A stretch of 64,000 nt of DNA from Scenedesmus sp. PABB004 (Eukaryota): positions 806,001 to 870,000 of the forward strand of contig JABVCE010000013.1 in assembly GCA_014905635.1 (NCBI GenBank). The letters run 5' to 3'. The translations under genes were made by a program, and so were the position numbers. Under the pieces are notes generated by a model. It worked only from the letters and a program-made list of their open reading frames with translations, did not search any database and was not told the origin of the DNA. Below are positions 1 through 64,000 of the stretch, one piece after another (positions within the stretch are counted from its first letter, which is position 1; the number at the start of each line of letters is the position of its first letter).

Positions 1-65
1 CGCAGCCTTGCTGCGCTCCGCGGCCGACAGCACCGCCTCGCTCTTGCTGCGCGGGAAGCGCGGGA

Positions 66-102
<37 letters not shown>

Positions 103-408
103 TGCGGGCGGGTGCGGCGGGTGCGGCTGCGGCGGCTGCTGCTGCTGCGGCTGCTGCTGGTGCGGCGCCGCCGGCGGCGGCGTCGCCTGCGCCGCGAGGC
201 CGGGCAGCCAGCCGCTGCTGCCGTAGGTCGGCCGGTAGCCCCAGCCGCCGTACATGAGGCTGGGGTCGTACTGGATGGCCTGCAGCGGCGGCGTCGACGC
301 GCGCAGCGGCGGGGTTGTCGTGCCGCTGCGCGGCGGCGTCGCCGCGCCGCTGCCGCCCTCCTGCGCCGGCGGATGGCTGGCGCCCAGGCTCAGCCACTCC
401 AGCACCAT
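1..408 (-). CDS. 5' end of a gene running off the left edge; low-complexity N-terminus, function unknown
   Basis: ATG at 408-406 (minus) opens a stop-free frame to the window edge: MVLEWLSLGASHPPAQEGG...QYDPSLMYGGWGYRPTYGSSGWLPG...QQQPQQQQ...GGGGVPRFPRSKSEAVLSAAERSKAA. Confidence 0.55.
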
Positions 409-765
409 GGCGCCGCGGCGTGCGGGGCACGGGGGGCGCGGGGGAGGGCTGTGCGGGGGCCGCGGCGCGAGCGGGGCGGGTTGTCGCTCAGCCGCGCGGT
501 GTGGCCTGGCCCTGTTTGTCGCTAAGGGCGATCACGGAACGCGGCTCGCGAGGCCGGAGGAGCAAAGGAGAAGGGAGGAGGTCGGATGCGGAGTTTAGCC
601 TCCGTTTGCTGACGCGCGCGCTGCGGGGCGGCCGTTGCGGCCGGGGATGAACAGGTCGCGAGCGGCGCGGCCCCTGGAGAGGGCGGGCGGGTTTGCCGAC
701 GACGCCGCCGCGCTGCACCGCCGCCGCCCGCAGACCTGCCGCCCGCCCGCTCGCCGCCTCGGCGC

Positions 766-2218
766 TCACTCGGACGCCATGGCGGCGTCGCCGCCGCCGG
801 TGATCTTGCTCACCGCCGACCACGGGCCCTCCACCAGGGGCGGCATCCAGAACCACACCTCCGGCGCGCCGTCGAGGCTGCACGCGAGCGTGTTGCCCAT
901 CGGGTTGAACTCCAGCTGCCACACGGGCGCGGGGTGCTCGCAGCCGCACACCACGCCCGCCGCGAGCGACCCGAGCTCGCCGTGCGCGGCGCCGAGGGCG
1001 TCACCGCCGGCCGGGGCGAGGCGGTAGATCACGGCGAGCGCGCCAAACGCGGCGGCGAGCAGCTCCGACGGCCGCCCGAGCGCGGGCGCCCAGTGCAGCG
1101 CGGCGCAGGGCGTGCCCGCCGCCGCGTGCGGCGGCGAAAACGCGCACACCTCCTGCGGCGCGGGCGCGGCGGGCGCGGCGCGCGGTGAGCGCGAGCGCGC
1201 GCGGGGGGGGGGGGAGGGCGGCAGCGGCAGCGGCAGCGGCGGGGTGGCGGGCCGCGCGCCGCCGCGCACCGCCCAGGCCATGCCGCGCTGCTGGTACGCC
1301 CACACGCTGCCGCCGCCGCGCTCGTGGCCCAGCGCCAGCAGCGGCGGCAGCCCCGCCGCGGCCTCGCGCCAGCAGAGGCAGCGGCAGCTGCCCGCGTCGG
1401 CCGGCACCTGCGGCGGGCGGCGGCGGCGGCGGCGCGGGGCCCGGGTCGGCGCGTGCTGCGAGCCCACGCCCGTGGGCCCAGCCCACCCCCAAGCCCCCAC
1501 CGCGCACCTTGATCCGCCCGAGCTGCGTCCACTCCAGCACGCCCACGGCGGCGGGCGGCGCCTCCCAGAGGACGACCGCGCTCATGCCGGCGAGCTGCGC
1601 TGCCGCTGCAGCGCCCGGCCGCGCGGCGGCGGCGGCGGCGAGGACGAGCCCGTGTTGCCGCGGCGCAAACGCCAGCGCGCTGCGGGCGGCACGCGGGCGG
1701 CATGCGGGCGGGCCGGGGTGAGCGCCCCTGCCCCGGGCAGCGCGACCGCTGCCGCCGCCGCCGCGCGCGCGCGCGCGCGCGCTGACCTGATCGGCCCGCC
1801 GCCGCAGTCAAGCGTGGCGGTCAGCCGCCAGGCGTCGTCGCCGGCGCTGGGGCCCTGCAGCACGAGCACCGTGCCCGCGTCGGTCCCGACCGCCAGGACC
1901 GCCCCGTGCTCGGGGTGCGCCCACGCGAGCTGCGTCGGCTGCGCCCGCCCCGGCAGCTCCTCGGCGTGCAGCAGGTCCCACTCCGGCTCCGTCGCGGCGC
2001 ACGCCCAGACCTGCGTGGTGTTGGGGCCGTGGGCCGCCTCGCCGCGGCGGCGGCGCGCGCAGCAGCAGCAGCGCATGGCGCCGCCGCGGCGCGCGCCGTG
2101 CTCGCCGCACCTGGACCACGCGCGCGTCGGACGCAGTGGCAACCCTGTCGCCGGTGAGCGTGTAGGCGGCGCCCACAACGCTGCCCTCGCCGCACAGCCG
2201 CACGCACGGCGCGTCCAT
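766..2218 (-). CDS. SEH1: WD40-repeat nucleoporin SEH1-like protein (spliced)
   Basis: Joined exons give TGDRVATASDARVVQVW...LAWAHPEHGAVLAVG...LAFAPRQHGLVLA...LHWAPALGRPSELLAAA...HPAPVWQLEFNPMGNTLACS; WAHPExG and WAPxxGR are characteristic Seh1/Sec13 motifs. Confidence 0.8.
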
Positions 2219-2927
2219 CCCGCAACCGGCGGCGGTCGGCCCCGCTGTCCAGGTGCCACGGGATCAGGGGACGCGCGTGCACTCGGTGTGAAGAGCGGGA
2301 CGGGCCGCAAAAAAGATGCACGCCTGCCCTCGGCGTCGCTGCCGTTCAACCGCTGCGCCGCCGCCCGACGCCGCAGCCGCGCGATCTCGGGCCCGCCGCA
2401 CACGACCACACACAACTGCAGCAGCTCGCCGCCGATCGCGCAGGGCACCCACGCACACGCAGGCGCCAACCACCAGCAGCAGAGGAGCGCGAGCGCGAGC
2501 TTCTGCTGCTGCTGCCGCGCCCGATGCTGCTGCCGCTGGCGCGGCGCGCCGCCGCCGCGCGGCCGGCAGCCCCCGGCGCGGCCCAGCGGGCCTGGCCGGG
2601 ATGCGCTGGCCGAGCGGCGTGGCAGCAGCGGCGCCCGCCGCTGCGCTGCTCGCCAGACGCTGCGCGCTCCGCGGCGGCCGCGCCCGCCGAGCCGGCCGAG
2701 CCGGCGTCTGAGCCGGCGGAGCCGGCGGTGCCCGACGCGGCTGCGGCGGCTGCGTTAGAGCCCGCCGACGCGGACGGCGCCAGCGCGGCGGCGCCCGCAG
2801 TCGCGGCGGTCGCGGCGGCGGACGGGGCGCCCCCGGCGCGCATGCAAAGCCCAGCAGCGGCAGCGGCGGCGGCCGCGTCGCCCCGCGCAGCGCGGCGCGC
2901 CGCAGCCACCGGGCGGCACGCTACCTG

Positions 2928-5306
2928 ATGGCGCGCGACCTGCAGCGGTGCGGCGCCCGCCGCTCGCGCGCCAGCCCCTCCCGCGCGCGCCCCGCCGCGC
3001 GCCCGCCTGCCGCGAGCCCCGCGCGCCGCCGCCGCGCCGCCACACGCCCGCAGCGTGTGGCGGCTGGCGGTGCCGCTGATGGTGAACAACCTGGCGGGCT
3101 ACGCGCTGAGCATCGTGGGCGCCATCTTCATCGGCGCCCTCGGCGCGCTGCCGCTCTCCGCGAGCGTGCTGGCCAACAGCATCTACAACTGCACAGGTGC
3201 GCCGCCACGCCGCGCCGCGCGTTGTTCGCCGCGCGCCCGCGCCGTCGCGCACGCGCTGCACCCACGCGCCCACACGCCCACGCGCGCGCGCGCGCCGCCC
3301 GCCGCCGCCCGCCGCCCGCCCGCGGCAGGGCTGTCGCTGGCGCTGGGGCTGAGCGCGGGCATGGAGACGCTGTGCGGACAGGCGTTCGGCGCGGGCGCAT
3401 ACGAGGAGGTCGGCGTCGTGCTGCAGCGCGCGCTGCTCGTCTGCTGGGCGGTCTGCATCCCCGTCGCAGCGCTGTGGTTGAATTCGCACGCGCTGCTCCT
3501 CTCGCTGGGCCAGCAGCCAGGCGCGCGCCGCCCCCCGCGCGCGCCCGCGCCCGCCCCGCCCGCGCCTCGGGCGCGCGCTCGCGCGCGCGCGCGGCGACGG
3601 CAGCGCCGCCGCCGCCTCTCAGCCCCGCCCCGCCCGCCGCCCAGACATCGCCGCGCTGGCGAGCCGCTACCTCATCCTCTGCACGCCCTGCCTCTTCATT
3701 ACCACCGCCATGGAGTGCGTGCGCCGCTACCTGCAGGTGCGATCAATGCCCCCGCGCGCGCCGGCGCGGCGGCGGCGGGGCGCGCCCCCGCGCGCCCGCG
3801 CCGCCGCCGCCGTCGACGCCGCCACGCGCGCCCGCGGCACGCCGCAGGCGCAGCGCGCGGTCAAGCCGGCGATGGTCGTCGCGGGCGTGACGCTCGCGGC
3901 GAGCCCGGCGCTCTTCTGGCTCTTTGTCGTGCGCGCGGGGCTGGGCCTGGACGGCGCGGCGTTCGCGTTCATCGCCTGCCAGGCCGCGACGCTCGCGGGG
4001 CTGGTCGGCTGCGTGGTCGCACGCGCGCGCGCGATGCGCGGCCGCCGCGAGCAGACGTGGGGCGGCTGGTCGGCCGACGCCTTCAAGGGGTGCGCGCCGC
4101 CCGCGGGCCCGGCCGCTGCCGACCGCTCGACTCGCCTCCCTCCCTCCCACCCTCGCCCACGCCCTGTCCCCCCCCCATACCCTCGCCCCGCCCCGCCACC
4201 GCATGCCACCCTCGCCCCGCCCCGTCGCCGCCGCGCGCCGCCAGGTGGCCGACCTACATCTCCTACGGCGTGCCGGCGGCGCTCATGATCGGGCTCGAGT
4301 GGTGGGCTTACGAAGCAGTCCTCATCCTCGCAGGCGCGGGGGATTGCTTTGCTGCCGGCGCCGCCCGCTCGCGCGCCGGCGGGCGGGGCGGGGCGCGGGC
4401 GCGGGCGACGCGGCGCGCGGCCCGCGCCCGCGCCCCGCCCGCGCAGGGCTGCTGCCCAACGCCGAGGTCGCGCTGTCGACGATGGGCATCTGCCTGAACA
4501 TCAACGCCTGGATGTACATGCTCCCACTTGGCCTCGGCGCCGCGGTCAACACGAGCATCTCCAACGCCCTCGGCGCGGGTGCGCCGCCGCGCCGCGCCGC
4601 GCCGCCGTCGCGGTGCCGCCGCGCTGCGCCGCGCCGCGGTGCCGCCGCCGCCGCTGCAGCCGTGGCTCGCCGCACGCGCCATCGCCGTGCCATCGCGGGC
4701 GCAGGGCACGCCGAAACCGCGCGAAGGGCGTTCTTGGGTGGGATCGCTTCGGGCGTGCTGCTGCAGGCGGCGCTCAGCGGGTCGATCATAGCGCACGGGC
4801 GCAGCGTCGTGGGCCTCTTCACCAACGACGCCGCCGTCATAGCGAGCTGCTGCGACGTGCTGCCCCTGTGCGGCCGCGCCGCGCCGCGCCGCACCGCGCC
4901 GCGCCGCGCCGCGCCGCCGCCTCCCCGCCCACGCGCGCGCGTCGCCCACCGCCACTCCGCCGCTGCCAGGCTCGCGGGCCTCGTGTTTTTCGACGGCGTC
5001 AACGCCGTGGTCTCTGGCGTGTTGCGGGGCAGCGGGCGCCAGCTGCTCGGGGCCGCGATCAATGCCCTCGGCTACTGGGCGATCGGCACGCCGCTCGCGG
5101 CCTGGCTGGCCTTTGCCGGCGGGCCCGGCGGCCCCATGGGCCTGCCCGGCTTCTGGGTCGGCGTCGCGACCGGCGCGTGCGTGCAGGCGGTCGTGCTGCT
5201 CGCGATGCTGCTGCGCTGGGACTGGCGCGCCGAGGTCGCGCGCGTGCAGCGTGCGCTCGCCGAGGCCGCGGCGGCAGGGCGGCCGCCGCCGGCGTTCGGG
5301 CACTGA
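2928..5306 (+). CDS. MATE (multidrug and toxic compound extrusion/DTX) transporter, multi-exon; true start may lie upstream (~2600-2840)
   Basis: GLSAGMETLCGQAFGAGAY, LQRALLV, RRYLQAQ, MIGLEWWAYE, SISNALGAG, FFDGVNAVVSGVLRGSGRQLLGAAINALGYWAIGTP. Confidence 0.92.
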
Positions 5307-5515
5307 CGCGCGCGCGGCGTGGGGAGAGAGGGCTTCCACCGTTGCACGCCGTCGCGGGCAACCGCGCGCAGCACGCAGCACGGCCCCGCTCGCCGTCTTC
5401 GCCCCGCCGCGCCGGCGCATGCGCGCCCCCAGCTCTCTCAGCACTCGACAGACCTGGCTGTCTACTTGCGAGCGCTCCGACCACAGACAAAACCCGCCGG
5501 CGCCGCGCACAGCGC

Positions 5516-6490
5516 CTAGGCGGCGGCGCTCGCGCCGACCGCGACCTGCTCAGGCTCGCGCGGCTGGCCGACCAGCGCGACGCGCCCCGCGAGCGGCCGC
5601 GCCGGCAGCAGCTGCTTGCGCATGAGGTAGCGCGGCTCCTGCCCCAGCAGCGCCACGACCGGCCAGTCGCGCTTGTGCTCCGCAAAGCCAGCCTGGCGGC
5701 GGGGCGCGCGGCGGCGGGCGCCGGGTGGGTCGGCGCGTGGCGCGCGGCGCGGGCGGCGGACACCACCGTTGGCGGCGCGGCGGCAGCGCACCTTGCGGTA
5801 CAGGCCGCCCGCGGAGGCGTCGTCCTTGCAGCGCAGGTGCAGGAACATGTCGAGCTCGCCTGCCGGCGCGGCGCGGCGGCGCGGGCGCGCGCCGTCGCGC
5901 CGTCGCGCTGCGCCGGGCGGCGCCGCCGCCGCCGCCGCCGTGTGCGCCGCCGCCGTGTGCGCCGCCGCACCCGCCAGGCAGCAGACGTCTTCGACCGCGG
6001 CGATCAGCGTGCTCGCGACGCCGCGGCGGCGCCACCCGGCGTCGACAGCCATGTTGCACAGGTACGCGCAGCGCTGCGGCGCGCGGGCGTGCGCGCGGGC
6101 GGCGCAGCGTCGCGCGGGCGCTCGGGGCGGCGGGCGCGCCGCCCTGGCCCGGCTGCCGCTCCCCGCCACGGCATGCACATGCCGCCGGCCCTGCCGCGCC
6201 GCACCGCTGGCGGGTTGAGGGTGAGGTAGGTGCTGCGCGTGGAGGCGGCAAAGCTGACCTCGGCGACGCCCACGAGGTGCGCGACCGTGCGCGCCGGCGG
6301 CGGCGCGTCGCCGGCCGGCAGGCCCAGCCCGCTCGCGAGCTGCGCGAGCGCCGAGCTGACGCGGCTGCCGAGGGTCGGCTCGGCCGTGCTGCTCCTGCTG
6401 CTGCTGCTTGCATGGCTGTTGCGTCGACTGCTGGTGAACCCCGCCTGCTCTGCTTGATCTGCCTGCAGACCGCCACTGCTGCTGCTGCCC

Positions 6491-6521
<31 letters not shown>

Positions 6522-7109
6522 CCTTGCTGCGCCCGCTGCCGCCGCCGAGCTCCGACAGCGCGCCGCCCAGCATGAGCGCGTCGGGCTCGGCGCCGTCCGG
6601 CACGACGCGGTGCAGCTCCGCCGTGAGCACGACCGCCTCGGGCGGGAGCTTGGCGTGCTGCTCGAGGTAGGCCATGATGTTGCGCCGCACGTAGCGCCTG
6701 AGACGCGCGCGGTTCGCAGCGCGCAGCGCTCAGCCAAGGCCCCGCCAGCCGGCGGCAGCGAGCGCGCCGCCGGCCGGCCAGCCTGATCGACCCACACTCA
6801 CCGGTACGGCTGCACGCCCTTGCAGTCGACAAAGGTGTCGGTCAGCAGGTCGGCGGCGCGCGGGAGCAGCTCCGGGCGCAGCAGGCGCACCACGAGCTCG
6901 CCCTCCGGCAGCTGCGCCTCCAGGCGGTAGTTCACGACCGCCTGCAGCAGCTCCGCCGCGCGCGCGCCGCCCGCGGCGGCAGCGCGCGGTCGCGGCGCCG
7001 CCCGCGCCGCCCGCGCCGCCCGCGCCGCCGCGGCGCTGGGCGCGTGCGGCCGGTGCCCGCCTGGGCGGCGCGGGGCGGCCCGCGGGGCGGCGCCCCGCGG
7101 CTGCAGCAT
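5516..7109 (-). CDS. GNAT-family N-acetyltransferase, probably plastid-targeted (spliced)
   Basis: Arg/Ala-rich N-terminus; LVGVAEVS, AYLCNMAVDAGWRRRGVASTLI (acetyl-CoA motif A), LHLR...AGGLYRKAGF. Confidence 0.85.
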
Positions 7110-7462
7110 GCCGGCTAGAGCGGGGACAGCAGCAGCGGTGGTGGTGGTCGGAGGCTGCTGGCGGCGCGCGTGCTTGCGCGACAGATCTCCACCGCGATCT
7201 CGTTATGCGCGGGCGGGAGGCGGGCGGCGTCGGGAGGCGGACGGCGGCGGCCCGCAGCAGCGGAGACGCGGCGTCTCTGACAACCGCTGGACCGCGATGA
7301 AGCGCCGATGCGACTCCGACGGGCCAGTCCCCGCGCAGTGCGACCGCCCGCCCCGCCCGCCGCGACGCGCCGGCCGCCGCTGGTCGCCGTCGCTGCGCTG
7401 CCACGCGCTCTGGCGGAGCGCGCCACCCTGCGCCTAGCTCCGCGCCGCGCGCGGGTGGCGCA

Positions 7463-8438
7463 ATGGCGCTCGTGCCCGTGTCCATGACGCTGTGGGGAAT
7501 GGAGTACAGCGTCCACGGTGCCGCGCGCCGGCAGCGGCCAGCGGCAGCCAGCGCTGCGCGGCCCTCGCGCCGCGGCCTCCGCGGCACAGCGCCGACGTCG
7601 CCGCCGCTCGCGGCGCGCCGCAGCGCTGCCGCCGGCGATGGCGCGTGAGGTCGGCGCGGTGTTCCCGGGCGTCGAGCGCGCGGGGCTGCTGGTCGTGCCG
7701 ACCTGCCAGCGCGCGGGCGTGGACCTCGTGCGCACGGGCGACATGGTGGAGGCGGAGAAGGACCGCCTGCTCGAACGGGTGCGCGCGCGCGCCGGCGGCG
7801 GCGGCGGCGGCGGCGGCACCCCCGCGGCGGCGCGCGCACGTGCGAGCGCGCGAGGCGGCGGCGGCGGCGGCGGCGGGCGCAGCGAGCGAGCCGCCGCCCG
7901 CGCGGTCGCGCAGTTCATGGCCTGGTCGCGCTGCGTGTGCGACGCGCTCGGCGCCGCGGGGCACTGGTGCGACTACATCGACCCCTGCTCCGGCCTGCCG
8001 GTGCGCCGCGCCGCGCCACGCCGCGCGCCGCCGCGCGCCGCCGCCGCGCCCGCGCGACCACGCTGCACGCCCCGCGCCGCGCGGCGCTGGGCGCGCGCAG
8101 ATGATCCACCAGGGGACCAACACGGTGTACGCCGAGGTGGAGGGCCTGTCGGTGCTGCTGGGGTTCAAAACCCAAAACGCGGGCTGCTGCAAGGCGCGCG
8201 CCGCGCGGCGCTCCGCGGCCGCGCACGGCCGGCCGCCGAGGCGCCGCCGCGGCGCGCCGCTGGCGGGCGGGCCCTGACGCCCTGACGCCGTCGGCGCCCG
8301 CAGATTGTGCTGCACCCGCGCTGGGGCAGTGCCGTCTACCCGGCCACGCTCTTCACGCGCGCGCCGCTCGACGCGCTGCTCGCGGCGATCGCGGAGGCTG
8401 AGGCGCGGCTCGCGGGCGCGGCGGAGCTGCAGGACTGA
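7463..8438 (+). CDS. MMADHC: Cobalamin-trafficking protein MMADHC/CblD homolog (spliced)
   Basis: EAEKDRLLERFMAW, GHWCDYIDPCSGLPM, LGFKTQNAGCCKIVLHPRWGSAVYPATLFTRAP. Confidence 0.88.
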
Positions 8439-8633
8439 GCGCGCCTGTGGCCTCCGCGTGGCCCCCGGGCGCGGCGCCCATTGGCGCGGCCCGGCCCTTG
8501 CGCGCCGCCTTTGCCGCCGGCGGCGCGCAAGCAATCAAGGCGCCGCGCGGCGGCCGGCCGGCGCGCTGGGGTTTTGACTCATCTCTTGAACTGCACACTC
8601 CAAGACACTAGCAGCAGGAGCGCTGTAGGCCCG

Positions 8634-9266
8634 GGACGCGCCCGGCGGCGGCCGGGCGGGTCAAGTGGGCCAAGCTCGCGGTCGCGCAGCTGCGCGGCGC
8701 GCCGGGCGGGGCGCTCAGGTGGAAGCTGCTGTGGCCAGCGCTGCTGGCGGCGGCGGCCAGCGGCGGCGGCGGCGACAATGGCGCGCTCGCGGGCGCCAAG
8801 GACGAGGCGTGGGCGCGGCTGCAGGCCAGCAGCCGCCTGAGCGTGAGCGGCAAGCGCGTCGCGCTGGCGTGAGGCCTGCCTTGCTGTGCGTAACAGCCAT
8901 CCCCAGCTTTGCCACCCACGCCGGCGTTGGCCGCTCGCGCGCGCGCCGCCAGGGCACAGGCGCGGTGCACCGCCGCGCGCGCTGCGCTGCGTGCGCCTCG
9001 CATGCCGCCGACCTCCCGCCCATTCCTGGTGCGTCAGCCATCCCGCTCCTCGACCCCGCGCTCCTCCCCGCGGCCAGACCGCGAGGCTTGGAGCGCGCGC
9101 GAGCAGCAGCCCATCTCTGGCGGCGCGCCGCGCCGCCCCTGGCCGGCGCAGCACCGCTCCCGCTCGCCCAACGCGGTCGTGGCGTCGAGCCCGCTCGCCA
9201 CGTCGCGCCTGCTCGGCAGGAGCAGCGCGCCCCCGCGCCGGCGCGGCGGCAGCAGCGGCAGCGGCG
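8634..9266 (+). repeat. Inverted duplicate (copy A) of 33873-34504
   Basis: Collinear, highly similar to the reverse complement of 33873-34504; the translated shadow frames are also near-identical (MGQARGRAAA...[13 protein letters not shown]). Confidence 0.95.
8655..8872 (+). pseudogene. Duplicated fragment of the last exon of the G-patch gene
   Basis: Encodes RVKWAKLAVAQLRGAPGGALRWKLLWPALL...AKDEAWARLQASSRLSVSGKRVALA*, nearly identical to the C-terminus at 34270-34490; no upstream exons present. Confidence 0.75.
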
Positions 9267-9281
9267 TCCGGATCCCGGACG

Positions 9282-10159
9282 ATGGGCGAGCTCGGCATCT
9301 ACCTGCAAGAGGAGGGCCTGGCCGCGGGCCAGCGCGTCCGGCTCAAGATCCTGGGGGCAGGTGCGGCTGCTCTGGCGCCCGTCCCGACGCGCGCGGGCCG
9401 CAAGCCGCCGCCGACGCGAGCGTCGCCGCCGCCGCCCCGCGCCGCCAGCCGGCGCGGCGGCGGCGGGCAGCACGGTGTGGGCGGTCTGGGCGCGCCAGAG
9501 CCTGCTGCGGACGGTGCCGGCGCTGACGGCCAACACGGCGATGAGCGTGGCCGCGTTTGCCCTGTGCCAGGAGGGCGTGCGCGCGGCGCGGCAGGGCGAG
9601 CACGACGCGTGGAACAGCCTGCTGGCGGGCTCGCTCGCGGGCGCGGCCCTGACACGCGCAGCACGTGAGCGCGCGCGGCGCGGCCGCGCGGCCGGCGCCC
9701 CGCGGCCCCGCCGCTCACGCCGGTCACGCCGCCGACGCCGCGGCCGCGCCGCCGCCGCCCGCAGACGGGCGCGGCTTCCACTGGCTCGGCGCGGTGATGT
9801 GGGGGCCGCTGTGCGGCGCGCTGCACGTGCTCAACGGCGCGCTGCAGCCGCGCGCGGCGCTGCAGGCCGCGCTGGTCAGCCGCGGCCTGCTCGACGCGCC
9901 GCCGCCGTTGTCGCCGGCGCCGCAGCCCGCGGCGGCGGCGGCGCAGCCGCTTGAGCCGGCGCCGGCGCCGCGGCGCGAGGAGGATCTGTCGTACGGCGAG
10001 AAGAAGGCGGCGGTGGAGGCGATCCGGCAGCGCGAGATGGCGGCGCTGCGCGAGGCGATGCGCGCCGAGGAGCTCGGGGCGCGCGGGGCGCGCAGCGCCG
10101 CCGGCGGCGGCGCTGGCGGCGACGGCGGCGGCGGCCGGCGATGGTGGTGGCTCTGGTAG
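9282..10159 (+). CDS. Tim17/Tim22/Tim23 (PRAT)-family membrane protein (spliced)
   Basis: MSVAAFALCQEGVRAARQGEHDAWNSLLAGSLAGAAL matches the PRAT R..D.WN...AG...GA motif; flanking hydrophobic helices. Confidence 0.7.
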
Positions 10160-10732
10160 CTGCGGCCAAGAGGCGCCGCACGCTCCGCAGCGGCGGGCTG
10201 CGGCGCCGCGCGCTTGAACTGCGCCGCCTGTCGCCGCCCGACCGGGGCGCTGACCGGGCGCGGCGCGGCGTCAGCCGGTGGTGCTGAAGCCGTCGCCGCG
10301 AGACGGGGGGCAGCGGGGGGGCCGCGCAACTCGAGGGCGCTGGAGCCCGCCCTCGAACCCCGGCGCCTCCCAAAACTGGCGCCCTGCAGCACAGGGCTGC
10401 CCGGCCATCCTGCGCGCACCCGCACGCCACAGCGCACCGCGAGGGCCGACCGCGGAGCCAGCTCGCAGCCCCGCGACCGCCCGCCCGCCCGGCCTCCGCG
10501 CGCAGGCCCGCACGCCCCGCCCGCCGCGCCCCGCGCCGCGCAGCAACGTTCCGCACGCCCCGCGGCGCCCGTGAGGCGGCCCAGGCGTCGGGCGCCGATC
10601 CCAGGCCCGGGCCACGCCCGCGCACCCCCGCGACCCGCGCGGGGCAGCCCCCCGCCGCGACCGACCGCGCGACCGGCGCCCCACTCCGCCCCCGGGCTCG
10701 GAGGCGGTCCTGGGGCGCGGGCTCGGGCGTCG

Positions 10733-12669
10733 ATGCTCAATCGCCTCGCGACCCTCCTCAAGCGGCCGCCCCCCGGCCACGGCGAGGGCGGCATGACGGA
10801 GCTGGACGCCGTGGCGTGCCCGGCGATGCCCGCCGCGCCGGGCGGGGGCCTGGCGGAGCAGGCGAGCAGCCTCATCACCTCCTCGCAGCAGCGACGCGCC
10901 GGGGACAAGCGGGCCCGCCCGGAGCCGGCCGGGGTACCGCCGAAGCGGCTCAAGCCCGGCGAGCCGGGGGCGGCCTGCTGCAGCGACGTGAGCAACGACG
11001 ACCAGGAGAACCAGGCCGGCGGCGCGTCGCCGCCGCTGCAGCACGGCGCCGCGCCCGACGGCCGCGGCGCCGCGCCGCGCAGCAGCCTGGGCACCATGCT
11101 GGCGCCGCTCTACGACTGGCTGCAGCACAGCGCGCCGCCGGGCGACGACGCGGGCGGCGGCTGCGCCGCCGACGGCGGCGCGCCGCCGCCCGCGCCCGCG
11201 GCCGCCGGCGCCGGCGCCGGCGCCGGCGCCGGCGCCGGCGAGGCGTCCGCGGCGTCGGTCGAGACGTCGGCCGACGCGGCGAGCCCCACGAGCAGCTGCT
11301 CGCCGACCGTCAGCCAGCCGGGCGCGGGGCACAGCCACCACACCGGCGGCGGCGGCGGGCACGGGCACGCCCACCACCTCCACCACCACCAGCAGTTCCT
11401 CGCGCAGGAGGGCCAGCTCTACCACGCCGCCGCGCTCGCGGCCGCCGCGGCGGCAGCGAGCGGCGGCAGCGGCGGCACCGCCGCGGTGAGCAGCGGCGGC
11501 GGCAGCGACGAGAGCGACGAGGCGGACTACGACGACGAGGACTTTGACCCGCTCGCGTTCATCTCCACGCTCGGCCCGGTCGAGGCGTACGCGCCGCCCG
11601 GGCGGCAGCCGCTGCTGCCGCGGCAGACGCGGACGTGCAAGCAGAAGACGCTCGTGCTCGACCTCGACGAGACGCTCGTGCACAGCACGCTCGACGCGGG
11701 GTGCGGCGCGGGCGCCGACTTCAGCTTCCCCGTGACCTTCAACGGCGCGGAGCACATGGTCCACGTGCGCCAGCGCCCGCACATGCGGCCCTTCCTGGAG
11801 CGCGTGGCGGCGCTGTTCGAGGTCGTCGTGTTCACCGCGTCGCAAAAGGTGCGCCCCCCGCGCCGCGGCGCCGCTGCCGCGCTGCGCGCTGCGCACGCCG
11901 CACGCGCGCCCGCCGCCCGCCGCCCGCTGCCCGCCGCTCACCGCCGCCGCGGTCCCTCCCTCCCTCGCCCTCCGTCCGCTCTCCTCCCTCGCCCTCCCTC
12001 GCTCCCCCCCAGGTGTACGCGGAGAAGCTGCTGAACATCCTCGACCCGCAGCGCGCGCTCATCCGGCACCGCATCTACCGCGACTCGTGCGTGCTCGTGG
12101 ACGGGAACTACCTCAAGGACCTCTCCGTGCTCGGCCGCGACCTCGGGCGCTGCGCGATCGTGGACAACTCGCCGCAGGCGTTTGGGTTCCAGGTGGAGAA
12201 CGGCATCCCGATCGAGTCGTGGTACGAGGACCCCGACGACGGCGAGCTGCTCGCGCTGCTGCCCTTTCTCGAGGGCATCGCGTCGGCGGGCGTGCGCGAC
12301 GTGCGGCCCGCGATCACGGCGCGCTACAACCTGCCGGCCAAGGTCGCCGACGCGAGCGCGCGGCTCATGGGCAGCCTCGCCGCCGCGGCGGCCGCGGCGC
12401 AGCAGGCGGCGGAGCAGCCGCCGCGGGGGCAGGCGCACCAGCAGCAGCAGGGGCAGGCGCTGCAGCGCCAGCAGCAGCTGCACCACCAGCACCAGCAGCA
12501 CGCGGCGCGCCTGGAGCAGGCGGCGCAACTGGAGGCGGCGCAGCGCGCCGCGGCGCTGCGCGCCGCGACCAACGCGGCGGCGGCTGCCGCGGCGGTGCTG
12601 CAGCCGCAGCCGCCGCTGGTGACGGCGCTGCAGGCGCCGCTTGCGCAGGCGCAGGTGCAGCAGGCGTGA
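10733..12669 (+). CDS. SCP1-like/CTDSPL2-type small CTD phosphatase (NIF/FCP1 HAD domain)
   Basis: [82 protein letters not shown]; one intron 11849-12012. Confidence 0.93.
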
Positions 12670-13401
12670 GCGCCGCCCGGCCCGCCGGCTGGGGGGAGGG
12701 AGCCCAGGGGGGCGACGGGTGGGCAGCCAGGGCCGCCGGGGGCTGGAATGCGTCCCGGGCCCAGCCAGCTGCGGGAGTTGACTGACAGCGGGGGCTGGCG
12801 CGCCGCCGCCCGCTCGCGGCGGCGCGCGACTGCGCCCCCGCGAGCGCGGCGGGGCGCCGGGGGGTTGGCGGGGCACGCATGACCCGCACGCGCGCGACGC
12901 GGCGCCGTTGTTTGTTCTCTCTCTCTCCCTCACTGTTTCTCTAGCCACACGCCCACACCTACCTTAACGACTGCCTACTGTGCGACGACGGCTGACCACC
13001 ACACCACCACACCCCACCCACGGGGGCGGCGGCGCGACCCCGCCCGGCTGGGGCGGCGGCGCCCCGCTGACGGGCGCAAACGAGCTTTAGCCGACGTGTG
13101 CATATCATACGCCGCCGGGCGCGGCGGCGGTGCATGATGCTTTGGCGCCGCGCGCGCGCGCGGTCAGCGCAGGTGTCTCAGGAGCATTGCCTTGCTGTAC
13201 ATGTGAGCCGCAGGCAGTTGGCAGGTCGTGTGTCGCGGCGCTCGCGAGCCGCACTTGAGCAGCAGCAGAGCGCGCCGCAGCAGGCCGCGCACGTGGGCAG
13301 GTGCTGTGCGCGTGTAATCGTCCGCGCGTGCAGCCCGCGTTCGGCGCCGCGTCCCCGCGCCCCGGCGGCGGTTCTTCAGCACGTGCCGACGCTCCGGCCG
13401 A

Positions 13402-13448
13402 CGGAGCCGCCAGTCCGCGGAGCCGCCAGTCCGCGGAGCCGCCAGTCC
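13402..13448. repeat. 16-bp tandem repeat (CGGAGCCGCCAGTCCG), about 3 copies, intergenic
   Basis: Read directly from the sequence. Confidence 0.85.
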
Positions 13449-13769
13449 CCCGCCCGCCCTGGTGACTGGTGGGGGCGCCCCGAACCCTCGATCCCACGCT
13501 CCTCCCGAGCGGTCCGATCACGTGGGCTCAAGCCCCTTGAGCCCGTGAGCAGCAGCGGCGCCGACGTTCGCGCGCGCCGCGCCACTCCGGCCGCACCGCT
13601 GCGGTCCGCCCAGCGCGGGCGCAGCGGTGACCAGTGCTTGGCGTGGAAGCGCCCGCGCGGACGCTCGCGAGCCAGCCGCGCGGCAGCGGCGGCGGCGGTT
13701 GCTGCCGCTGCTGCCGCTGCTGCCGCTGCTGCCGCCGCTGCCGCTCGCGCGACCGCCGCCGCGGGGCCG

Positions 13770-14480
13770 ATGGCGCCCGACGCCGGCCACGCGGGCGCGG
13801 CGATCTGCGAGGTCTGCGGCAGCGGCCACGCGCAGGCGGTGCTGGTGCTGTGCAACAACCACGGCCCCGAGTGCGCAGCAGCGCAGAGCGCGGCGCGGCG
13901 CCGCTGCCGCCCGCCCGCCCACGGCGCCGCGCCGCCGCCGCCGCCCTGACGCGCGCCGCCGGCCCGCCGCCGCCGCGCAGCCACCGCGTGGGCTGCCACT
14001 CGTTCTGCATGCCGGGCGACCGCTGGCGCGCGGCCGGGCTGAGCAAGGACTTTTTCTGCTCCACGTGCAGCGACTTCCGCAAGCGTGCGTGCCGGCGCGG
14101 CGCGGCGCGGCGCGGCGCGGCGCGGCGCACAAGCCGTAGCAGCAGCAACAGCAGCTGCCCACGCCGCTGCCGCCGCCGCCGCCGCCGGCCCCGCAGGCGC
14201 GTCCGAGGCGCTGCACAGCGCGCAGGAGGCGCGGCGGGCGGAGCTGCTGCGCCGGCGGGGCAAGGCCGACGCGGGTGCGCGCCCGCGCAGCGCCGGCCGG
14301 CGCGCCCCGCGCGAGCCGCCCGCACGCGCCCTGAGCCTCCTGAGCCCCGGCGGCCGCCGCAGGCGACGCGCCGATGCCCGACCTCGTGCCGGTGCCGGCC
14401 GCCGCGGCGGTGCGCGCCCGGCCCGCCGCGCTCGTGAGCGTGCCGCCCTCGGAGCAGATGCGAATCGATCACGCGCGCCA

Positions 14481-14522
<42 letters not shown>

Positions 14523-17500
14523 CGGCGCCGCGGCGCGCACGCCGCGCGGCGCCGCGCAGCCGCCGGTGTCGGCGGCTGCGGCGGCGGCCGCCGCCGCCGC
14601 CGACGCGGCGGTTGAGCAGAGCAAGCGCCTGATGGCGGCGGCGGCGCGCGGGCGCGGCGGCCGCGACGGCCGCGGCGGGCGCGGCGGGCGCGGTGGCCGC
14701 GGCGACGCGCCGCCGGGCGCGGGCGGGGCCCTCGGCTCCCCGCCCGCCACCGTGGGCTCGCCGCGCGCCACCATGGGCTCGCCGCGCGCCGCCGTGGGCA
14801 CCGCGGCGCGGCGCGGCGGCGGCGCGGCGGCGGCGCCCGGGCCGGGGCGGGGCCCGGACCAGCATGAGTACACTGTGAGTGTGGTCATGGTTCACATCAG
14901 CGGCCAGGTGGTGCAGGCGGGCGTCGCGACGACCGACGAGGCGGAGGTGCGTGCGCCCCCGCGCCGCGCGCCGCCGCGGCGCGCCGAGCGGCCGCCGACG
15001 CGGCCGCGTCCGCCGCCGACGCGGCCGCGTCCGCAGCTGCACGGGGTGCTGGACCTCCACGGCACGCTGAAGCGCAGCCTGGGGCTCGAGGCGCACGCGA
15101 CGGCGGCGCAGAGCGCCGCGTTCCGTGACTCGCTGCTGCCGGAGCTCGCCGCGCTGGCGCCGGGGCAGGAGAAGCGAGCGCTCACCGGCGGAATGTTCGA
15201 CCTCGACCTGCACCCCAGGCGCGGCAGGGGCTGGGCAGGGGCAGTGGGAGCGCGCGGGGCAGGCAACCGCAGCGGCGGCGGCTGCGCGCCGCCGCCGCGA
15301 CCCCGCGCGCTCCGCCGCGGCTGCCGCCCGCAGCATCGCGCGCTTCAGTGACGACCCAGCGCTCCGCTACTTCCCCCTCAAGTTCTTCCCCGCCCAGACC
15401 AGCCGCATGCGCATCAAGTGAGCGCGCACGGGGCCAAGAGCCGCCGCTGCCGCGCTGCGCCGTGCTGCGCTGCGTCCGACGGCGCGCCCGCGCCCGCGCC
15501 CGCGTGCCGCCGCAGGGAGCAGCTGCGCGACCGGCGCCGCTTCCTGGTGGCCAGCATGGGCGAGCGGCTGCTGGTGCTGCTGCCGACGGAGACGGGCGAG
15601 CTGCTGCTGCTGCAGCCGCGGCACCTGCAGGACACTGACGCCATGGTGGCAGAGGTGGTGGCCTCCGTGATGCGGGTGCGGGGGCCGCGCGGGGGAGGCA
15701 GGGCGCTGCCGAGGCCCCGCGCCCGAGGCCCCCGGCGCGGCGCCCACCCACGGCGGCTCCCCCGCCGCCGGCACGGCCAGGACCGCAACCTCGGCGACAC
15801 GCCCTCCCAGCTGGAGGAGCGCAAGGCGGCGGCGGAGGGCGACGCCGCGTGCGGCTCGCAGGAGGCGGAGCAGGAGGCGGAGCACGAGAGCAAGGACGCT
15901 GTCATGCAGGAGCTGGTGCAGCTGCACCAAGTTCGCCAGCAGCAGCGGCGGCAGCAGCAGGCCGGCGCGGCGGCACGGCAGGCGGCGCCGGGCCGCAAGC
16001 AGCTGCCGAGCGAGCAGCAGCAGCTGGAGCAGGAGCAGGAGCAGGGCGCGGACGCGAGCGGCGACGACGGCTCGTCGCGGCCGGCCCCGCCTGCGGGCGT
16101 GCAGGCTGAGCACATAGAGCCGCAGGGTTCGTCCGCTCCGCTGACCGGCCTGCCGGTGTGCGAGCTGCCGGAGGGCATGCGGCACGCGGCGCGGCAGCGG
16201 CGTCTGGCGCAGCGCGCGCAGCAGGCGCAGCAGGCGGAGCAGCAGGGTGCGCAGCTTGAGCAGCTGCTGGCGCAGCAGGCGCAGCAGCTGCCCGCCGGGA
16301 CGCCGCCGGGGCCGCAGCAGCAGTCGCCGGCCTCGTGGTTGCGGGCGGTCGCGAACGGCCTGCGTCATGCCACGCCCGGATCGCCGCTGCTGCACCAGGC
16401 GCGCCCGCCCAGCCCGGCGGGCGGCCCCACGGGCAGCGCTAGCACGCGCGGCGCGGTGGTCGAGGCGGCCCAGGGCTCCTCGCTCGCGCAGCTGCTGGCA
16501 GCCACGGGCTGCACCGGCGCCGGGGCCGGCGGCGGCGGCAGCCAGAGCGCCACCAGCGCGCGGCGCGGCGGCGCCGGCGCAGCGCTCAGCCCCCAGCGCA
16601 TCATGCCTCAGATTGGCGACCTGGCGCCGCTGCCGCAGCTGAGGTGAGGCAGGGGCGGCGGCGGGCGCGCGCGCGGCGCTGCCAGGCGGACCGCGCCCGC
16701 CCGCGCCCGCCCATCCGCCCCGTCGTCTGCCGCGCCCGCAGGCTGTTCCTGCTGTGCTTCCCGGCCGAGGCGCTGGCGCCGGGCTGCCCGCTCTCGGCGC
16801 TCGTGGAGGCGGCGGGCGCGCTGTGCGCCGCGGTGCACGCCGCGCCGAGCGCGCAGCACGCGACGCCGGCGGCGCTCGCGGCCGCGCTGCGCGCCGCGCT
16901 GCGGCTGCCCGCTGCGCCGCCGCTCGCGGCCCAGGCGCAGTCGCCGGGGCCCGCCGCCCCGCCCGCCGTGGATCTCACAGCGAGCGACGACGACGAGGGC
17001 GAGCCCGCCGCCGGCTGCTGCGTCGTCGTGGTGCTGCCGGAGCACGCGGCCGCCGCCGACCTCGCCGCCGCGCTCGCGCCCGCGGGGCTGCCGCTCTGGC
17101 GCCTGCTCGCGGCGCGCGCCGCGGTGTTTGTGCAGGGCGCCGGCGAGGGCCTGCTGAGCTGGCTCGGGGCGGCGGCGGCCGCCGCGTCCGCGCCCGGCGG
17201 CGCGCCGCTGCCCGCCCGGCTGCCGGCGCACCTGTCCACCTACCAGGCCTTCCGGGGCGGCCTGGCGGTGGTGGCCAACTGCACCACGCTCAAGGCCGCG
17301 CCCAGGGCACAGCTCACGCGCCTGCTGGGCCTGCTCGCGGCCGCGGGCGCCGCCGCGGCGGCCGCGCGCGGCGAGCTGGCCATGCCCGGCGAGTGGGCGT
17401 TGGTGCTGCCGCGGGACCACCTGGCGAGCCTGCCGGCGAAGCGGCGCGCGCTGCTGGAGCCGGGGCTGGCGGCGGGCAGGTGCGCGGCGCCCGGGGGCGG

Positions 17501-18111
17501 CGGCGCGGCGGCAGCACGGCGGCGGGGTGGCGCGGCCCGCGACCCTTCGCTGGCACGCGTGCAGATGAACGCGCGCGGCGTGCTCCTCCCGCAGGGTGGT
17601 GCTGCTCGACGACAAGCTTGCGCCCGGCACGCTGCTGCACGACGAAGAGCTGCCGGCCTCGGGTGCGCGCGCGTGCCGCCGCGACCGCGACGCCCCTCTC
17701 GGGAGCGCCCCCCATCTCACCTCTCACTCTCCTCGCATGCGCCACGCGGCGCCCTGCGCAGGCGAGGGCCTGCCGGACGCGCTGCTGGGCAACGCGCTGA
17801 GCCTGGCGGTGCAGCGCCAGGCGGCGCTGCGGCTGGTCGTGGTGGCGGTGCCGGACGTGGACGAGGCCCACCCGCCCAGCCTGGCGCGGCCGCGCGGCGA
17901 GGCGGAGCAGCGGACGCAGCAGCAGCCGCAGGAGCCGCGGCCGCCGCTCGACCCCGTCGCGCGGGCGGCAGTGCGGCGCACGCTCGCGGCGGGCGCGCGC
18001 GAGGGCCGGCTGCTGGTGGGCACGGTGGGCCAGGTGCTGCAGCTGCTCGAGGCGGTCGCAGCGCCGGCGGGCGGCCAGGCGGAGGCGGCTGCGGGCGGGC
18101 GCGCGCGGTGA
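13770..18111 (+). CDS. Large uncharacterised PHD-finger protein (paralog A) with RGG box, putative SPOC-like and C-terminal TASOR/Chp1-like domains; multi-exon
   Basis: Spliced N-terminus ICEVC...LVLCNNHGPDHRVGCHSFC...FFCSTC (PHD spacing); [20 protein letters not shown]-terminus alignable to the gene at 46853-51572. Gene existence is well supported; domain names beyond PHD are inference. Confidence 0.65.
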
Positions 18112-18318
18112 TGGTGCCGAGCCGCGTTGTGCAACGTGCGGCCTTACACCACAACTCGCCGCTCGACTGGCGCCCGCCCGCTCGCTCGCTGCCTCGGCCG
18201 GCCGGCGCCGGCCGGCCGGCGCTCAGCCAAACCGCCGCGACGCCGAGCGCTCGCGCCGTGCGCGCGCGGCTCGGCCGCCGCGCGACTCACAACGCCTCAT
18301 GGGGAGCCGAGGAGCTGA

Positions 18319-19306
18319 TCACTCCTCCTCCTCGTGCTTGGCCTTGGGCTCCTTCTTCTTGGGCAGGAGCATGGTGTGGATGTTGGGCGGCACGCCGGCT
18401 GCGGGGCGCGCCACGGCGCCGCGCGGCGCGCGCGGCGGCCGCGTCAGCGCACCCCCGCGCCCGACGTCGGGCGGGCGGCCCCAGCGGGCAGCCGGCGCGC
18501 GGTGCGGTCTGGCCAGCGCGCGGCGGGTGGCCGCGCGCGCACCGTTTGCGATGTGCACGTTGCCGAGCAGCTTGGAGAGCTCCTCGTCGTTGCGGATGGC
18601 CAGCATGACGTGGCGCGGCAGGATGCGGTTCTTCTTGTTGTCGTGCGCGGCGTTGCCAGAGAGCTCCAGCACCTGGCGCGGTCGCGGGGCGGCGGGCGGA
18701 GGGCGACGTGGCGCGCGCGTCGCGCGCATCGCGCACGTCGCGGCGCGCAGCGGCGCGCCGCCGCGCCTCGGCCGCGAGGTACTCGAGGACCGCCGCCACG
18801 TAGACTGGCGCGCCCGCGCCCAGGCGGTCGGCGTAGCGGCCTGCAGGGCCAGGCGGTGCGGGCAACCATTGATGGGCCGAGCCGCACACATGCACAGCAC
18901 AGCAGCGGCGGCAGCCGAGCCGCAGAACAAGCCGCACCCTTGCGGAGGTAGCGCGCGATGCGCCCCACCGGGAAGGACAGGCCCGACTTGAGCGAGTGAG
19001 ACACGGCCTTCTTGCGTTCTGCGCGCGCGGGTCGCGGCGGGTGTCGGCGCGCGGCAGCAGCGCGCGCGCGCGGCGCGCGCCGCCCGCCCGCCCGCCACCC
19101 GCCCGCCCCGCGCGGCTGTAGAGGGCCACCCGACCACGCACAGGTGGTGCGCCGCCCGCCCGCCGCCCCGCGGCGCGGGGCCGGCACAGCGCGGCGGCGC
19201 GCAGCAGCAGCGGTGGAGCGGGGCTGCCGAGGGCCGCGCCGGCCCGCCCCCCGCCGCGCGGGAGCGGCTCACCGCCCTGGGACTTGCCCTTGCCGCGGCC
19301 GGACAT
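18319..19306 (-). CDS. H2A: Histone H2A variant (4 introns)
   Basis: [132 protein letters not shown]. Confidence 0.95.
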
Positions 19307-19506
19307 GGCGCGAGTTGGCGCGGCGACGGCGGCGGGCGCGGACGGCGGCGGACGCGTGCAGCGGCGGGCTGCGGCGGGCTGTGGGCGCTCTGGGAGCGTG
19401 GGACGGGGCGCGGAAAGCTCGTGCGCGGTCGCGGGGCGTGGGGCGGGGATCGCGGCAGCTCAGCGGCTGTTCTTCGAGGTTCAACGCTCCCGCCGCGCCC
19501 GCGCGC

Positions 19507-21473
19507 TCACAGCTGCGCGACCAGGCGCTCCAGCATGCGCAGGGAGGTGTCGTAGTAGCCGCCTGCGGCGGCGGCGCGCGGCGCACGCGTTCGGTGCGGG
19601 CCGCGCGAGCGGCGGCAGCGCGCGCGGCGCCTCGCCGAGCCCCGCTGCGGCGCGGGCGGCGCCTCGCCGCGCCCCCCGCGCGCGGCGCCTCGCGTCGTGA
19701 GCTGCTCCAAGCTGCTCCGAGCTGCTCCAAGGCCGCCACGCCGCGCGCGCCGCACCGCCAAAGAGGTTGGTGTGGTTCAAGTAGTGGTACAGCAGGTACA
19801 GCTCCTTCCGCTTCTCAGCGAGCGGTGCGGGCGGCAGCACGGCGCGATAGCTCGCCCAGAAGTCGGCCGAGAGACCTGCACACCAGCTCATGCCGAACTC
19901 GGCCTCGTGATGCCCGTAGTACGTGGCGGGGTCGAAGATCGCCGGCGCGCCGCCCGGCCCGACGCCGGCGATGTTGCCCGACCACAGGTCGCCGTGCAGC
20001 ACGCTCGGCCGGATGTCGCCTGCGCGGCGTGGCCGCGCGCGGCGGCGTGGCCGCGCGCGGCACGCGGCGCGGGCTGGGCGCGCGCCGGCCTGGGCGCACG
20101 CGGCGCCGGGGGGCGCGGCACAGCGCGCAGCGCGCAGCACGCAGCGCGGGCGGGCAGCGCGGGCGGGCGGGCGCCTGGGCGCGCGGCGTGCCGCGCAGCG
20201 CGGCGGCGGCGCACCCGCAATGTCCTCGAAGAACACCTCCAGGTTGTCCAGCAGCTTGTCGCCCAGCTGGCTCATGCGGCGGTCGCCTGGCGGCGACGGC
20301 CGCGGCGGCGGCGGCGAGCGGCGGCGTGGGCGCGCTCACGTGGGCGCTGCGCGCGGCGGGCGGCGCGCGGGCTTGACTGGCGCGCGGGGGCGGCTCGCCG
20401 CACCGAGCAGCTGCAGCTGGTGCCGTAGGCGGCGCTCGCGGTAAAAGTCGACCCAGCTGTCCATCCAGCCATTGGGCTGTGGCGTGGCGCCGATGGTGTT
20501 GTCGACGCAGAACCCGAACCTGCCCGCGCGCGCCTCGGGGTCCTGCGCCCGCGTGACGGCGGCCGCGCGGTGCGGATTGGCCCGCCGGCCGGGCCGGCCG
20601 GCCGGCCGCGGCGGGCCGGGATGGGGCAGCCAAGCTCCGCGCCGCGCCGCGCCGCGCCGCGCCGCGCCGCCGCCGCAGCCGCGCGCAGCCGCCGCAGCCG
20701 CCGCGCGCGCGCACCGCCGGCTCGGCGAGGTGCATGCGCGCGAGCTGGCGCCCCATCTCTGCCTGGTCGACGCGGCCGCCGAGCGGGAGCGCCTCCATCA
20801 CGATGAAGCTGCCGCGGCCGTTGGGCGCGGGGCCGACGTGATACACCTCCGGTACGCGCACCGTCTTGGTCGCTGCGCAGGCACGGGGCAGCGCCGCCGG
20901 GTCGTGTCGCGCGCCGCCGGGCGCGTCGCGCGCCGCCGGGCGCGTCGCGCGCCGCCGGGTCGCGTCGCGCGAGCGGCGCGGCGCGCCCGCGCACCGTGCA
21001 TCGCGCGCAGGCCCTGCGCCTCGCCCTGGAACATCGAGTCGTCGCGGCCGCCCATGGCGAGCTTGACGAACAGCTGCCGCCCGCCCGCGGTGTCGTAGAT
21101 GTACGCGGAGCTCCAGTTCGAGCCGCCCACAAACGTCTCCTTCACGACTGGCCCCGCCCCCAGGTTGGCCTCGATCCAGTCGGCCGCCGTGCTCTGCACC
21201 CTGCGCCGCCGGCGGCGGCGGCGGGCGGGCTGGGCGCGCGCCGCGCGGCAGGCAGCCGCTGCGCGGCGGGCAGCCGCGCGGCCGGCGGCCGCTGGGCGGC
21301 GGGCAGGTTGGCGCTGCCGCCCCCGCCGCCGCCGCGCACTTGGCAGACGACGCCTGCGGGCGCATCGTGGTCCTGCTCCGGCAGCAGAGCGACCTGTGCG
21401 CCGCTGCTGGCAGCAGCCCGCCGCCGCTGGCCGGCGCGGCGCGCGTGCGCAGCAGCGCCCGCTGCTGCAGCAT
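19507..21473 (-). CDS. FN3K: Protein-ribulosamine/fructosamine 3-kinase, plastid (spliced; alternative ATG at 21551)
   Basis: FVK...MFQGEAQGLRAM, VRVPEV, FIVMEAL, FGFCVDNTIGATPQPNGW, PSVLHGDLWSGN, IFDPATYYGHHEAEFGMSWCAG, LYLLYHYLNHTNLFG. Confidence 0.93.
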
Positions 21474-21686
21474 GCTGCTGGGGCTGCTGCGGGCAGCGCC
21501 AGACCAGGTCGCGGTGACCGGCACGTAGAACGTGGCGCCGAGTAGCTGCATGACGGCCTGGCCGGGCCTCCGGCGCAGCGAGCAGTCAGGAGGGCGGTCA
21601 CTTGGGGTTCGCTGCTGCGCCGCCGCCGCCGCCGCCGGCGTACTTCCCGCCCAGCAGCCTCCTCCGACACCCAGACAGCGCGCGCC

Positions 21687-22292
21687 ATGCATGCGCACCG
21701 CGCCGCGCCCCCGCGCGCCCGCAGCGCGCCGCCGCCCGCCGCGCGGCGGCGGCCCCGCTGCCGCCGCTGCTGCCCGGCCCCGCGCGCGCAGCCGGAGCGG
21801 CCGCCCAGCGCCGGCAGCGAGCCGTTGCCTCCGCAGCAGGAACAGCAGCAGGAGCAGCAGCAGCAGCAGGGCCTGGATGGCGCGCTGGGCGCGGCCGGCG
21901 CGGGCCTCGCGGCGGCACTGGAGCGGCTGCGCGGCGCTGCGGCGGCCTGGGGCGGTGGCGGCGCCCCCGCTGCCGGCGCGGCGCCGCTGCGGCCGCGCGT
22001 GCGGACCTACAGCGGCATGCTCTCGCAGGCGCAGCGGCCGCGGCGGCAGCAGGAGCAGCAGGAGCAGGCGCTGCCGGAGCGCCTGCGGCGGCTGCTGAGC
22101 GGGCAGTTCCTGCGCGGCGGCGACACCGCCGGCGGGCAGGGGGAGCGGCAGCCGCTGGAGACCGTGATGGCGGCGGTGCAGTTTGAGCTGGCGGCGCAGC
22201 AGGCGGCCGCCGCCCAGGCCGCGCCGCCGGCCGCGTCCGCGCAGGCCGGCGAGCCGCTGTCGCAGGGCGCGCGGCATCAAGCGCAGGACGTT

Positions 22293-22378
<86 letters not shown>

Positions 22379-23501
22379 CGCAGGCGCGCCGCAGCCGGAC
22401 GGCGCGGGCGCCGCAGGGGCAGTCCAGGCGGTCGAGGCGACGATCGAGTCGGCCGGCGGTGCCGCCGCCGGTGTGTGGCAGGGCGCGGAGCAGGGCGAGC
22501 AGGCGCAGCAGGCGCAGCAGGCGCAGGCGCAGGCGCAGGGGCAGCAGCAGGCGCAGCAGGCGCAGCAGGCGCAGCAGGCGCAGCAGGCGCAGCAGGCAGC
22601 GGCGTTCTTCCCCGCAGCGAGCAACATGCTCATCATCGCCACGTGGGCGGCCTTCGCCGCGCAGTGGTGGCCCGCGCTGCCGGACCTGGGCGCGGCGCTC
22701 GCGCGCGCGCCGGGCGACGGCCTGCTGGGTCTGTTGCTGCTCTACCCAGACACCGGCCCCACGCGCGCGCTGTGCCTGGTGCGAGCCGGCGAGCCGAGCC
22801 GGCCACGCGGGCGGCAGCGCGCCCCGGCGCTCGGCGCGGTCGCCGCGCGGCGCGCCGACCCCCGCCGCGCCCCGCCGCCGGCGCTGCCGCCGCAGGACGT
22901 CGCGGCGGTGCAGGCGGGCCGCTGGGGCTGCCTCGCCACCGCGGGGCTGCTGCACAGCGGCCTGCTCAGCGTGGTCGTCGCGACGCGCGGCCTCGCCGAC
23001 AGCGCGCGCTGGCTCGAGCGCGGCGGCGGGCGCATGCGCCTGCTGGCGACCTTCCTGCTCGCCTCGGCGGGCGCCTCGGCGGCGCACCTGCTCGCTGGCA
23101 GCACGCCCGTCGGCCTGGCCGGCCCGGGCGCGGCGCTGGGCGTGTACGCTGCCTGGCTCATCCAGGCGCGGGCCCACCTCTCGCGGGACGTGCCGCTGCA
23201 GGGGCTCTACGCCTCGGGCGCGGCGCTCGCGGCCGCGTGCGTCGCGCTGGGCCTGCTGCAGCCCGCGGTCGGGCTGCCGTCGCTCGCCGGCGGCGCGCTC
23301 GGCGGCGCCTCGGCCGTGCGCCTCGCGCCGCCGCTGGCTACGGCGCTGCGCTGGGCGCTGAGCGTGCCCGCGCTGCTCGCCCTGCTGGCGGCCAAGCTCG
23401 CGCTGGACGCGGTCAGCGTGGTCATCGTGGCGGTCATCGTCGCGGCGGGCGCGGCGGTGCGCCTGGCGGCGGACGCGGTGCAGGGCGTGCGGCGCGTGTG
23501 A
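21687..23501 (+). CDS. Rhomboid-like membrane protein with transit-peptide-like N-terminus and polyQ; probably catalytically inactive
   Basis: GRWGCLATAGLLHSGLL, WLERGGGRMRLLATFLLASAGAS and six hydrophobic segments fit the rhomboid pattern; one probable in-frame intron about 22779-22895. Confidence 0.65.
22293..22376 (+). repeat. (CAG)27CAA trinucleotide repeat encoding Q28
   Basis: Counted from the sequence. Confidence 0.95.
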
Positions 23502-23740
23502 CGCGGGGAGTGGGCCGGGAGCTGGCTCGGCACGGGGATGCACGAGGCTGAAGGAGGTCTCGCAGGGCGGGCAACGCTCTCCGCCTGCACGCGTTACTCG
23601 TACGGGCCCGGTGCCGCGCCGCCGCCCGCAGCAGCTGCCGCCGCAGCCGCGCGCGCATGAGCGCGCCGGCTGCCCCGCCGCAGCTGCCCCGCCGCCGCGC
23701 GCCGCGGCCGCGCCGCCGCCGGCGCGGCGCCGCTGCTGGC

Positions 23741-26195
23741 TCAGCTGGCCGGCGCGGCCGCCGCCTCCTTGGCCTCCGCCGCGGGCGCGCCGGCCGGCGC
23801 CTCGCCGGCCGCGGCCGCCGCCGCCGCCGCCCTGGCCGCCTTCTCCGCGCGCGCCTTGGCCTTCTTGCCCTGCCCCGGCGGCGACGCCTTGCCCTTGGCC
23901 TTGCCGCCCGCGTCGGCCGTGGCCGCCGCCGCCGCCGCGGGCGCGGGCTCAGTGACGTACGGCACCGCCTCGTCGATCCGCGCAAACACGGGCGCTGGCT
24001 CCGCCGTCGCGTGCCCCGCCGCGAGCTGGCCCCACGCCGTGTCGGCCCAGCTCACGCGGCCCTGCAGCGGCGCGCCGCCGAGGCCGAGCTGGCCGTACAT
24101 GCGCGCCGAGAGGCCGGGCGTGACGGGGCTGAGCGCGACCGCGAGGATGCGCGCCGCCTCGAGCACCGCGACGAGCACGCGCCCCGCGGCGGCGCGCTCG
24201 GCGTCGTCGCCCTTCTTGAGCGCGCTCCACGGCGCCGTCTGCTCGAGGTAGAGGTTGCCCGCCGCCGCGATGCCCAGGCACGCCTCGACGGCCGCGTGCG
24301 GCGACAGCCGCGCGTAGGCCGCCGCCGCGGCGGGCACCGCAGCCTCGACCGCGTCCCGCAGCGCGTGGCCGGCGCCGGCCGGCGCCGCCTCGGCCGCGCC
24401 CGCCGGCAGCGCGCCGCCGCAGTTTTTGGTGAGCAGGCCGAGCGTGCGGTTGAGCATGTTGCCGACCGCGTTGGCGAGGCTCGCGTTGACGGTGTCGCGG
24501 AACGCGGCCTCGCTGAAGTTGCCGTCCTGGCCAAAGGCGACCTCCTTCATAAAGAACAGCCGCACCGCGTCGGCGCCGTACCCCGCCACGAGCGCCTCGG
24601 GGTCGAGTGTGTTGCCGAGCGCCTTGCCCATCTGCGGCGGGGAGGGCGGGAGCGAGGGAGGGAGGGAAGGAGAAGGAGAAGGGGCGGCGGCGCGCGCGCG
24701 ACGCGTGACGGCGGCGCGTGCCGTGACGGCGCGCGCGGCGCGGGCGCGGGCGTGCGCGCGGCGGCGGCCCCTGCTGCGAGCGCTGGCGCGCCGTGGCGCG
24801 GCCCCGCGGCCGGCCGGCCTCAACCCTGAACCCTAGCCCACCTTGAGGCCGTCCTTGGTGAGGAAGCCGTGCCCAAACACGCGCCGCGGCAGCGGCAGCC
24901 CCGCGGAGAGCAGCATGCCGGGCCAGTAGATGGCGTGGAAGCGGAGGATGTCCTTGCCGATCACGTGCACGTCGGCCGGCCACCCGCGCGACAGCGCCGC
25001 GCCGACCGCGCCGCCGCCGCCGCCGCCGCTCGCGCTCGCGCCGTCGCCGTCGGCGAGCGGGACGAGGCCGCTGAGGTAGCCGTTGAGGGCGTCAAACCAC
25101 ACGTACACCGTGTGGTCCGCGTCCTGCGGCAGGCGGATGCCCCACGGCGACGCCGCGGCGGCGCGCGAGATGCTGAAGTCGCGCACGCCCTCGCGCACCC
25201 AGCCGAGCACCTCGTTGCGCCGCGCCGGCGGCGACACAAACGCGTCGTCGCCGTCGCGCGCGAGCAGCTCCTCCAGCTGCGCCTGGTACTTGCTGAGCGC
25301 GAAGAAATAGTTCTCCTCCTCGCGGTGCTGGCACGGCTTCCTGGCAGGCTCACGGCGCGGCGGGGCGCGGCGCGGCGGCGTGAGCGGCGGCTGCGCGCGG
25401 CCGAGGGCGCACGCGGCAGGCGGCTGCCGCTGCGCGCCCGGCGTGAGCTGCGCCGCGCCTGGCCCGAGCTGCCGCGCGCCCGGGCTGAGCTCCCCGGCCG
25501 CTGCCAGGGCTGCTGCCAGGGCTGCCAGGCTGCTGCCAGCCTGCTGCCAGCGCTGCTGCTCCCCGCGCCACGCCGCCCGCGCTGTGAGCGCCAAGGCACC
25601 CCCTTTCCGACGGCGCTTGCCCGCCGCACCTGTGCGTGGGGCAGGTGTGCTCGGCGTCGAGCTCCTTCTCGTCCTTGTACTCCTCGCAGTCGACGCAGTA
25701 CCAGCCCGCGTAGGCGGCCTTGTAGATGTCCCCCCGCTCCCACACGCGCGTGAGCACCTCCCGCACCAGGGCCTCGTGCCCCGGGTCGGTGGTGCGCACG
25801 AAGCCGTCGTACGCGACGTCCAGCGCCGCCCACAGCGCCTGGTACTGCTGCACGATGTCGTCGCAGTGCTGCTGCGGGCTCATCCCGCGCGCCTCGGCTG
25901 CGAGCGCGATCTTCTCCCCGTGCTCGTCGGTGCCGGTGAGGAAGCGCACGCGCCGCCCCGCGAGGCGCTGGTAGCGCGCGAGCACGTCCGCCGCGATGGT
26001 GGGGTAGGCGCTCCCCATGTGCGGCTTGGCGTTCACGTAGTACAGAGGCGTGGTCAGCGTGAACGTCTCGGCCTCGCCAGATGCCGAGCAGGCCGCGCGG
26101 GGCCGCGGCGAGGGGCGGGGGCGCATGCCCCAGCCTGGCCGCCGCCCTGCCAGCGCGCACGACGCGCCGCAGCGCCCCAGGGCGCGGGCCTGCAT
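23741..26195 (-). CDS. metG: Methionyl-tRNA synthetase, organellar (bacterial type), 3 exons
   Basis: TTPLYYVNAKPHMGSAY (HIGH-like), FLTGTDEHGEKI, YCVDCEEY, YVWFDAL, IGKDILRFHAIYWP, GLKMGKALGN (KMSKS-like). Confidence 0.95.
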
Positions 26196-26764
26196 CCTGG
26201 CAGTTGCCAGCGCCCAGGCCAGCGTGCAATTGGACCGGCGCGCCCGCGTCGTGCGGCGGTGCCGTGCACCGAGTGTGTGGTGCTGCTGCTGCTGGCGCCG
26301 GCGGCGGCTGCGGCGGCGCGGCGGCGCGGGCGAGCGGCAGCAGGGCGCCGCGGTGGGAGCTCCTGCCCGGCGTGGTGGCGGCACGGCGCCAATGTGCGGG
26401 CGCGTGCGCGGCGCGGCGGTTGCCGTGACGCAGTGCCTGCCGAGCTTCCGCGTCTCGCGGCGCAGCGGCGCGTGGATTACCGCCGCCGCCGTCTCAGCAG
26501 CAATGGGACCGTTGTTGCTGTGTGTCTCTCGATGGACGCGCTCGCGCGCCGCACGCACTCGCCGCGGCCGCCAACGGCGTGCCGCCAGCCAAATGGGCCA
26601 GGGCCCGCCGCGCCGGCGGCCCGGCCCATGTGGTTGTTCAGTTCACTCCGCACGCGCGCGCTAGCGCAACGGCGCCGACGAGGAAAATGGCGCGCTACGC
26701 CGCATCAGCTGCCCCCGCCCTGCCCACCCCGCCCCGGCCCCGCCGGCCGCCGCGCCAGCAGCGC

Positions 26765-28615
26765 TCAGGGCTGGTCCTTGATCTGTTTGCTGTTGACGTA
26801 GTTGAACCCCGCCACGCCCACAAGGCCGCCCAGCACCACCCAGAACGCGGCGAGCCCGATCACGCTCTGCGGCGGCGCGGCGCGGCACGGCGAGGTCGGC
26901 GGCGGTCGGCGCGGCCGCGGCGCGCGCGGCAGCGCCAAGTGGGAGGACCCGGCGCCCTGCCCCGCCACGCGCGCCCTGTGGCCGGCGGCGCACCTCGTAG
27001 TAGATCGCGGTCGCGCTGCCCGCGACGGCGACGATGCCGAGCGCGACGATGCCGACCGTGACGGTCGCGGGGTTGAGCGCGCCGGGCGGCATGCTGTCGA
27101 CGTCGGTGTACATGCTGGCCGACTCGGTCGCGGGGTCCATGCCCTCAAAGTACACAGTCGGCTGCACGGTGAACACGTTGTTGTTCTCCAGCGACGTGCC
27201 TGGGCAGCGGGGCCGGCGCGCGGGGCGCGTGCGGGCGGGCGTGAGCGCGAGCGGGCGGGCGTGAGCGCGAGCGCGGCGCGGCGGGGGATGCGCGGGGGCG
27301 CGGCAGCGAGACCGCGCGCGGCGCGGCGCGGCGCGCACCCGCGCCACCGCGGTCCGAGTAGGCGCGCACGCGCTTGTTGCTCACGTCGACGTACAGCGCC
27401 TCCTGCGCGGGAGGCGCAGTGGGGCGCGGCGTGAGGCCCCCGCCGCGCCAGCGCGCCAGCGCCAGCCCCCCGCCCAGCCCCACGCCCGCCCGCCCCACGC
27501 CCGCCCGCCTTCACAGCGCACGCACGGCCCAAGCTCTGCTAAACCACACGCGCGCGCGCCCAAGCAAAGCGCACCTGGGTGAGCTTGACTGGGTAGATGT
27601 CGAGCGGGCGGCACGTGTCCTGCGGCGTCAGCGCGCGCAGCACGGGGTTGCCCGGGTACCACGCCGCGATGCTGCCGTCCTTGAGGCTGAACAGGCTGCC
27701 CGTGGCGGGGCACTCGATGCAGTAGTCCTGCGCGCCGAGGGCGGCGGCGCGCGGGAGGCGGCGGGCGTGAGGCGGCGGAGGCGGGGCGGCTCGGGGCGCG
27801 GCGGCGCCTGCCGCGCCGCCGACTGCCGCTGCGCCTGCTGCTGCGGCTGCTGCTGCGCCTGCGCCTGCTGCGTCTGCTGCGTCTGCTTCTGCTGCGGCGG
27901 CTGCTGCGCCTGCTGCGCCTGCTGCTGCCGCGTGCGCCGCGCCGCGCGGCAGCCGCGGGGCGCGCGGCGCGCGCCTGCGTGAACTTGGCCTTGATGAAGC
28001 CCTCGCTGTACGCGCCCTCCGCGGGGCTGCGCGCCTCGATGGCGTAGATGGCGTTGCGGTACCAGAACATGAGCACCTGCCGCCCCTCGACGTCAAACTC
28101 CTTCCGCACGCCTGCGCGGGGCGCGCAGTGCAGCGGTGGCCTGAGCAGCGCGCAGCGGCGGCGGGCGGGCCAGCCGGGCGGCGGCGGCGCGCGCGGGGGG
28201 TTCGCTCTGCTGGCGCACCCTTGGGCAGGTCCTCTGGCCGGCAGACCGGCACCCACGCGTCGCCCTCGGGCGCGGCGGCGGCGGCAGCGGCGGCGCCGAG
28301 CGCAACCTCCTCCACTGCGGCGCCGGCGCCCCAGCGGCGCGCGGGTGAGGGGCGCCAGGGCGCGGGCGGGCGCTCGCGCCACGCGGCGCGGCCAGCGGCG
28401 CGCCGGGCGGGCGCGGGCGCGACGGGTGGCCCACCTTGCTCCGCTGCTGCCGCGCGCACGACGCGCGCGCGCGCCGCGGCGCCGGCCTGCTGGCTGCTGC
28501 TGGCGAGGCGGGGCCGCACCACCGGGCGCGCGAGGCCCAGGCCCCGCGGCGGCAGCGCCGTGTGGTGCCCGGCCGCTATGGCCTGGCGACCCGCGCGCTG
28601 CATCGTCGACGCCAT
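26765..28615 (-). CDS. PSB33: Thylakoid Rieske-like protein PSB33/TEF5/LIL8 (spliced)
   Basis: Transit peptide; WVPVCRPEDLPKGVRK, LMFWYRNAIYAIEARSPAEGAYSEG, IECPATGSLFSLKDG, SLENNNVFTVQPTVY; C-terminal TM helices. Confidence 0.9.
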
Positions 28616-28982
28616 GGCTGGCTGCGCGGCGCGGGACGTGTGGAGCAACGAGAGCTGCGTGACTGCTGGCGCGGCGGGAGAGTGGGCCATCGAGCGAGCG
28701 CGCTGCAGGACCTCGCGAGTTTGTGACGCAGTGTTTGCCGAGTTTTTGCCGCGGACCCGAGGCGCCAGGCCGCCCCGCAGTCCTCACGATCGCCCCCGCC
28801 AGCCACGACACCCGCGCGCAGCGGCCCGACGCTCTCGCCCGCGGCGGCAGCAGGGACCATCACAGCAGCAGCGGCGCCGCGGCGCGGCTCCTCCTGATCC
28901 GGCCGCCCGGGGCCGCAGCTCGGCCGCGCAAAGCAGAGTGCGTCTGGTCGCAGGAGGGCAAGCGCCCCCCGGCCCTTCCACC

Positions 28983-30113
28983 ATGGAGGCAGCAGCAGCA
29001 GCGCCGTCGCCCGGCATCCAGAAGAGCCTGGACCGCATCAACGCCCAGGTGCGCGGCCGCGCCGGCCCCTTCCGTGCCCCCTCGTCGGCGTGCGGGCCGG
29101 GAGCGGCGGCGGCGCCGCCTGCGCCTGCGCCGCCGCCGACCGCCGCTGCGCGCGCGCATGCATGCGCGTCGACTGCCGCTGCCGCGCGCCGACCGCGCCC
29201 ACCGCCGCACGCCGCGGTCCAGGTCGCGGCGGGCGCGGCGTACGAGGCGCAGCAGATGTACAAGACCGTCTACCACCGCTGCAAGGCGCGGCGTGCGGCC
29301 GCCGACGGCTACGCTGTGCTGCGCGGCGGCGCGGTCACGCAGCTGCAGGCGGGCCAGGTCACGTGCGGCATGGAGCTCGCCGGCCTGCTCGTGGCGGCGT
29401 ACGCCGCGGACGGCGTGCGCGCGGAGGGCGCGGCACTGCAGTCGCTGCTGGACGTGCTGGCCGCGCTGCCCGCGCCGCTGCCGGCGGCGGACGGCGACGA
29501 CGGCGCGGCCGCGCTCGGCGAGGCCGCGCGCTTCGCCGGCGCGGCGCTCAAGTGGGCGCACAAGGCGGGCGGCGACGCGGGCGTGCCGCGCATGCACGAC
29601 GCGTTCGCGGGCTGGGTGTGGGCGGCGTTTGGCTGGCGCGCGCTCGCCAAGGCCGCGCTGCACTGGAGCCGCGGCGCCGACGCGGGCGCGTACGCCGGCG
29701 CGCTGCGCGCCGCCGCGGCCGAGGCGGGCGGCGGCGAGTGGCCGCTGTTCGTGACGCGCGCGGTGCTGCAGACGCTCGCGTGCGCGCACGCCGCGACCGT
29801 GGCGCGGCAGCTCGCGCACGCGGGCGACGTGCTCGCCGCGTGCACCGCGCGCGACCCGGGGCTCGCGGCGCAGCCGCTCGCGCACTTTTGCGAGCTGCTG
29901 CTGCAGGCGCTCGCGCTGCGCAAGCAGCCGCTCGTGTCGCTGCTCACGAGCCGCTACTCGGCTGCGCTCGGAGCCGACCCGAGCTTCGAGGCCTACCTCG
30001 CGAGCATCGAGGCGCTGTGGTTTGACGTGCGCCCGCCGGGCGGCGGCGGCGGCCTGCTCGGCGGCCTGCTGCGCGCGATGCTGGAGGGCGACGAGCTCGC
30101 CGACGATGAGTAG
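28983..30113 (+). CDS. GET4: Golgi-to-ER traffic protein 4 (GET4/TRC35)
   Basis: GAAYEAQQMYKTVYHR, ALKW, EWPLFVTRAVLQTL, PLAHFCELLL, RYSAALGADPSFEAYLASIEALWF, C-terminal GGLLGGLL; intron 29049-29222. Confidence 0.9.
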   Translation: MEAAAAAPSPGIQKSLDRINAQVRGRAGPFRAPSSACGPGAAAAPPAPAPPPTAAARAHACASTAAAARRPRPPPHAAVQVAAGAAYEAQQMYKTVYHRCKARRAAADGYAVLRGGAVTQLQAGQVTCGMELAGLLVAAYAADGVRAEGAALQSLLDVLAALPAPLPAADGDDGAAALGEAARFAGAALKWAHKAGGDAGVPRMHDAFAGWVWAAFGWRALAKAALHWSRGADAGAYAGALRAAAAEAGGGEWPLFVTRAVLQTLACAHAATVARQLAHAGDVLAACTARDPGLAAQPLAHFCELLLQALALRKQPLVSLLTSRYSAALGADPSFEAYLASIEALWFDVRPPGGGGGLLGGLLRAMLEGDELADDE

Positions 30114-30196
30114 CGCGCAGGGTTTGCGCGCACCACGCGCCCGTAACCCCTCTCGCCCAGTGAGATCAACCGCTCCCCTCCCCCCTCCCTGCGCGA

Positions 30197-30877
30197 TCAG
30201 CTGAGGATGGCCTTGAACTCAGCAAAGTCTATCGTCCCGTTGAGGTCCAGGTCGGCCTCGCGCACGAAGCGGTCGATGTCGAGCGTGAGCTCGAACGCCT
30301 TGATCGTCGCGCGCAGCTTCTCGAGGCGGATGCGGCCGCTGCGGTCCGCGCCGCCGCCGAGCGCGACGAACGCGTCGAGCGTGTCGGTCTCGCAGCCAGC
30401 CGGCGCCGCGGCCTTGTGCTTGACGACGACCGCCAGGAACTCGTCGAACGAGACCTCCCCGCTGCCGTCGATGTCAACCGCGTGGATCATGACGGCCAGC
30501 TCCTCGTCGCTCGGCGTCTGCCCCATCGCAGCCAGCGCGGACCTGAGCTCGCGTGTGTCGATGGTGCCGCTGCCGTCCTTGTCGAAGCTGCGTCAGGCGC
30601 GGCGGGCGGCAGATCGCTTTCAGGAGGAAGGGCGCGCCGCAGGGGCTGCAGGAGTCGAGCGGCGGGAACGGCCACCGCGGCGGCGGCCGGCGTCGGCAGC
30701 GCCTGCCGTGGCGCACACGAGCTGGCAGCGCTGTGCTATCTGCCCAGCGCGCTGCCTGCGGGCTGCGGATCGTGCACGTGCGCGGCGCGGCTGCGAGCAG
30801 CGGCGCAGCGCTCTCGCTCGCCTCGCGAACGCCGTGCGGCTCAGCTCAAGCTCCTCCTGGCTCAGGCGCGCCGCCAT
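30197..30877 (-). CDS. DLE1: EF-hand calcium-binding outer-arm dynein light chain LC4 (calmodulin-like)
   Basis: FDKDGSGTIDTRELRSALAAMGQTP, VDIDGSGEVSFDEF, DTLDAFVALGG...GRI, FELTLDIDRFVREADLDLNG; DTLDAFVALGG matches LC4 rather than calmodulin or centrin. Confidence 0.85.
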
Positions 30878-31077
30878 CGCCCCCACGCAGCGCGCGCTGG
30901 GCGCTGCCCAGCACGGAGCGCGGGGGTGGAGCTCGGGCGCGGCGTGGTCAGCAGCGGCGCGCGCGTTTGGCGGCGGTCCGCGGACCGCGTGCTCGGGGCC
31001 TGGCTTCCAACGGCCTGCGCGCTCGAGTGTCCACACGCGACGCGGCGCGAAGGAATGCTGGCTGTCACCACCAGGGC

Positions 31078-33781
31078 TCACATGATCGCGCACCGCTGCC
31101 GCTGCGCCGCCGGCGCGGCGGCCGCCGCCGCGGCCTCCGCCGCCTCGAGCAGCTCCGCCGCCGCGGCCGCCTTGGCCTCCTCCTCGGCCGCCGCGGCCGC
31201 CGCAGCGGCCTTGGCGGCGGCTTCGGCTGCGCGGCGCTCCTTGAGCTCGGCGAGCCACGCCGCGTGCTCCGAGACCGCGACCGCGACGTCGGCCGGCGCG
31301 TAGGTGTAGCGGGGCAGGACCTTGCGGCCCCACGTGTCCCAGTCGGGGTGGTGCAGCAGCTCGTTCAGCGCGACGTCAAACACCTGGGCGGGCCGGCCGT
31401 GCGCGCGGCGGCCGGCGGTGAGCGGCGCCGGCAGGGGGGCGTGCCGGGCGGCCGGCGGCCGGCGGACGGCGCGGCGCGGCGCGGCGCCACACGCACCTCG
31501 CGCCGGAAGTCCGCCAGCTCCTGCTGCGCGGCCTCGCGCACACGCAGGCGGTCGCCCGTCCACTGCGCGACGAGCGGCGTGTCGTTGCCCCAGCCCGTGG
31601 GGAACGGCGAGAAGACGCTGCCGCTCAGCAGCAGCGTGTGCGGCGGCGCGCGCGGCAGCGAGACGCGCCCCGGCGCCGACAGCGACACCTCCAGCAGCTC
31701 CTGCGCGCGCCGGGCGGCGCCGGCGGCGGCGACTCGCGCGCCGCGCGCCGCGCCGCGCTCGCGCCCGCGCCACGGCGCCTGCCGCCGCCGCAGCGCCCCG
31801 CGCGCGCCGCGCCCCGAAGCGCCGCGCGCCGCACCCGCGGCATGATGCCGCGCACGACCGCGGCCGCGACGGCGACCATGTGCCGGATCTGGTGCAGCAT
31901 GAAGCTGTCGCCCCACACCTCCAGCCGCACGCACGACACGCCGCCTGCGCGCACGCGCGCGCGCGGGCGGCCGCGTCGGCGCGCCTCGCGCCGCACACCC
32001 TCCGCGCCCCCGGCGCCCTGCGCCCGCCGCGCCCCGCCGTCGCGCGCCGCCCCGGGCGCCGCCGCACGCACCCGGCACGAGCGGGCGCGGGTCGTCGGCG
32101 GTGAAGGAGCGGATGAGTCGGTAATGGCTCTTGACCACCGGGTCGTTGGGGTCGGGCGCGGTCAGGAACAGCGCCGTCTGGCGCCACTGCAGCGACAGCG
32201 GCACGGGGCCGTCGCCTGCGGCGGGCGCGGGCGCGGCTCGGCGGCGCGGCGCGGGGCGCGGCGCGGGGCGCGCAGGGAGCGGCGCGCCGGCGCGCGCCGC
32301 CTGGGGGGCGCCGCTCGCCTGAGTACTCGGCGGCGGCGGCAGCGTACTGCGCGACCTCCTCGGGGTCCAGCTGCCCCTCGGCCCCTCCTCCTCGCTCGCC
32401 TCGTCGGCACCGGTGCTGCTGGCCGTCGCCGTCGCGCTCGCGCTCGGCGCAGCGGCGCCGCCGGCGGCGGCGCCGCCCGCGTCGGCGGGCGCCGCGGGCA
32501 CCGCGCCGTCCGCCTCGGCCGCCAGGCGCGCGGCGCGGCGCGCCTTGCGCGCGGCGGCTGCGGGCGCGTGCGCGGGCGCGGGGGTGAGCGTCACGGTGGG
32601 CGCAAGCCCCCGCCGCCGGCCGCGCGCGGCGCGCGCACCCTTGGCCCGCTGGCCGACGTACTGCCGCCGGTTGCCGGCGTAGTTGTGGAACGGGAGGTAG
32701 CCGACGAACGCCGACAGCACCTCGCGCAGCGCCGCGAGCCGCGCGGCGTCGGCGTCGCGCGCGTCGCCGCTCAGGCCGAGCGCCGCGGCCGGCAGGTAGT
32801 ACTCGTAGGTGCGGCTGCCGCACCAGCGCCGCGCGTTGAACGACTTGTTGGTGCGCTGCGGCGCACGCGCCGGCGGCGGCGCGCTCGGTCGGCCGGCCGG
32901 CGGCGGGGCGCACACCCGGAGCGCCCGCGCGCCGCGCGCCTCCCCCGCCTCGGCGCGGCGGCCGCGCGGCGCGTGGGCGCCGCGCGCACCTGCACGCACA
33001 GCACGCGCACGTCGCGCGGGAGGTGCGCGTTGATGGCGCGCGCGTAGCAGATGCCCTCGGGGTCGCCGATGTAGCTGGCCTCGTCGACCATTACGCGCAG
33101 GCCGATCACGGTCGCGAGCGAGTGCACGCCCTTGTCCGTCCTGCAAGCAACACAACACAGCGCAACCACAACACAATCGGCGGCAAGCGCGGGCGCGGCG
33201 TCGCGGGCGGGGGCGGCGCGTGAGGGCGGGCCGCGGGGGCCACGGCGGCGCGGGGCGGCTCGCAGCGCGGCGGCGCGGGCGCGCCTGCTGCTGCGGCTCC
33301 ACTTGGTCTTGCGGAAGTCACCAAAGTTGGCCTCGCTGATCAGCCCCGCCGCGAGCAGCGCGCGCTCCAGCACGCCCTCGATCGTGGCCAGGTGCGGAAG
33401 CTCGCGGTTGGCCTGCAGGCCTGCGGCGCGCGGCGCGGCGCGGTGGGCGGCGCGGTGGGCGGCGCGGTGGGCGGCGCGTGAGCGCTGGCGCGCGGCGGCC
33501 GCCGCTGCGTGCCCCGAGCCCGGTGGGCTGCGCGCACCGGTATAGGCGGATCCGACGTAGCCCACGTGCAGCGCGACGTTGCGCTTGACCAGCTTCTTGG
33601 CCGGCGCCGGCTCGGCGCCGCCCTCGCCGGTCGCCGCGGCGGCGGCGGCGGTGGCGCACGCGCGCGGCGGGCCGACCTTGTTGGCGCGGGGGTGGCTCCA
33701 CCACGCGCGAGCGCGCCCGCCGCAGCGCGCGCTGCGCAGCAGCACCGCCGACGCGCAGCGCTTGCTGGCGTGCTGCAACAT
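31078..33781 (-). CDS. tRNA pseudouridine synthase TruA/PUS1 family (spliced, organellar-type presequence)
   Basis: [28 protein letters not shown] (catalytic Asp), [46 protein letters not shown]. Confidence 0.92.
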
Positions 33782-33796
33782 GCCGGCTGCTCGCCG

Positions 33797-33885
33797 GGGG
33801 CAGGCCCACGGTCCAGTCGCAGCCGCCGCTGCCGCCGCGCCGGCGCCGGGGGCAGGCCGGTCCAGTCGCAGCCGCCGCTGCCGCT
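33797..33885. repeat. Short direct repeat (GGGGCAGGCC..GGTCCAGTCGCAGCCGCCGCTGCCGC, 2 copies) just upstream of the TruA ATG
   Basis: Two near-identical ~40 bp units read directly. Confidence 0.8.
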
Positions 33886-34504
33886 GCTGCTGCCGCCGCG
33901 CCGGCGCGGGGGCGCGCTGCTCCTGCCGAGCAGGCGCGACGTGACGAGCGGTCTCGACGCTGCGACCGCGTTGGGCGAGCGGACGCGGTGCTGCGGTGGC
34001 CAGGGGCGGCGCGGCGCGGCGCGAGAGATGGGCCGCTGCTCGCGCGCGCTCCAAGCCTCGCGGTCTGGCGGCGGAGAGGAGTGCGGGGTCGAGGAGCAGC
34101 ACGGCCGACGCACCGGGACTGGGCGGGACGTCGGCGGCGGGCGAGGCGCACGCGGCGCAGCACGCGCGGCGGTGCACCGCGCCTGTGCCCTGGCGGCGCG
34201 CGCGCGAGCGGCCAACGCCGGCGGGATGGCAAAGCCCTGGGATGGCTGTTACGCAGAGCACGCCCGGCCTCAGGCCAGCGCGACGCGCTTGCCGCTCACG
34301 CTCAGGCGGCTGCTGGCCTGCAGCCGCGCCCACGCCTCGTCCTTGGCGCCGGCGCGCGCGCCGTCGTCGCCGCCGCCGCCGCCCGCCGCCGCCAGCAGCG
34401 CCGGCCACAGCCGCTTCCACTTCAGCGCCCCACCCGGCGCGCCACGCAGCTGCGCGACCGCGAGCTTGGCCCACTTGACCCGCCCGGCGCCGCCGGGCGC
34501 GTCC
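33873..34504 (-). repeat. Inverted duplicate (copy B, probable donor) of 8634-9266
   Basis: Contains the G-patch gene 3' end plus the G-patch/TruA intergenic region. Confidence 0.95.
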
Positions 34505-36423
34505 TCAGAAGCGCCCGCGGCGGCGTGCTCGCGCCGGCGCCGCTTGCCGCCGGCGCGGCCCTCGCCGTCGGCGCCGTCGGCGCCGTCGCCTGCGTCGCCG
34601 CCCGCGCCCGCTGGCGCGGCCGCGGCGCCGCCCTGGCCCTGGCCGTGGTCCTGGCCGTCGCCGGGTGGGTCGTCAAACGTGACCTTGGAGCCCTCCCAGT
34701 TGCCGCCCGCGATCTTGAGGCCGCGCTTGCCCAGCCCGCGCTTGCCCTGGCGCTGCGTGGCGTGCGCCGCCATGTAGACCGCCGTCTGCGCGGCGGGAGG
34801 CAGCGGGCGGCGGCGGGCGGTGGCGGGCGGCGGGCGGCCGTGGGCAGCGGCGACCACGTGAGTGGCCGTGCGGCCCATGGCTGCACGCCCCAGCGCAGGC
34901 CCGCGCCCGCGTCCGCCGCGCGCGCCTGCTTGTCCTCGTCAAACGTGGTGCGCTGCCGCTCGCCCTCCTCCTCCAGCCCCTCCAGCAGCCCCGCCGAGGC
35001 GAACATCTTGGCGCCCCACCAGCCCGTCGGCGGCGTGGGCTTGAACGCTTTGAACGACTGCGCGGCCCCAGCGGTGGCACACACGCTGTGAGACAGAGGC
35101 GACGCCGCGCGCACGCCGCCGCGCCACGCTGGCGCTTCGCCGCCGCCGCGCGCGCTCGCACCGCTGCAGTCGAGGCGCCCTGGACGTCCAGCACAACCAC
35201 GACGCGCGGCTTGGCGGCGGCGGCCTGCTGCGCCGCCGGCGCCTGCGCCTGCTCCTGCTGCTGCTGCGCGCCGGCCTGGCACTTGGCGCGCTTGCCGCCG
35301 CCAGCGTCGTCATCCCCCTGCTGCTTGCGCTTGGCCCTGCTGCTCCCCGCGCCGCCGGGCGCGGCCGCGGTGTCCTCCGACGAGCTGCTGCCTGCGCGGC
35401 GGGCGGGGGCGCGTTTGGCGCGGCGCGCGCGGCGTGCGGCGTCGCCGCCCGCAGGCGCAGCAGGCGCAGCCGGGCGCGCTGCGGCGCCGCGCTCGCCTGG
35501 GCCCTTGCTCGCTGCCGGCGTGCCGCCCAAGCGCTGCGCGACCGCCGCCGCCTGCGCCGCCTCCTGCGCCCGGATGCGCGCCATCTTGCCCTCGCGCCCG
35601 CCGAAGCGCCCCGCGGGGCCGCGCGAGCCCTTGGCCAGCGCGGCCGCGAGCTTGAGCTCGGCGGCCGACGCGTTGGCCGTCGTGCCGTCGCGGTTGAGCG
35701 CGGGCCCGACCGCGGCGGCGAGCCGCGCCTTATGCTCGGCGTCGCTCTCGCTCGAGTCGCTGTCGCTGCTGTCGCTGCCGCTGCTGCTGCTGCTGCTGTC
35801 ACTGTCGCTGTTGTCGCTGCCGCCGCTGCCGCTGCCGCTTTCGCTGCTGCTGCCGCTGCTGGCGCCGGCGCTCGTGCGCGCGGAGGACTCGCTGCCGCCG
35901 CTGCCGCCGCGCCGCCGCTTCTTGCTGCTGCCGCGCTTGCCCAGGCTCTGCAGGCCCGTGGTGTAGGCGTCCTCCCAGTAGCGCCAGTCCCACTTCCACC
36001 CGCCGCCGGCGGCCGCGCCGACCTGCGGGCAGCGGCGGCAGCGCCCGCGCGGCGTGCGTGCTCAGCCCCGCCCCTGGAGCGGGAGCTGGCAGTCACCGCG
36101 GCCAAGCCACCAGGGCCGCGCGCGGACCAGCGCCGCGGGCGCGCCGGCCGGCGGCGGCGCGGCAGCCGGCGGCGGCAGCGACAGCCGGCGGCCGGCGCCG
36201 CCCCGTGCGCCGCGGCAGCGGGCGCGCCCGGCTGGCGCCGCACCCCGAGCGTGTCCTCCTTCTTCTTGACCTCCAGCGCCTCCGTCATGCCGCGCTTCTC
36301 CTTGCCCAGGCCCTGGCCCTTGCTCCAGCCCATGGCCTCCAGCATTTTCTGCCCCACGCCGCCATACGCCGTCGCCTTGTGCGGCGCGAGCTGGCCCGGG
36401 ACGTGTCCGGGCGGCAGCTTCAT
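34270..36423 (-). CDS. G-patch domain protein (PINX1/GPATCH4-like), spliced
   Basis: GVGQKMLEAMGWSKGQGLGKEKRGMTEALEVKKKEDTLGVG, WKWDWRYWEDAY, GRFGGREGKMARIRAQE, C-terminal KWAKLA..L domain. Confidence 0.85.
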
Positions 36424-36755
36424 GGCGGGCGCCCCCCTGGCAGCGCCGCGCGGGTCGGCCGCGACTGGCGGGCGCGCTGCAGCTGCAGCCGTGCGGCGCG
36501 CGGTGCGAGCGGTCGCGCGTGTGTGTGCGGGCTGGGCGCGGGGAGAGATGGACGGCCGAGCAGCGCGCCAGGCAGTGCGCGCCGCGCCGAGAACCGCCGA
36601 CGGCCGCCGGCGTCCCGCGCGCGGTTTCACGCCGCCGCCGCCGCCGCCCCCGCAGGCTTCCTTGAGTTCCGTCCGGTCCTCCCAGCAGCCCCGCGCCGCG
36701 CCCAGCCCCTCCCAACGCCGCCGCAACGGCCCGCCGCCCGCGCCCGCCAGCGCGC

Positions 36756-39700
36756 TCAGTCAATCTGCGGGCGGCGGCGGCGCCGGCGGCGGCCGCTCAG
36801 CGCGCGGCAGCCCTCCGCTGCCAGCGGACGGCCGCCCCCCCCCCCCCCCCCCCGCCGTCCGCACCTTGATGGCGCCGTAGATGGCGCGCACGAACCAGAG
36901 GCACGCGTAGAAGCCGATCGTGCCGGTGAGGCAGAAGAAGCCGTAGCTCACGACCTGCCGCGCGGCGCGGCGCGGCGCGGCGGGCCTCGGCGCGGGCGCG
37001 CGCCCGGCCTGCGGGGGGCGCGGCGCCGCGGCGCCTGCCGCCGCCGGTCCCGGGGCGCCCCAGGGGGCAGAGAGGCGGCTCAGCGCCCTCCCTCCCTCCC
37101 ACCACCACACCCCCACACAAACGCACCGCCATGTAGACAAAGTACAGCAGCATCGGCACCACCTGCGCGCGGCGGCGTGGCGTGGCGTGGTGTGGTCGGG
37201 CGCGAGCATAAGTTGTTGTTGTTGGGGCGCGCGCGTGCGTGTGCGAAGGGCGAGCGTGCGTGCGCGTCGGCGGCGGCGGAGGCGCGCGGCGGCGGCGGCG
37301 GCGGCGGCGTGCCGCGCCGCGCCTTTGTGATGTCGAGCTTTGTGAAGAAGTAAAAGGCGGAGTAGGCAAAGAGGTAGAGCGCCGACGCGCCTGCACAGCG
37401 GGCGGGCGGCCGGGCGCGACATGACGCGCGGCGCCCGGCTCCGGCCAGCGCGGCCGAGGCGGGCGGTCGGGCGGCCCAGCTGCGCACGCGCGGCGCACCG
37501 CTGGTGAAGTAGGACCGCCACCACCAGTTGTAGTCCTCGGCGCAGAGCTGGAAGTAGGTGAGCACGATCGCGATCTCCGCGCACGTGAGGGCGAGGATGA
37601 CAAACACGAGCGCGAGGAAGCCGAAGAGGTAGTAGACTGGCCACGTTTGAATCGGGGAGTTTGAATCGAGGAGTTTGAATCGAGGAGTTTGAATCGGCCG
37701 ACGTGCGGGCGGCGCGGGGCGGGGCGGCGTCGGCGGGGTGGGTGGGCGGCGGCGGGGTGGGCGCCGCGCCGCGCCGCGCGGGGCGCGGCCGCCGGGCCCC
37801 GGCGCTGGCCGGCCGCGCGCGCGCGCCCGGCGGCGCGCCCGCCGGAGCGCCCGCCGCGGCGCTGCGCGCGCACACTGGTGGAGCCAGACGCTGGTGAGGA
37901 TGAAGAAGAGCTCGATGAACACCGCGCCAAACGGCAGCACGCCGCCCACGGCCGCCGTGACGGCGGGGTGCATCCACCACGGCTGCTCGGGGACCTGGCG
38001 AGGGATCTGCGGCCGCACGGGCGCGCCGGGCGCGCGCGCGTCGGCGGCGGCGGCGGGCGGGCGGCGCCGGCGGGCGGGCGCGCCCGCGGCGGCCCAAGTC
38101 CTCGCCCTGCGCGCGGCGCCCGTGCTCCCCGCGCGCGCGCGTGCCTTGTTGGTCCGCACGGGGTCCTCCGGCGCGGGGGCCTTGAAGCCATAGTAGGACC
38201 CCACAAACACGAGCGGCACGCTCACGCCAAACCAGAGGAACGTGAGCGCGAGCAGCGTGCCAAACGGCACCGCGCCGCTGCTCTTCTGGCCCCAGATGAG
38301 CAGGTCGAGCACGAAGAACACGCCAAAGACGACGCCCGGGAAGAGCAGCGCCGTGCGCGCCGTCATCGCCTTCCACTGCGCGCGCGCCGCGCGGCGTGCG
38401 CGGCATGCGCGGTGCGCGGCGCGCGCGCGGGCGGGGCGGCGTGGGTGTGCGCGGGCGCGTGCGCGCGTGTGGGCCGGTCCCGCGCTCAGCAGCGCACGGC
38501 GGCGGGGCGCGGCCGGTCGCGCCCCCGCCGTGCGCCGCGCACCTGCTCGCCGCGGAAGGACTTGTACAGCCGCGCGGCCGCGTACCCGGCGGCGGCGCCC
38601 ATGAACACAAACATGAGCACCATCGCCGTCATGAGCCCGCCGCGGTTGCTGGGGCTGAGGAAGCCGAGCAGGGCGAAGAGCGTGGTGATGAGCAGCATGC
38701 CCAGGATCTGCACGCCCACGCCGACGTACGTCGCGAGCAGGCTGCCGTTGGCGGGCGGGCGCAGCACGTCGCCGTGCACGAGCTTCCACCCGCTCTCCTC
38801 CGCCGCCTCCTCCTGCGCGCGGCGCGGGCCGGGCGTGGGACGGCCGCCGCCGCGCCCGCGCGTGCGCCCGCGCGTGCGCCCGCGCCGCTGCGCCCGCCGC
38901 GTCTGCGCCGCCGCATGCCTGTGCGTCGAGCGCGTTGTACTTGGCGATGTCGCGCCACAGCGTGCGGACCATGATCATTGCGACCATGCCGGAAAGGAAC
39001 AGCACAATCATGACGCTGTTCACGATGCTGTGGCGGCGGCGGCGGCGGCGCGGTGGCGGCACGCGCGCGGCGCGGCGGCGGCGGCGGCGGTCGCTCAGCC
39101 CCTCGGCGCGCCGCGCGCCGCGGCCCCGGGGCCACCCGCCGCCGCCCCGCCGCGGCGCGGCGCGCGACGCGGCGGCGGGGCCCGCGCCGCGCGGCGGCGG
39201 CGGCGCGCGCGCGCACCTGAACCAGTGGATCTGGTCGTCCGTCATCTTGAGGTACGTGTCCCACCGCGACGCCCAGCGGATCGTGCTTTGCTGCGCGGCG
39301 CGGGCGGGCGGGCGGGCGGGCGGCGGCTCGGCGGCCGGCCGCGGCCGCGCGCGCCGGCACGGTCCGCGGCGTCACTCCTGCGCTGCTCGCGCCGCTCGGC
39401 GAGCTCCTTCTTCTCTTCTCACCGTGAACTTGACGTCGTAGGTGAACACCACCTCCTCGCCCTCCCCGACCTGCTGCGGCGGCTGGCTGTGGCTGACCGC
39501 GATCATGCGCCCCGGGTTGCACGTGCTCAGCGCCGGCGGCGCCTCGCCGGCGCCGCCCCACTTGCCGTCGGCGGCATGCTTCACGCTGAACGCCTCGACC
39601 TGGACCGGCGGCGCGCGCGGCGGCGGGGGTTGAGCGGGCTAGGCGGCCGGCGCTGGGCCGGCGGCGGGCGCAGCCGCGGCGCGCCGGCCCTGCCGGCGCG

Positions 39701-39889
39701 GCGAGCCGCTCGCCGAGCACACGGCGCGGCGCGGCGCGGGCGCGCGCGTCACACCTCGAAGCCGACGATGCGCGAGAGGTCGGTCGCGGCGTCGCGGTTG
39801 TAGAGGATGTTGAACCGCAGGTGGTTGTGCAGGAAGAAGAGGACCTCCTTCTGGCCCTCCAGCGTCGCCTGCGGTCGCGGGCCCGGCAC

Positions 39890-39920
<31 letters not shown>

Positions 39921-40991
39921 GTGGGGCGCGTGCGGCGGCACCGCCCAGAGGGCGGCGCGGCGCGCGGAGCGGCGCGGCGCGGGGCACCTTGAAGCCGACG
40001 GGGAAGCCGCGCTCGTACGCCTTCATCTGCTGCCCGTGCTCGTCCTGCCGGATGCGCACCATCGCGACCGGCAGGTTGTCCAGGATCCTGGCGGGCGGGC
40101 GGCCGCACGCGGGCGGCGGCAGGCCGGGGGTCGGCGCGAGCGCCGCGGCGCGCCAGCTGGGCGCGCGCGCCGCCGCCGCCGCGGGGGCGGCGCCGAGGGT
40201 TTGGACAGGCTCACATGTTGACCTTGTAGTCGTCGTCGATCTTGTTCCTGAACGCGCGCGCCTGCTTGGCGGTGAGCTTCTCGATGCGGCACAGCACCTG
40301 CGGCGGCGGCGGCGGCGGCGCGGCGGCGGCGCGGCTCGGCGGCGCGGCTCAGCGGCGCGCGCGCGCCGGCGCGTTCTCGCTGCCGCGTCCACCGCGCGCG
40401 GCTGCCGTCCCGCAGCCGCGCCCTGGGCGCGCCCCGGGCACGGCTGCGTCCCCCGTCGCGCGCGCGCCTTGCACTGCTCGTCGGCGCGCATCTTGATCTC
40501 GTACAGCGAGTTCTCGATGCGGTCGCCGCGCAGGACCTCGCCGAGGTTCTCCGCGAAGGGCACGATCTTCTCGGGCCGGCAGTACGGCAGAGAGTAGTAG
40601 TCGTAGGGCAGCTGCGTCTTGGTGCTGCTGAGCTTGTTGACCTTCAGGAAGATGCCGTCTGATGCGCGAGAGCGGGCGCGGCGGCGGGCGGCGGCGGCCG
40701 CGGCGGGCCGCGCGTGGGGCGTGGGCGGGCGGCGGGGGCGGCGGGGTCCGCGCTGGCGGCTGCGCGGCGCGCGCGCGGCACGGAGCGCGGGGCGCGGCGC
40801 GGCCGGCGCCGGGCAGCGCGTGTGCTGGCATGGCAGCGCGCCGCGTCGCCTGCGCCGCGCCGGCGCGCACCATCCTTCTTGAAGTCCTGCGGCGCCACGC
40901 CGGGCAGGTAGAAGGCCGCCGCCCGTGACGCGGCCGCCGCGAGCAGCAGCAGGGCCAGCGGCGCCGCGGGGCGGCGCTGCTGTCGGGCCAT
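36756..40991 (-). CDS. Transmembrane 9 superfamily / endomembrane protein 70 (TM9SF2/4-like), many exons
   Basis: Signal peptide then FYLPGVAPQDF, ENLGEVLRGDRIENS, ILDNLP, IHWFSIVNS, GWKLVHGDVLRPP, RTNKIPRQVP, GGVLPFGAVFIELFFI, EDYNWWWRS, C-terminal YGAIKID*. Confidence 0.96.
37645..37697. repeat. 14-bp minisatellite (GAGTTTGAATCGAG), about 4 copies, in a TM9SF intron
   Basis: Read directly; AT-richer than its surroundings. Confidence 0.9.
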
Positions 40992-41498
40992 TGCCGGCTG
41001 TTTGCGCGCCGGCGCCGCCGCGCGTCGCCGCCGGTCCGAGCGCTGCTGTCACGCCGCGCCGGAGCGGTGGCCCCTGCGTCCGGGCACAGGGGGGCCGCCA
41101 GGCGGGGGTTGCTGCTCTGCTGCCGAACGGTCGCTGCCCCCGGCGGGCGCTGGCGAGCTGGAGCGGCTGCGGGCGGAGCGGCGCTGGGCGGGACGCCGGG
41201 TGCCTTCCAGGCAGCGAGCTGGCGCGGTTCTGGCGGGCCGCCCGGCGGGCTGCTGCTCAGGGGCACAACGAGAGCGCGGCCTCGGCGTCCCGCCACTCCC
41301 CGGCATCGCCCGCCCGCCGATCTTGACTCAGAGCACGCCCTCCCGACAGCGCCGACGCCCGCAGACGCCCAAACCGCTGCCTGAGCCGATCATCACCCGC
41401 CCAACCGCCTCCCCCGGCCTCTCCCGGCCCCGCCCGCGCCCCGCCCCGCCGCCCCGGAACGCCCGGCAGCCGCAGCGCCCCGTGGGGCAGCAGGCGAC

Positions 41499-43510
41499 AT
41501 GCCTGGCGTGCCGGACAAGGTGGTGCTGCACCCGCTCGTGCTGCTCAGCGTGGTCGACCACTACAACCGCGTCGCCAAGGACACCAAAAAGCGCATCGTC
41601 GGCCTGCTGCTGGGTGAGACGTACAAGGGCCAGGTCGACGTGACCAACTCCTTCGCGGGTGCGGCCGCGGGGCGTGGCGCACGCCGCAGCGGCGGCGGCA
41701 GCGGCGCGCGGCGGCGGCGGCGGCGGCCGACGCCCGCGCGCTGCGCTGCGCCGCGCTGCGCTGCGCCGCGCCGCGCCGCGCCGCGCCGCGCCGCACAGTG
41801 CCGTTTGAGGAGGATGACAAGGATCCGTCCATCTGGTTCCTGGACCACAGCTACCTGGAGAACATGTTCCGCATGTTCAAGAAGGTCAACGGTGCGGCCG
41901 GACGCGCACGCAGCAGCAGCGGCGGCGGTTGCGCCGCGCCGCACGCGCAGCAGGCCGTGTGCACGCGCGCGCGCGCCGCCGCCGCCGACGCCGCCGACGC
42001 CGCGACCGCTGCCGGGGCGCAGCGCGGGAGCACGTGGTGGGCTGGTACAGCAGCGGCCCGCGGCTGCGCGAGGCCGACCTGTCCGTCCAGGCGCTCATGA
42101 CGGCCTACTGCCCCAACCCGGTGCTCGTCATCTGCGAGGTCGAGGTGCGCGGCGCCGCCGCCCGCCCCGCGCCCGCGCGCACGTGCTGGCGCCCCCGCGG
42201 CGCGCTCGCCCGGCGCGCCCGCCGCACCGCGCCGCGCGCTCACGCGCGCGCCGGGCGTCCGCCCGGCCGGCCGCGCGCGGCGCGCAGCCCAAGGAGGTGG
42301 GCCTGCCCTTCACCGCCTACACGGCCATCGATGAAGTGCGGGAGGTGCGGCGGCGCGCGCGGCGAGCGCGCTCGCGCCAGCCGCAGCCGCCGGGCGCCCG
42401 CCGCCGGCCGCGAGCGCGTCGCGCCGACCGCGGCCTGCGCGCACGCGCCGCCGCTCGCAGGACGGCACCGAGAAGAGCCGCCAAGTCTTCATCACCATCC
42501 CCACCGAGGTCGGGCAGACCGAGGCGGAGGAGATCGGTGAGCGGCCGGCCGGCCGGCGCGGCGGCGGCGGCAGCGGTGGCGGGGCGGCGGCGGACGCGGC
42601 GGATGCGGCGAGCCGACGCACGGCAGCCGCGGCCCGTGCGCGCACGCTGACGCCCGCTCCCCACGCCGCGCGTGCACACACACAGGCGTGGAGCACCTGC
42701 TGCGCAACGTGAAGGACGCGACGCTCTCGACGCTCGCGAGCGATGTGTCGGCCAAGCTGCAGGCGCTCAAGGGCCTGCGCAGCCGGCTCGCGGCGGTGCA
42801 GGACTACCTGGGCGCGGTGCTCGACGGCCGGCTGCCGGCGAACAACGACATCATGACCTACCTGCAGGTGAGCGGGGTGCCGGGGTGCAGGGCTCAGGGC
42901 TCAGGGTTCAAGCTGCGCGGCACCCGGGAGAGGGAGAGGGGGAGGGAGAGGGGCAGAGAGGGACTCTGGGCAGCGCAGCGGCAGCGGCGGCCAGCAGCCC
43001 GCGCCGCACCGCGCGCTTGCGCTCACGCCGTGCCGTGCCACCTGCGCCCGCGCTGCGCGCTGCGCGATGCGCGCTCGCAGGACATCTTCAACCTGCTGCC
43101 GAACATGAACGTCGAGGCGCTGTCGACGTCGCTCGCGGTCAAGGGCAACGACATGATGGCCGGCATCTACCTCGCCGCCCTCATCCGCGCGGTGCTCGCG
43201 CTGCACCGCCTCATCGACAACAAGGAGACGCGCATGTGGACGGTGCGCGACGCGGCGGCGCGGCGCTGCTGCTGGGCGCGGCGCGGCGCAGGCGTGCCGC
43301 CGGCGCGCGGCGGACGACGTGCCACGCGTGCGCGCGCGTGTGTGTGTGTGCTCGCAGGAGAAGGAGCGCGCGGACAAGGCCAAGGCGGCGGCCGACAAGG
43401 CGGCCAAGGCGGACAAGGACAAGGCCGACGCGAAGGACGGCGCCGCGGCAAAGGACCAGGAGGGCGGCGAGGCCAAGGCCGACAAGCCCGCTGCCAACGG
43501 CAACGCCTGA
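41499..43510 (+). CDS. RPN8: 26S proteasome lid subunit RPN8/PSMD7 (MPN domain), spliced
   Basis: [84 protein letters not shown]. Confidence 0.97.
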
Positions 43511-43929
43511 GCGCCGGGCGGCGCGCCGCCGCCCCGGCCCCGCCCGCTGCAGCGGCAGCGGGCGGCGGCGCTCGCGCGGCGCGCGAGCTGTCGCGCGGAC
43601 GCGTTGAAAGCGGCGTGGTTCAGGCCTCCTCGCCCCGCCCTCCTAGCCGCCCGTCCTGCATTCAACAGCACACCGCCGAGCACGTGCACCGCGCGGCAGC
43701 CGCGCTGCTCGGGGCCGCCCGACACAGCAGATCGCACTCCGCTCCGCGATGCAGCTCGCGCAGCAGCGCGCGGCCGGTGCCGCGGGCGTGGGAGCGGCAG
43801 GTGCGGGGGTCGTGTGTTCGAGTGAGCGCGCCGCTGCATCGCCAGCGCCACGGAGCCGGGCGCAGGGCGGCCTGCAGCGCGCAGCAGTCAAGCCCTAGCG
43901 CTGCCCCCGGTCTGCTGGCTCTCGCCAGC

Positions 43930-46520
43930 ATGGCCGTGAGAGCCCTCACGAGCCCCTGCCGCCACCCGCAGGCCGGCAGCGCGCCGCCGCCTTCCGCCCC
44001 GCCCTGCGGCGCCGCCAGGTGCGGCGGCGGGCGCTGCTGCTGCTGCCCACCGCGCCGCGGGCTTGGGCGGCGCACGCTGCGGCCGCCGCAGCAGCAGCAG
44101 CTGTGGGCGCACCAGCTGCACCAGCCGCGCCAGCAGCAGCACCCGCCGCAGGCGGCTCCAGCCGCCCGACGCCGCCGCGCGCGCCGCGTGCCGGCGCTGG
44201 TGCCTCGCAGGTGCTGCGCGTGCGCGGCAGCGTGTCGACGGCGCCCGAGTCGTTCACCATCCCCGCGGTGCCCGACCTCATCCCCGATGGCCCGTGGAAG
44301 AAGGTCGCCGGCGGCGTGTGCGCGGCCAAGGGCTTCAAGGCCACCGGTGCGGCCGCGCGGCGCCGTCGGCAGCTGCGCGGCGCCGCCGGCATCGCCGCGC
44401 CCCCCGCAGCCTCGCAGCCGCGCGCCCCCGCTGACCGTGCGGCGCGCGCAGGCGTGTACGCGGGGCTGCGCGCGGCGGGCAAGAAGGCGGACCTCTCGCT
44501 CGTCGTCGCGGACGAGCCGGCGGTCGCGGGCGGCGTGTTCACGCTCAACGTCATGTGCGCCGCCCCCGTCACGTACTGCAAGGACGTCCTCGCGCGCAAG
44601 CAGCGCGTCAAGGCGGTGCGCCACGCGGCGCCGCGCAGCGCAGCGCCACGCGGCGCCTCGCGGGCGAGCGGGCGGCGGGCGGGCCTTGCGCGACTGCAGA
44701 CGGCGCGCCTCGTCTTCGTCGTGCGCAGGTGATGACCAACGCGGGGCAGGCCAACGCCGCGACGGGGGACCAGGGCTACGAGGACGCGGTCAACTGCGCG
44801 ACCATCGCGGCGGCGAGCCTCGGCGTCACGCCCGACGACGTGCTGCTCATGTCCACGGGTGACCCGCCGCCGCCGCCGCCGCGGCTGCGACCGTGCCGGC
44901 CGCGGCTGGCTCGTGCGCGGGCAGCGCGCCCACACGGGCCAGACAGGCCGCGCGGGCGCCGCCCACGCGCGGCCGCGCCGCCGACACGTGGCCGCCGCCG
45001 CCGCCGCCGCGTGGGCCAGGCGTCATCGGGCGGCGCATGAAGATGGAGGCCTTTGTGCCGGCCATCCCCGAGCTGCCCAAGTCGCTCGGCGCGGGCGCGG
45101 ACGACGCGCACCGTGCCGCGGTCGCGATCACGACGACCGACCTGGTCAGCAAGGAGGCCGCGCTGCAGGTGCGCGGCGGCCGCGCGCCGCCGCCGCGAGC
45201 GCCCGCCGCGGCGCGCCACCGCTGCCGCCGGCGCCCACCGCCCGCCGCGTGACGCCCGCGCGGCGCCAGGTGAGCATCGGCGGCGCGACGGTGCACATCG
45301 GCGGCATGTGCAAGGGCAGCGGCATGATCCACCCCAACATGGCGACCATGCTCGGCGTCGTCACGTGCGACGCCGACGTCGAGCCCGAGACCTGGCGCGG
45401 CATGCTGCGCCGCGCGTGCGACGCGAGCTTCAACGCGGTGCGCGGCACGCGCGCGCGGCGCGCGGGCGCTGCGCGAACCGGCCGGCGGCGCGCCCCGGTG
45501 CCTGAGCCGCGCGTGAGAGCCGCGCGCCGCCACCGCCGCCGTGTCGTGGCGCGGCCAGATCACGGTGGACGGCGACACGAGCACCAACGACACCGTCATC
45601 GGCCTCGCGAGCGGCAAGAGCGGCGCGCCGCGCATCGCCGAGGCGGGCAGCGCCGACGGCAAGGCGCTCGAGGCGGCGCTCACCGCGCTGCTGCAGGTGC
45701 GCGCGCGCGGCGCACGGCCCTGGCGCGGGCGCCCCGCGCCGCGGCACGCACGCCCCTGCGCGGCACGGCCTGCGGGCGCGACCCGCCGCCGCGCCGCCGC
45801 CGCGCCGCCCCCGCGCGCGCCCGCGCGCCGCGCCGCCGGCAGGGCCTGGCCAAGGCGATCGCGTGGGACGGCGAGGGCGCGACGTGCCTCATGGAGATTG
45901 CCGTCGCGGGCGCGGCGAGCGACGCGGACGCGCGCGCGGTCGCCAAGAGCGTCGCCGGCAGCAGCCTCGCCAAGAGCGCGATCTTCGGGCACGACCCCAA
46001 CTGGGGCCGCATCGCCGCCGCGGCGGGCTACTCGGGTGCGCGGGCGCTCCGCTCGGGGCCGGCGCGGGCGCCGTCGCGCCCGCCGCGCGGCTCGCGGCCC
46101 CCGCCCCGCCCCGCTCACGTGCGACGCCCTCCCCGCCGCGCGGCGCGGCGCCTCTCCCCTCTACCGCGCGCGCAGGCGTGCAGTTTGACCAGCGCGACCT
46201 CGCGGTGCGGCTGGGCAGCATGCAGCTGATGGAGGCGGGGCAGCCGCTCGCGTTTGACGCCAAGGCCGCGAGCGGCTACCTCAAGACCACGTGCGCGGCG
46301 CACGGCACGGTGCAGATCTTTGTCAGCGTCGGCAAGGGCCCCGGCACGGGTGCGGCGGCGCACGGGCGGGGCGGGCGGGCGGGCGGGCGGGGCGGGCGGG
46401 CGCAGCGCGAGCGGGCGGGCGCGAGCGCGCGGCCTGCGCGCGCCGCGCCGCGCAGGCATGGCCTGGGGGTGCGACCTCTCCTACGACTACGTCAAGATCA
46501 ACGCCGAGTACACGACCTGA
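43930..46520 (+). CDS. argJ: Bifunctional ornithine acetyltransferase / glutamate N-acetyltransferase ArgJ, plastid (spliced)
   Basis: [94 protein letters not shown]. Confidence 0.96.
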
Positions 46521-46852
46521 CGGCCGAACGCGCTGGGGACAGCCCTGCCTGCCGCGTGCGCGGCGACGGGCCGCGCAGCGCGGCGCCGCGCCGCGCGCGC
46601 TGCGCGCGCTGTCCGGCAACCGGACGCGGCAACCGCCGCAGCGACCGGGCGCGTCTCGGTGGCGGCACCAGCAGCGAGCCAGGCGTCCCGCGAGCGCGCG
46701 CTAGAAAGCCGCGCATGGTGTCGCGGTGGTCCAGTTCGCGGTCTTGCGCGCCCCGCCCGCCACCTGGCGCGCTCCGGCCGCCCCCCGCCCCGCCGGCCAG
46801 TGCGCCGCCTCCGGTTCGTGCCGAGGGCGGCCAGCGCCGCCTCGGCGTCGCC

Positions 46853-47409
46853 ATGGCGCCCGCCACGCTGGTCTGCGAAATCTGCGCGCGCCTCGGGGAC
46901 TGCATCCCCTGCGCCAACGCGCAGTGGTGCGCCGCCTGCGCCCGCGGGCGGCGTCGACAGCCCCCACCCGCCGCTGAGGCGACGCTCCGCGCGCGCTGCC
47001 GGTCCCAGGTGCAAGAGCGGGCGCTGCCCCATCTGCTTCGTCGCGATTCTTGCTGCCCCGGAGCAGCACGGCCGCGTCTTCGACCTGATCTTCACCTGCG
47101 AGAGCTGCTGCGCCTACGGCAACAACTGCTGCGTCGCAGATGGTGCGGCGCGCGGCGGCAGCGGCGGCGGCAGCGGTTGCCGCTGCTGTCGTCTGCGCGG
47201 CGCCGCCGCTCAGCCGCCGCGCCCGCGCCCCGCGCGCGCGCAGCCGACATACCTGCAGCCCAGCCCGTGGCGGCCGCGGCGGCCGCCGAGGAGCCGGCGC
47301 CCGTGGCCAAGCGGCAGCGGCCGGCGTCGGCGGGCAAGGCAGCAGATGGCGGCGGCAACGAGCAGCCGCAGGCAGCGAAGCGGCAGAAGCCGGCCGCAGC
47401 AGCGGCGGC

Positions 47410-47442
<33 letters not shown>

Positions 47443-48142
47443 GCCCGCGCCCAAGGCCAAGGCCAAGGCCAAGCCCAAGCCCAAGGCGGCGGCGGGCAAG
47501 GCGCAGCAGGGGCCGGCGGCGCAGCCCAAGCCCGCGCGCAGGCCGGCGGCGCTGACGCTCGCCGCGCCGCTGGTGCTGGCGCCAGAGCCGCCGCCGCCGT
47601 CGGTGGAGGAGCCGCCGCCGGTGGAGGAGCCGCTGGCGGCGCCGCCGGCGCAGCCCGCAGCCGCGGGCGAGGCGCAGCAGGGGCTGCCGTCGCCGCCGCC
47701 CATGGCGCTGCCCTCGCCCACCAGCAGGGCCGACGCCATCCCGGTGGCCGAGATCTCGCCGGCGCGCAAGCGCGCGCGGGGGCAGCGGCCGGCCAGCGAC
47801 TCGGACGACGGCGCGCCGCTGGCCAAGAAGGCGCCGCCCGTGCCCAAGAAGGCGCCCACGGGGGCGGCGCCGGCAAAGCAGCCGCTGCCGGCCGCGCCCG
47901 CGGCCAAGAAGGCGGCCAAGGCCGGCGCCGGCGGCGGCACGGCGGCGGCTGCGGCGATGCTGGCGCGCTCGGGCGCCGTGGCTCGCGCCGCGGCGGCGGC
48001 CGCAGACGCGCCGCGCGCGGGCAGCGCGGCGGCGCGGCAGCAGCAGGCCGCCGCCGCCCAGCGGCTGGGCAAGGCCGTGGCGCTGCCGGCTGATCCGAGC
48101 AGCACGCACACGTCCGACGGGTTGCCGCTGGTGCGCCCCGGC

Positions 48143-48207
<65 letters not shown>

Positions 48208-51200
48208 GGCGGGGGCCAAGGCCGGCGCGGCGGACGCCTCCCGGCCGAAGCCCAGCGGCGCCAGGGGCGCCAGCGCCGGCGCCGCCAGCAGCAGGCTGGG
48301 AGGCGCGCGCGCGCTGCCGGCGCTGCAGCGCGGGCCGGGCAGCGGCGCCAGCGGCGAGCCCGCCGCGCCGCTGCTGCCAGGCGGCATCAAGCCCGCCACG
48401 GACGACATGCGGCGCCGCGCGGAGGAGCGCCAGCGCAAGGGGCTGCTCGCGCAGCAGGGCCGCGCGGGCGGCGCCGCGCCGCTGCCCCGCGCGCCCAGCG
48501 ACGCGGCGCACCAGGCGGCCGCGCCGGCGCCAGCGCCGGCGCCCCCGCCGGCGCTGGCGGGCCCGCTGCGCAGCACTTTCAGCCTCAAGACCGCCATCGA
48601 CAGCATCAAGGTGCGGGCGCCGGCTCGGCCCGGGCGACGCCGCGCTTGGGAGGGCAGCGCGCGCAGCCCGCGCGCCGCCCGCGCGCCGCCCGCGCGCCGC
48701 CCGACGCGCCGCCCTCCGCCGCGGCGCAGCCGCAGCAGCGCGGAGACACGCCGTCGGACGACCCAGCCGAGCAGCACGAGCAGCCCGCCGCGCACGTGCC
48801 CGCGGCGCGCAAGTGCAGCACGGTCGCGCACGCGTACAGGCTGCAGATCGTGTGCGGCGACCAGGACGTGGTGCGCAGCAGCGGCGCGCCGCGCGCGCGG
48901 CGCGCTCGGCGGCGGGCCAGCACCGCTGGCCGCGGCGGCCGTGCCCGCCGGCGGGGCGGGGCGACCGAGCGCCCGGCGCCCGCGCCGCGTGGCGCGCGCA
49001 GGCGGTGGAGGTCAAGCCCGAGCTGTTTGGCGGCGCGCCGCTGCCGATGCTGCTGGAGCTGCACCACAGCACGTCGTACCTCGACGGCACGCTGCTCAAG
49101 CGCAACGCGATGGACAGCCGCGTCAGCAAGGAGAGCATGCACGCCGTCGGCGCCGACTTCAGCCGCGCGGTCGTGTACCTGCGCGAGCGCGCGCTCGGCA
49201 ACACCAACCGCAGCATGCCCCAGGTCGTGCGCGAGATGGTGCGGGGCAAGCAGTACCTGCGGCTCGCGGAGAACAAGCTGTCGATGTACCTCGCGCCCAT
49301 GCTGCGGACGCCTGAGGGCGGCAAGGAGCTGGTGGACTACGACCACGTGTGAGCCGCTCCACCGCGCCGCCCGCCCGCCCGCCTGACAGCGCGCGGCGCT
49401 GGCGCTCTGAACCGCGCGCCGGCGTGCGCCTGTGCGAGCGCTGGCCCCGGCCCAGCGCGCTCCCCTGACCCGGCGCGCCTCCCCGCGCCCCGCCGCGCAG
49501 CACGTTTGCGCCCGGCGAGGACGTCTTCGACCGCGTCTACGACGACCGCGTGGCCATGGTCAACTACGTCCGCCCCGGCGAGCAGGTCGTCAAGTTTGAC
49601 GCCGCCGAGGTGCTCGCGCTCGTCGCCTGTGACGCGGGCGAGCCCGCCGCAGCGCTGGACGCGCCGCCGCCCAAGTCGACGTGGAACCCCAGCGTCGTGG
49701 CCAAGAAGTCGAGCCTCAAGGGCAGCGGCAGCAGCGGCGTGGCGGCGGCGGCGGTGAGCGCACGGGCGTGCGCTGGAAGGGAGACCTGCGCCGGCGCGTG
49801 CGGCTGGAGCAGCCCAGCGCAGCGCACGCACGGGGCCGCGCCCGCCCGGGCCCGCGCCAAGCCCGCCCCCTGGCGCCGCCCTGCCCCGCTCGCGCCCGCC
49901 CGCTGCGCGCAGGCGGCGGCTTCGGTCGTCGCGCCGCCCGCGCCGGCCGTGGCGCCTGTGGCGGCGTTCATGGCGGACGACGACGACTTCCTGGCCGACG
50001 ACGCGGGCGTCATCGGCGGCATCGGCGCCTTTGGCGGCGTGCGCATCGACGGCGGCGTCGGCGGCGGCGGAGGTGACGGCGGCGGCGGCGGCGGCTTCAT
50101 GGGCGACGACAGCTTCGTGGACGCCGGCCCCCACGCCCACGCCCGCAACGGCCACGCGCCGGCCCTCGGCAGGCTCTACACCCCCACCGCGCCGCTGCCG
50201 GCGGCGCTGCCGCAGCCTGCGGAGCCACCCCCGCAGGACCACCGGGCGCCGATCACGCCCGAGCAGGACCACCAGCCGCTGCCGCTGGCGCGCGAGACGA
50301 GCCTGATCAGCGGCGGCCTCATCGAGCGCGCGCTGCGCCGGCCCGCCGGCGCGCCACCGATGACGCCTTGGCGCGCGCTGTGTGACCGCATCAACGCGCA
50401 CGGCCTCAACATCGCGGTGCACGTCGACGCGTCGCTTCACGCCGACCAGGTGCGCGCTCCCACGAGGGTCAGGCGGGTGGGCGGGTGGGTCGACGGGTGT
50501 GCGGGGAGCGAGCCGCCGCGCGTGCGCAGTGCGGGGCCGCCGCCCAACGAGACCTCGCCGCCGCGATCTTGGCGCCCGCGCGCGCAGCTGGCCGGCCTGC
50601 CCGAGTGGCTGCGGAGCCGCGGCGCGACGGTGACCTTCCAGGTCGCGGGCGCGCCGGCGCCGCCGGCAGACGGCGTCGACGTGCTGCTCGTGAGCGCCGC
50701 GCACGTGCACGACCAAGGCATGGAGGGGCCCAAGGCGTCGCTCGCCGTCAACAAGTTCCTGGCAGAGGGCGCGGTCGTGCTGACGGAGGCCTTCATGCAG
50801 AAGCTGAGGCACACGACCGGCGCGTTGCGACAGGACATGGCCGAGCACGCGGGCCAGGGCCACATGCAGTTCTTCTCGCATGGTGCGGAAGGGAGCGCAG
50901 CCGTGTCTTGCGCGGCCGCGTGCCTAGCCGCGTGCTTGCGCGTCGGCCGCCGACATGCGCCGTTTGGTGAGCGCCGCGCCCGCGTGCCGCCACGCACCAA
51001 CCCGCCGTGCAGGCGTGCACCTGCTGCTTGACGACACGCTGGTGCGCAGCCTGCCGCTAGAGCAGCTCAAGGCGCTCATGCGCGCGTTGGAAACGGCGGC
51101 GGCGCGCGACGTGCCGCGCGACCGCCCCGCGTTCAAAGCGTACGTGCGCGACAAGGCGGCGCGCAAGCAGCTCGCCGCGCACGTGGCGGGCTCGGCGGCG

Positions 51201-51572
51201 GGCATGTTGGAGGAGTTGCCCGCCTCGTTTCGGAGTTCGAGCCGCGCCGCCGACTCGCCGGCGGTCATCCGCGACGCGGCCAAGGTGCGGCGCGCGTTCA
51301 GGCGGCGATGCGGAGCCGCCAGATCGCATCCGGACGCCGCGTTGAGCACGCGTGCGCCGCCGCCGTCCCCCGCGCAGGCGATCCACAACCTGACCAAGCG
51401 CGGCGACGCGCTGCGCTTCATGGTCGTCGTTGTGCCGGACCCCTCGACTCCCGGGCTGAGCGCGGCGGACGTGGAGCACATCAACAACGTGCTGCGCTGC
51501 GGCTACCAGCAAAAGACGATCTTCACTGCGACGAGCAGCCAGGCGATTGAGTTCCTCAACGCGCTGAAGTGA
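46853..51572 (+). CDS. Large uncharacterised ADD/PHD-like Zn-finger protein (paralog B) with putative SPOC-like and C-terminal TASOR/Chp1-like domains; multi-exon
   Basis: Spliced N-terminus CEICARLGDCIPCANAQWCKSGRCPIC...FTCESC; K/P/A-rich linker with basic NLS-like patches; globular exons at about 48790-49680 and 50360-51572. Confidence 0.65.
48146..48205 (+). repeat. (CAG)20 repeat encoding Q20
   Basis: Counted from the sequence. Confidence 0.95.
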
Positions 51573-51995
51573 GCGCCGCGACGGCGTCCCGGGCGGGAGT
51601 CGTGCGGCGGCGGGCGGCGGCACCTTGCGGTCGCTCGTCGCTCGCGCGGCGTGTGTTTTTTGACGTGACAGTGTGCCGCACGCATTGCGGCTTAGCTCCC
51701 GCGCCCACCGGCTTGGGATGTTGGGGCGCGCACGCGCTCGACAGGGGCGCCGGGTTGGCAAAACGTGCGAGCAACGAGCGTGTACATGCAAGCATCTTTC
51801 GACGCACGACTGCCTAGAGAGAGCGCGGCGGCAGCAGGGTGTAGATAGGTGAACACTTTGCGGGTGTTTCATGGCGGCGGCGGCGTGGTGACGGCGGTGT
51901 CGGCGGGTGCGTTGTGACGTCGTACGAAACGAGAAAAGATAACGCCAACCGCGGCGCATGTTGCAGCGCCGCCTTCATAGTCGCGTTGGCGTTCG

Positions 51996-53138
51996 TCAGC
52001 GTCCGCTCGCGCCGGCCGCCGCCGCGACGAGGCCCTCGATCAGCGCCAGCACCTCGCCCCGCATCGCCGCGACCGCGGCGGGCGTGATCGCTCGCATCCT
52101 CGCCGCCTCGTCCGCGCGGCCCTCGGCGCCGCCCGCTGCAAGCAGTTCGACCAGCGCGCGCGCGACCGCGAGCACGTACACGCCGCAGTCGTTGGCGTTC
52201 GCCTGCCGCGGCACCGCCTCGACCTCGACGAACTGCGGCAGCGCCACGTCCACCGGCCCGCCGCCGCTGCCGCTGCCGTGAGGCGGCCGGCCGCGCACGA
52301 GCGGCGCCGCCGCGCCCGCGAGCGCGCGCGCGGCGTCGCGGTTGTGCGGCGGCGCAGAGTCGTAGTGCCGGAAGGTGTTGGAGGGCCGGTGGTACGCTAG
52401 GCAGCTCCTGCGCACCGGCCACGGGGCACCCGTGGCCTCGCGCGGGGACCGCGGCGCGCGTGCGGCGGCGGCGCCGCTGCCCAGCGCGCGTCGCAGGTTG
52501 TGATGCTCACCAGTGCGAGCCGCCCGCCGCGGCCTCCACGTCCGGGTTGTCGTTGACCGCAAAGATCACCAGCTCCATTTCGTGCAGCCGCAGCGCGCCG
52601 CAAAACAGCGCGGCCTCGCTCGGGTCTGCACGGGCGCGGGGCGCGGCTCGGCGGCGGCGCGCCGGTTGCGGCGGTCAGCCGGCTCGCCGCCGCACCACTG
52701 TTGGCCAGCAGGTAGCTCATCGCGCCCGGCACCAGCGCGACGGCGCCGTCCAGCTGCGGGTGCGCCTCGCGTGCGAGCCACTCGAAGTAGAACGCGATGA
52801 CCTGTGCGTGCCCGCGCGCCGCGGCGGGCTGGCGACCCCCGGCGCGCGCGGCGCGGCGCCGGGCGCGGCGCGGCGCCGGGCGCGGCGCGGCGCCGCGCCT
52901 GGTCGTTCAGCCAGTGCGGGCCGCGCAGCAGGTCCAGGTCGGCGTGCCGCAGCAGGACGTCGTGGAAGCTCAGCGCCGGCCGCTCCGGCCCCTGCGCGCG
53001 CAGCAGCAAGCGGCGCGCTTCACTGGTCGCCGTCGGCTTTGCCGGCGCCGCCGCGCACGCTCACGCTGCAGCCCGCCGCTGGGCAGGCGCTCGCCACACC
53101 TGGCGCGTCGCCGCCGCGCGGCGGCCGGCGGCCGCCAT
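51996..53138 (-). CDS. SENP8: NEDD8-specific protease DEN1/SENP8 (Ulp1/C48 family), spliced
   Basis: LSFHDVLLRHADLDLLRGPHWLNDQVIAFYFE, IFAVNDNPDVEAAAGGSHWS, FRHYDS, PRQANANDCGVYVL (His-Asp-Cys triad). Confidence 0.92.
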
Positions 53139-53476
53139 CGCGCGACGCGCTGCTGCGGCGCCGCCCGCCCTGCGGAGGCGGACGCGTGCTGTCGCGAGCA
53201 GCGAGCGATGGAGCAGCGGGCGCCAGTGATCTGCGAGGAGACCCTTGCCTTGAAGCCTTCAACCAGGCGCAGTCAAGCTGGAGCGCTCAGCGCTGCGCTT
53301 GCGCCCTGAGCCCTGGGGTGCGCCCGCCTGCCGGCGCGCGCGCTCCTGCACGCCACAGGCGGTGCGCTGCGGCCGGTGGGGAGCGCGGTTGCGGCGCGGC
53401 CGCAGAGTCACCCGGCGGGCGGCGGGCGCTGCTGCTGCCGGCGCTGCCGCCGGGCCGCCGCTGCCTGGCGAAGGCA

Positions 53477-54355
53477 ATGGCGCCCCGCTCCCGGGCGCTG
53501 GCGGCGCTCTGGCTGGCGCTGCTGCTGACCGGGAGCAGCGCGTCGGCCGGCGGGTGAGGCGGCCGCAGCGCTGCCAGCGCTGCCGGGCGGCGCCCCGACC
53601 TCCACCGCCGCCGCCGCCGCGGCAGGGCGGTGCTGAGCCCCACGGTCATGGTCAACGGCTTCGGCGACCTCGAGGGCGCGGTGCCGGGCAGCGCGCTGCC
53701 GGTGTGCGCGTGGAGCGTCGACCGCGCTCGCGAGTTTGGTGACGCCGTGAGCTTCGCACTCGCCGTCTTCCCCATGGCGCCCGACAGGGCCACGCTGGAC
53801 GGCTGGACCTACAAGGACGCCGGCGGCGGCCACGTGCCCGCGAGCGCCGAGTCGGTGTCGCGCTGGCGGCGCGGCCTCGCGGCGTGCTTTGCCCACGCGG
53901 TCGCGCGCGGCTTCACGCGCCTGCACGTGCTCGGCCACTGGGACCCGCTGCACCCGGTGCTGCTGCGCCCCACGAGCTGGCGCAACCTCGTCGACTTTGC
54001 GCCGCGCCAAGCGGCCGGCGGCTGGTCGTACGAAGCAGTCATGGTCAAGCCGGTCGTGGCGGCGCTGAACGAGGCCCTCGGCGGCGGCGGCAGCGGCGGC
54101 GGCAGCGGGCGCGGCGGCGGCGGCAGCGGGCGCGGCGGCGGCGGCGGCGGGGGACGGGGGGTGGAGGTCTGGTTCAGCGTCAGCGGCGAGATGGGCCTGT
54201 CAAACTTCCTGCATGCGCGCGCATGGGCCGCGGTGCTGGCCGAGACACGGCGCGCGCTCGCGGCGCGGCCCTGGAAGGTGTGCGGGCGCCTGGCGCGCCT
54301 GGTGCGCCTGGCGCGGCGCGCGCGCCAGTGGCGGCACCGACCTGACCGCTCGCTT

Positions 54356-54401
<46 letters not shown>

Positions 54402-55629
54402 CGGCGCAGGCCGTCAAGGTCGCGGCCGCGCTGAACTGGCAGATGTTCTGCGGCTGCGTCGCCGCGGCGGACCCCGCGCCGGGGAGCTTCGACCCGATCC
54501 GCTACAACGCCAGCTTTGCGGCCGAGTTTGCCAAGGTCCAGCAGTACGCACTCCCGTATGTGCCCGACTTCAAGGCGCGCGCGCTCTGCGCCACGCCGTG
54601 ACGCGCCGCGCCGCACCGCGCCGCACCGCGCCGCGCCGCGCCGTGACGCGCCGCGCCGTGACGCGCCCGCGCGCCGCCTCGCCCGCGCCCGCGCGCGCAG
54701 GCGCTGCTGGACGCCGGCGACTACATCGGAGTGAGGTGCGCCCGCCCGCCCGGCGCGCCCGGGCGCCGCGTGGTGCGCGCGCGCGGCCCCCGCCCGCCCG
54801 CCCCCCACGCGGCCCCGCGGCGCCTGCCACCGCCGCCGGGCGCGCCGCAGCGGCTACGGCTCGTGGGCGCGCGCGTACCCGCCGGGCGCCGCGCGCCGCC
54901 TGCGCGCGCGCGACGTGGAGGTGCCGCTGCAGACGCTCGCGGCCGAGCTGTCCCACTTTGGTCTGTCGCTGCCCGCGCTCAGCCGCGGCAAGCCTGTCAT
55001 CTACGTGGAGCACGGCCTCGGCGGCGTGCTGCGCTACGGCCTGCTGCCCGCGCCCGACCTGGCGACAGTGGCGCGCTACCCCTTTAGCGGCAACTGGTGC
55101 GGCCGCCGCCGCGGCGCACCGGCGCACCCCGTGTGGTCGCGGCCGGCGCACGCTGCGCGCCGCGCCGCGCGCGCGCAGGCCGCACGACGGCTACAGCCGA
55201 GACGTCGACCCGTGGCTGCGTCCCGAGTTCAAGCAGTACCGGTGCGGCGGGGCGGCGGCTGCAGCTGGCAGGCCGCGTCGCCCGCGCTGGCCAGTGCCGG
55301 CTGCGCGGCGGCTCACCGCTGCCGCCGGTGCCGCGCAGGCGCGACTTTTACCGGGCCACGCTTGACCTGCTGCAGCAGGGAGGGGGGCAGTACAAGCTGG
55401 ACGGTGCGCGGCGCGCGTGGGCCGCCCCAGCACGCGGCAGCGGCTGCGCGGCTGGCCCGCGCACCCCGCCCACTCCGCGCCCACGCCGTCCCGCCCAGCC
55501 GCGTACGTCTGGAGCGTCGGAAGCTTTGACCTTTTTGGCGTCCACCCCGTCTCGACGAGCGCGGCGGGCAGCTTCGCCGACCCCGTGATCGGCGGCTGGG
55601 CGAAGGCGGCCAACGGCGCCACACGCTGA
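53477..55629 (+). CDS. Secreted protein, putative clan GH-A-like TIM-barrel glycoside hydrolase (spliced)
   Basis: Signal peptide MAPRSRALAALWLALLLTGSSASA; motifs WFSVSGEMG, AALNW, DYIGVSGY, KPVIYVEHGLGG, AYVWS. Confidence 0.55.
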
Positions 55630-55740
55630 CAGCCGCGCGCTGAGCCGGCGGCGGGCGTCGTCCGCGGTGGGGAACTCAACGACGGTGTGGTGCCCAACAC
55701 AACCCACTGATACGGGCCGCATGGCCGGTGGCGGCTGAAT

Positions 55741-55745
55741 TGTAA
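55741..55745 (+). terminator. TGTAA chlorophyte polyadenylation signal
   Basis: About 110 nt downstream of the stop at 55629. Confidence 0.6.
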
Positions 55746-56217
55746 TGACCGCGGGGCGGCGCGCCGCGGCGCAGTGACATGGTACTAGCACCCGCGGCAC
55801 CACCGCCCGCTCTGCCCCTCCGCCCGTTTTGCCGCCCGCACAGCGCCGCTCCTCACCGCGCCCGCTGCGCCCTCTGCGCCCGCGTCTGGCGCCCGCGGCT
55901 GGCGCACCGCGCCGCCGCTGCTCGCGCCCGCTGCGCCGCGCACAGGCCCCGAGCGCAGCCGCTGGCAGGCGCACATCTTCGTGATCGTCTCGGCAGCTCC
56001 GACCAGCAGCTCCGCGGCAGCTGGGTCGGCGTAGCACCGCCGGTGTGAGGGCGGCTGCTCGCAGCCCTCGCCGGCCGTGCCTGCGCGCCGCAGGCCAGCG
56101 CAGGCGAGGCAGCCGGTCGCGAGCGATGGGCCGGCCGCGGTGAGGCGGTGAGGGGCGAGCGGCGAGGCGGAGCAGGTCGCGAGATCGGGTCGCGCGCGCG
56201 GCGCGAAGGGCGGCGCG

Positions 56218-56881
56218 ATGAGCGGCGGCGGCGAGGGCGACGAGCGCGGCGTGCTGGAGGCGAGCCCCGGCGCGATCGCCGTCGTGGTCACCTTCTTCCT
56301 GCTGGTGCGCCGCCGCCCGCTGCTGTCTGCCGGCCGCGCGCGCGCGCGCCGCGCCGCCCGACCACCGCTGCGTTCGGGCGCAGGTGACGCTGGGCATCGA
56401 GCGCGGGCTGCACTGCGCCAAGGCCGCGCTCGCGCGGCGGCGCAAGGTCGGCCTGCTCGCCGCGCTCACCAACCTCGCGAACGAGCTCATGCTTCTTGGG
56501 GTCGCCAGCCTCCTGCTCACGGCGCTCGAGCCCGTCGCGACGCGCATCTGCATGCCGGCCGCGGGGCAGATGACGCCGTGGCTGTCCAACGTGCACGGCT
56601 GCGCCTGCTGCCTCGCGCGCACGAGCGGAGTCACAAAGTGCTTCCTCGAGGTGCGCGGCACCCGCGCGCGCCGCCCCGGGGCGCCGCTGCGCTCGTCGCC
56701 GCGCACGCGTCGCCGGGCGCGCGCCGGCCGACCCGCCGCCGCCGCGCAGGATCGGAAGTGCCCCGCCGACCTCGCGGCGCGGTGCGGCGTCGGCGACGGC
56801 TCGCACGCGCCGCTGGCGCTCGTGAAGCACCTGAAGTACGTGAAGCCCGGCAACGACACCGCCGGCGGCGGCGGCGGTGCC

Positions 56882-56920
<39 letters not shown>

Positions 56921-59065
56921 CACGCGGCGGGGCGGCGGCGCCTCGCGGCGTCGCCGGCGCTGACGCATGCCGACTATGAGTACGACGAGATTACCTGCAA
57001 CGGCATGGTCGAGGTGCGGCCGCGGCGCGGCGCGGCCCGCAGCGTGGCGCGCGGCCCGCAGCGCGGCGCGGCCCGCAGCGCGGCGCGGCGCGGCCCGCAG
57101 CGCGGCGCGGCCGTGCGCGTGTGCGCGCGCCGTGCCCCGCCCACTGCCGGCGGCGCCGCAGGACGGGTACGAGGAGTGCGGGTACCGCCGCGGCTACGCG
57201 CCGGTGGTGACGGAGCAGATCCTGGAGCAGGTGACGCCGGGTGGCCGGGCGGGCGGCCGGGCGGCGGGGCGCGGGCGCGGGCGCGGGCGTGGCACGCGGC
57301 GGCCCATCCGTGGTGCAGCGGCCACCCCTCCAGACACACAGCGAGCCTGAACCCTGAACCCTGAACCCTGAACCCAGGTCCACATGCTGCTCTTCACCAT
57401 GGGCGTCACCCACATCGCCATCGCCGCGCTCGTGCTGCTGCTGTCGACGCTGCGCCTCCGCCGCTGGGCCCGCGCGGGCGGCGGCGCGGGCGAGGACGCG
57501 CTGGCGCGCGCCGCGCTCGCGCTGGCGCCGCCGCCGGCGCCGCCGGCCGGCGCCGCCAAGGGCGGCGCCGCGCCGCCGCCGTCGCCCGACGTGCCGCCTG
57601 GGGGCGCGCCGAGGGGCGCGGGCGCGCCAGAGGTCGTGGTGCTGACCGGCGACCAGGCCGCCGCGGGGGCGCCGCAGCCGCTGGCGCTGCGGCCCTGGCG
57701 CGGCCGCCCCGAGACGCTGGCCGGCGCGGGCGCGTGGGCGCGCGAGCTCGGCGTCGTCACGCTGCGCCAGGTCGGCGTGCTGCTGCACCCGGGGCTCACG
57801 CGCGAGGAGTACGCTGTGCACCGCGCCACCTGGTACGCAACGCACGCCGAGGCGATAGGGCACGCGCGGGCGGCCGCGGCGGCCGCGGCGTCGGCGGCCG
57901 CGGCGTCGGCGGCCGCGTCGGCGGCGTCGGTGGCCGCCACGGCCGCGGCGTCGGCGGCCGCGGCGTCGGCGGCGTCGGCGTCGGCGGCGTCGGCGGCCGC
58001 GGCGTCGGCGGCCGCGGCCGCGGCGGCCGTGGCGGCTGCGGCGGCGCGCCAGCCGTCCCTGCCCCCGGCCGGCGGCGCGCCGGCGGCCAAGGGGCTGGAG
58101 CTGGAGCTCGCGCCGCAGCACACCGCGCCCAGCGCGGCCGGCGACGCCGCGCTCGTGGCGGACGCGGGCGCGCCGGCACCGCCGGCCGCCGGCGCGGCGG
58201 GCGGCGGCGGCGGCAAGGCCGGCCCCGGGGGCGCGCTCGACGGCGACGGGGACGCGGGGGACGCGGCAGCGGGGCTGTACGCGCCGTACCTCCTGGAGAT
58301 GCTGGAGCGCTCTGGCGCGGGCGTCGTGGGCCTGGGGCTGTCCATGTGGCTGCTGCTTATCTGCTTCTCCCTGCTGTCGGGTGCGGCGGCGCACCGGCGG
58401 GGCGCCGCGGCGCCCCGCCCGCCGCCCGCCGCGCGCGCCGGACGGAGCCCGCCGCCGCCACCGCGTGCAGGCGTGACCGGCTGGGCGACCTGGCTGCTCC
58501 TCGTCGCGGCCGGCGCGCTTGAGCTCATGCTGAACGTCGCGCTGGTCGTCGGCGCGCGTCTCGCGACGCGCGGCGGCGCGGTGCGCCCCGGCGCGGCGCC
58601 GCCGCTGCGCGTGCTGCGCTCGCGGGGGCTCGTCATGGGGTCCATCAAGCTGCTGCTCTTTGCCGAGGCGTTTGCAATCTCAAACAGCATCTTCTTTGCA
58701 GCCTTCTTTGGTCCCAACAGTTGTTTCTTCTCGCGCACGGGTGCGCGCTCGCGCGGGGCCGGCGCGCGCTGCGGCGGCCGCGCGAGAGGCGCGCGCTCGC
58801 CCGCCCGCAGCCCCGCTGCTCGCCGCCGCGCTCACGGCGGCGCCCGGGCGCCCCGCGCGCAGGCTTCCAGCGCGCGCCCATCGCGTGGTGGGGCGTCATG
58901 CTGCTCGACATCTTCATGCTCCTCGCGCTCGGGCTGTTCTCGCTGCCGGTCGCGGCCGTGATGCTCGTCGCCGCCGCGCCGCTCGACGCCGCGCTGCTCG
59001 CGCAGGTGGCCGAGGAGCGCGCGGGCGTGCCGCGCGCGCGCGAGGCGGCGCCGGCGGCGCACTGA
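56218..59065 (+). CDS. MLO: MLO-like seven-transmembrane protein (spliced)
   Basis: LEASPGAIAVVVTFFLLVTLGIERGLH, LLAALTNLANELMLLGVASLLL, RIC, C..GYAPVVT..ILEQVHMLLF..GVTH, LRLRRW, LLFAEAF...FGPNSCFF. Confidence 0.88.
57346..57375. repeat. Telomere-like (CCCTGAA)n, about 4 units, abutting an MLO intron acceptor
   Basis: cctgaaccctgaaccctgaaccctgaaccc followed by ag|GTC. Confidence 0.85.
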
Positions 59066-59467
59066 GCGCGGCCGGCGGCGGCGCACCGGGGGCGGGCAGC
59101 GGGGCCGCGGGGCTGCCGTGAGGCAGGCGTTGAAACATCAGGCCTGAGGCACTGACGCCACCGGCGGCGCACCGAGGCCGGGCGGCGGCGCCGCCGCGCG
59201 CGACGCTGTGGCTGGGGCGCAGCGCGGCGGTGCACCGCCGGCCGGGGCCAGCCGCGCGGCGCCCGCGCCTCTGCCGCCACCGCATCGTGCTCCGGCGCAC
59301 TCCCGCCGATCCACAACCGCACCCCGCACGGCTCGCTGCGAGCACGCGGAGCGCACAACGAGAGCGGGCCGGGCCTCTCGTGAGCCGAGCTCAGCGCGGC
59401 CGGGGCAGCGGTGGGCAGCGTTCGACGCTCGGCCGGCATCTGAGCGCCCCGGGTGGGCGGGCGCGCC

Positions 59468-61026
59468 ATGTTCCGCAACCAGGTGGGCGGTTGGGCGCGC
59501 GCCCCAGCTGATCTGCTGCTCCCCGTCCTCCCGGCGCGTTCACGCCCGATCGCGCCCCCGGCGCCGCAGTATGACACGGATGTCACCACCTGGAGCCCCC
59601 AGGGGCGGCTGTTCCAGGTGGAGTACGCCATGGAGGCGGTGAAGCAGGGCAGCTGCGCCGTCGGCCTCGTGGTGCGCAGGGGGGCCCGCGGCGGCCGCGG
59701 CGCAGGCCGCAGGCCCCGCCGGAGCTGCACACAGGCGCAGGCCCGGTGTCGGGCCCGCCGCGGCGGCCACCGCGGCGGCCGCTGCCGCGCGGCCCCGGTC
59801 GCAACCGCCGCGCCGCGCCGCCGCTCGCTCGCAGGGCGCGACGCACGTCGTGCTCGCGACGCTGAAGCGCGCGCAGAACGACCTGTCGAGCTACCAGCGC
59901 AAGCTGTTCAAGATCGACGACCACATGGGCATCGCGATCGCGGGCCTCACCGCCGACGGCCGCGTGCTGTGCAAGTACATGCGCAACGAGTGCATCAACC
60001 ACAGGCGCGCGCGGCGCAGCAGCCGCGGCGGCCCGCGGACGTCGCCCGCGGCGGCGCAGGCGTCGCCCGCAGCGGCGGCCGACGCCGCCGCCGCCCGCCG
60101 TGCGCCGCAGGTTTGTCTACGAGACGCCGATGCCGGTGGGGCGCCTCGTGCGGCAGATCGCGGACAAGCACCAGGTGGGGCGCCGCAGCTGCAGCTGCTG
60201 CTGCTGCTGCCGCAGGGCCGGCGCGCCGCCGCGCCTGCAGACCGCGGCGCCGCCGCGGCGCCGCCGCGGCGCCGCGCGCGCGCAGGTGTGCACGCAGCGC
60301 TCGTGGAAGCGGCCGTTTGGCGTGGGGCTGCTCGTCGGCGGCTACGACAAGACCGGCCCCCACCTTTACAACACCTGCCCCAGTGGCAACTACTACGAGT
60401 ACAAGGCCCACGCCATCGGCGCGCGCAGCCAGGTGCGGCGGGGCTGCGAGCTGATCGGCAGCAGCGGCGCCGGCGCCCGGCGCCTGGCGCCCGGCGGCGG
60501 CGCGCCGCGCTCAGCGCCGCGCGGCGCCGGCTGTGCGTGCCGCCGCCGCCGCGCCAGGCGGCCAAGACGTACCTGGAGAAGCACTACGAGAGCTTCCCGG
60601 CCGCTTCGGTGGACGAGCTCGTGCAGCACGGGCTCAAGGCGCTCGCCGCGACGCTGAGCGAGGGCGAGCTGACCAAGGAGAACGTGAGCGTGAGCATCGT
60701 GGGCAAGGCCGCGCCGTACGTGGTGCTGGAGGGCGACGACGTGGAGCCCTACGTCGCGGTGCGCGCCGCGCGGCGCGGCGGCCGGCAGCAGCGCCGCGCT
60801 CTCCGCCCTGGCTCGCTCGCCCGTCGAGCCGCCACGCCGCGCCGCGCCGCGCCGCCCGCAGCTGCTCAAGGCGGAGGAGGAGGCCGGCACGGCGCCCATG
60901 GCCGCGGACGAGGCTGCCGCCGGCGGCGCCGACGCGGGCGGCGCGGGCGGCGAGGCCGGCGGCGAGGGCGGCGACGCGGGCGCAGGCGGCGAGGCGGCGG
61001 CGCCCATGGAGACGTCCGAAAGCTGA
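59468..61026 (+). CDS. PAF1: 20S proteasome subunit alpha-6 (PAF/PSMA1), spliced
   Basis: [85 protein letters not shown]. Confidence 0.97.
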
Positions 61027-61076
61027 GCGCGCCGGCGCCGGCGGGCAGCTGGCAGCGGCCAGCTGGGGCGGGGGGT

Positions 61077-61081
61077 TGTAA
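61077..61081 (+). terminator. TGTAA polyadenylation signal
   Basis: About 50 nt downstream of the PAF1 stop. Confidence 0.6.
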
Positions 61082-61346
61082 CTGTGGGCGTCGTCGAGAG
61101 CGGCGGCGGTGCACGGCGCCGAGACTCTCGGCCCGAGAGCGGCGGTGCAGCGGTTGCACCCCGCCGAACCGCTTTCCTTCCCGAACTGCGCGCTCGTCGC
61201 CATCTCAGCGAGCTCCGCGTCCCTCACGGCAGCAGCAGCGCTGCGGGGCCTGGGAGTCGGCTGTGCGTGTGCGCCGGCAGCGGCGCGAGATTGCCGCCGC
61301 TGCAGCGCTGCCAGGGGCGAGTGCTGCGCAGGCAATCGCGACCTCC

Positions 61347-64000
61347 ATGGTGAGGGCGTGCCTTGCTTGTCTCGATCAGGCGCTGGGAGCCGCGGCCGCG
61401 GCCTACAGCGCTCAGCAGCAGCAGCAACCGCCGCTTGCCCCGCCGCTGTCGCGCAGGCCGACCTCAACGCCGCCATCGGCCGGCTGGAGGCGGTCACGGA
61501 GCGCCTGCTGCGCTTCGAGGTGGGGCGCCAGCAGACCGCGGCGCCGCCGGCCGGCCGCACGGGCCGGCGCCGCTGCTGCTCCCCAGGCGCCGCCGCCCAG
61601 CAGCGCCGCCCGCGCCGCGCAGGCCTCCCTGGGCGGTGCCGGCGGCGCCGGCGGCGCCGCGGCCCCCGCGCCGCCGGCGGCCGGGCCGCGCGCGCCGCCC
61701 GCCGCAGCAAACGGCAGCGCCGCGCCGGCGCCGGCGCCCGGTGCCGCCGCCGCCGCCGGCGGCGGCGGCGGCGACAACATCGCCGCGTATGACGAGCTGC
61801 TGGCGGCGCAGCTGGCGCCGTTCATGGCCCACGCCGCGGCCATCGGCGGCGAGGTGCTGGCGGTGAGCAAGCTCGTCGAGCGCGCGTTCAAGGTGCGGCG
61901 GCGCGCAACGGCGGCGCAGGGGCGGCGGCGGCGGCAGCACAGGGGCGGCGCCGACGCGGCGCGCCCCGTGCGGCGCGCAGGAGCAACGCACCGTGCTGCT
62001 CGTCGCGTCCAAGGCCAAGCAGCCCGACGCGGCGCAGCTGCAGTCGGTGCTCGCGCCCGTGGCGGAGCCGATGATGGCCGCCGCGGAGCTCGCAGACAAC
62101 CGGCGCAGCGCGGCGTTCCAGCAGCACAAGGCCGCGGCCGAGGCGCTGCAGGGGCTCAGCTGGCTCGCCTACACCGGGCCGGCCTGCGGTGAGCGCCCGC
62201 CGCGCCGCCGCAGTCCTTTGCTGCCCGCCGCGCCGCCCACGCCGCGCGCCCGCCGCACTCCTCGCTGCCCGCCTCGCCGCCCACGCCGCCCACGCCGCCC
62301 GCGCAGGCATGCCGCCGCCGCCGCAGCACGTGGGCGAGGCGTGGAACGCGGCCGAGTTCTTTGCCAACAAACTGCTCAAGGAGTTCCGGGGCGTGGACGA
62401 GGCGCAGGTCGCGTGGGTGCGCGCGCTCAAGGTGCGGCCGCCGCGCGGGCGCGGGCGTGGCCTCGCCGCGCGCGGGCGAGGCTGCCGCTGCGCGGGCGCG
62501 CGCGGACGGCGCGCCGCGCGCCCCCGCTCGCAGGAGCTGTTTGCGGGGCTGGCGGGGGTCGTGCGGGCGCACTTCCCCGGCGGGCTGCGCTGGAACCCCA
62601 ACGGCTGCGCGAGCATCGCCGCCGCGCTGGCGGCCGCCGCGGGCGGCGCGCCGGCGCCGGCGCCGGCGCCGGCGCCCGCGCCCGCGGCGGCTGCCACGCG
62701 CGCGCCGCCGCCGCCGCCGCCCGGCGCAAAGGCGCCGCCGCCGCCGCCCCCGCCGCCGCCGCCGGGGCTGCTGCTGCAAGAGCGGCCGGCGCGCGGCGGC
62801 GCCGTGCCGGCGGCCGCCCCCGCGGCGGCGGCGGCGGCGGCATGCAGGACGTTCTCGCGGCGCTGAAGCAGGTGCGTGTGTGCCGTGCGAATGAGCACGC
62901 GCGTGAGCGCCGCGCCGTGCGGCCGCCCGCCCGGCCAGCCTCGCGGCGGCTCAACGCCCGCCCGCCGCGCCCGCGTGCGCGCAGGGCGCTGGCGTGACGT
63001 CGGGGCTGCGCAAGGTGACTGATGACATGAAAAGCAAAAACAGGCCCCAGCGCAGCGGCCACGTCGGCGCGGCGCCCGCGCCGGGCGGCGCCGGCGGCGG
63101 CGCCGCGAGCGGCACACCGGCCGCGAAGCAGGCGGGGCCGCCGAGGTGCGGCGCGGCGCCTGCGCGCCGCGCGCCGCGCGCCCGCCCGCGGCGGCGCACG
63201 AGCCGGCGGCCGCGGGCGTCCGTGCGCAGGGTGGAGCTGGAGCGGGAGCGCAAGTGGGTGGTGGAGAACCACGCCGGCGCGGGGGAGCTCGTGGTCACCG
63301 TGGCCAACCCGCGGCACAGCGTCTACATTTTCAACTGCAGCGCGAGCGTCATCCAGGCGCGCCGCGCGCACCTGGACCGCGCCGCGCCGCCCGCCAGCCT
63401 CCCCACGGGCGCGGCCGCGCCCTCTCGTCCCCCTGCGCCGCATGCACGCGCCGCGCCACCCGACGGTCGGCCGCCGCCGCCGCGGCCGGCCCGCTAGGTC
63501 AAGGGCAAGTGCAACGCCATCTCCATCGACAAGTGCTCCAAGACGGGCGTCGTCTTTGACAGCGCCATCGCCTCTTGCGAGCTCGTCAACTGCAGCGGCA
63601 TGCAGGCGAGCACGCGCGCGCGCGCCGGCCAGCCGGCCCCCGCCGCCGCCGCACGGCCGCTGCCGCGGCCGCGAGAGCTGCCCTCCCCCGCTCCGCCGCC
63701 GCGCAGGTGCAGTGCACCGGGCACGTGCCGACGATCTCCATCGACAAGTGCGACGGCGTGCAGGTGCGGCGCAGCGCAGCGCCGTGTGACGCCTGCGCTC
63801 GCGCGCGTCGCCCCGGCGCGCGCGACACCCCCGCCCGTGCCGCCGCCGGCCGCCAGGCCTACATCCCCGCGGCGCTGGCGGCCAACCCTGACTTCCAGGC
63901 GCGCGCGGCGCCGCGCTGGCCCGGCGCGCCACGCGCCCGCACGTGCGCCCTCCCCCTCGCCCGCCTTCGGCCGCCCGGCTGCTCGCTCACGCGCCGCGCC
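61347..64000 (+). CDS. CAP1: Adenylyl cyclase-associated protein CAP (actin-binding), truncated by the right edge
   Basis: [50 protein letters not shown], poly-Pro, [43 protein letters not shown]. Confidence 0.95.

Follow-up and report, generated by a model that had tools for sequence, protein, structure and literature searches.

Two multi-exon genes in a GC-rich window

The analysed window, a 64,000-nucleotide stretch of Scenedesmus sp. PABB004, has a GC content of 73-81% and the character of a very GC-rich, green-alga-like genome. Plots of codon-position GC revealed coding exons on the forward strand across two loci, here called gene A and gene B (Table 1), which were bounded by the neighbouring genes ArgJ, H2A and Ulp1-like. 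Exon models of both genes were built by dynamic programming with a splice consensus trained on the ArgJ introns from the same window. The two large, otherwise unassignable genes proposed at these loci in the first-pass annotation are both real.

Table 1. Features of genes A and B in the window
Feature	Positions	Strand	Basis or remark
Gene A	13770..18111	+	predicted 11 exons, 1029 aa; frame plot and dynamic-programming model
Gene A, predicted exons 1-6	13770-13870, 13981-14084, 14197-14274, 14363-14565, 14863-14946, 15037-15194	+	
Gene A, predicted exons 7-11	15334-15417, 15516-15675, 15781-16643, 16742-17479, 17595-18111	+	
A, N-terminal Cys/His finger, PHD-like pattern	13770..14084	+	DNA and spliced model; intron 13871-13980 inside
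A, central globular region, exons 5-8	14863..15675	+	coding periodicity
A, first C-terminal alpha/beta unit	16742..17231	+	spliced model; single exon
A, candidate PIN-like C-terminal domain	17232..18111	+	B-family HMM, hhalign, Smith-Waterman; intron 17480-17594 inside
Gene B	46853..51572	+	predicted 9 exons, 1235 aa; frame plot and dynamic-programming model
Gene B, predicted exons 1-5	46853-46926, 47009-47142, 47244-48610, 48730-48870, 49002-49348	+	
Gene B, predicted exons 6-9	49501-49753, 49913-50449, 50588-50882, 51013-51572	+	
B, N-terminal Cys-rich finger, not PHD pattern	46853..47142	+	DNA and spliced model; intron 46927-47008 inside
B, linker, exon 3, about 455 aa	47244..48610	+	translation: low-complexity Ala/Pro/Lys/Gln-rich
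B, central globular region, exons 4-6	48730..49753	+	low GC at second codon positions, as is typical for globular domains
B, first C-terminal alpha/beta unit, candidate DomII equivalent	50360..50882	+	spliced model; intron 50450-50587 inside
B, predicted PIN-like domain, last exon, 185 aa	51013..51572	+	runs to stop codon

All eight introns of gene B carry a GTGCG or GTGAG donor and a CAG acceptor, and weak donors were found in two of the ten introns of gene A (14566-14862 and 15195-15333). The last junction of gene B (FFSHG/VHLLLDD), a splice already assumed in the first-pass annotation, has consensus sites and was confirmed by a Scenedesmus homolog that reads FFAEGVNLLLD contiguously. This homolog (COO60DRAFT_533288, a hypothetical protein of Scenedesmus sp. 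NREL 46B-D3) covers 100% of the last exon of B and is annotated as a stand-alone protein of 211 aa. Its annotation, the two poor donors of gene A and the fact that nearly every frame is open at 80% GC might suggest that the gene models are wrong, with the finger, the centre and the C-terminus coming from separate genes or some of the exons being non-coding. We consider this very unlikely: in both genes the frame with a third-position GC of 0.90-1.00 changes precisely where consensus splice sites lie, the neighbouring genes delimit both loci, and the start Met of the homolog aligns inside the preceding exon of B (MQK.. against FMQKL..), so that its model is probably a truncated annotation.

Resemblance between genes A and B

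Both proteins open with ATG-GCG-CCC (MAP) followed by CExC, as noted in the first-pass annotation, and the three pairs of C-terminal blocks that it had aligned by eye were all found in the frames it had given. On these grounds it had described A and B as paralogs sharing one layout, from a common N-terminal finger to the C-terminus. The fingers themselves differ in their Cys patterns. After splicing, that of A reads C-x2-C-x11-C-x6-H-x4-H-x2-C-x17-C-x2-C; as a pattern, this is near the PHD Cys4-His-Cys3 spacing but not canonical, the fourth ligand being His and the spacing unusual. The finger of B follows another pattern (C-x2-C-x5-C-x2-C-x5-C-x4-C-x2-C..H..C-x2-C-C). Neither half of the A finger, searched separately as split by the intron, matched Pfam or PDB sequences, nor did the finger of B. 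The histone reader attributed to these proteins would depend on the intron-split PHD-like Cys/His pattern in A, which no profile confirms.

No significant match was obtained when the full-length spliced proteins were compared by BLASTP (best E-values 8.5 and 9.7). In Smith-Waterman alignments the N-termini (z 0.30; 107 of 300 shuffles reaching the score), the central regions (z 0.38; 96 of 300) and the first C-terminal alpha/beta units (z 0.31; 188 of 500) were all at chance level. One alignment of the alpha/beta unit segments was set aside, as it looked misaligned around a read-through of the B intron. The comparison did not confirm a paralog pair with a shared layout, and no kinship of A and B could be demonstrated over their full length.

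The last domains behaved differently from the upstream parts. Their alignment reached z 4.72, matched by 2 of 500 shuffles, and hhalign of the A C-terminus against the B-family alignment gave P 0.0042 (probability 8%) with a match colinear end to end over 171 columns. When the B-family HMM was run against the 704 six-frame ORFs of the window, the last exon of A ranked first among the 703 non-self ORFs (E 0.12, 7.7 bits), and only 1 of 1000 shuffles of this exon outscored it. For the whole 417-aa C-terminal part of A, 17 of 500 shuffles scored higher, and full-length spliced A gave E 1. The two HMM E-values (0.12 and 1) and the hhalign probability of 8% all fall short of significance. The hexamer EELPAS is common to both proteins, with a chance occurrence of 3.4% in 3000 shuffles. 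Of the proposed C-terminal alignment, the last domain held up weakly and the preceding unit did not. The resemblance appears confined to the last ~190-250 residues, where it is modest though above chance, and the last domain of A is probably, though not provably, a strongly diverged version of that of B.

The last exon of gene B and its family

The last exon of gene B belongs to a conserved family. HMMER against 1.84 billion representatives recovered two fragments, and a profile search retrieved seven proteins, the Scenedesmus homolog among them. Conserved blocks in the alignment comprise LL[WL]DxT, F.A[FY]VR..[DE], [DE]LP, VIRDA.K, LR[FY]MVVVV[PA]D and T.I..AT.SQ. A word-indexed search gave no relative among longer proteins, and a metagenome scan with the exon gave no match. 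The sole candidate from the metagenome scan with P0001 (L001) was a false match, reached via the word HFHNAPAH in a bacterial contig with methyltransferase/EAL-type ORFs.

Sequence profiles did not recognise the family. No PIN or NYN match was obtained in Pfam for the exon or for any of the eight family members at E ≤ 10, and Pfam scores stayed at noise level for 12 frames, 11 exons and the eight family members. When run against the full set of PDB sequences, 3TIX chains included, the family profile yielded four rows at E ≤ 10 (E 0.56-1.4), with no Chp1 among them, and phmmer of the exons against PDB sequences matched neither Chp1 nor TASOR.

Structure prediction assigned the last exon a PIN-like fold: a three-layer alpha/beta/alpha domain whose parallel sheet has about five strands, with helices in alternation. 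The best single structural match in both fold searches was the PIN domain of Chp1. One of five AlphaFold models of the exon was confident, and the remaining ones had pLDDT 42-52. The model of the B ortholog was poor (pLDDT 55, second half below 60); the models of B and its ortholog are not independent, as the same 8-row alignment stands behind both. The PIN-like C-terminus of the first-pass annotation is partly supported, for B, by the predicted fold and its closest structural match; neither sequence nor profile searches linked it to Chp1 or TASOR.

The acidic residues conserved by the predicted strands stand at places that would be comparable to those of canonical PIN nucleases: D after strand 1 (in LLxDxT), D/E after strand 2 (in VR..D/E) and D after the MVVVV strand (in VVVV[PA]D). 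In this sequence-based mapping, Ser (AT.SQ) seems to occupy the fourth canonical position, and the first one would be N in gene A.

Counting against a PIN-like domain, Foldseek against PDB found no match at E ≤ 0.001; the folds that it listed were of the generic Rossmann/TIM kind. The C-terminal domain might be a three-layer alpha/beta/alpha domain of generic type (MGS-like, Rossmann-like or similar) without an RNA role, and A and B unrelated proteins made alike by an extreme GC-driven composition rich in Ala, Arg, Leu and Val. We find this rather unlikely. The role of such a domain would be protein-protein or small-molecule binding. The BRCT fold, named in the first-pass annotation as a competing outcome, was not the best match of the C-terminal domain. 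A caspase assignment (Peptidase_C14), suggested by ESM Atlas clusters at 0.80-0.81, a range often reached by shuffled proteins, was dropped, since Scenedesmus has FFAEG in place of FFSHG, so that the His is not conserved, and no caspase occurred among the best 50 rows of either fold search.

The linker in exon 3 of B contains 20 consecutive Gln and basic motifs of the KRQR/KRAR type, a composition suggestive of disorder and nuclear localisation. Neither central region matched Pfam or PDB sequences; for that of B, ESM Atlas gave no usable match, and its exon 5 had no homolog among proteins of near length. By eye, the algal central region looks beta-rich, not helical. The first C-terminal alpha/beta unit of B had no Pfam match. 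The beta-alpha-beta-beta-alpha-beta-alpha order of the first unit, as read by eye, is reminiscent of BRCT.

A putative PIN-tailed protein and its relation to known systems

Altogether, we favour, with moderate confidence, the view that B is a lineage-restricted green-algal PIN-tailed protein acting on RNA and A a second finger protein with a divergent PIN-like end. The gene structures of A and B are shown; the only module of B that can be assigned would be the predicted PIN-like domain. In the proposed order for B, a Cys-rich, presumably zinc-binding finger at the N-terminus is joined by a disordered linker of ~450 aa, rich in basic residues and Gln, to a central globular domain; another linker then leads to an alpha/beta unit, and the PIN-like domain closes the protein at its very C-terminus. 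The protein is probably nuclear; RNA binding, RNA cleavage or the docking of an RNA-processing partner would fall to its PIN-like domain, and targeting to the finger and disordered regions. The PIN-tailed adaptors Chp1, SMG5/SMG6 and Nmd4 work in such a manner. Gene A would encode a second large finger protein with no detectable relation to B outside the last domain.

A more far-reaching explanation makes A and B true relatives of Chp1 and TASOR, in which a SPOC-like barrel, a linker, DomII and PIN form an RNA-linked H3K9me-type silencing scaffold and the finger is a chromatin reader. Besides the structural match to Chp1, the placement of a PIN-like domain at the C-terminal tip after an alpha/beta unit, with a globular domain upstream across a disordered linker, speaks for it. 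Searches of Pfam with any frame or exon of A and B gave no SPOC, DUF3699, DUF3715 or PIN match, and no TASOR PIN was among the fold-search matches listed. We regard this kinship as unlikely, and think no better of its fullest form, a chlorophycean-type Chp1/TASOR-like scaffold with a SPOC-like barrel, a DomII-like unit, a Chp1-type PIN and a fused zinc-finger chromatin reader, with A as a PHD-bearing paralog.

TASOR (HUSH) and Chp1 (RITS) have so far been discussed as animal and fission-yeast scaffolds, and the silencing of transgenes poses a practical obstacle in green algae. If the scaffold were real, the RITS/HUSH architecture would be older than the split between green plants and opisthokonts and would drive RNA-linked silencing in algae; confirmed SPOC and DomII parts would inform the question of how HUSH/RITS-type machinery arose in evolution. 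The favoured, more conservative view of a PIN-tailed protein still gives a predicted fold to a new PIN-like family in chlorophytes, an orphan that no sequence profile recognises. With Chp1 nearest structurally, such a green-algal PIN-tailed zinc-finger family offers a candidate for a role in RNA-linked silencing or in RNA surveillance in the nucleus. A full-text literature search found no paper containing both 'TASOR' and 'Chlamydomonas', and the titles and abstract openings of the literature on SPOC domain, PIN domain and green alga mentioned no such algal protein.

Among the closest known systems we also count the MGS-like domain (carbamoyl-phosphate synthetase allosteric domain, methylglyoxal synthase). 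Unlike SMG5, SMG6/EST1A and Nmd4 of nonsense-mediated decay, the algal proteins have no EST1/14-3-3-like helical domain by Pfam. Gene A is similar to the PHD-TLD-SPOC proteins (PHF3, DIDO, Bye1) in its PHD-like Cys/His start and downstream globular domain, but no TFIIS-like (TLD) or SPOC Pfam match was detected in the algal proteins, and the long alpha/beta region at the C-terminus of A is, to our knowledge, absent from the PHF3/DIDO/Bye1 architecture. The PHD-TLD-SPOC family is reported to be one of two canonical SPOC architectures across eukaryotes (PMC10111866).

The algal sequences are 8-9% identical to the PIN of Chp1 from the S. pombe RITS (PDB 3TIX chain D, residues ~808-958). In contrast to Chp1, no chromodomain or RRM was detected in them, and putative N-terminal zinc fingers, which Chp1 is not known to have, are a feature of the algal proteins. 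They differ from TASOR of HUSH in having short Cys-rich fingers at the N-termini and no DUF3715 pseudo-PARP match in Pfam, and from both TASOR and TASOR2 in having no DUF3699 SPOC-like Pfam match. What they would share is the succession from globular domain(s) through a long disordered linker to an alpha/beta unit and a PIN-like domain, an order which is reported as SPOC-DomII-PIN for Chp1 504-960 (PMC5391189) and as SPOC/DomI, long linker and DomII/PIN for TASOR and TASOR2 (PMC7532188, PMC7619638).

Sequence context and exon models

The window is nuclear-type, exceptionally GC-rich DNA (G+C of 73–81% in every 2-kb bin across 1–64,000), so nearly every frame is open and lists of ORFs alone are meaningless. 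In both gene regions, the coding frame was marked by a third-codon-position GC of 0.90–1.00, with frame switches at short intervals. Introns in the window are short (~80–160 nt), with a very uniform donor, G/GTGCG(C/G), and acceptor, GCAG/G. The exons of the ArgJ gene could be identified by homology and are separated by four introns of about 105–145 nt with the same consensus; the exon models of genes A and B were built via dynamic programming with codon log-odds and the splice consensus learned from these introns.

All eight introns predicted in gene B (82–159 nt) and eight of the ten in gene A had GTGCG/GTGAG donors and CAG acceptors. The last junction of gene B was independently confirmed by a Scenedesmus homolog, which reads FFAEGVNLLLD against FFSHG/VHLLLDD in spliced B. 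The long exon 3 of gene B is rich in Ala, Pro, Lys, and Gln and encodes KRQR/KRAR-type motifs as well as an unbroken run of 20 Gln codons; its composition suggests a disordered, nuclear protein. A Gln/Glu/Ala-rich linker was also seen in exon 9 of gene A. The ordinary eukaryotic genes around A and B place them in a normal gene-dense chromosome context rather than an island of repeats or transposons.

Predicted genes, domains, and neighbours in the window
Feature	Position	Strand	Remarks
NIF/CTD-like phosphatase	10160–12031	+	housekeeping exon
Gene A	13770–18111	+	predicted: 11 exons, 1029 aa; weak donors at 14566–14862 and 15195–15333
Linker of A	15781–16643	+	exon 9
Last domain of A	17232–18111	+	
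Histone H2A	18322–19506	-	Histone_H2A_C, E 4e-9 (Pfam); tail-to-tail with A, ~200 bp past its stop codon
Methionyl-tRNA ligase	23744–24832	-	housekeeping exon
Calmodulin-like EF-hand protein	30200–30592	-	housekeeping exon
EMP70	38489–38974	-	housekeeping exon
ArgJ (glutamate N-acetyltransferase)	44736–46520	+	ArgJ, E 1e-48 (Pfam); at least 4 short introns; directly upstream of B
Gene B	46853–51572	+	predicted: 9 exons, 1235 aa
Gln tract of B	48050–48110	+	disordered linker, exon 3
Last exon of B	51013–51572	+	185 aa, PIN-like domain
Ulp1/SUMO-protease-like ORF	51999–52565	-	Peptidase_C48, E 2.6e-4 (Pfam), narrowly above the cut-off; convergent with B at its 3' end

The last domain of gene B and its relatives

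No frame or exon of either gene had a match in Pfam, and database searches with the central exon of B detected no relative. When its last exon was searched with HMMER against 1.84 billion representatives, two short JGI metagenome proteins were found (E 6e-5 and 9e-4), each covering one half of the exon, and a profile built from these three sequences retrieved seven proteins. One of them (P0003, 211 aa), listed at NCBI as hypothetical protein COO60DRAFT_533288 from Scenedesmus sp. NREL 46B-D3, spans the full exon (100%). In the alignment, the start Met annotated for this protein falls within the preceding exon of B, so the gene model is probably truncated. In the eight-row alignment, strongly conserved blocks were seen; the C-terminus lies at the identical position in B and the relative P0002, and COO60DRAFT_533288 extends ~22 residues beyond it. 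As far as the searched databases show, the aligned sequences form a family that is real, conserved, and narrow. A metagenome contig matched from the relative P0001 (L001, 1–2389) was discarded as a false positive of pattern scanning, being bacterial, with methyltransferase-like and EAL-domain-like ORFs, and sharing the word HFHNAPAH only.

AlphaFold2, run on this alignment with B as the first row, gave one confident model out of five (pLDDT 74.5, pTM 0.70; 42–52 pLDDT for the other four), in which five strands alternate with helices and one insert is disordered. Foldseek of the model against the PDB returned nothing at E ≤ 0.001 and generic Rossmann/TIM rows only. PIN domains were among the next rows of the fold search (SSO1118, 7.3; EST1A, 7.1; HARP, 7.0; Nmd4, 6.9 and 6.8; Rrp44, 6.8; SMG5, 5.9). 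Acidic residues are conserved after predicted strands of the family (LLxDxT, VR..D/E, and VVVV[PA]D), and the metal ligands of canonical PIN nucleases sit at comparable positions. The family has Ser after the last strand, so that catalytic competence is putative; A has Asn at the first acidic position. Judged from the predicted fold, these sequences form a new family of PIN-like domains, carried by zinc-finger proteins of chlorophytes.

Similarity between genes A and B

The first-pass annotation had described A and B as paralogs of one layout, an observation that was partly confirmed. Both genes start MAP...CExC and both contain the C-terminal blocks quoted for them. The similarity exceeded chance in the last domain (Smith–Waterman z 4.72, equalled by 2 of 500 shuffles), but the N-termini (z 0.30), the central regions (z 0.38), and the first C-terminal alpha/beta unit, in B a candidate DomII equivalent (z 0.31), all stayed at the level of shuffles. 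For the whole C-terminal part, z was 3.73 (equalled by 2 of 300 shuffles). BLASTP found no match between the spliced products (best E 8.5 and 9.7) and gave E 0.007 for the last exons in raw frame. The hexamer EELPAS is common to both genes, with chance occurrence in 3.4% of 3000 shuffles. Once spliced, the finger of A has a PHD-like C/H spacing, and that of B is a run of seven Cys with another spacing; neither half of either finger, searched alone, matched Pfam or PDB sequences.

Profile comparison of the spliced C-terminus of A with the B-family alignment (hhalign) gave P 0.0042 for an end-to-end colinear match of 171 columns, yet the probability was just 8%. As a composition-matched control, the B-family HMM was run on the complete six-frame ORF set of the window (704 ORFs, each 30 aa or longer); the last exon of A ranked first among the 703 non-self ORFs (E 0.12, 7.7 bits, two colinear matches), followed by an ORF at E 0.61. 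An earlier three-sequence HMM gave E 0.24 on the same exon, and full spliced A scored E 1 with the B-family HMM. The real sequence was outscored by 1 of 1000 shuffles of the last exon and by 17 of 500 shuffles of the 417-aa C-terminal part. On these alignments, the last domain of A is probably, by a modest margin over chance similarity, a very divergent relative of that of B; paralogy outside this domain is unsupported.

Comparison with TASOR and Chp1

Full-text search found no paper with both TASOR and Chlamydomonas, and none of the listed papers describes a SPOC/PIN scaffold from an alga in its title or abstract opening. An RNA-directed role appears most likely for B: its PIN-like tail might bind RNA, cleave it, or serve to dock a partner in RNA decay, with targeting of this tail by the finger and linkers.

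According to passages of two papers, TASOR and Chp1 have SPOC and C-terminal DomII/PIN in common and act in H3K9me-linked silencing (PMC7532188; PMC7619638), as the first-pass annotation had correctly stated; the barrel of TASOR is described in a passage of a third as the SPOC-like DUF3699 (PMC10111866). The proposed TASOR/Chp1-like scaffold was partly supported. Of that architecture, the PIN element alone found support in A and B; DUF3715 of TASOR is absent from the algal genes in Pfam searches, and no sequence link to TASOR or Chp1 emerged from Pfam searches of frames, exons, and family members or from the family profile against PDB sequences. Membership of the TASOR/Chp1 family is therefore not established; the wording that our analysis makes defensible is that of a protein working in the manner of a PIN-tailed scaffold. 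A genuine scaffold of the TASOR/Chp1 type in chlorophytes seems unlikely.
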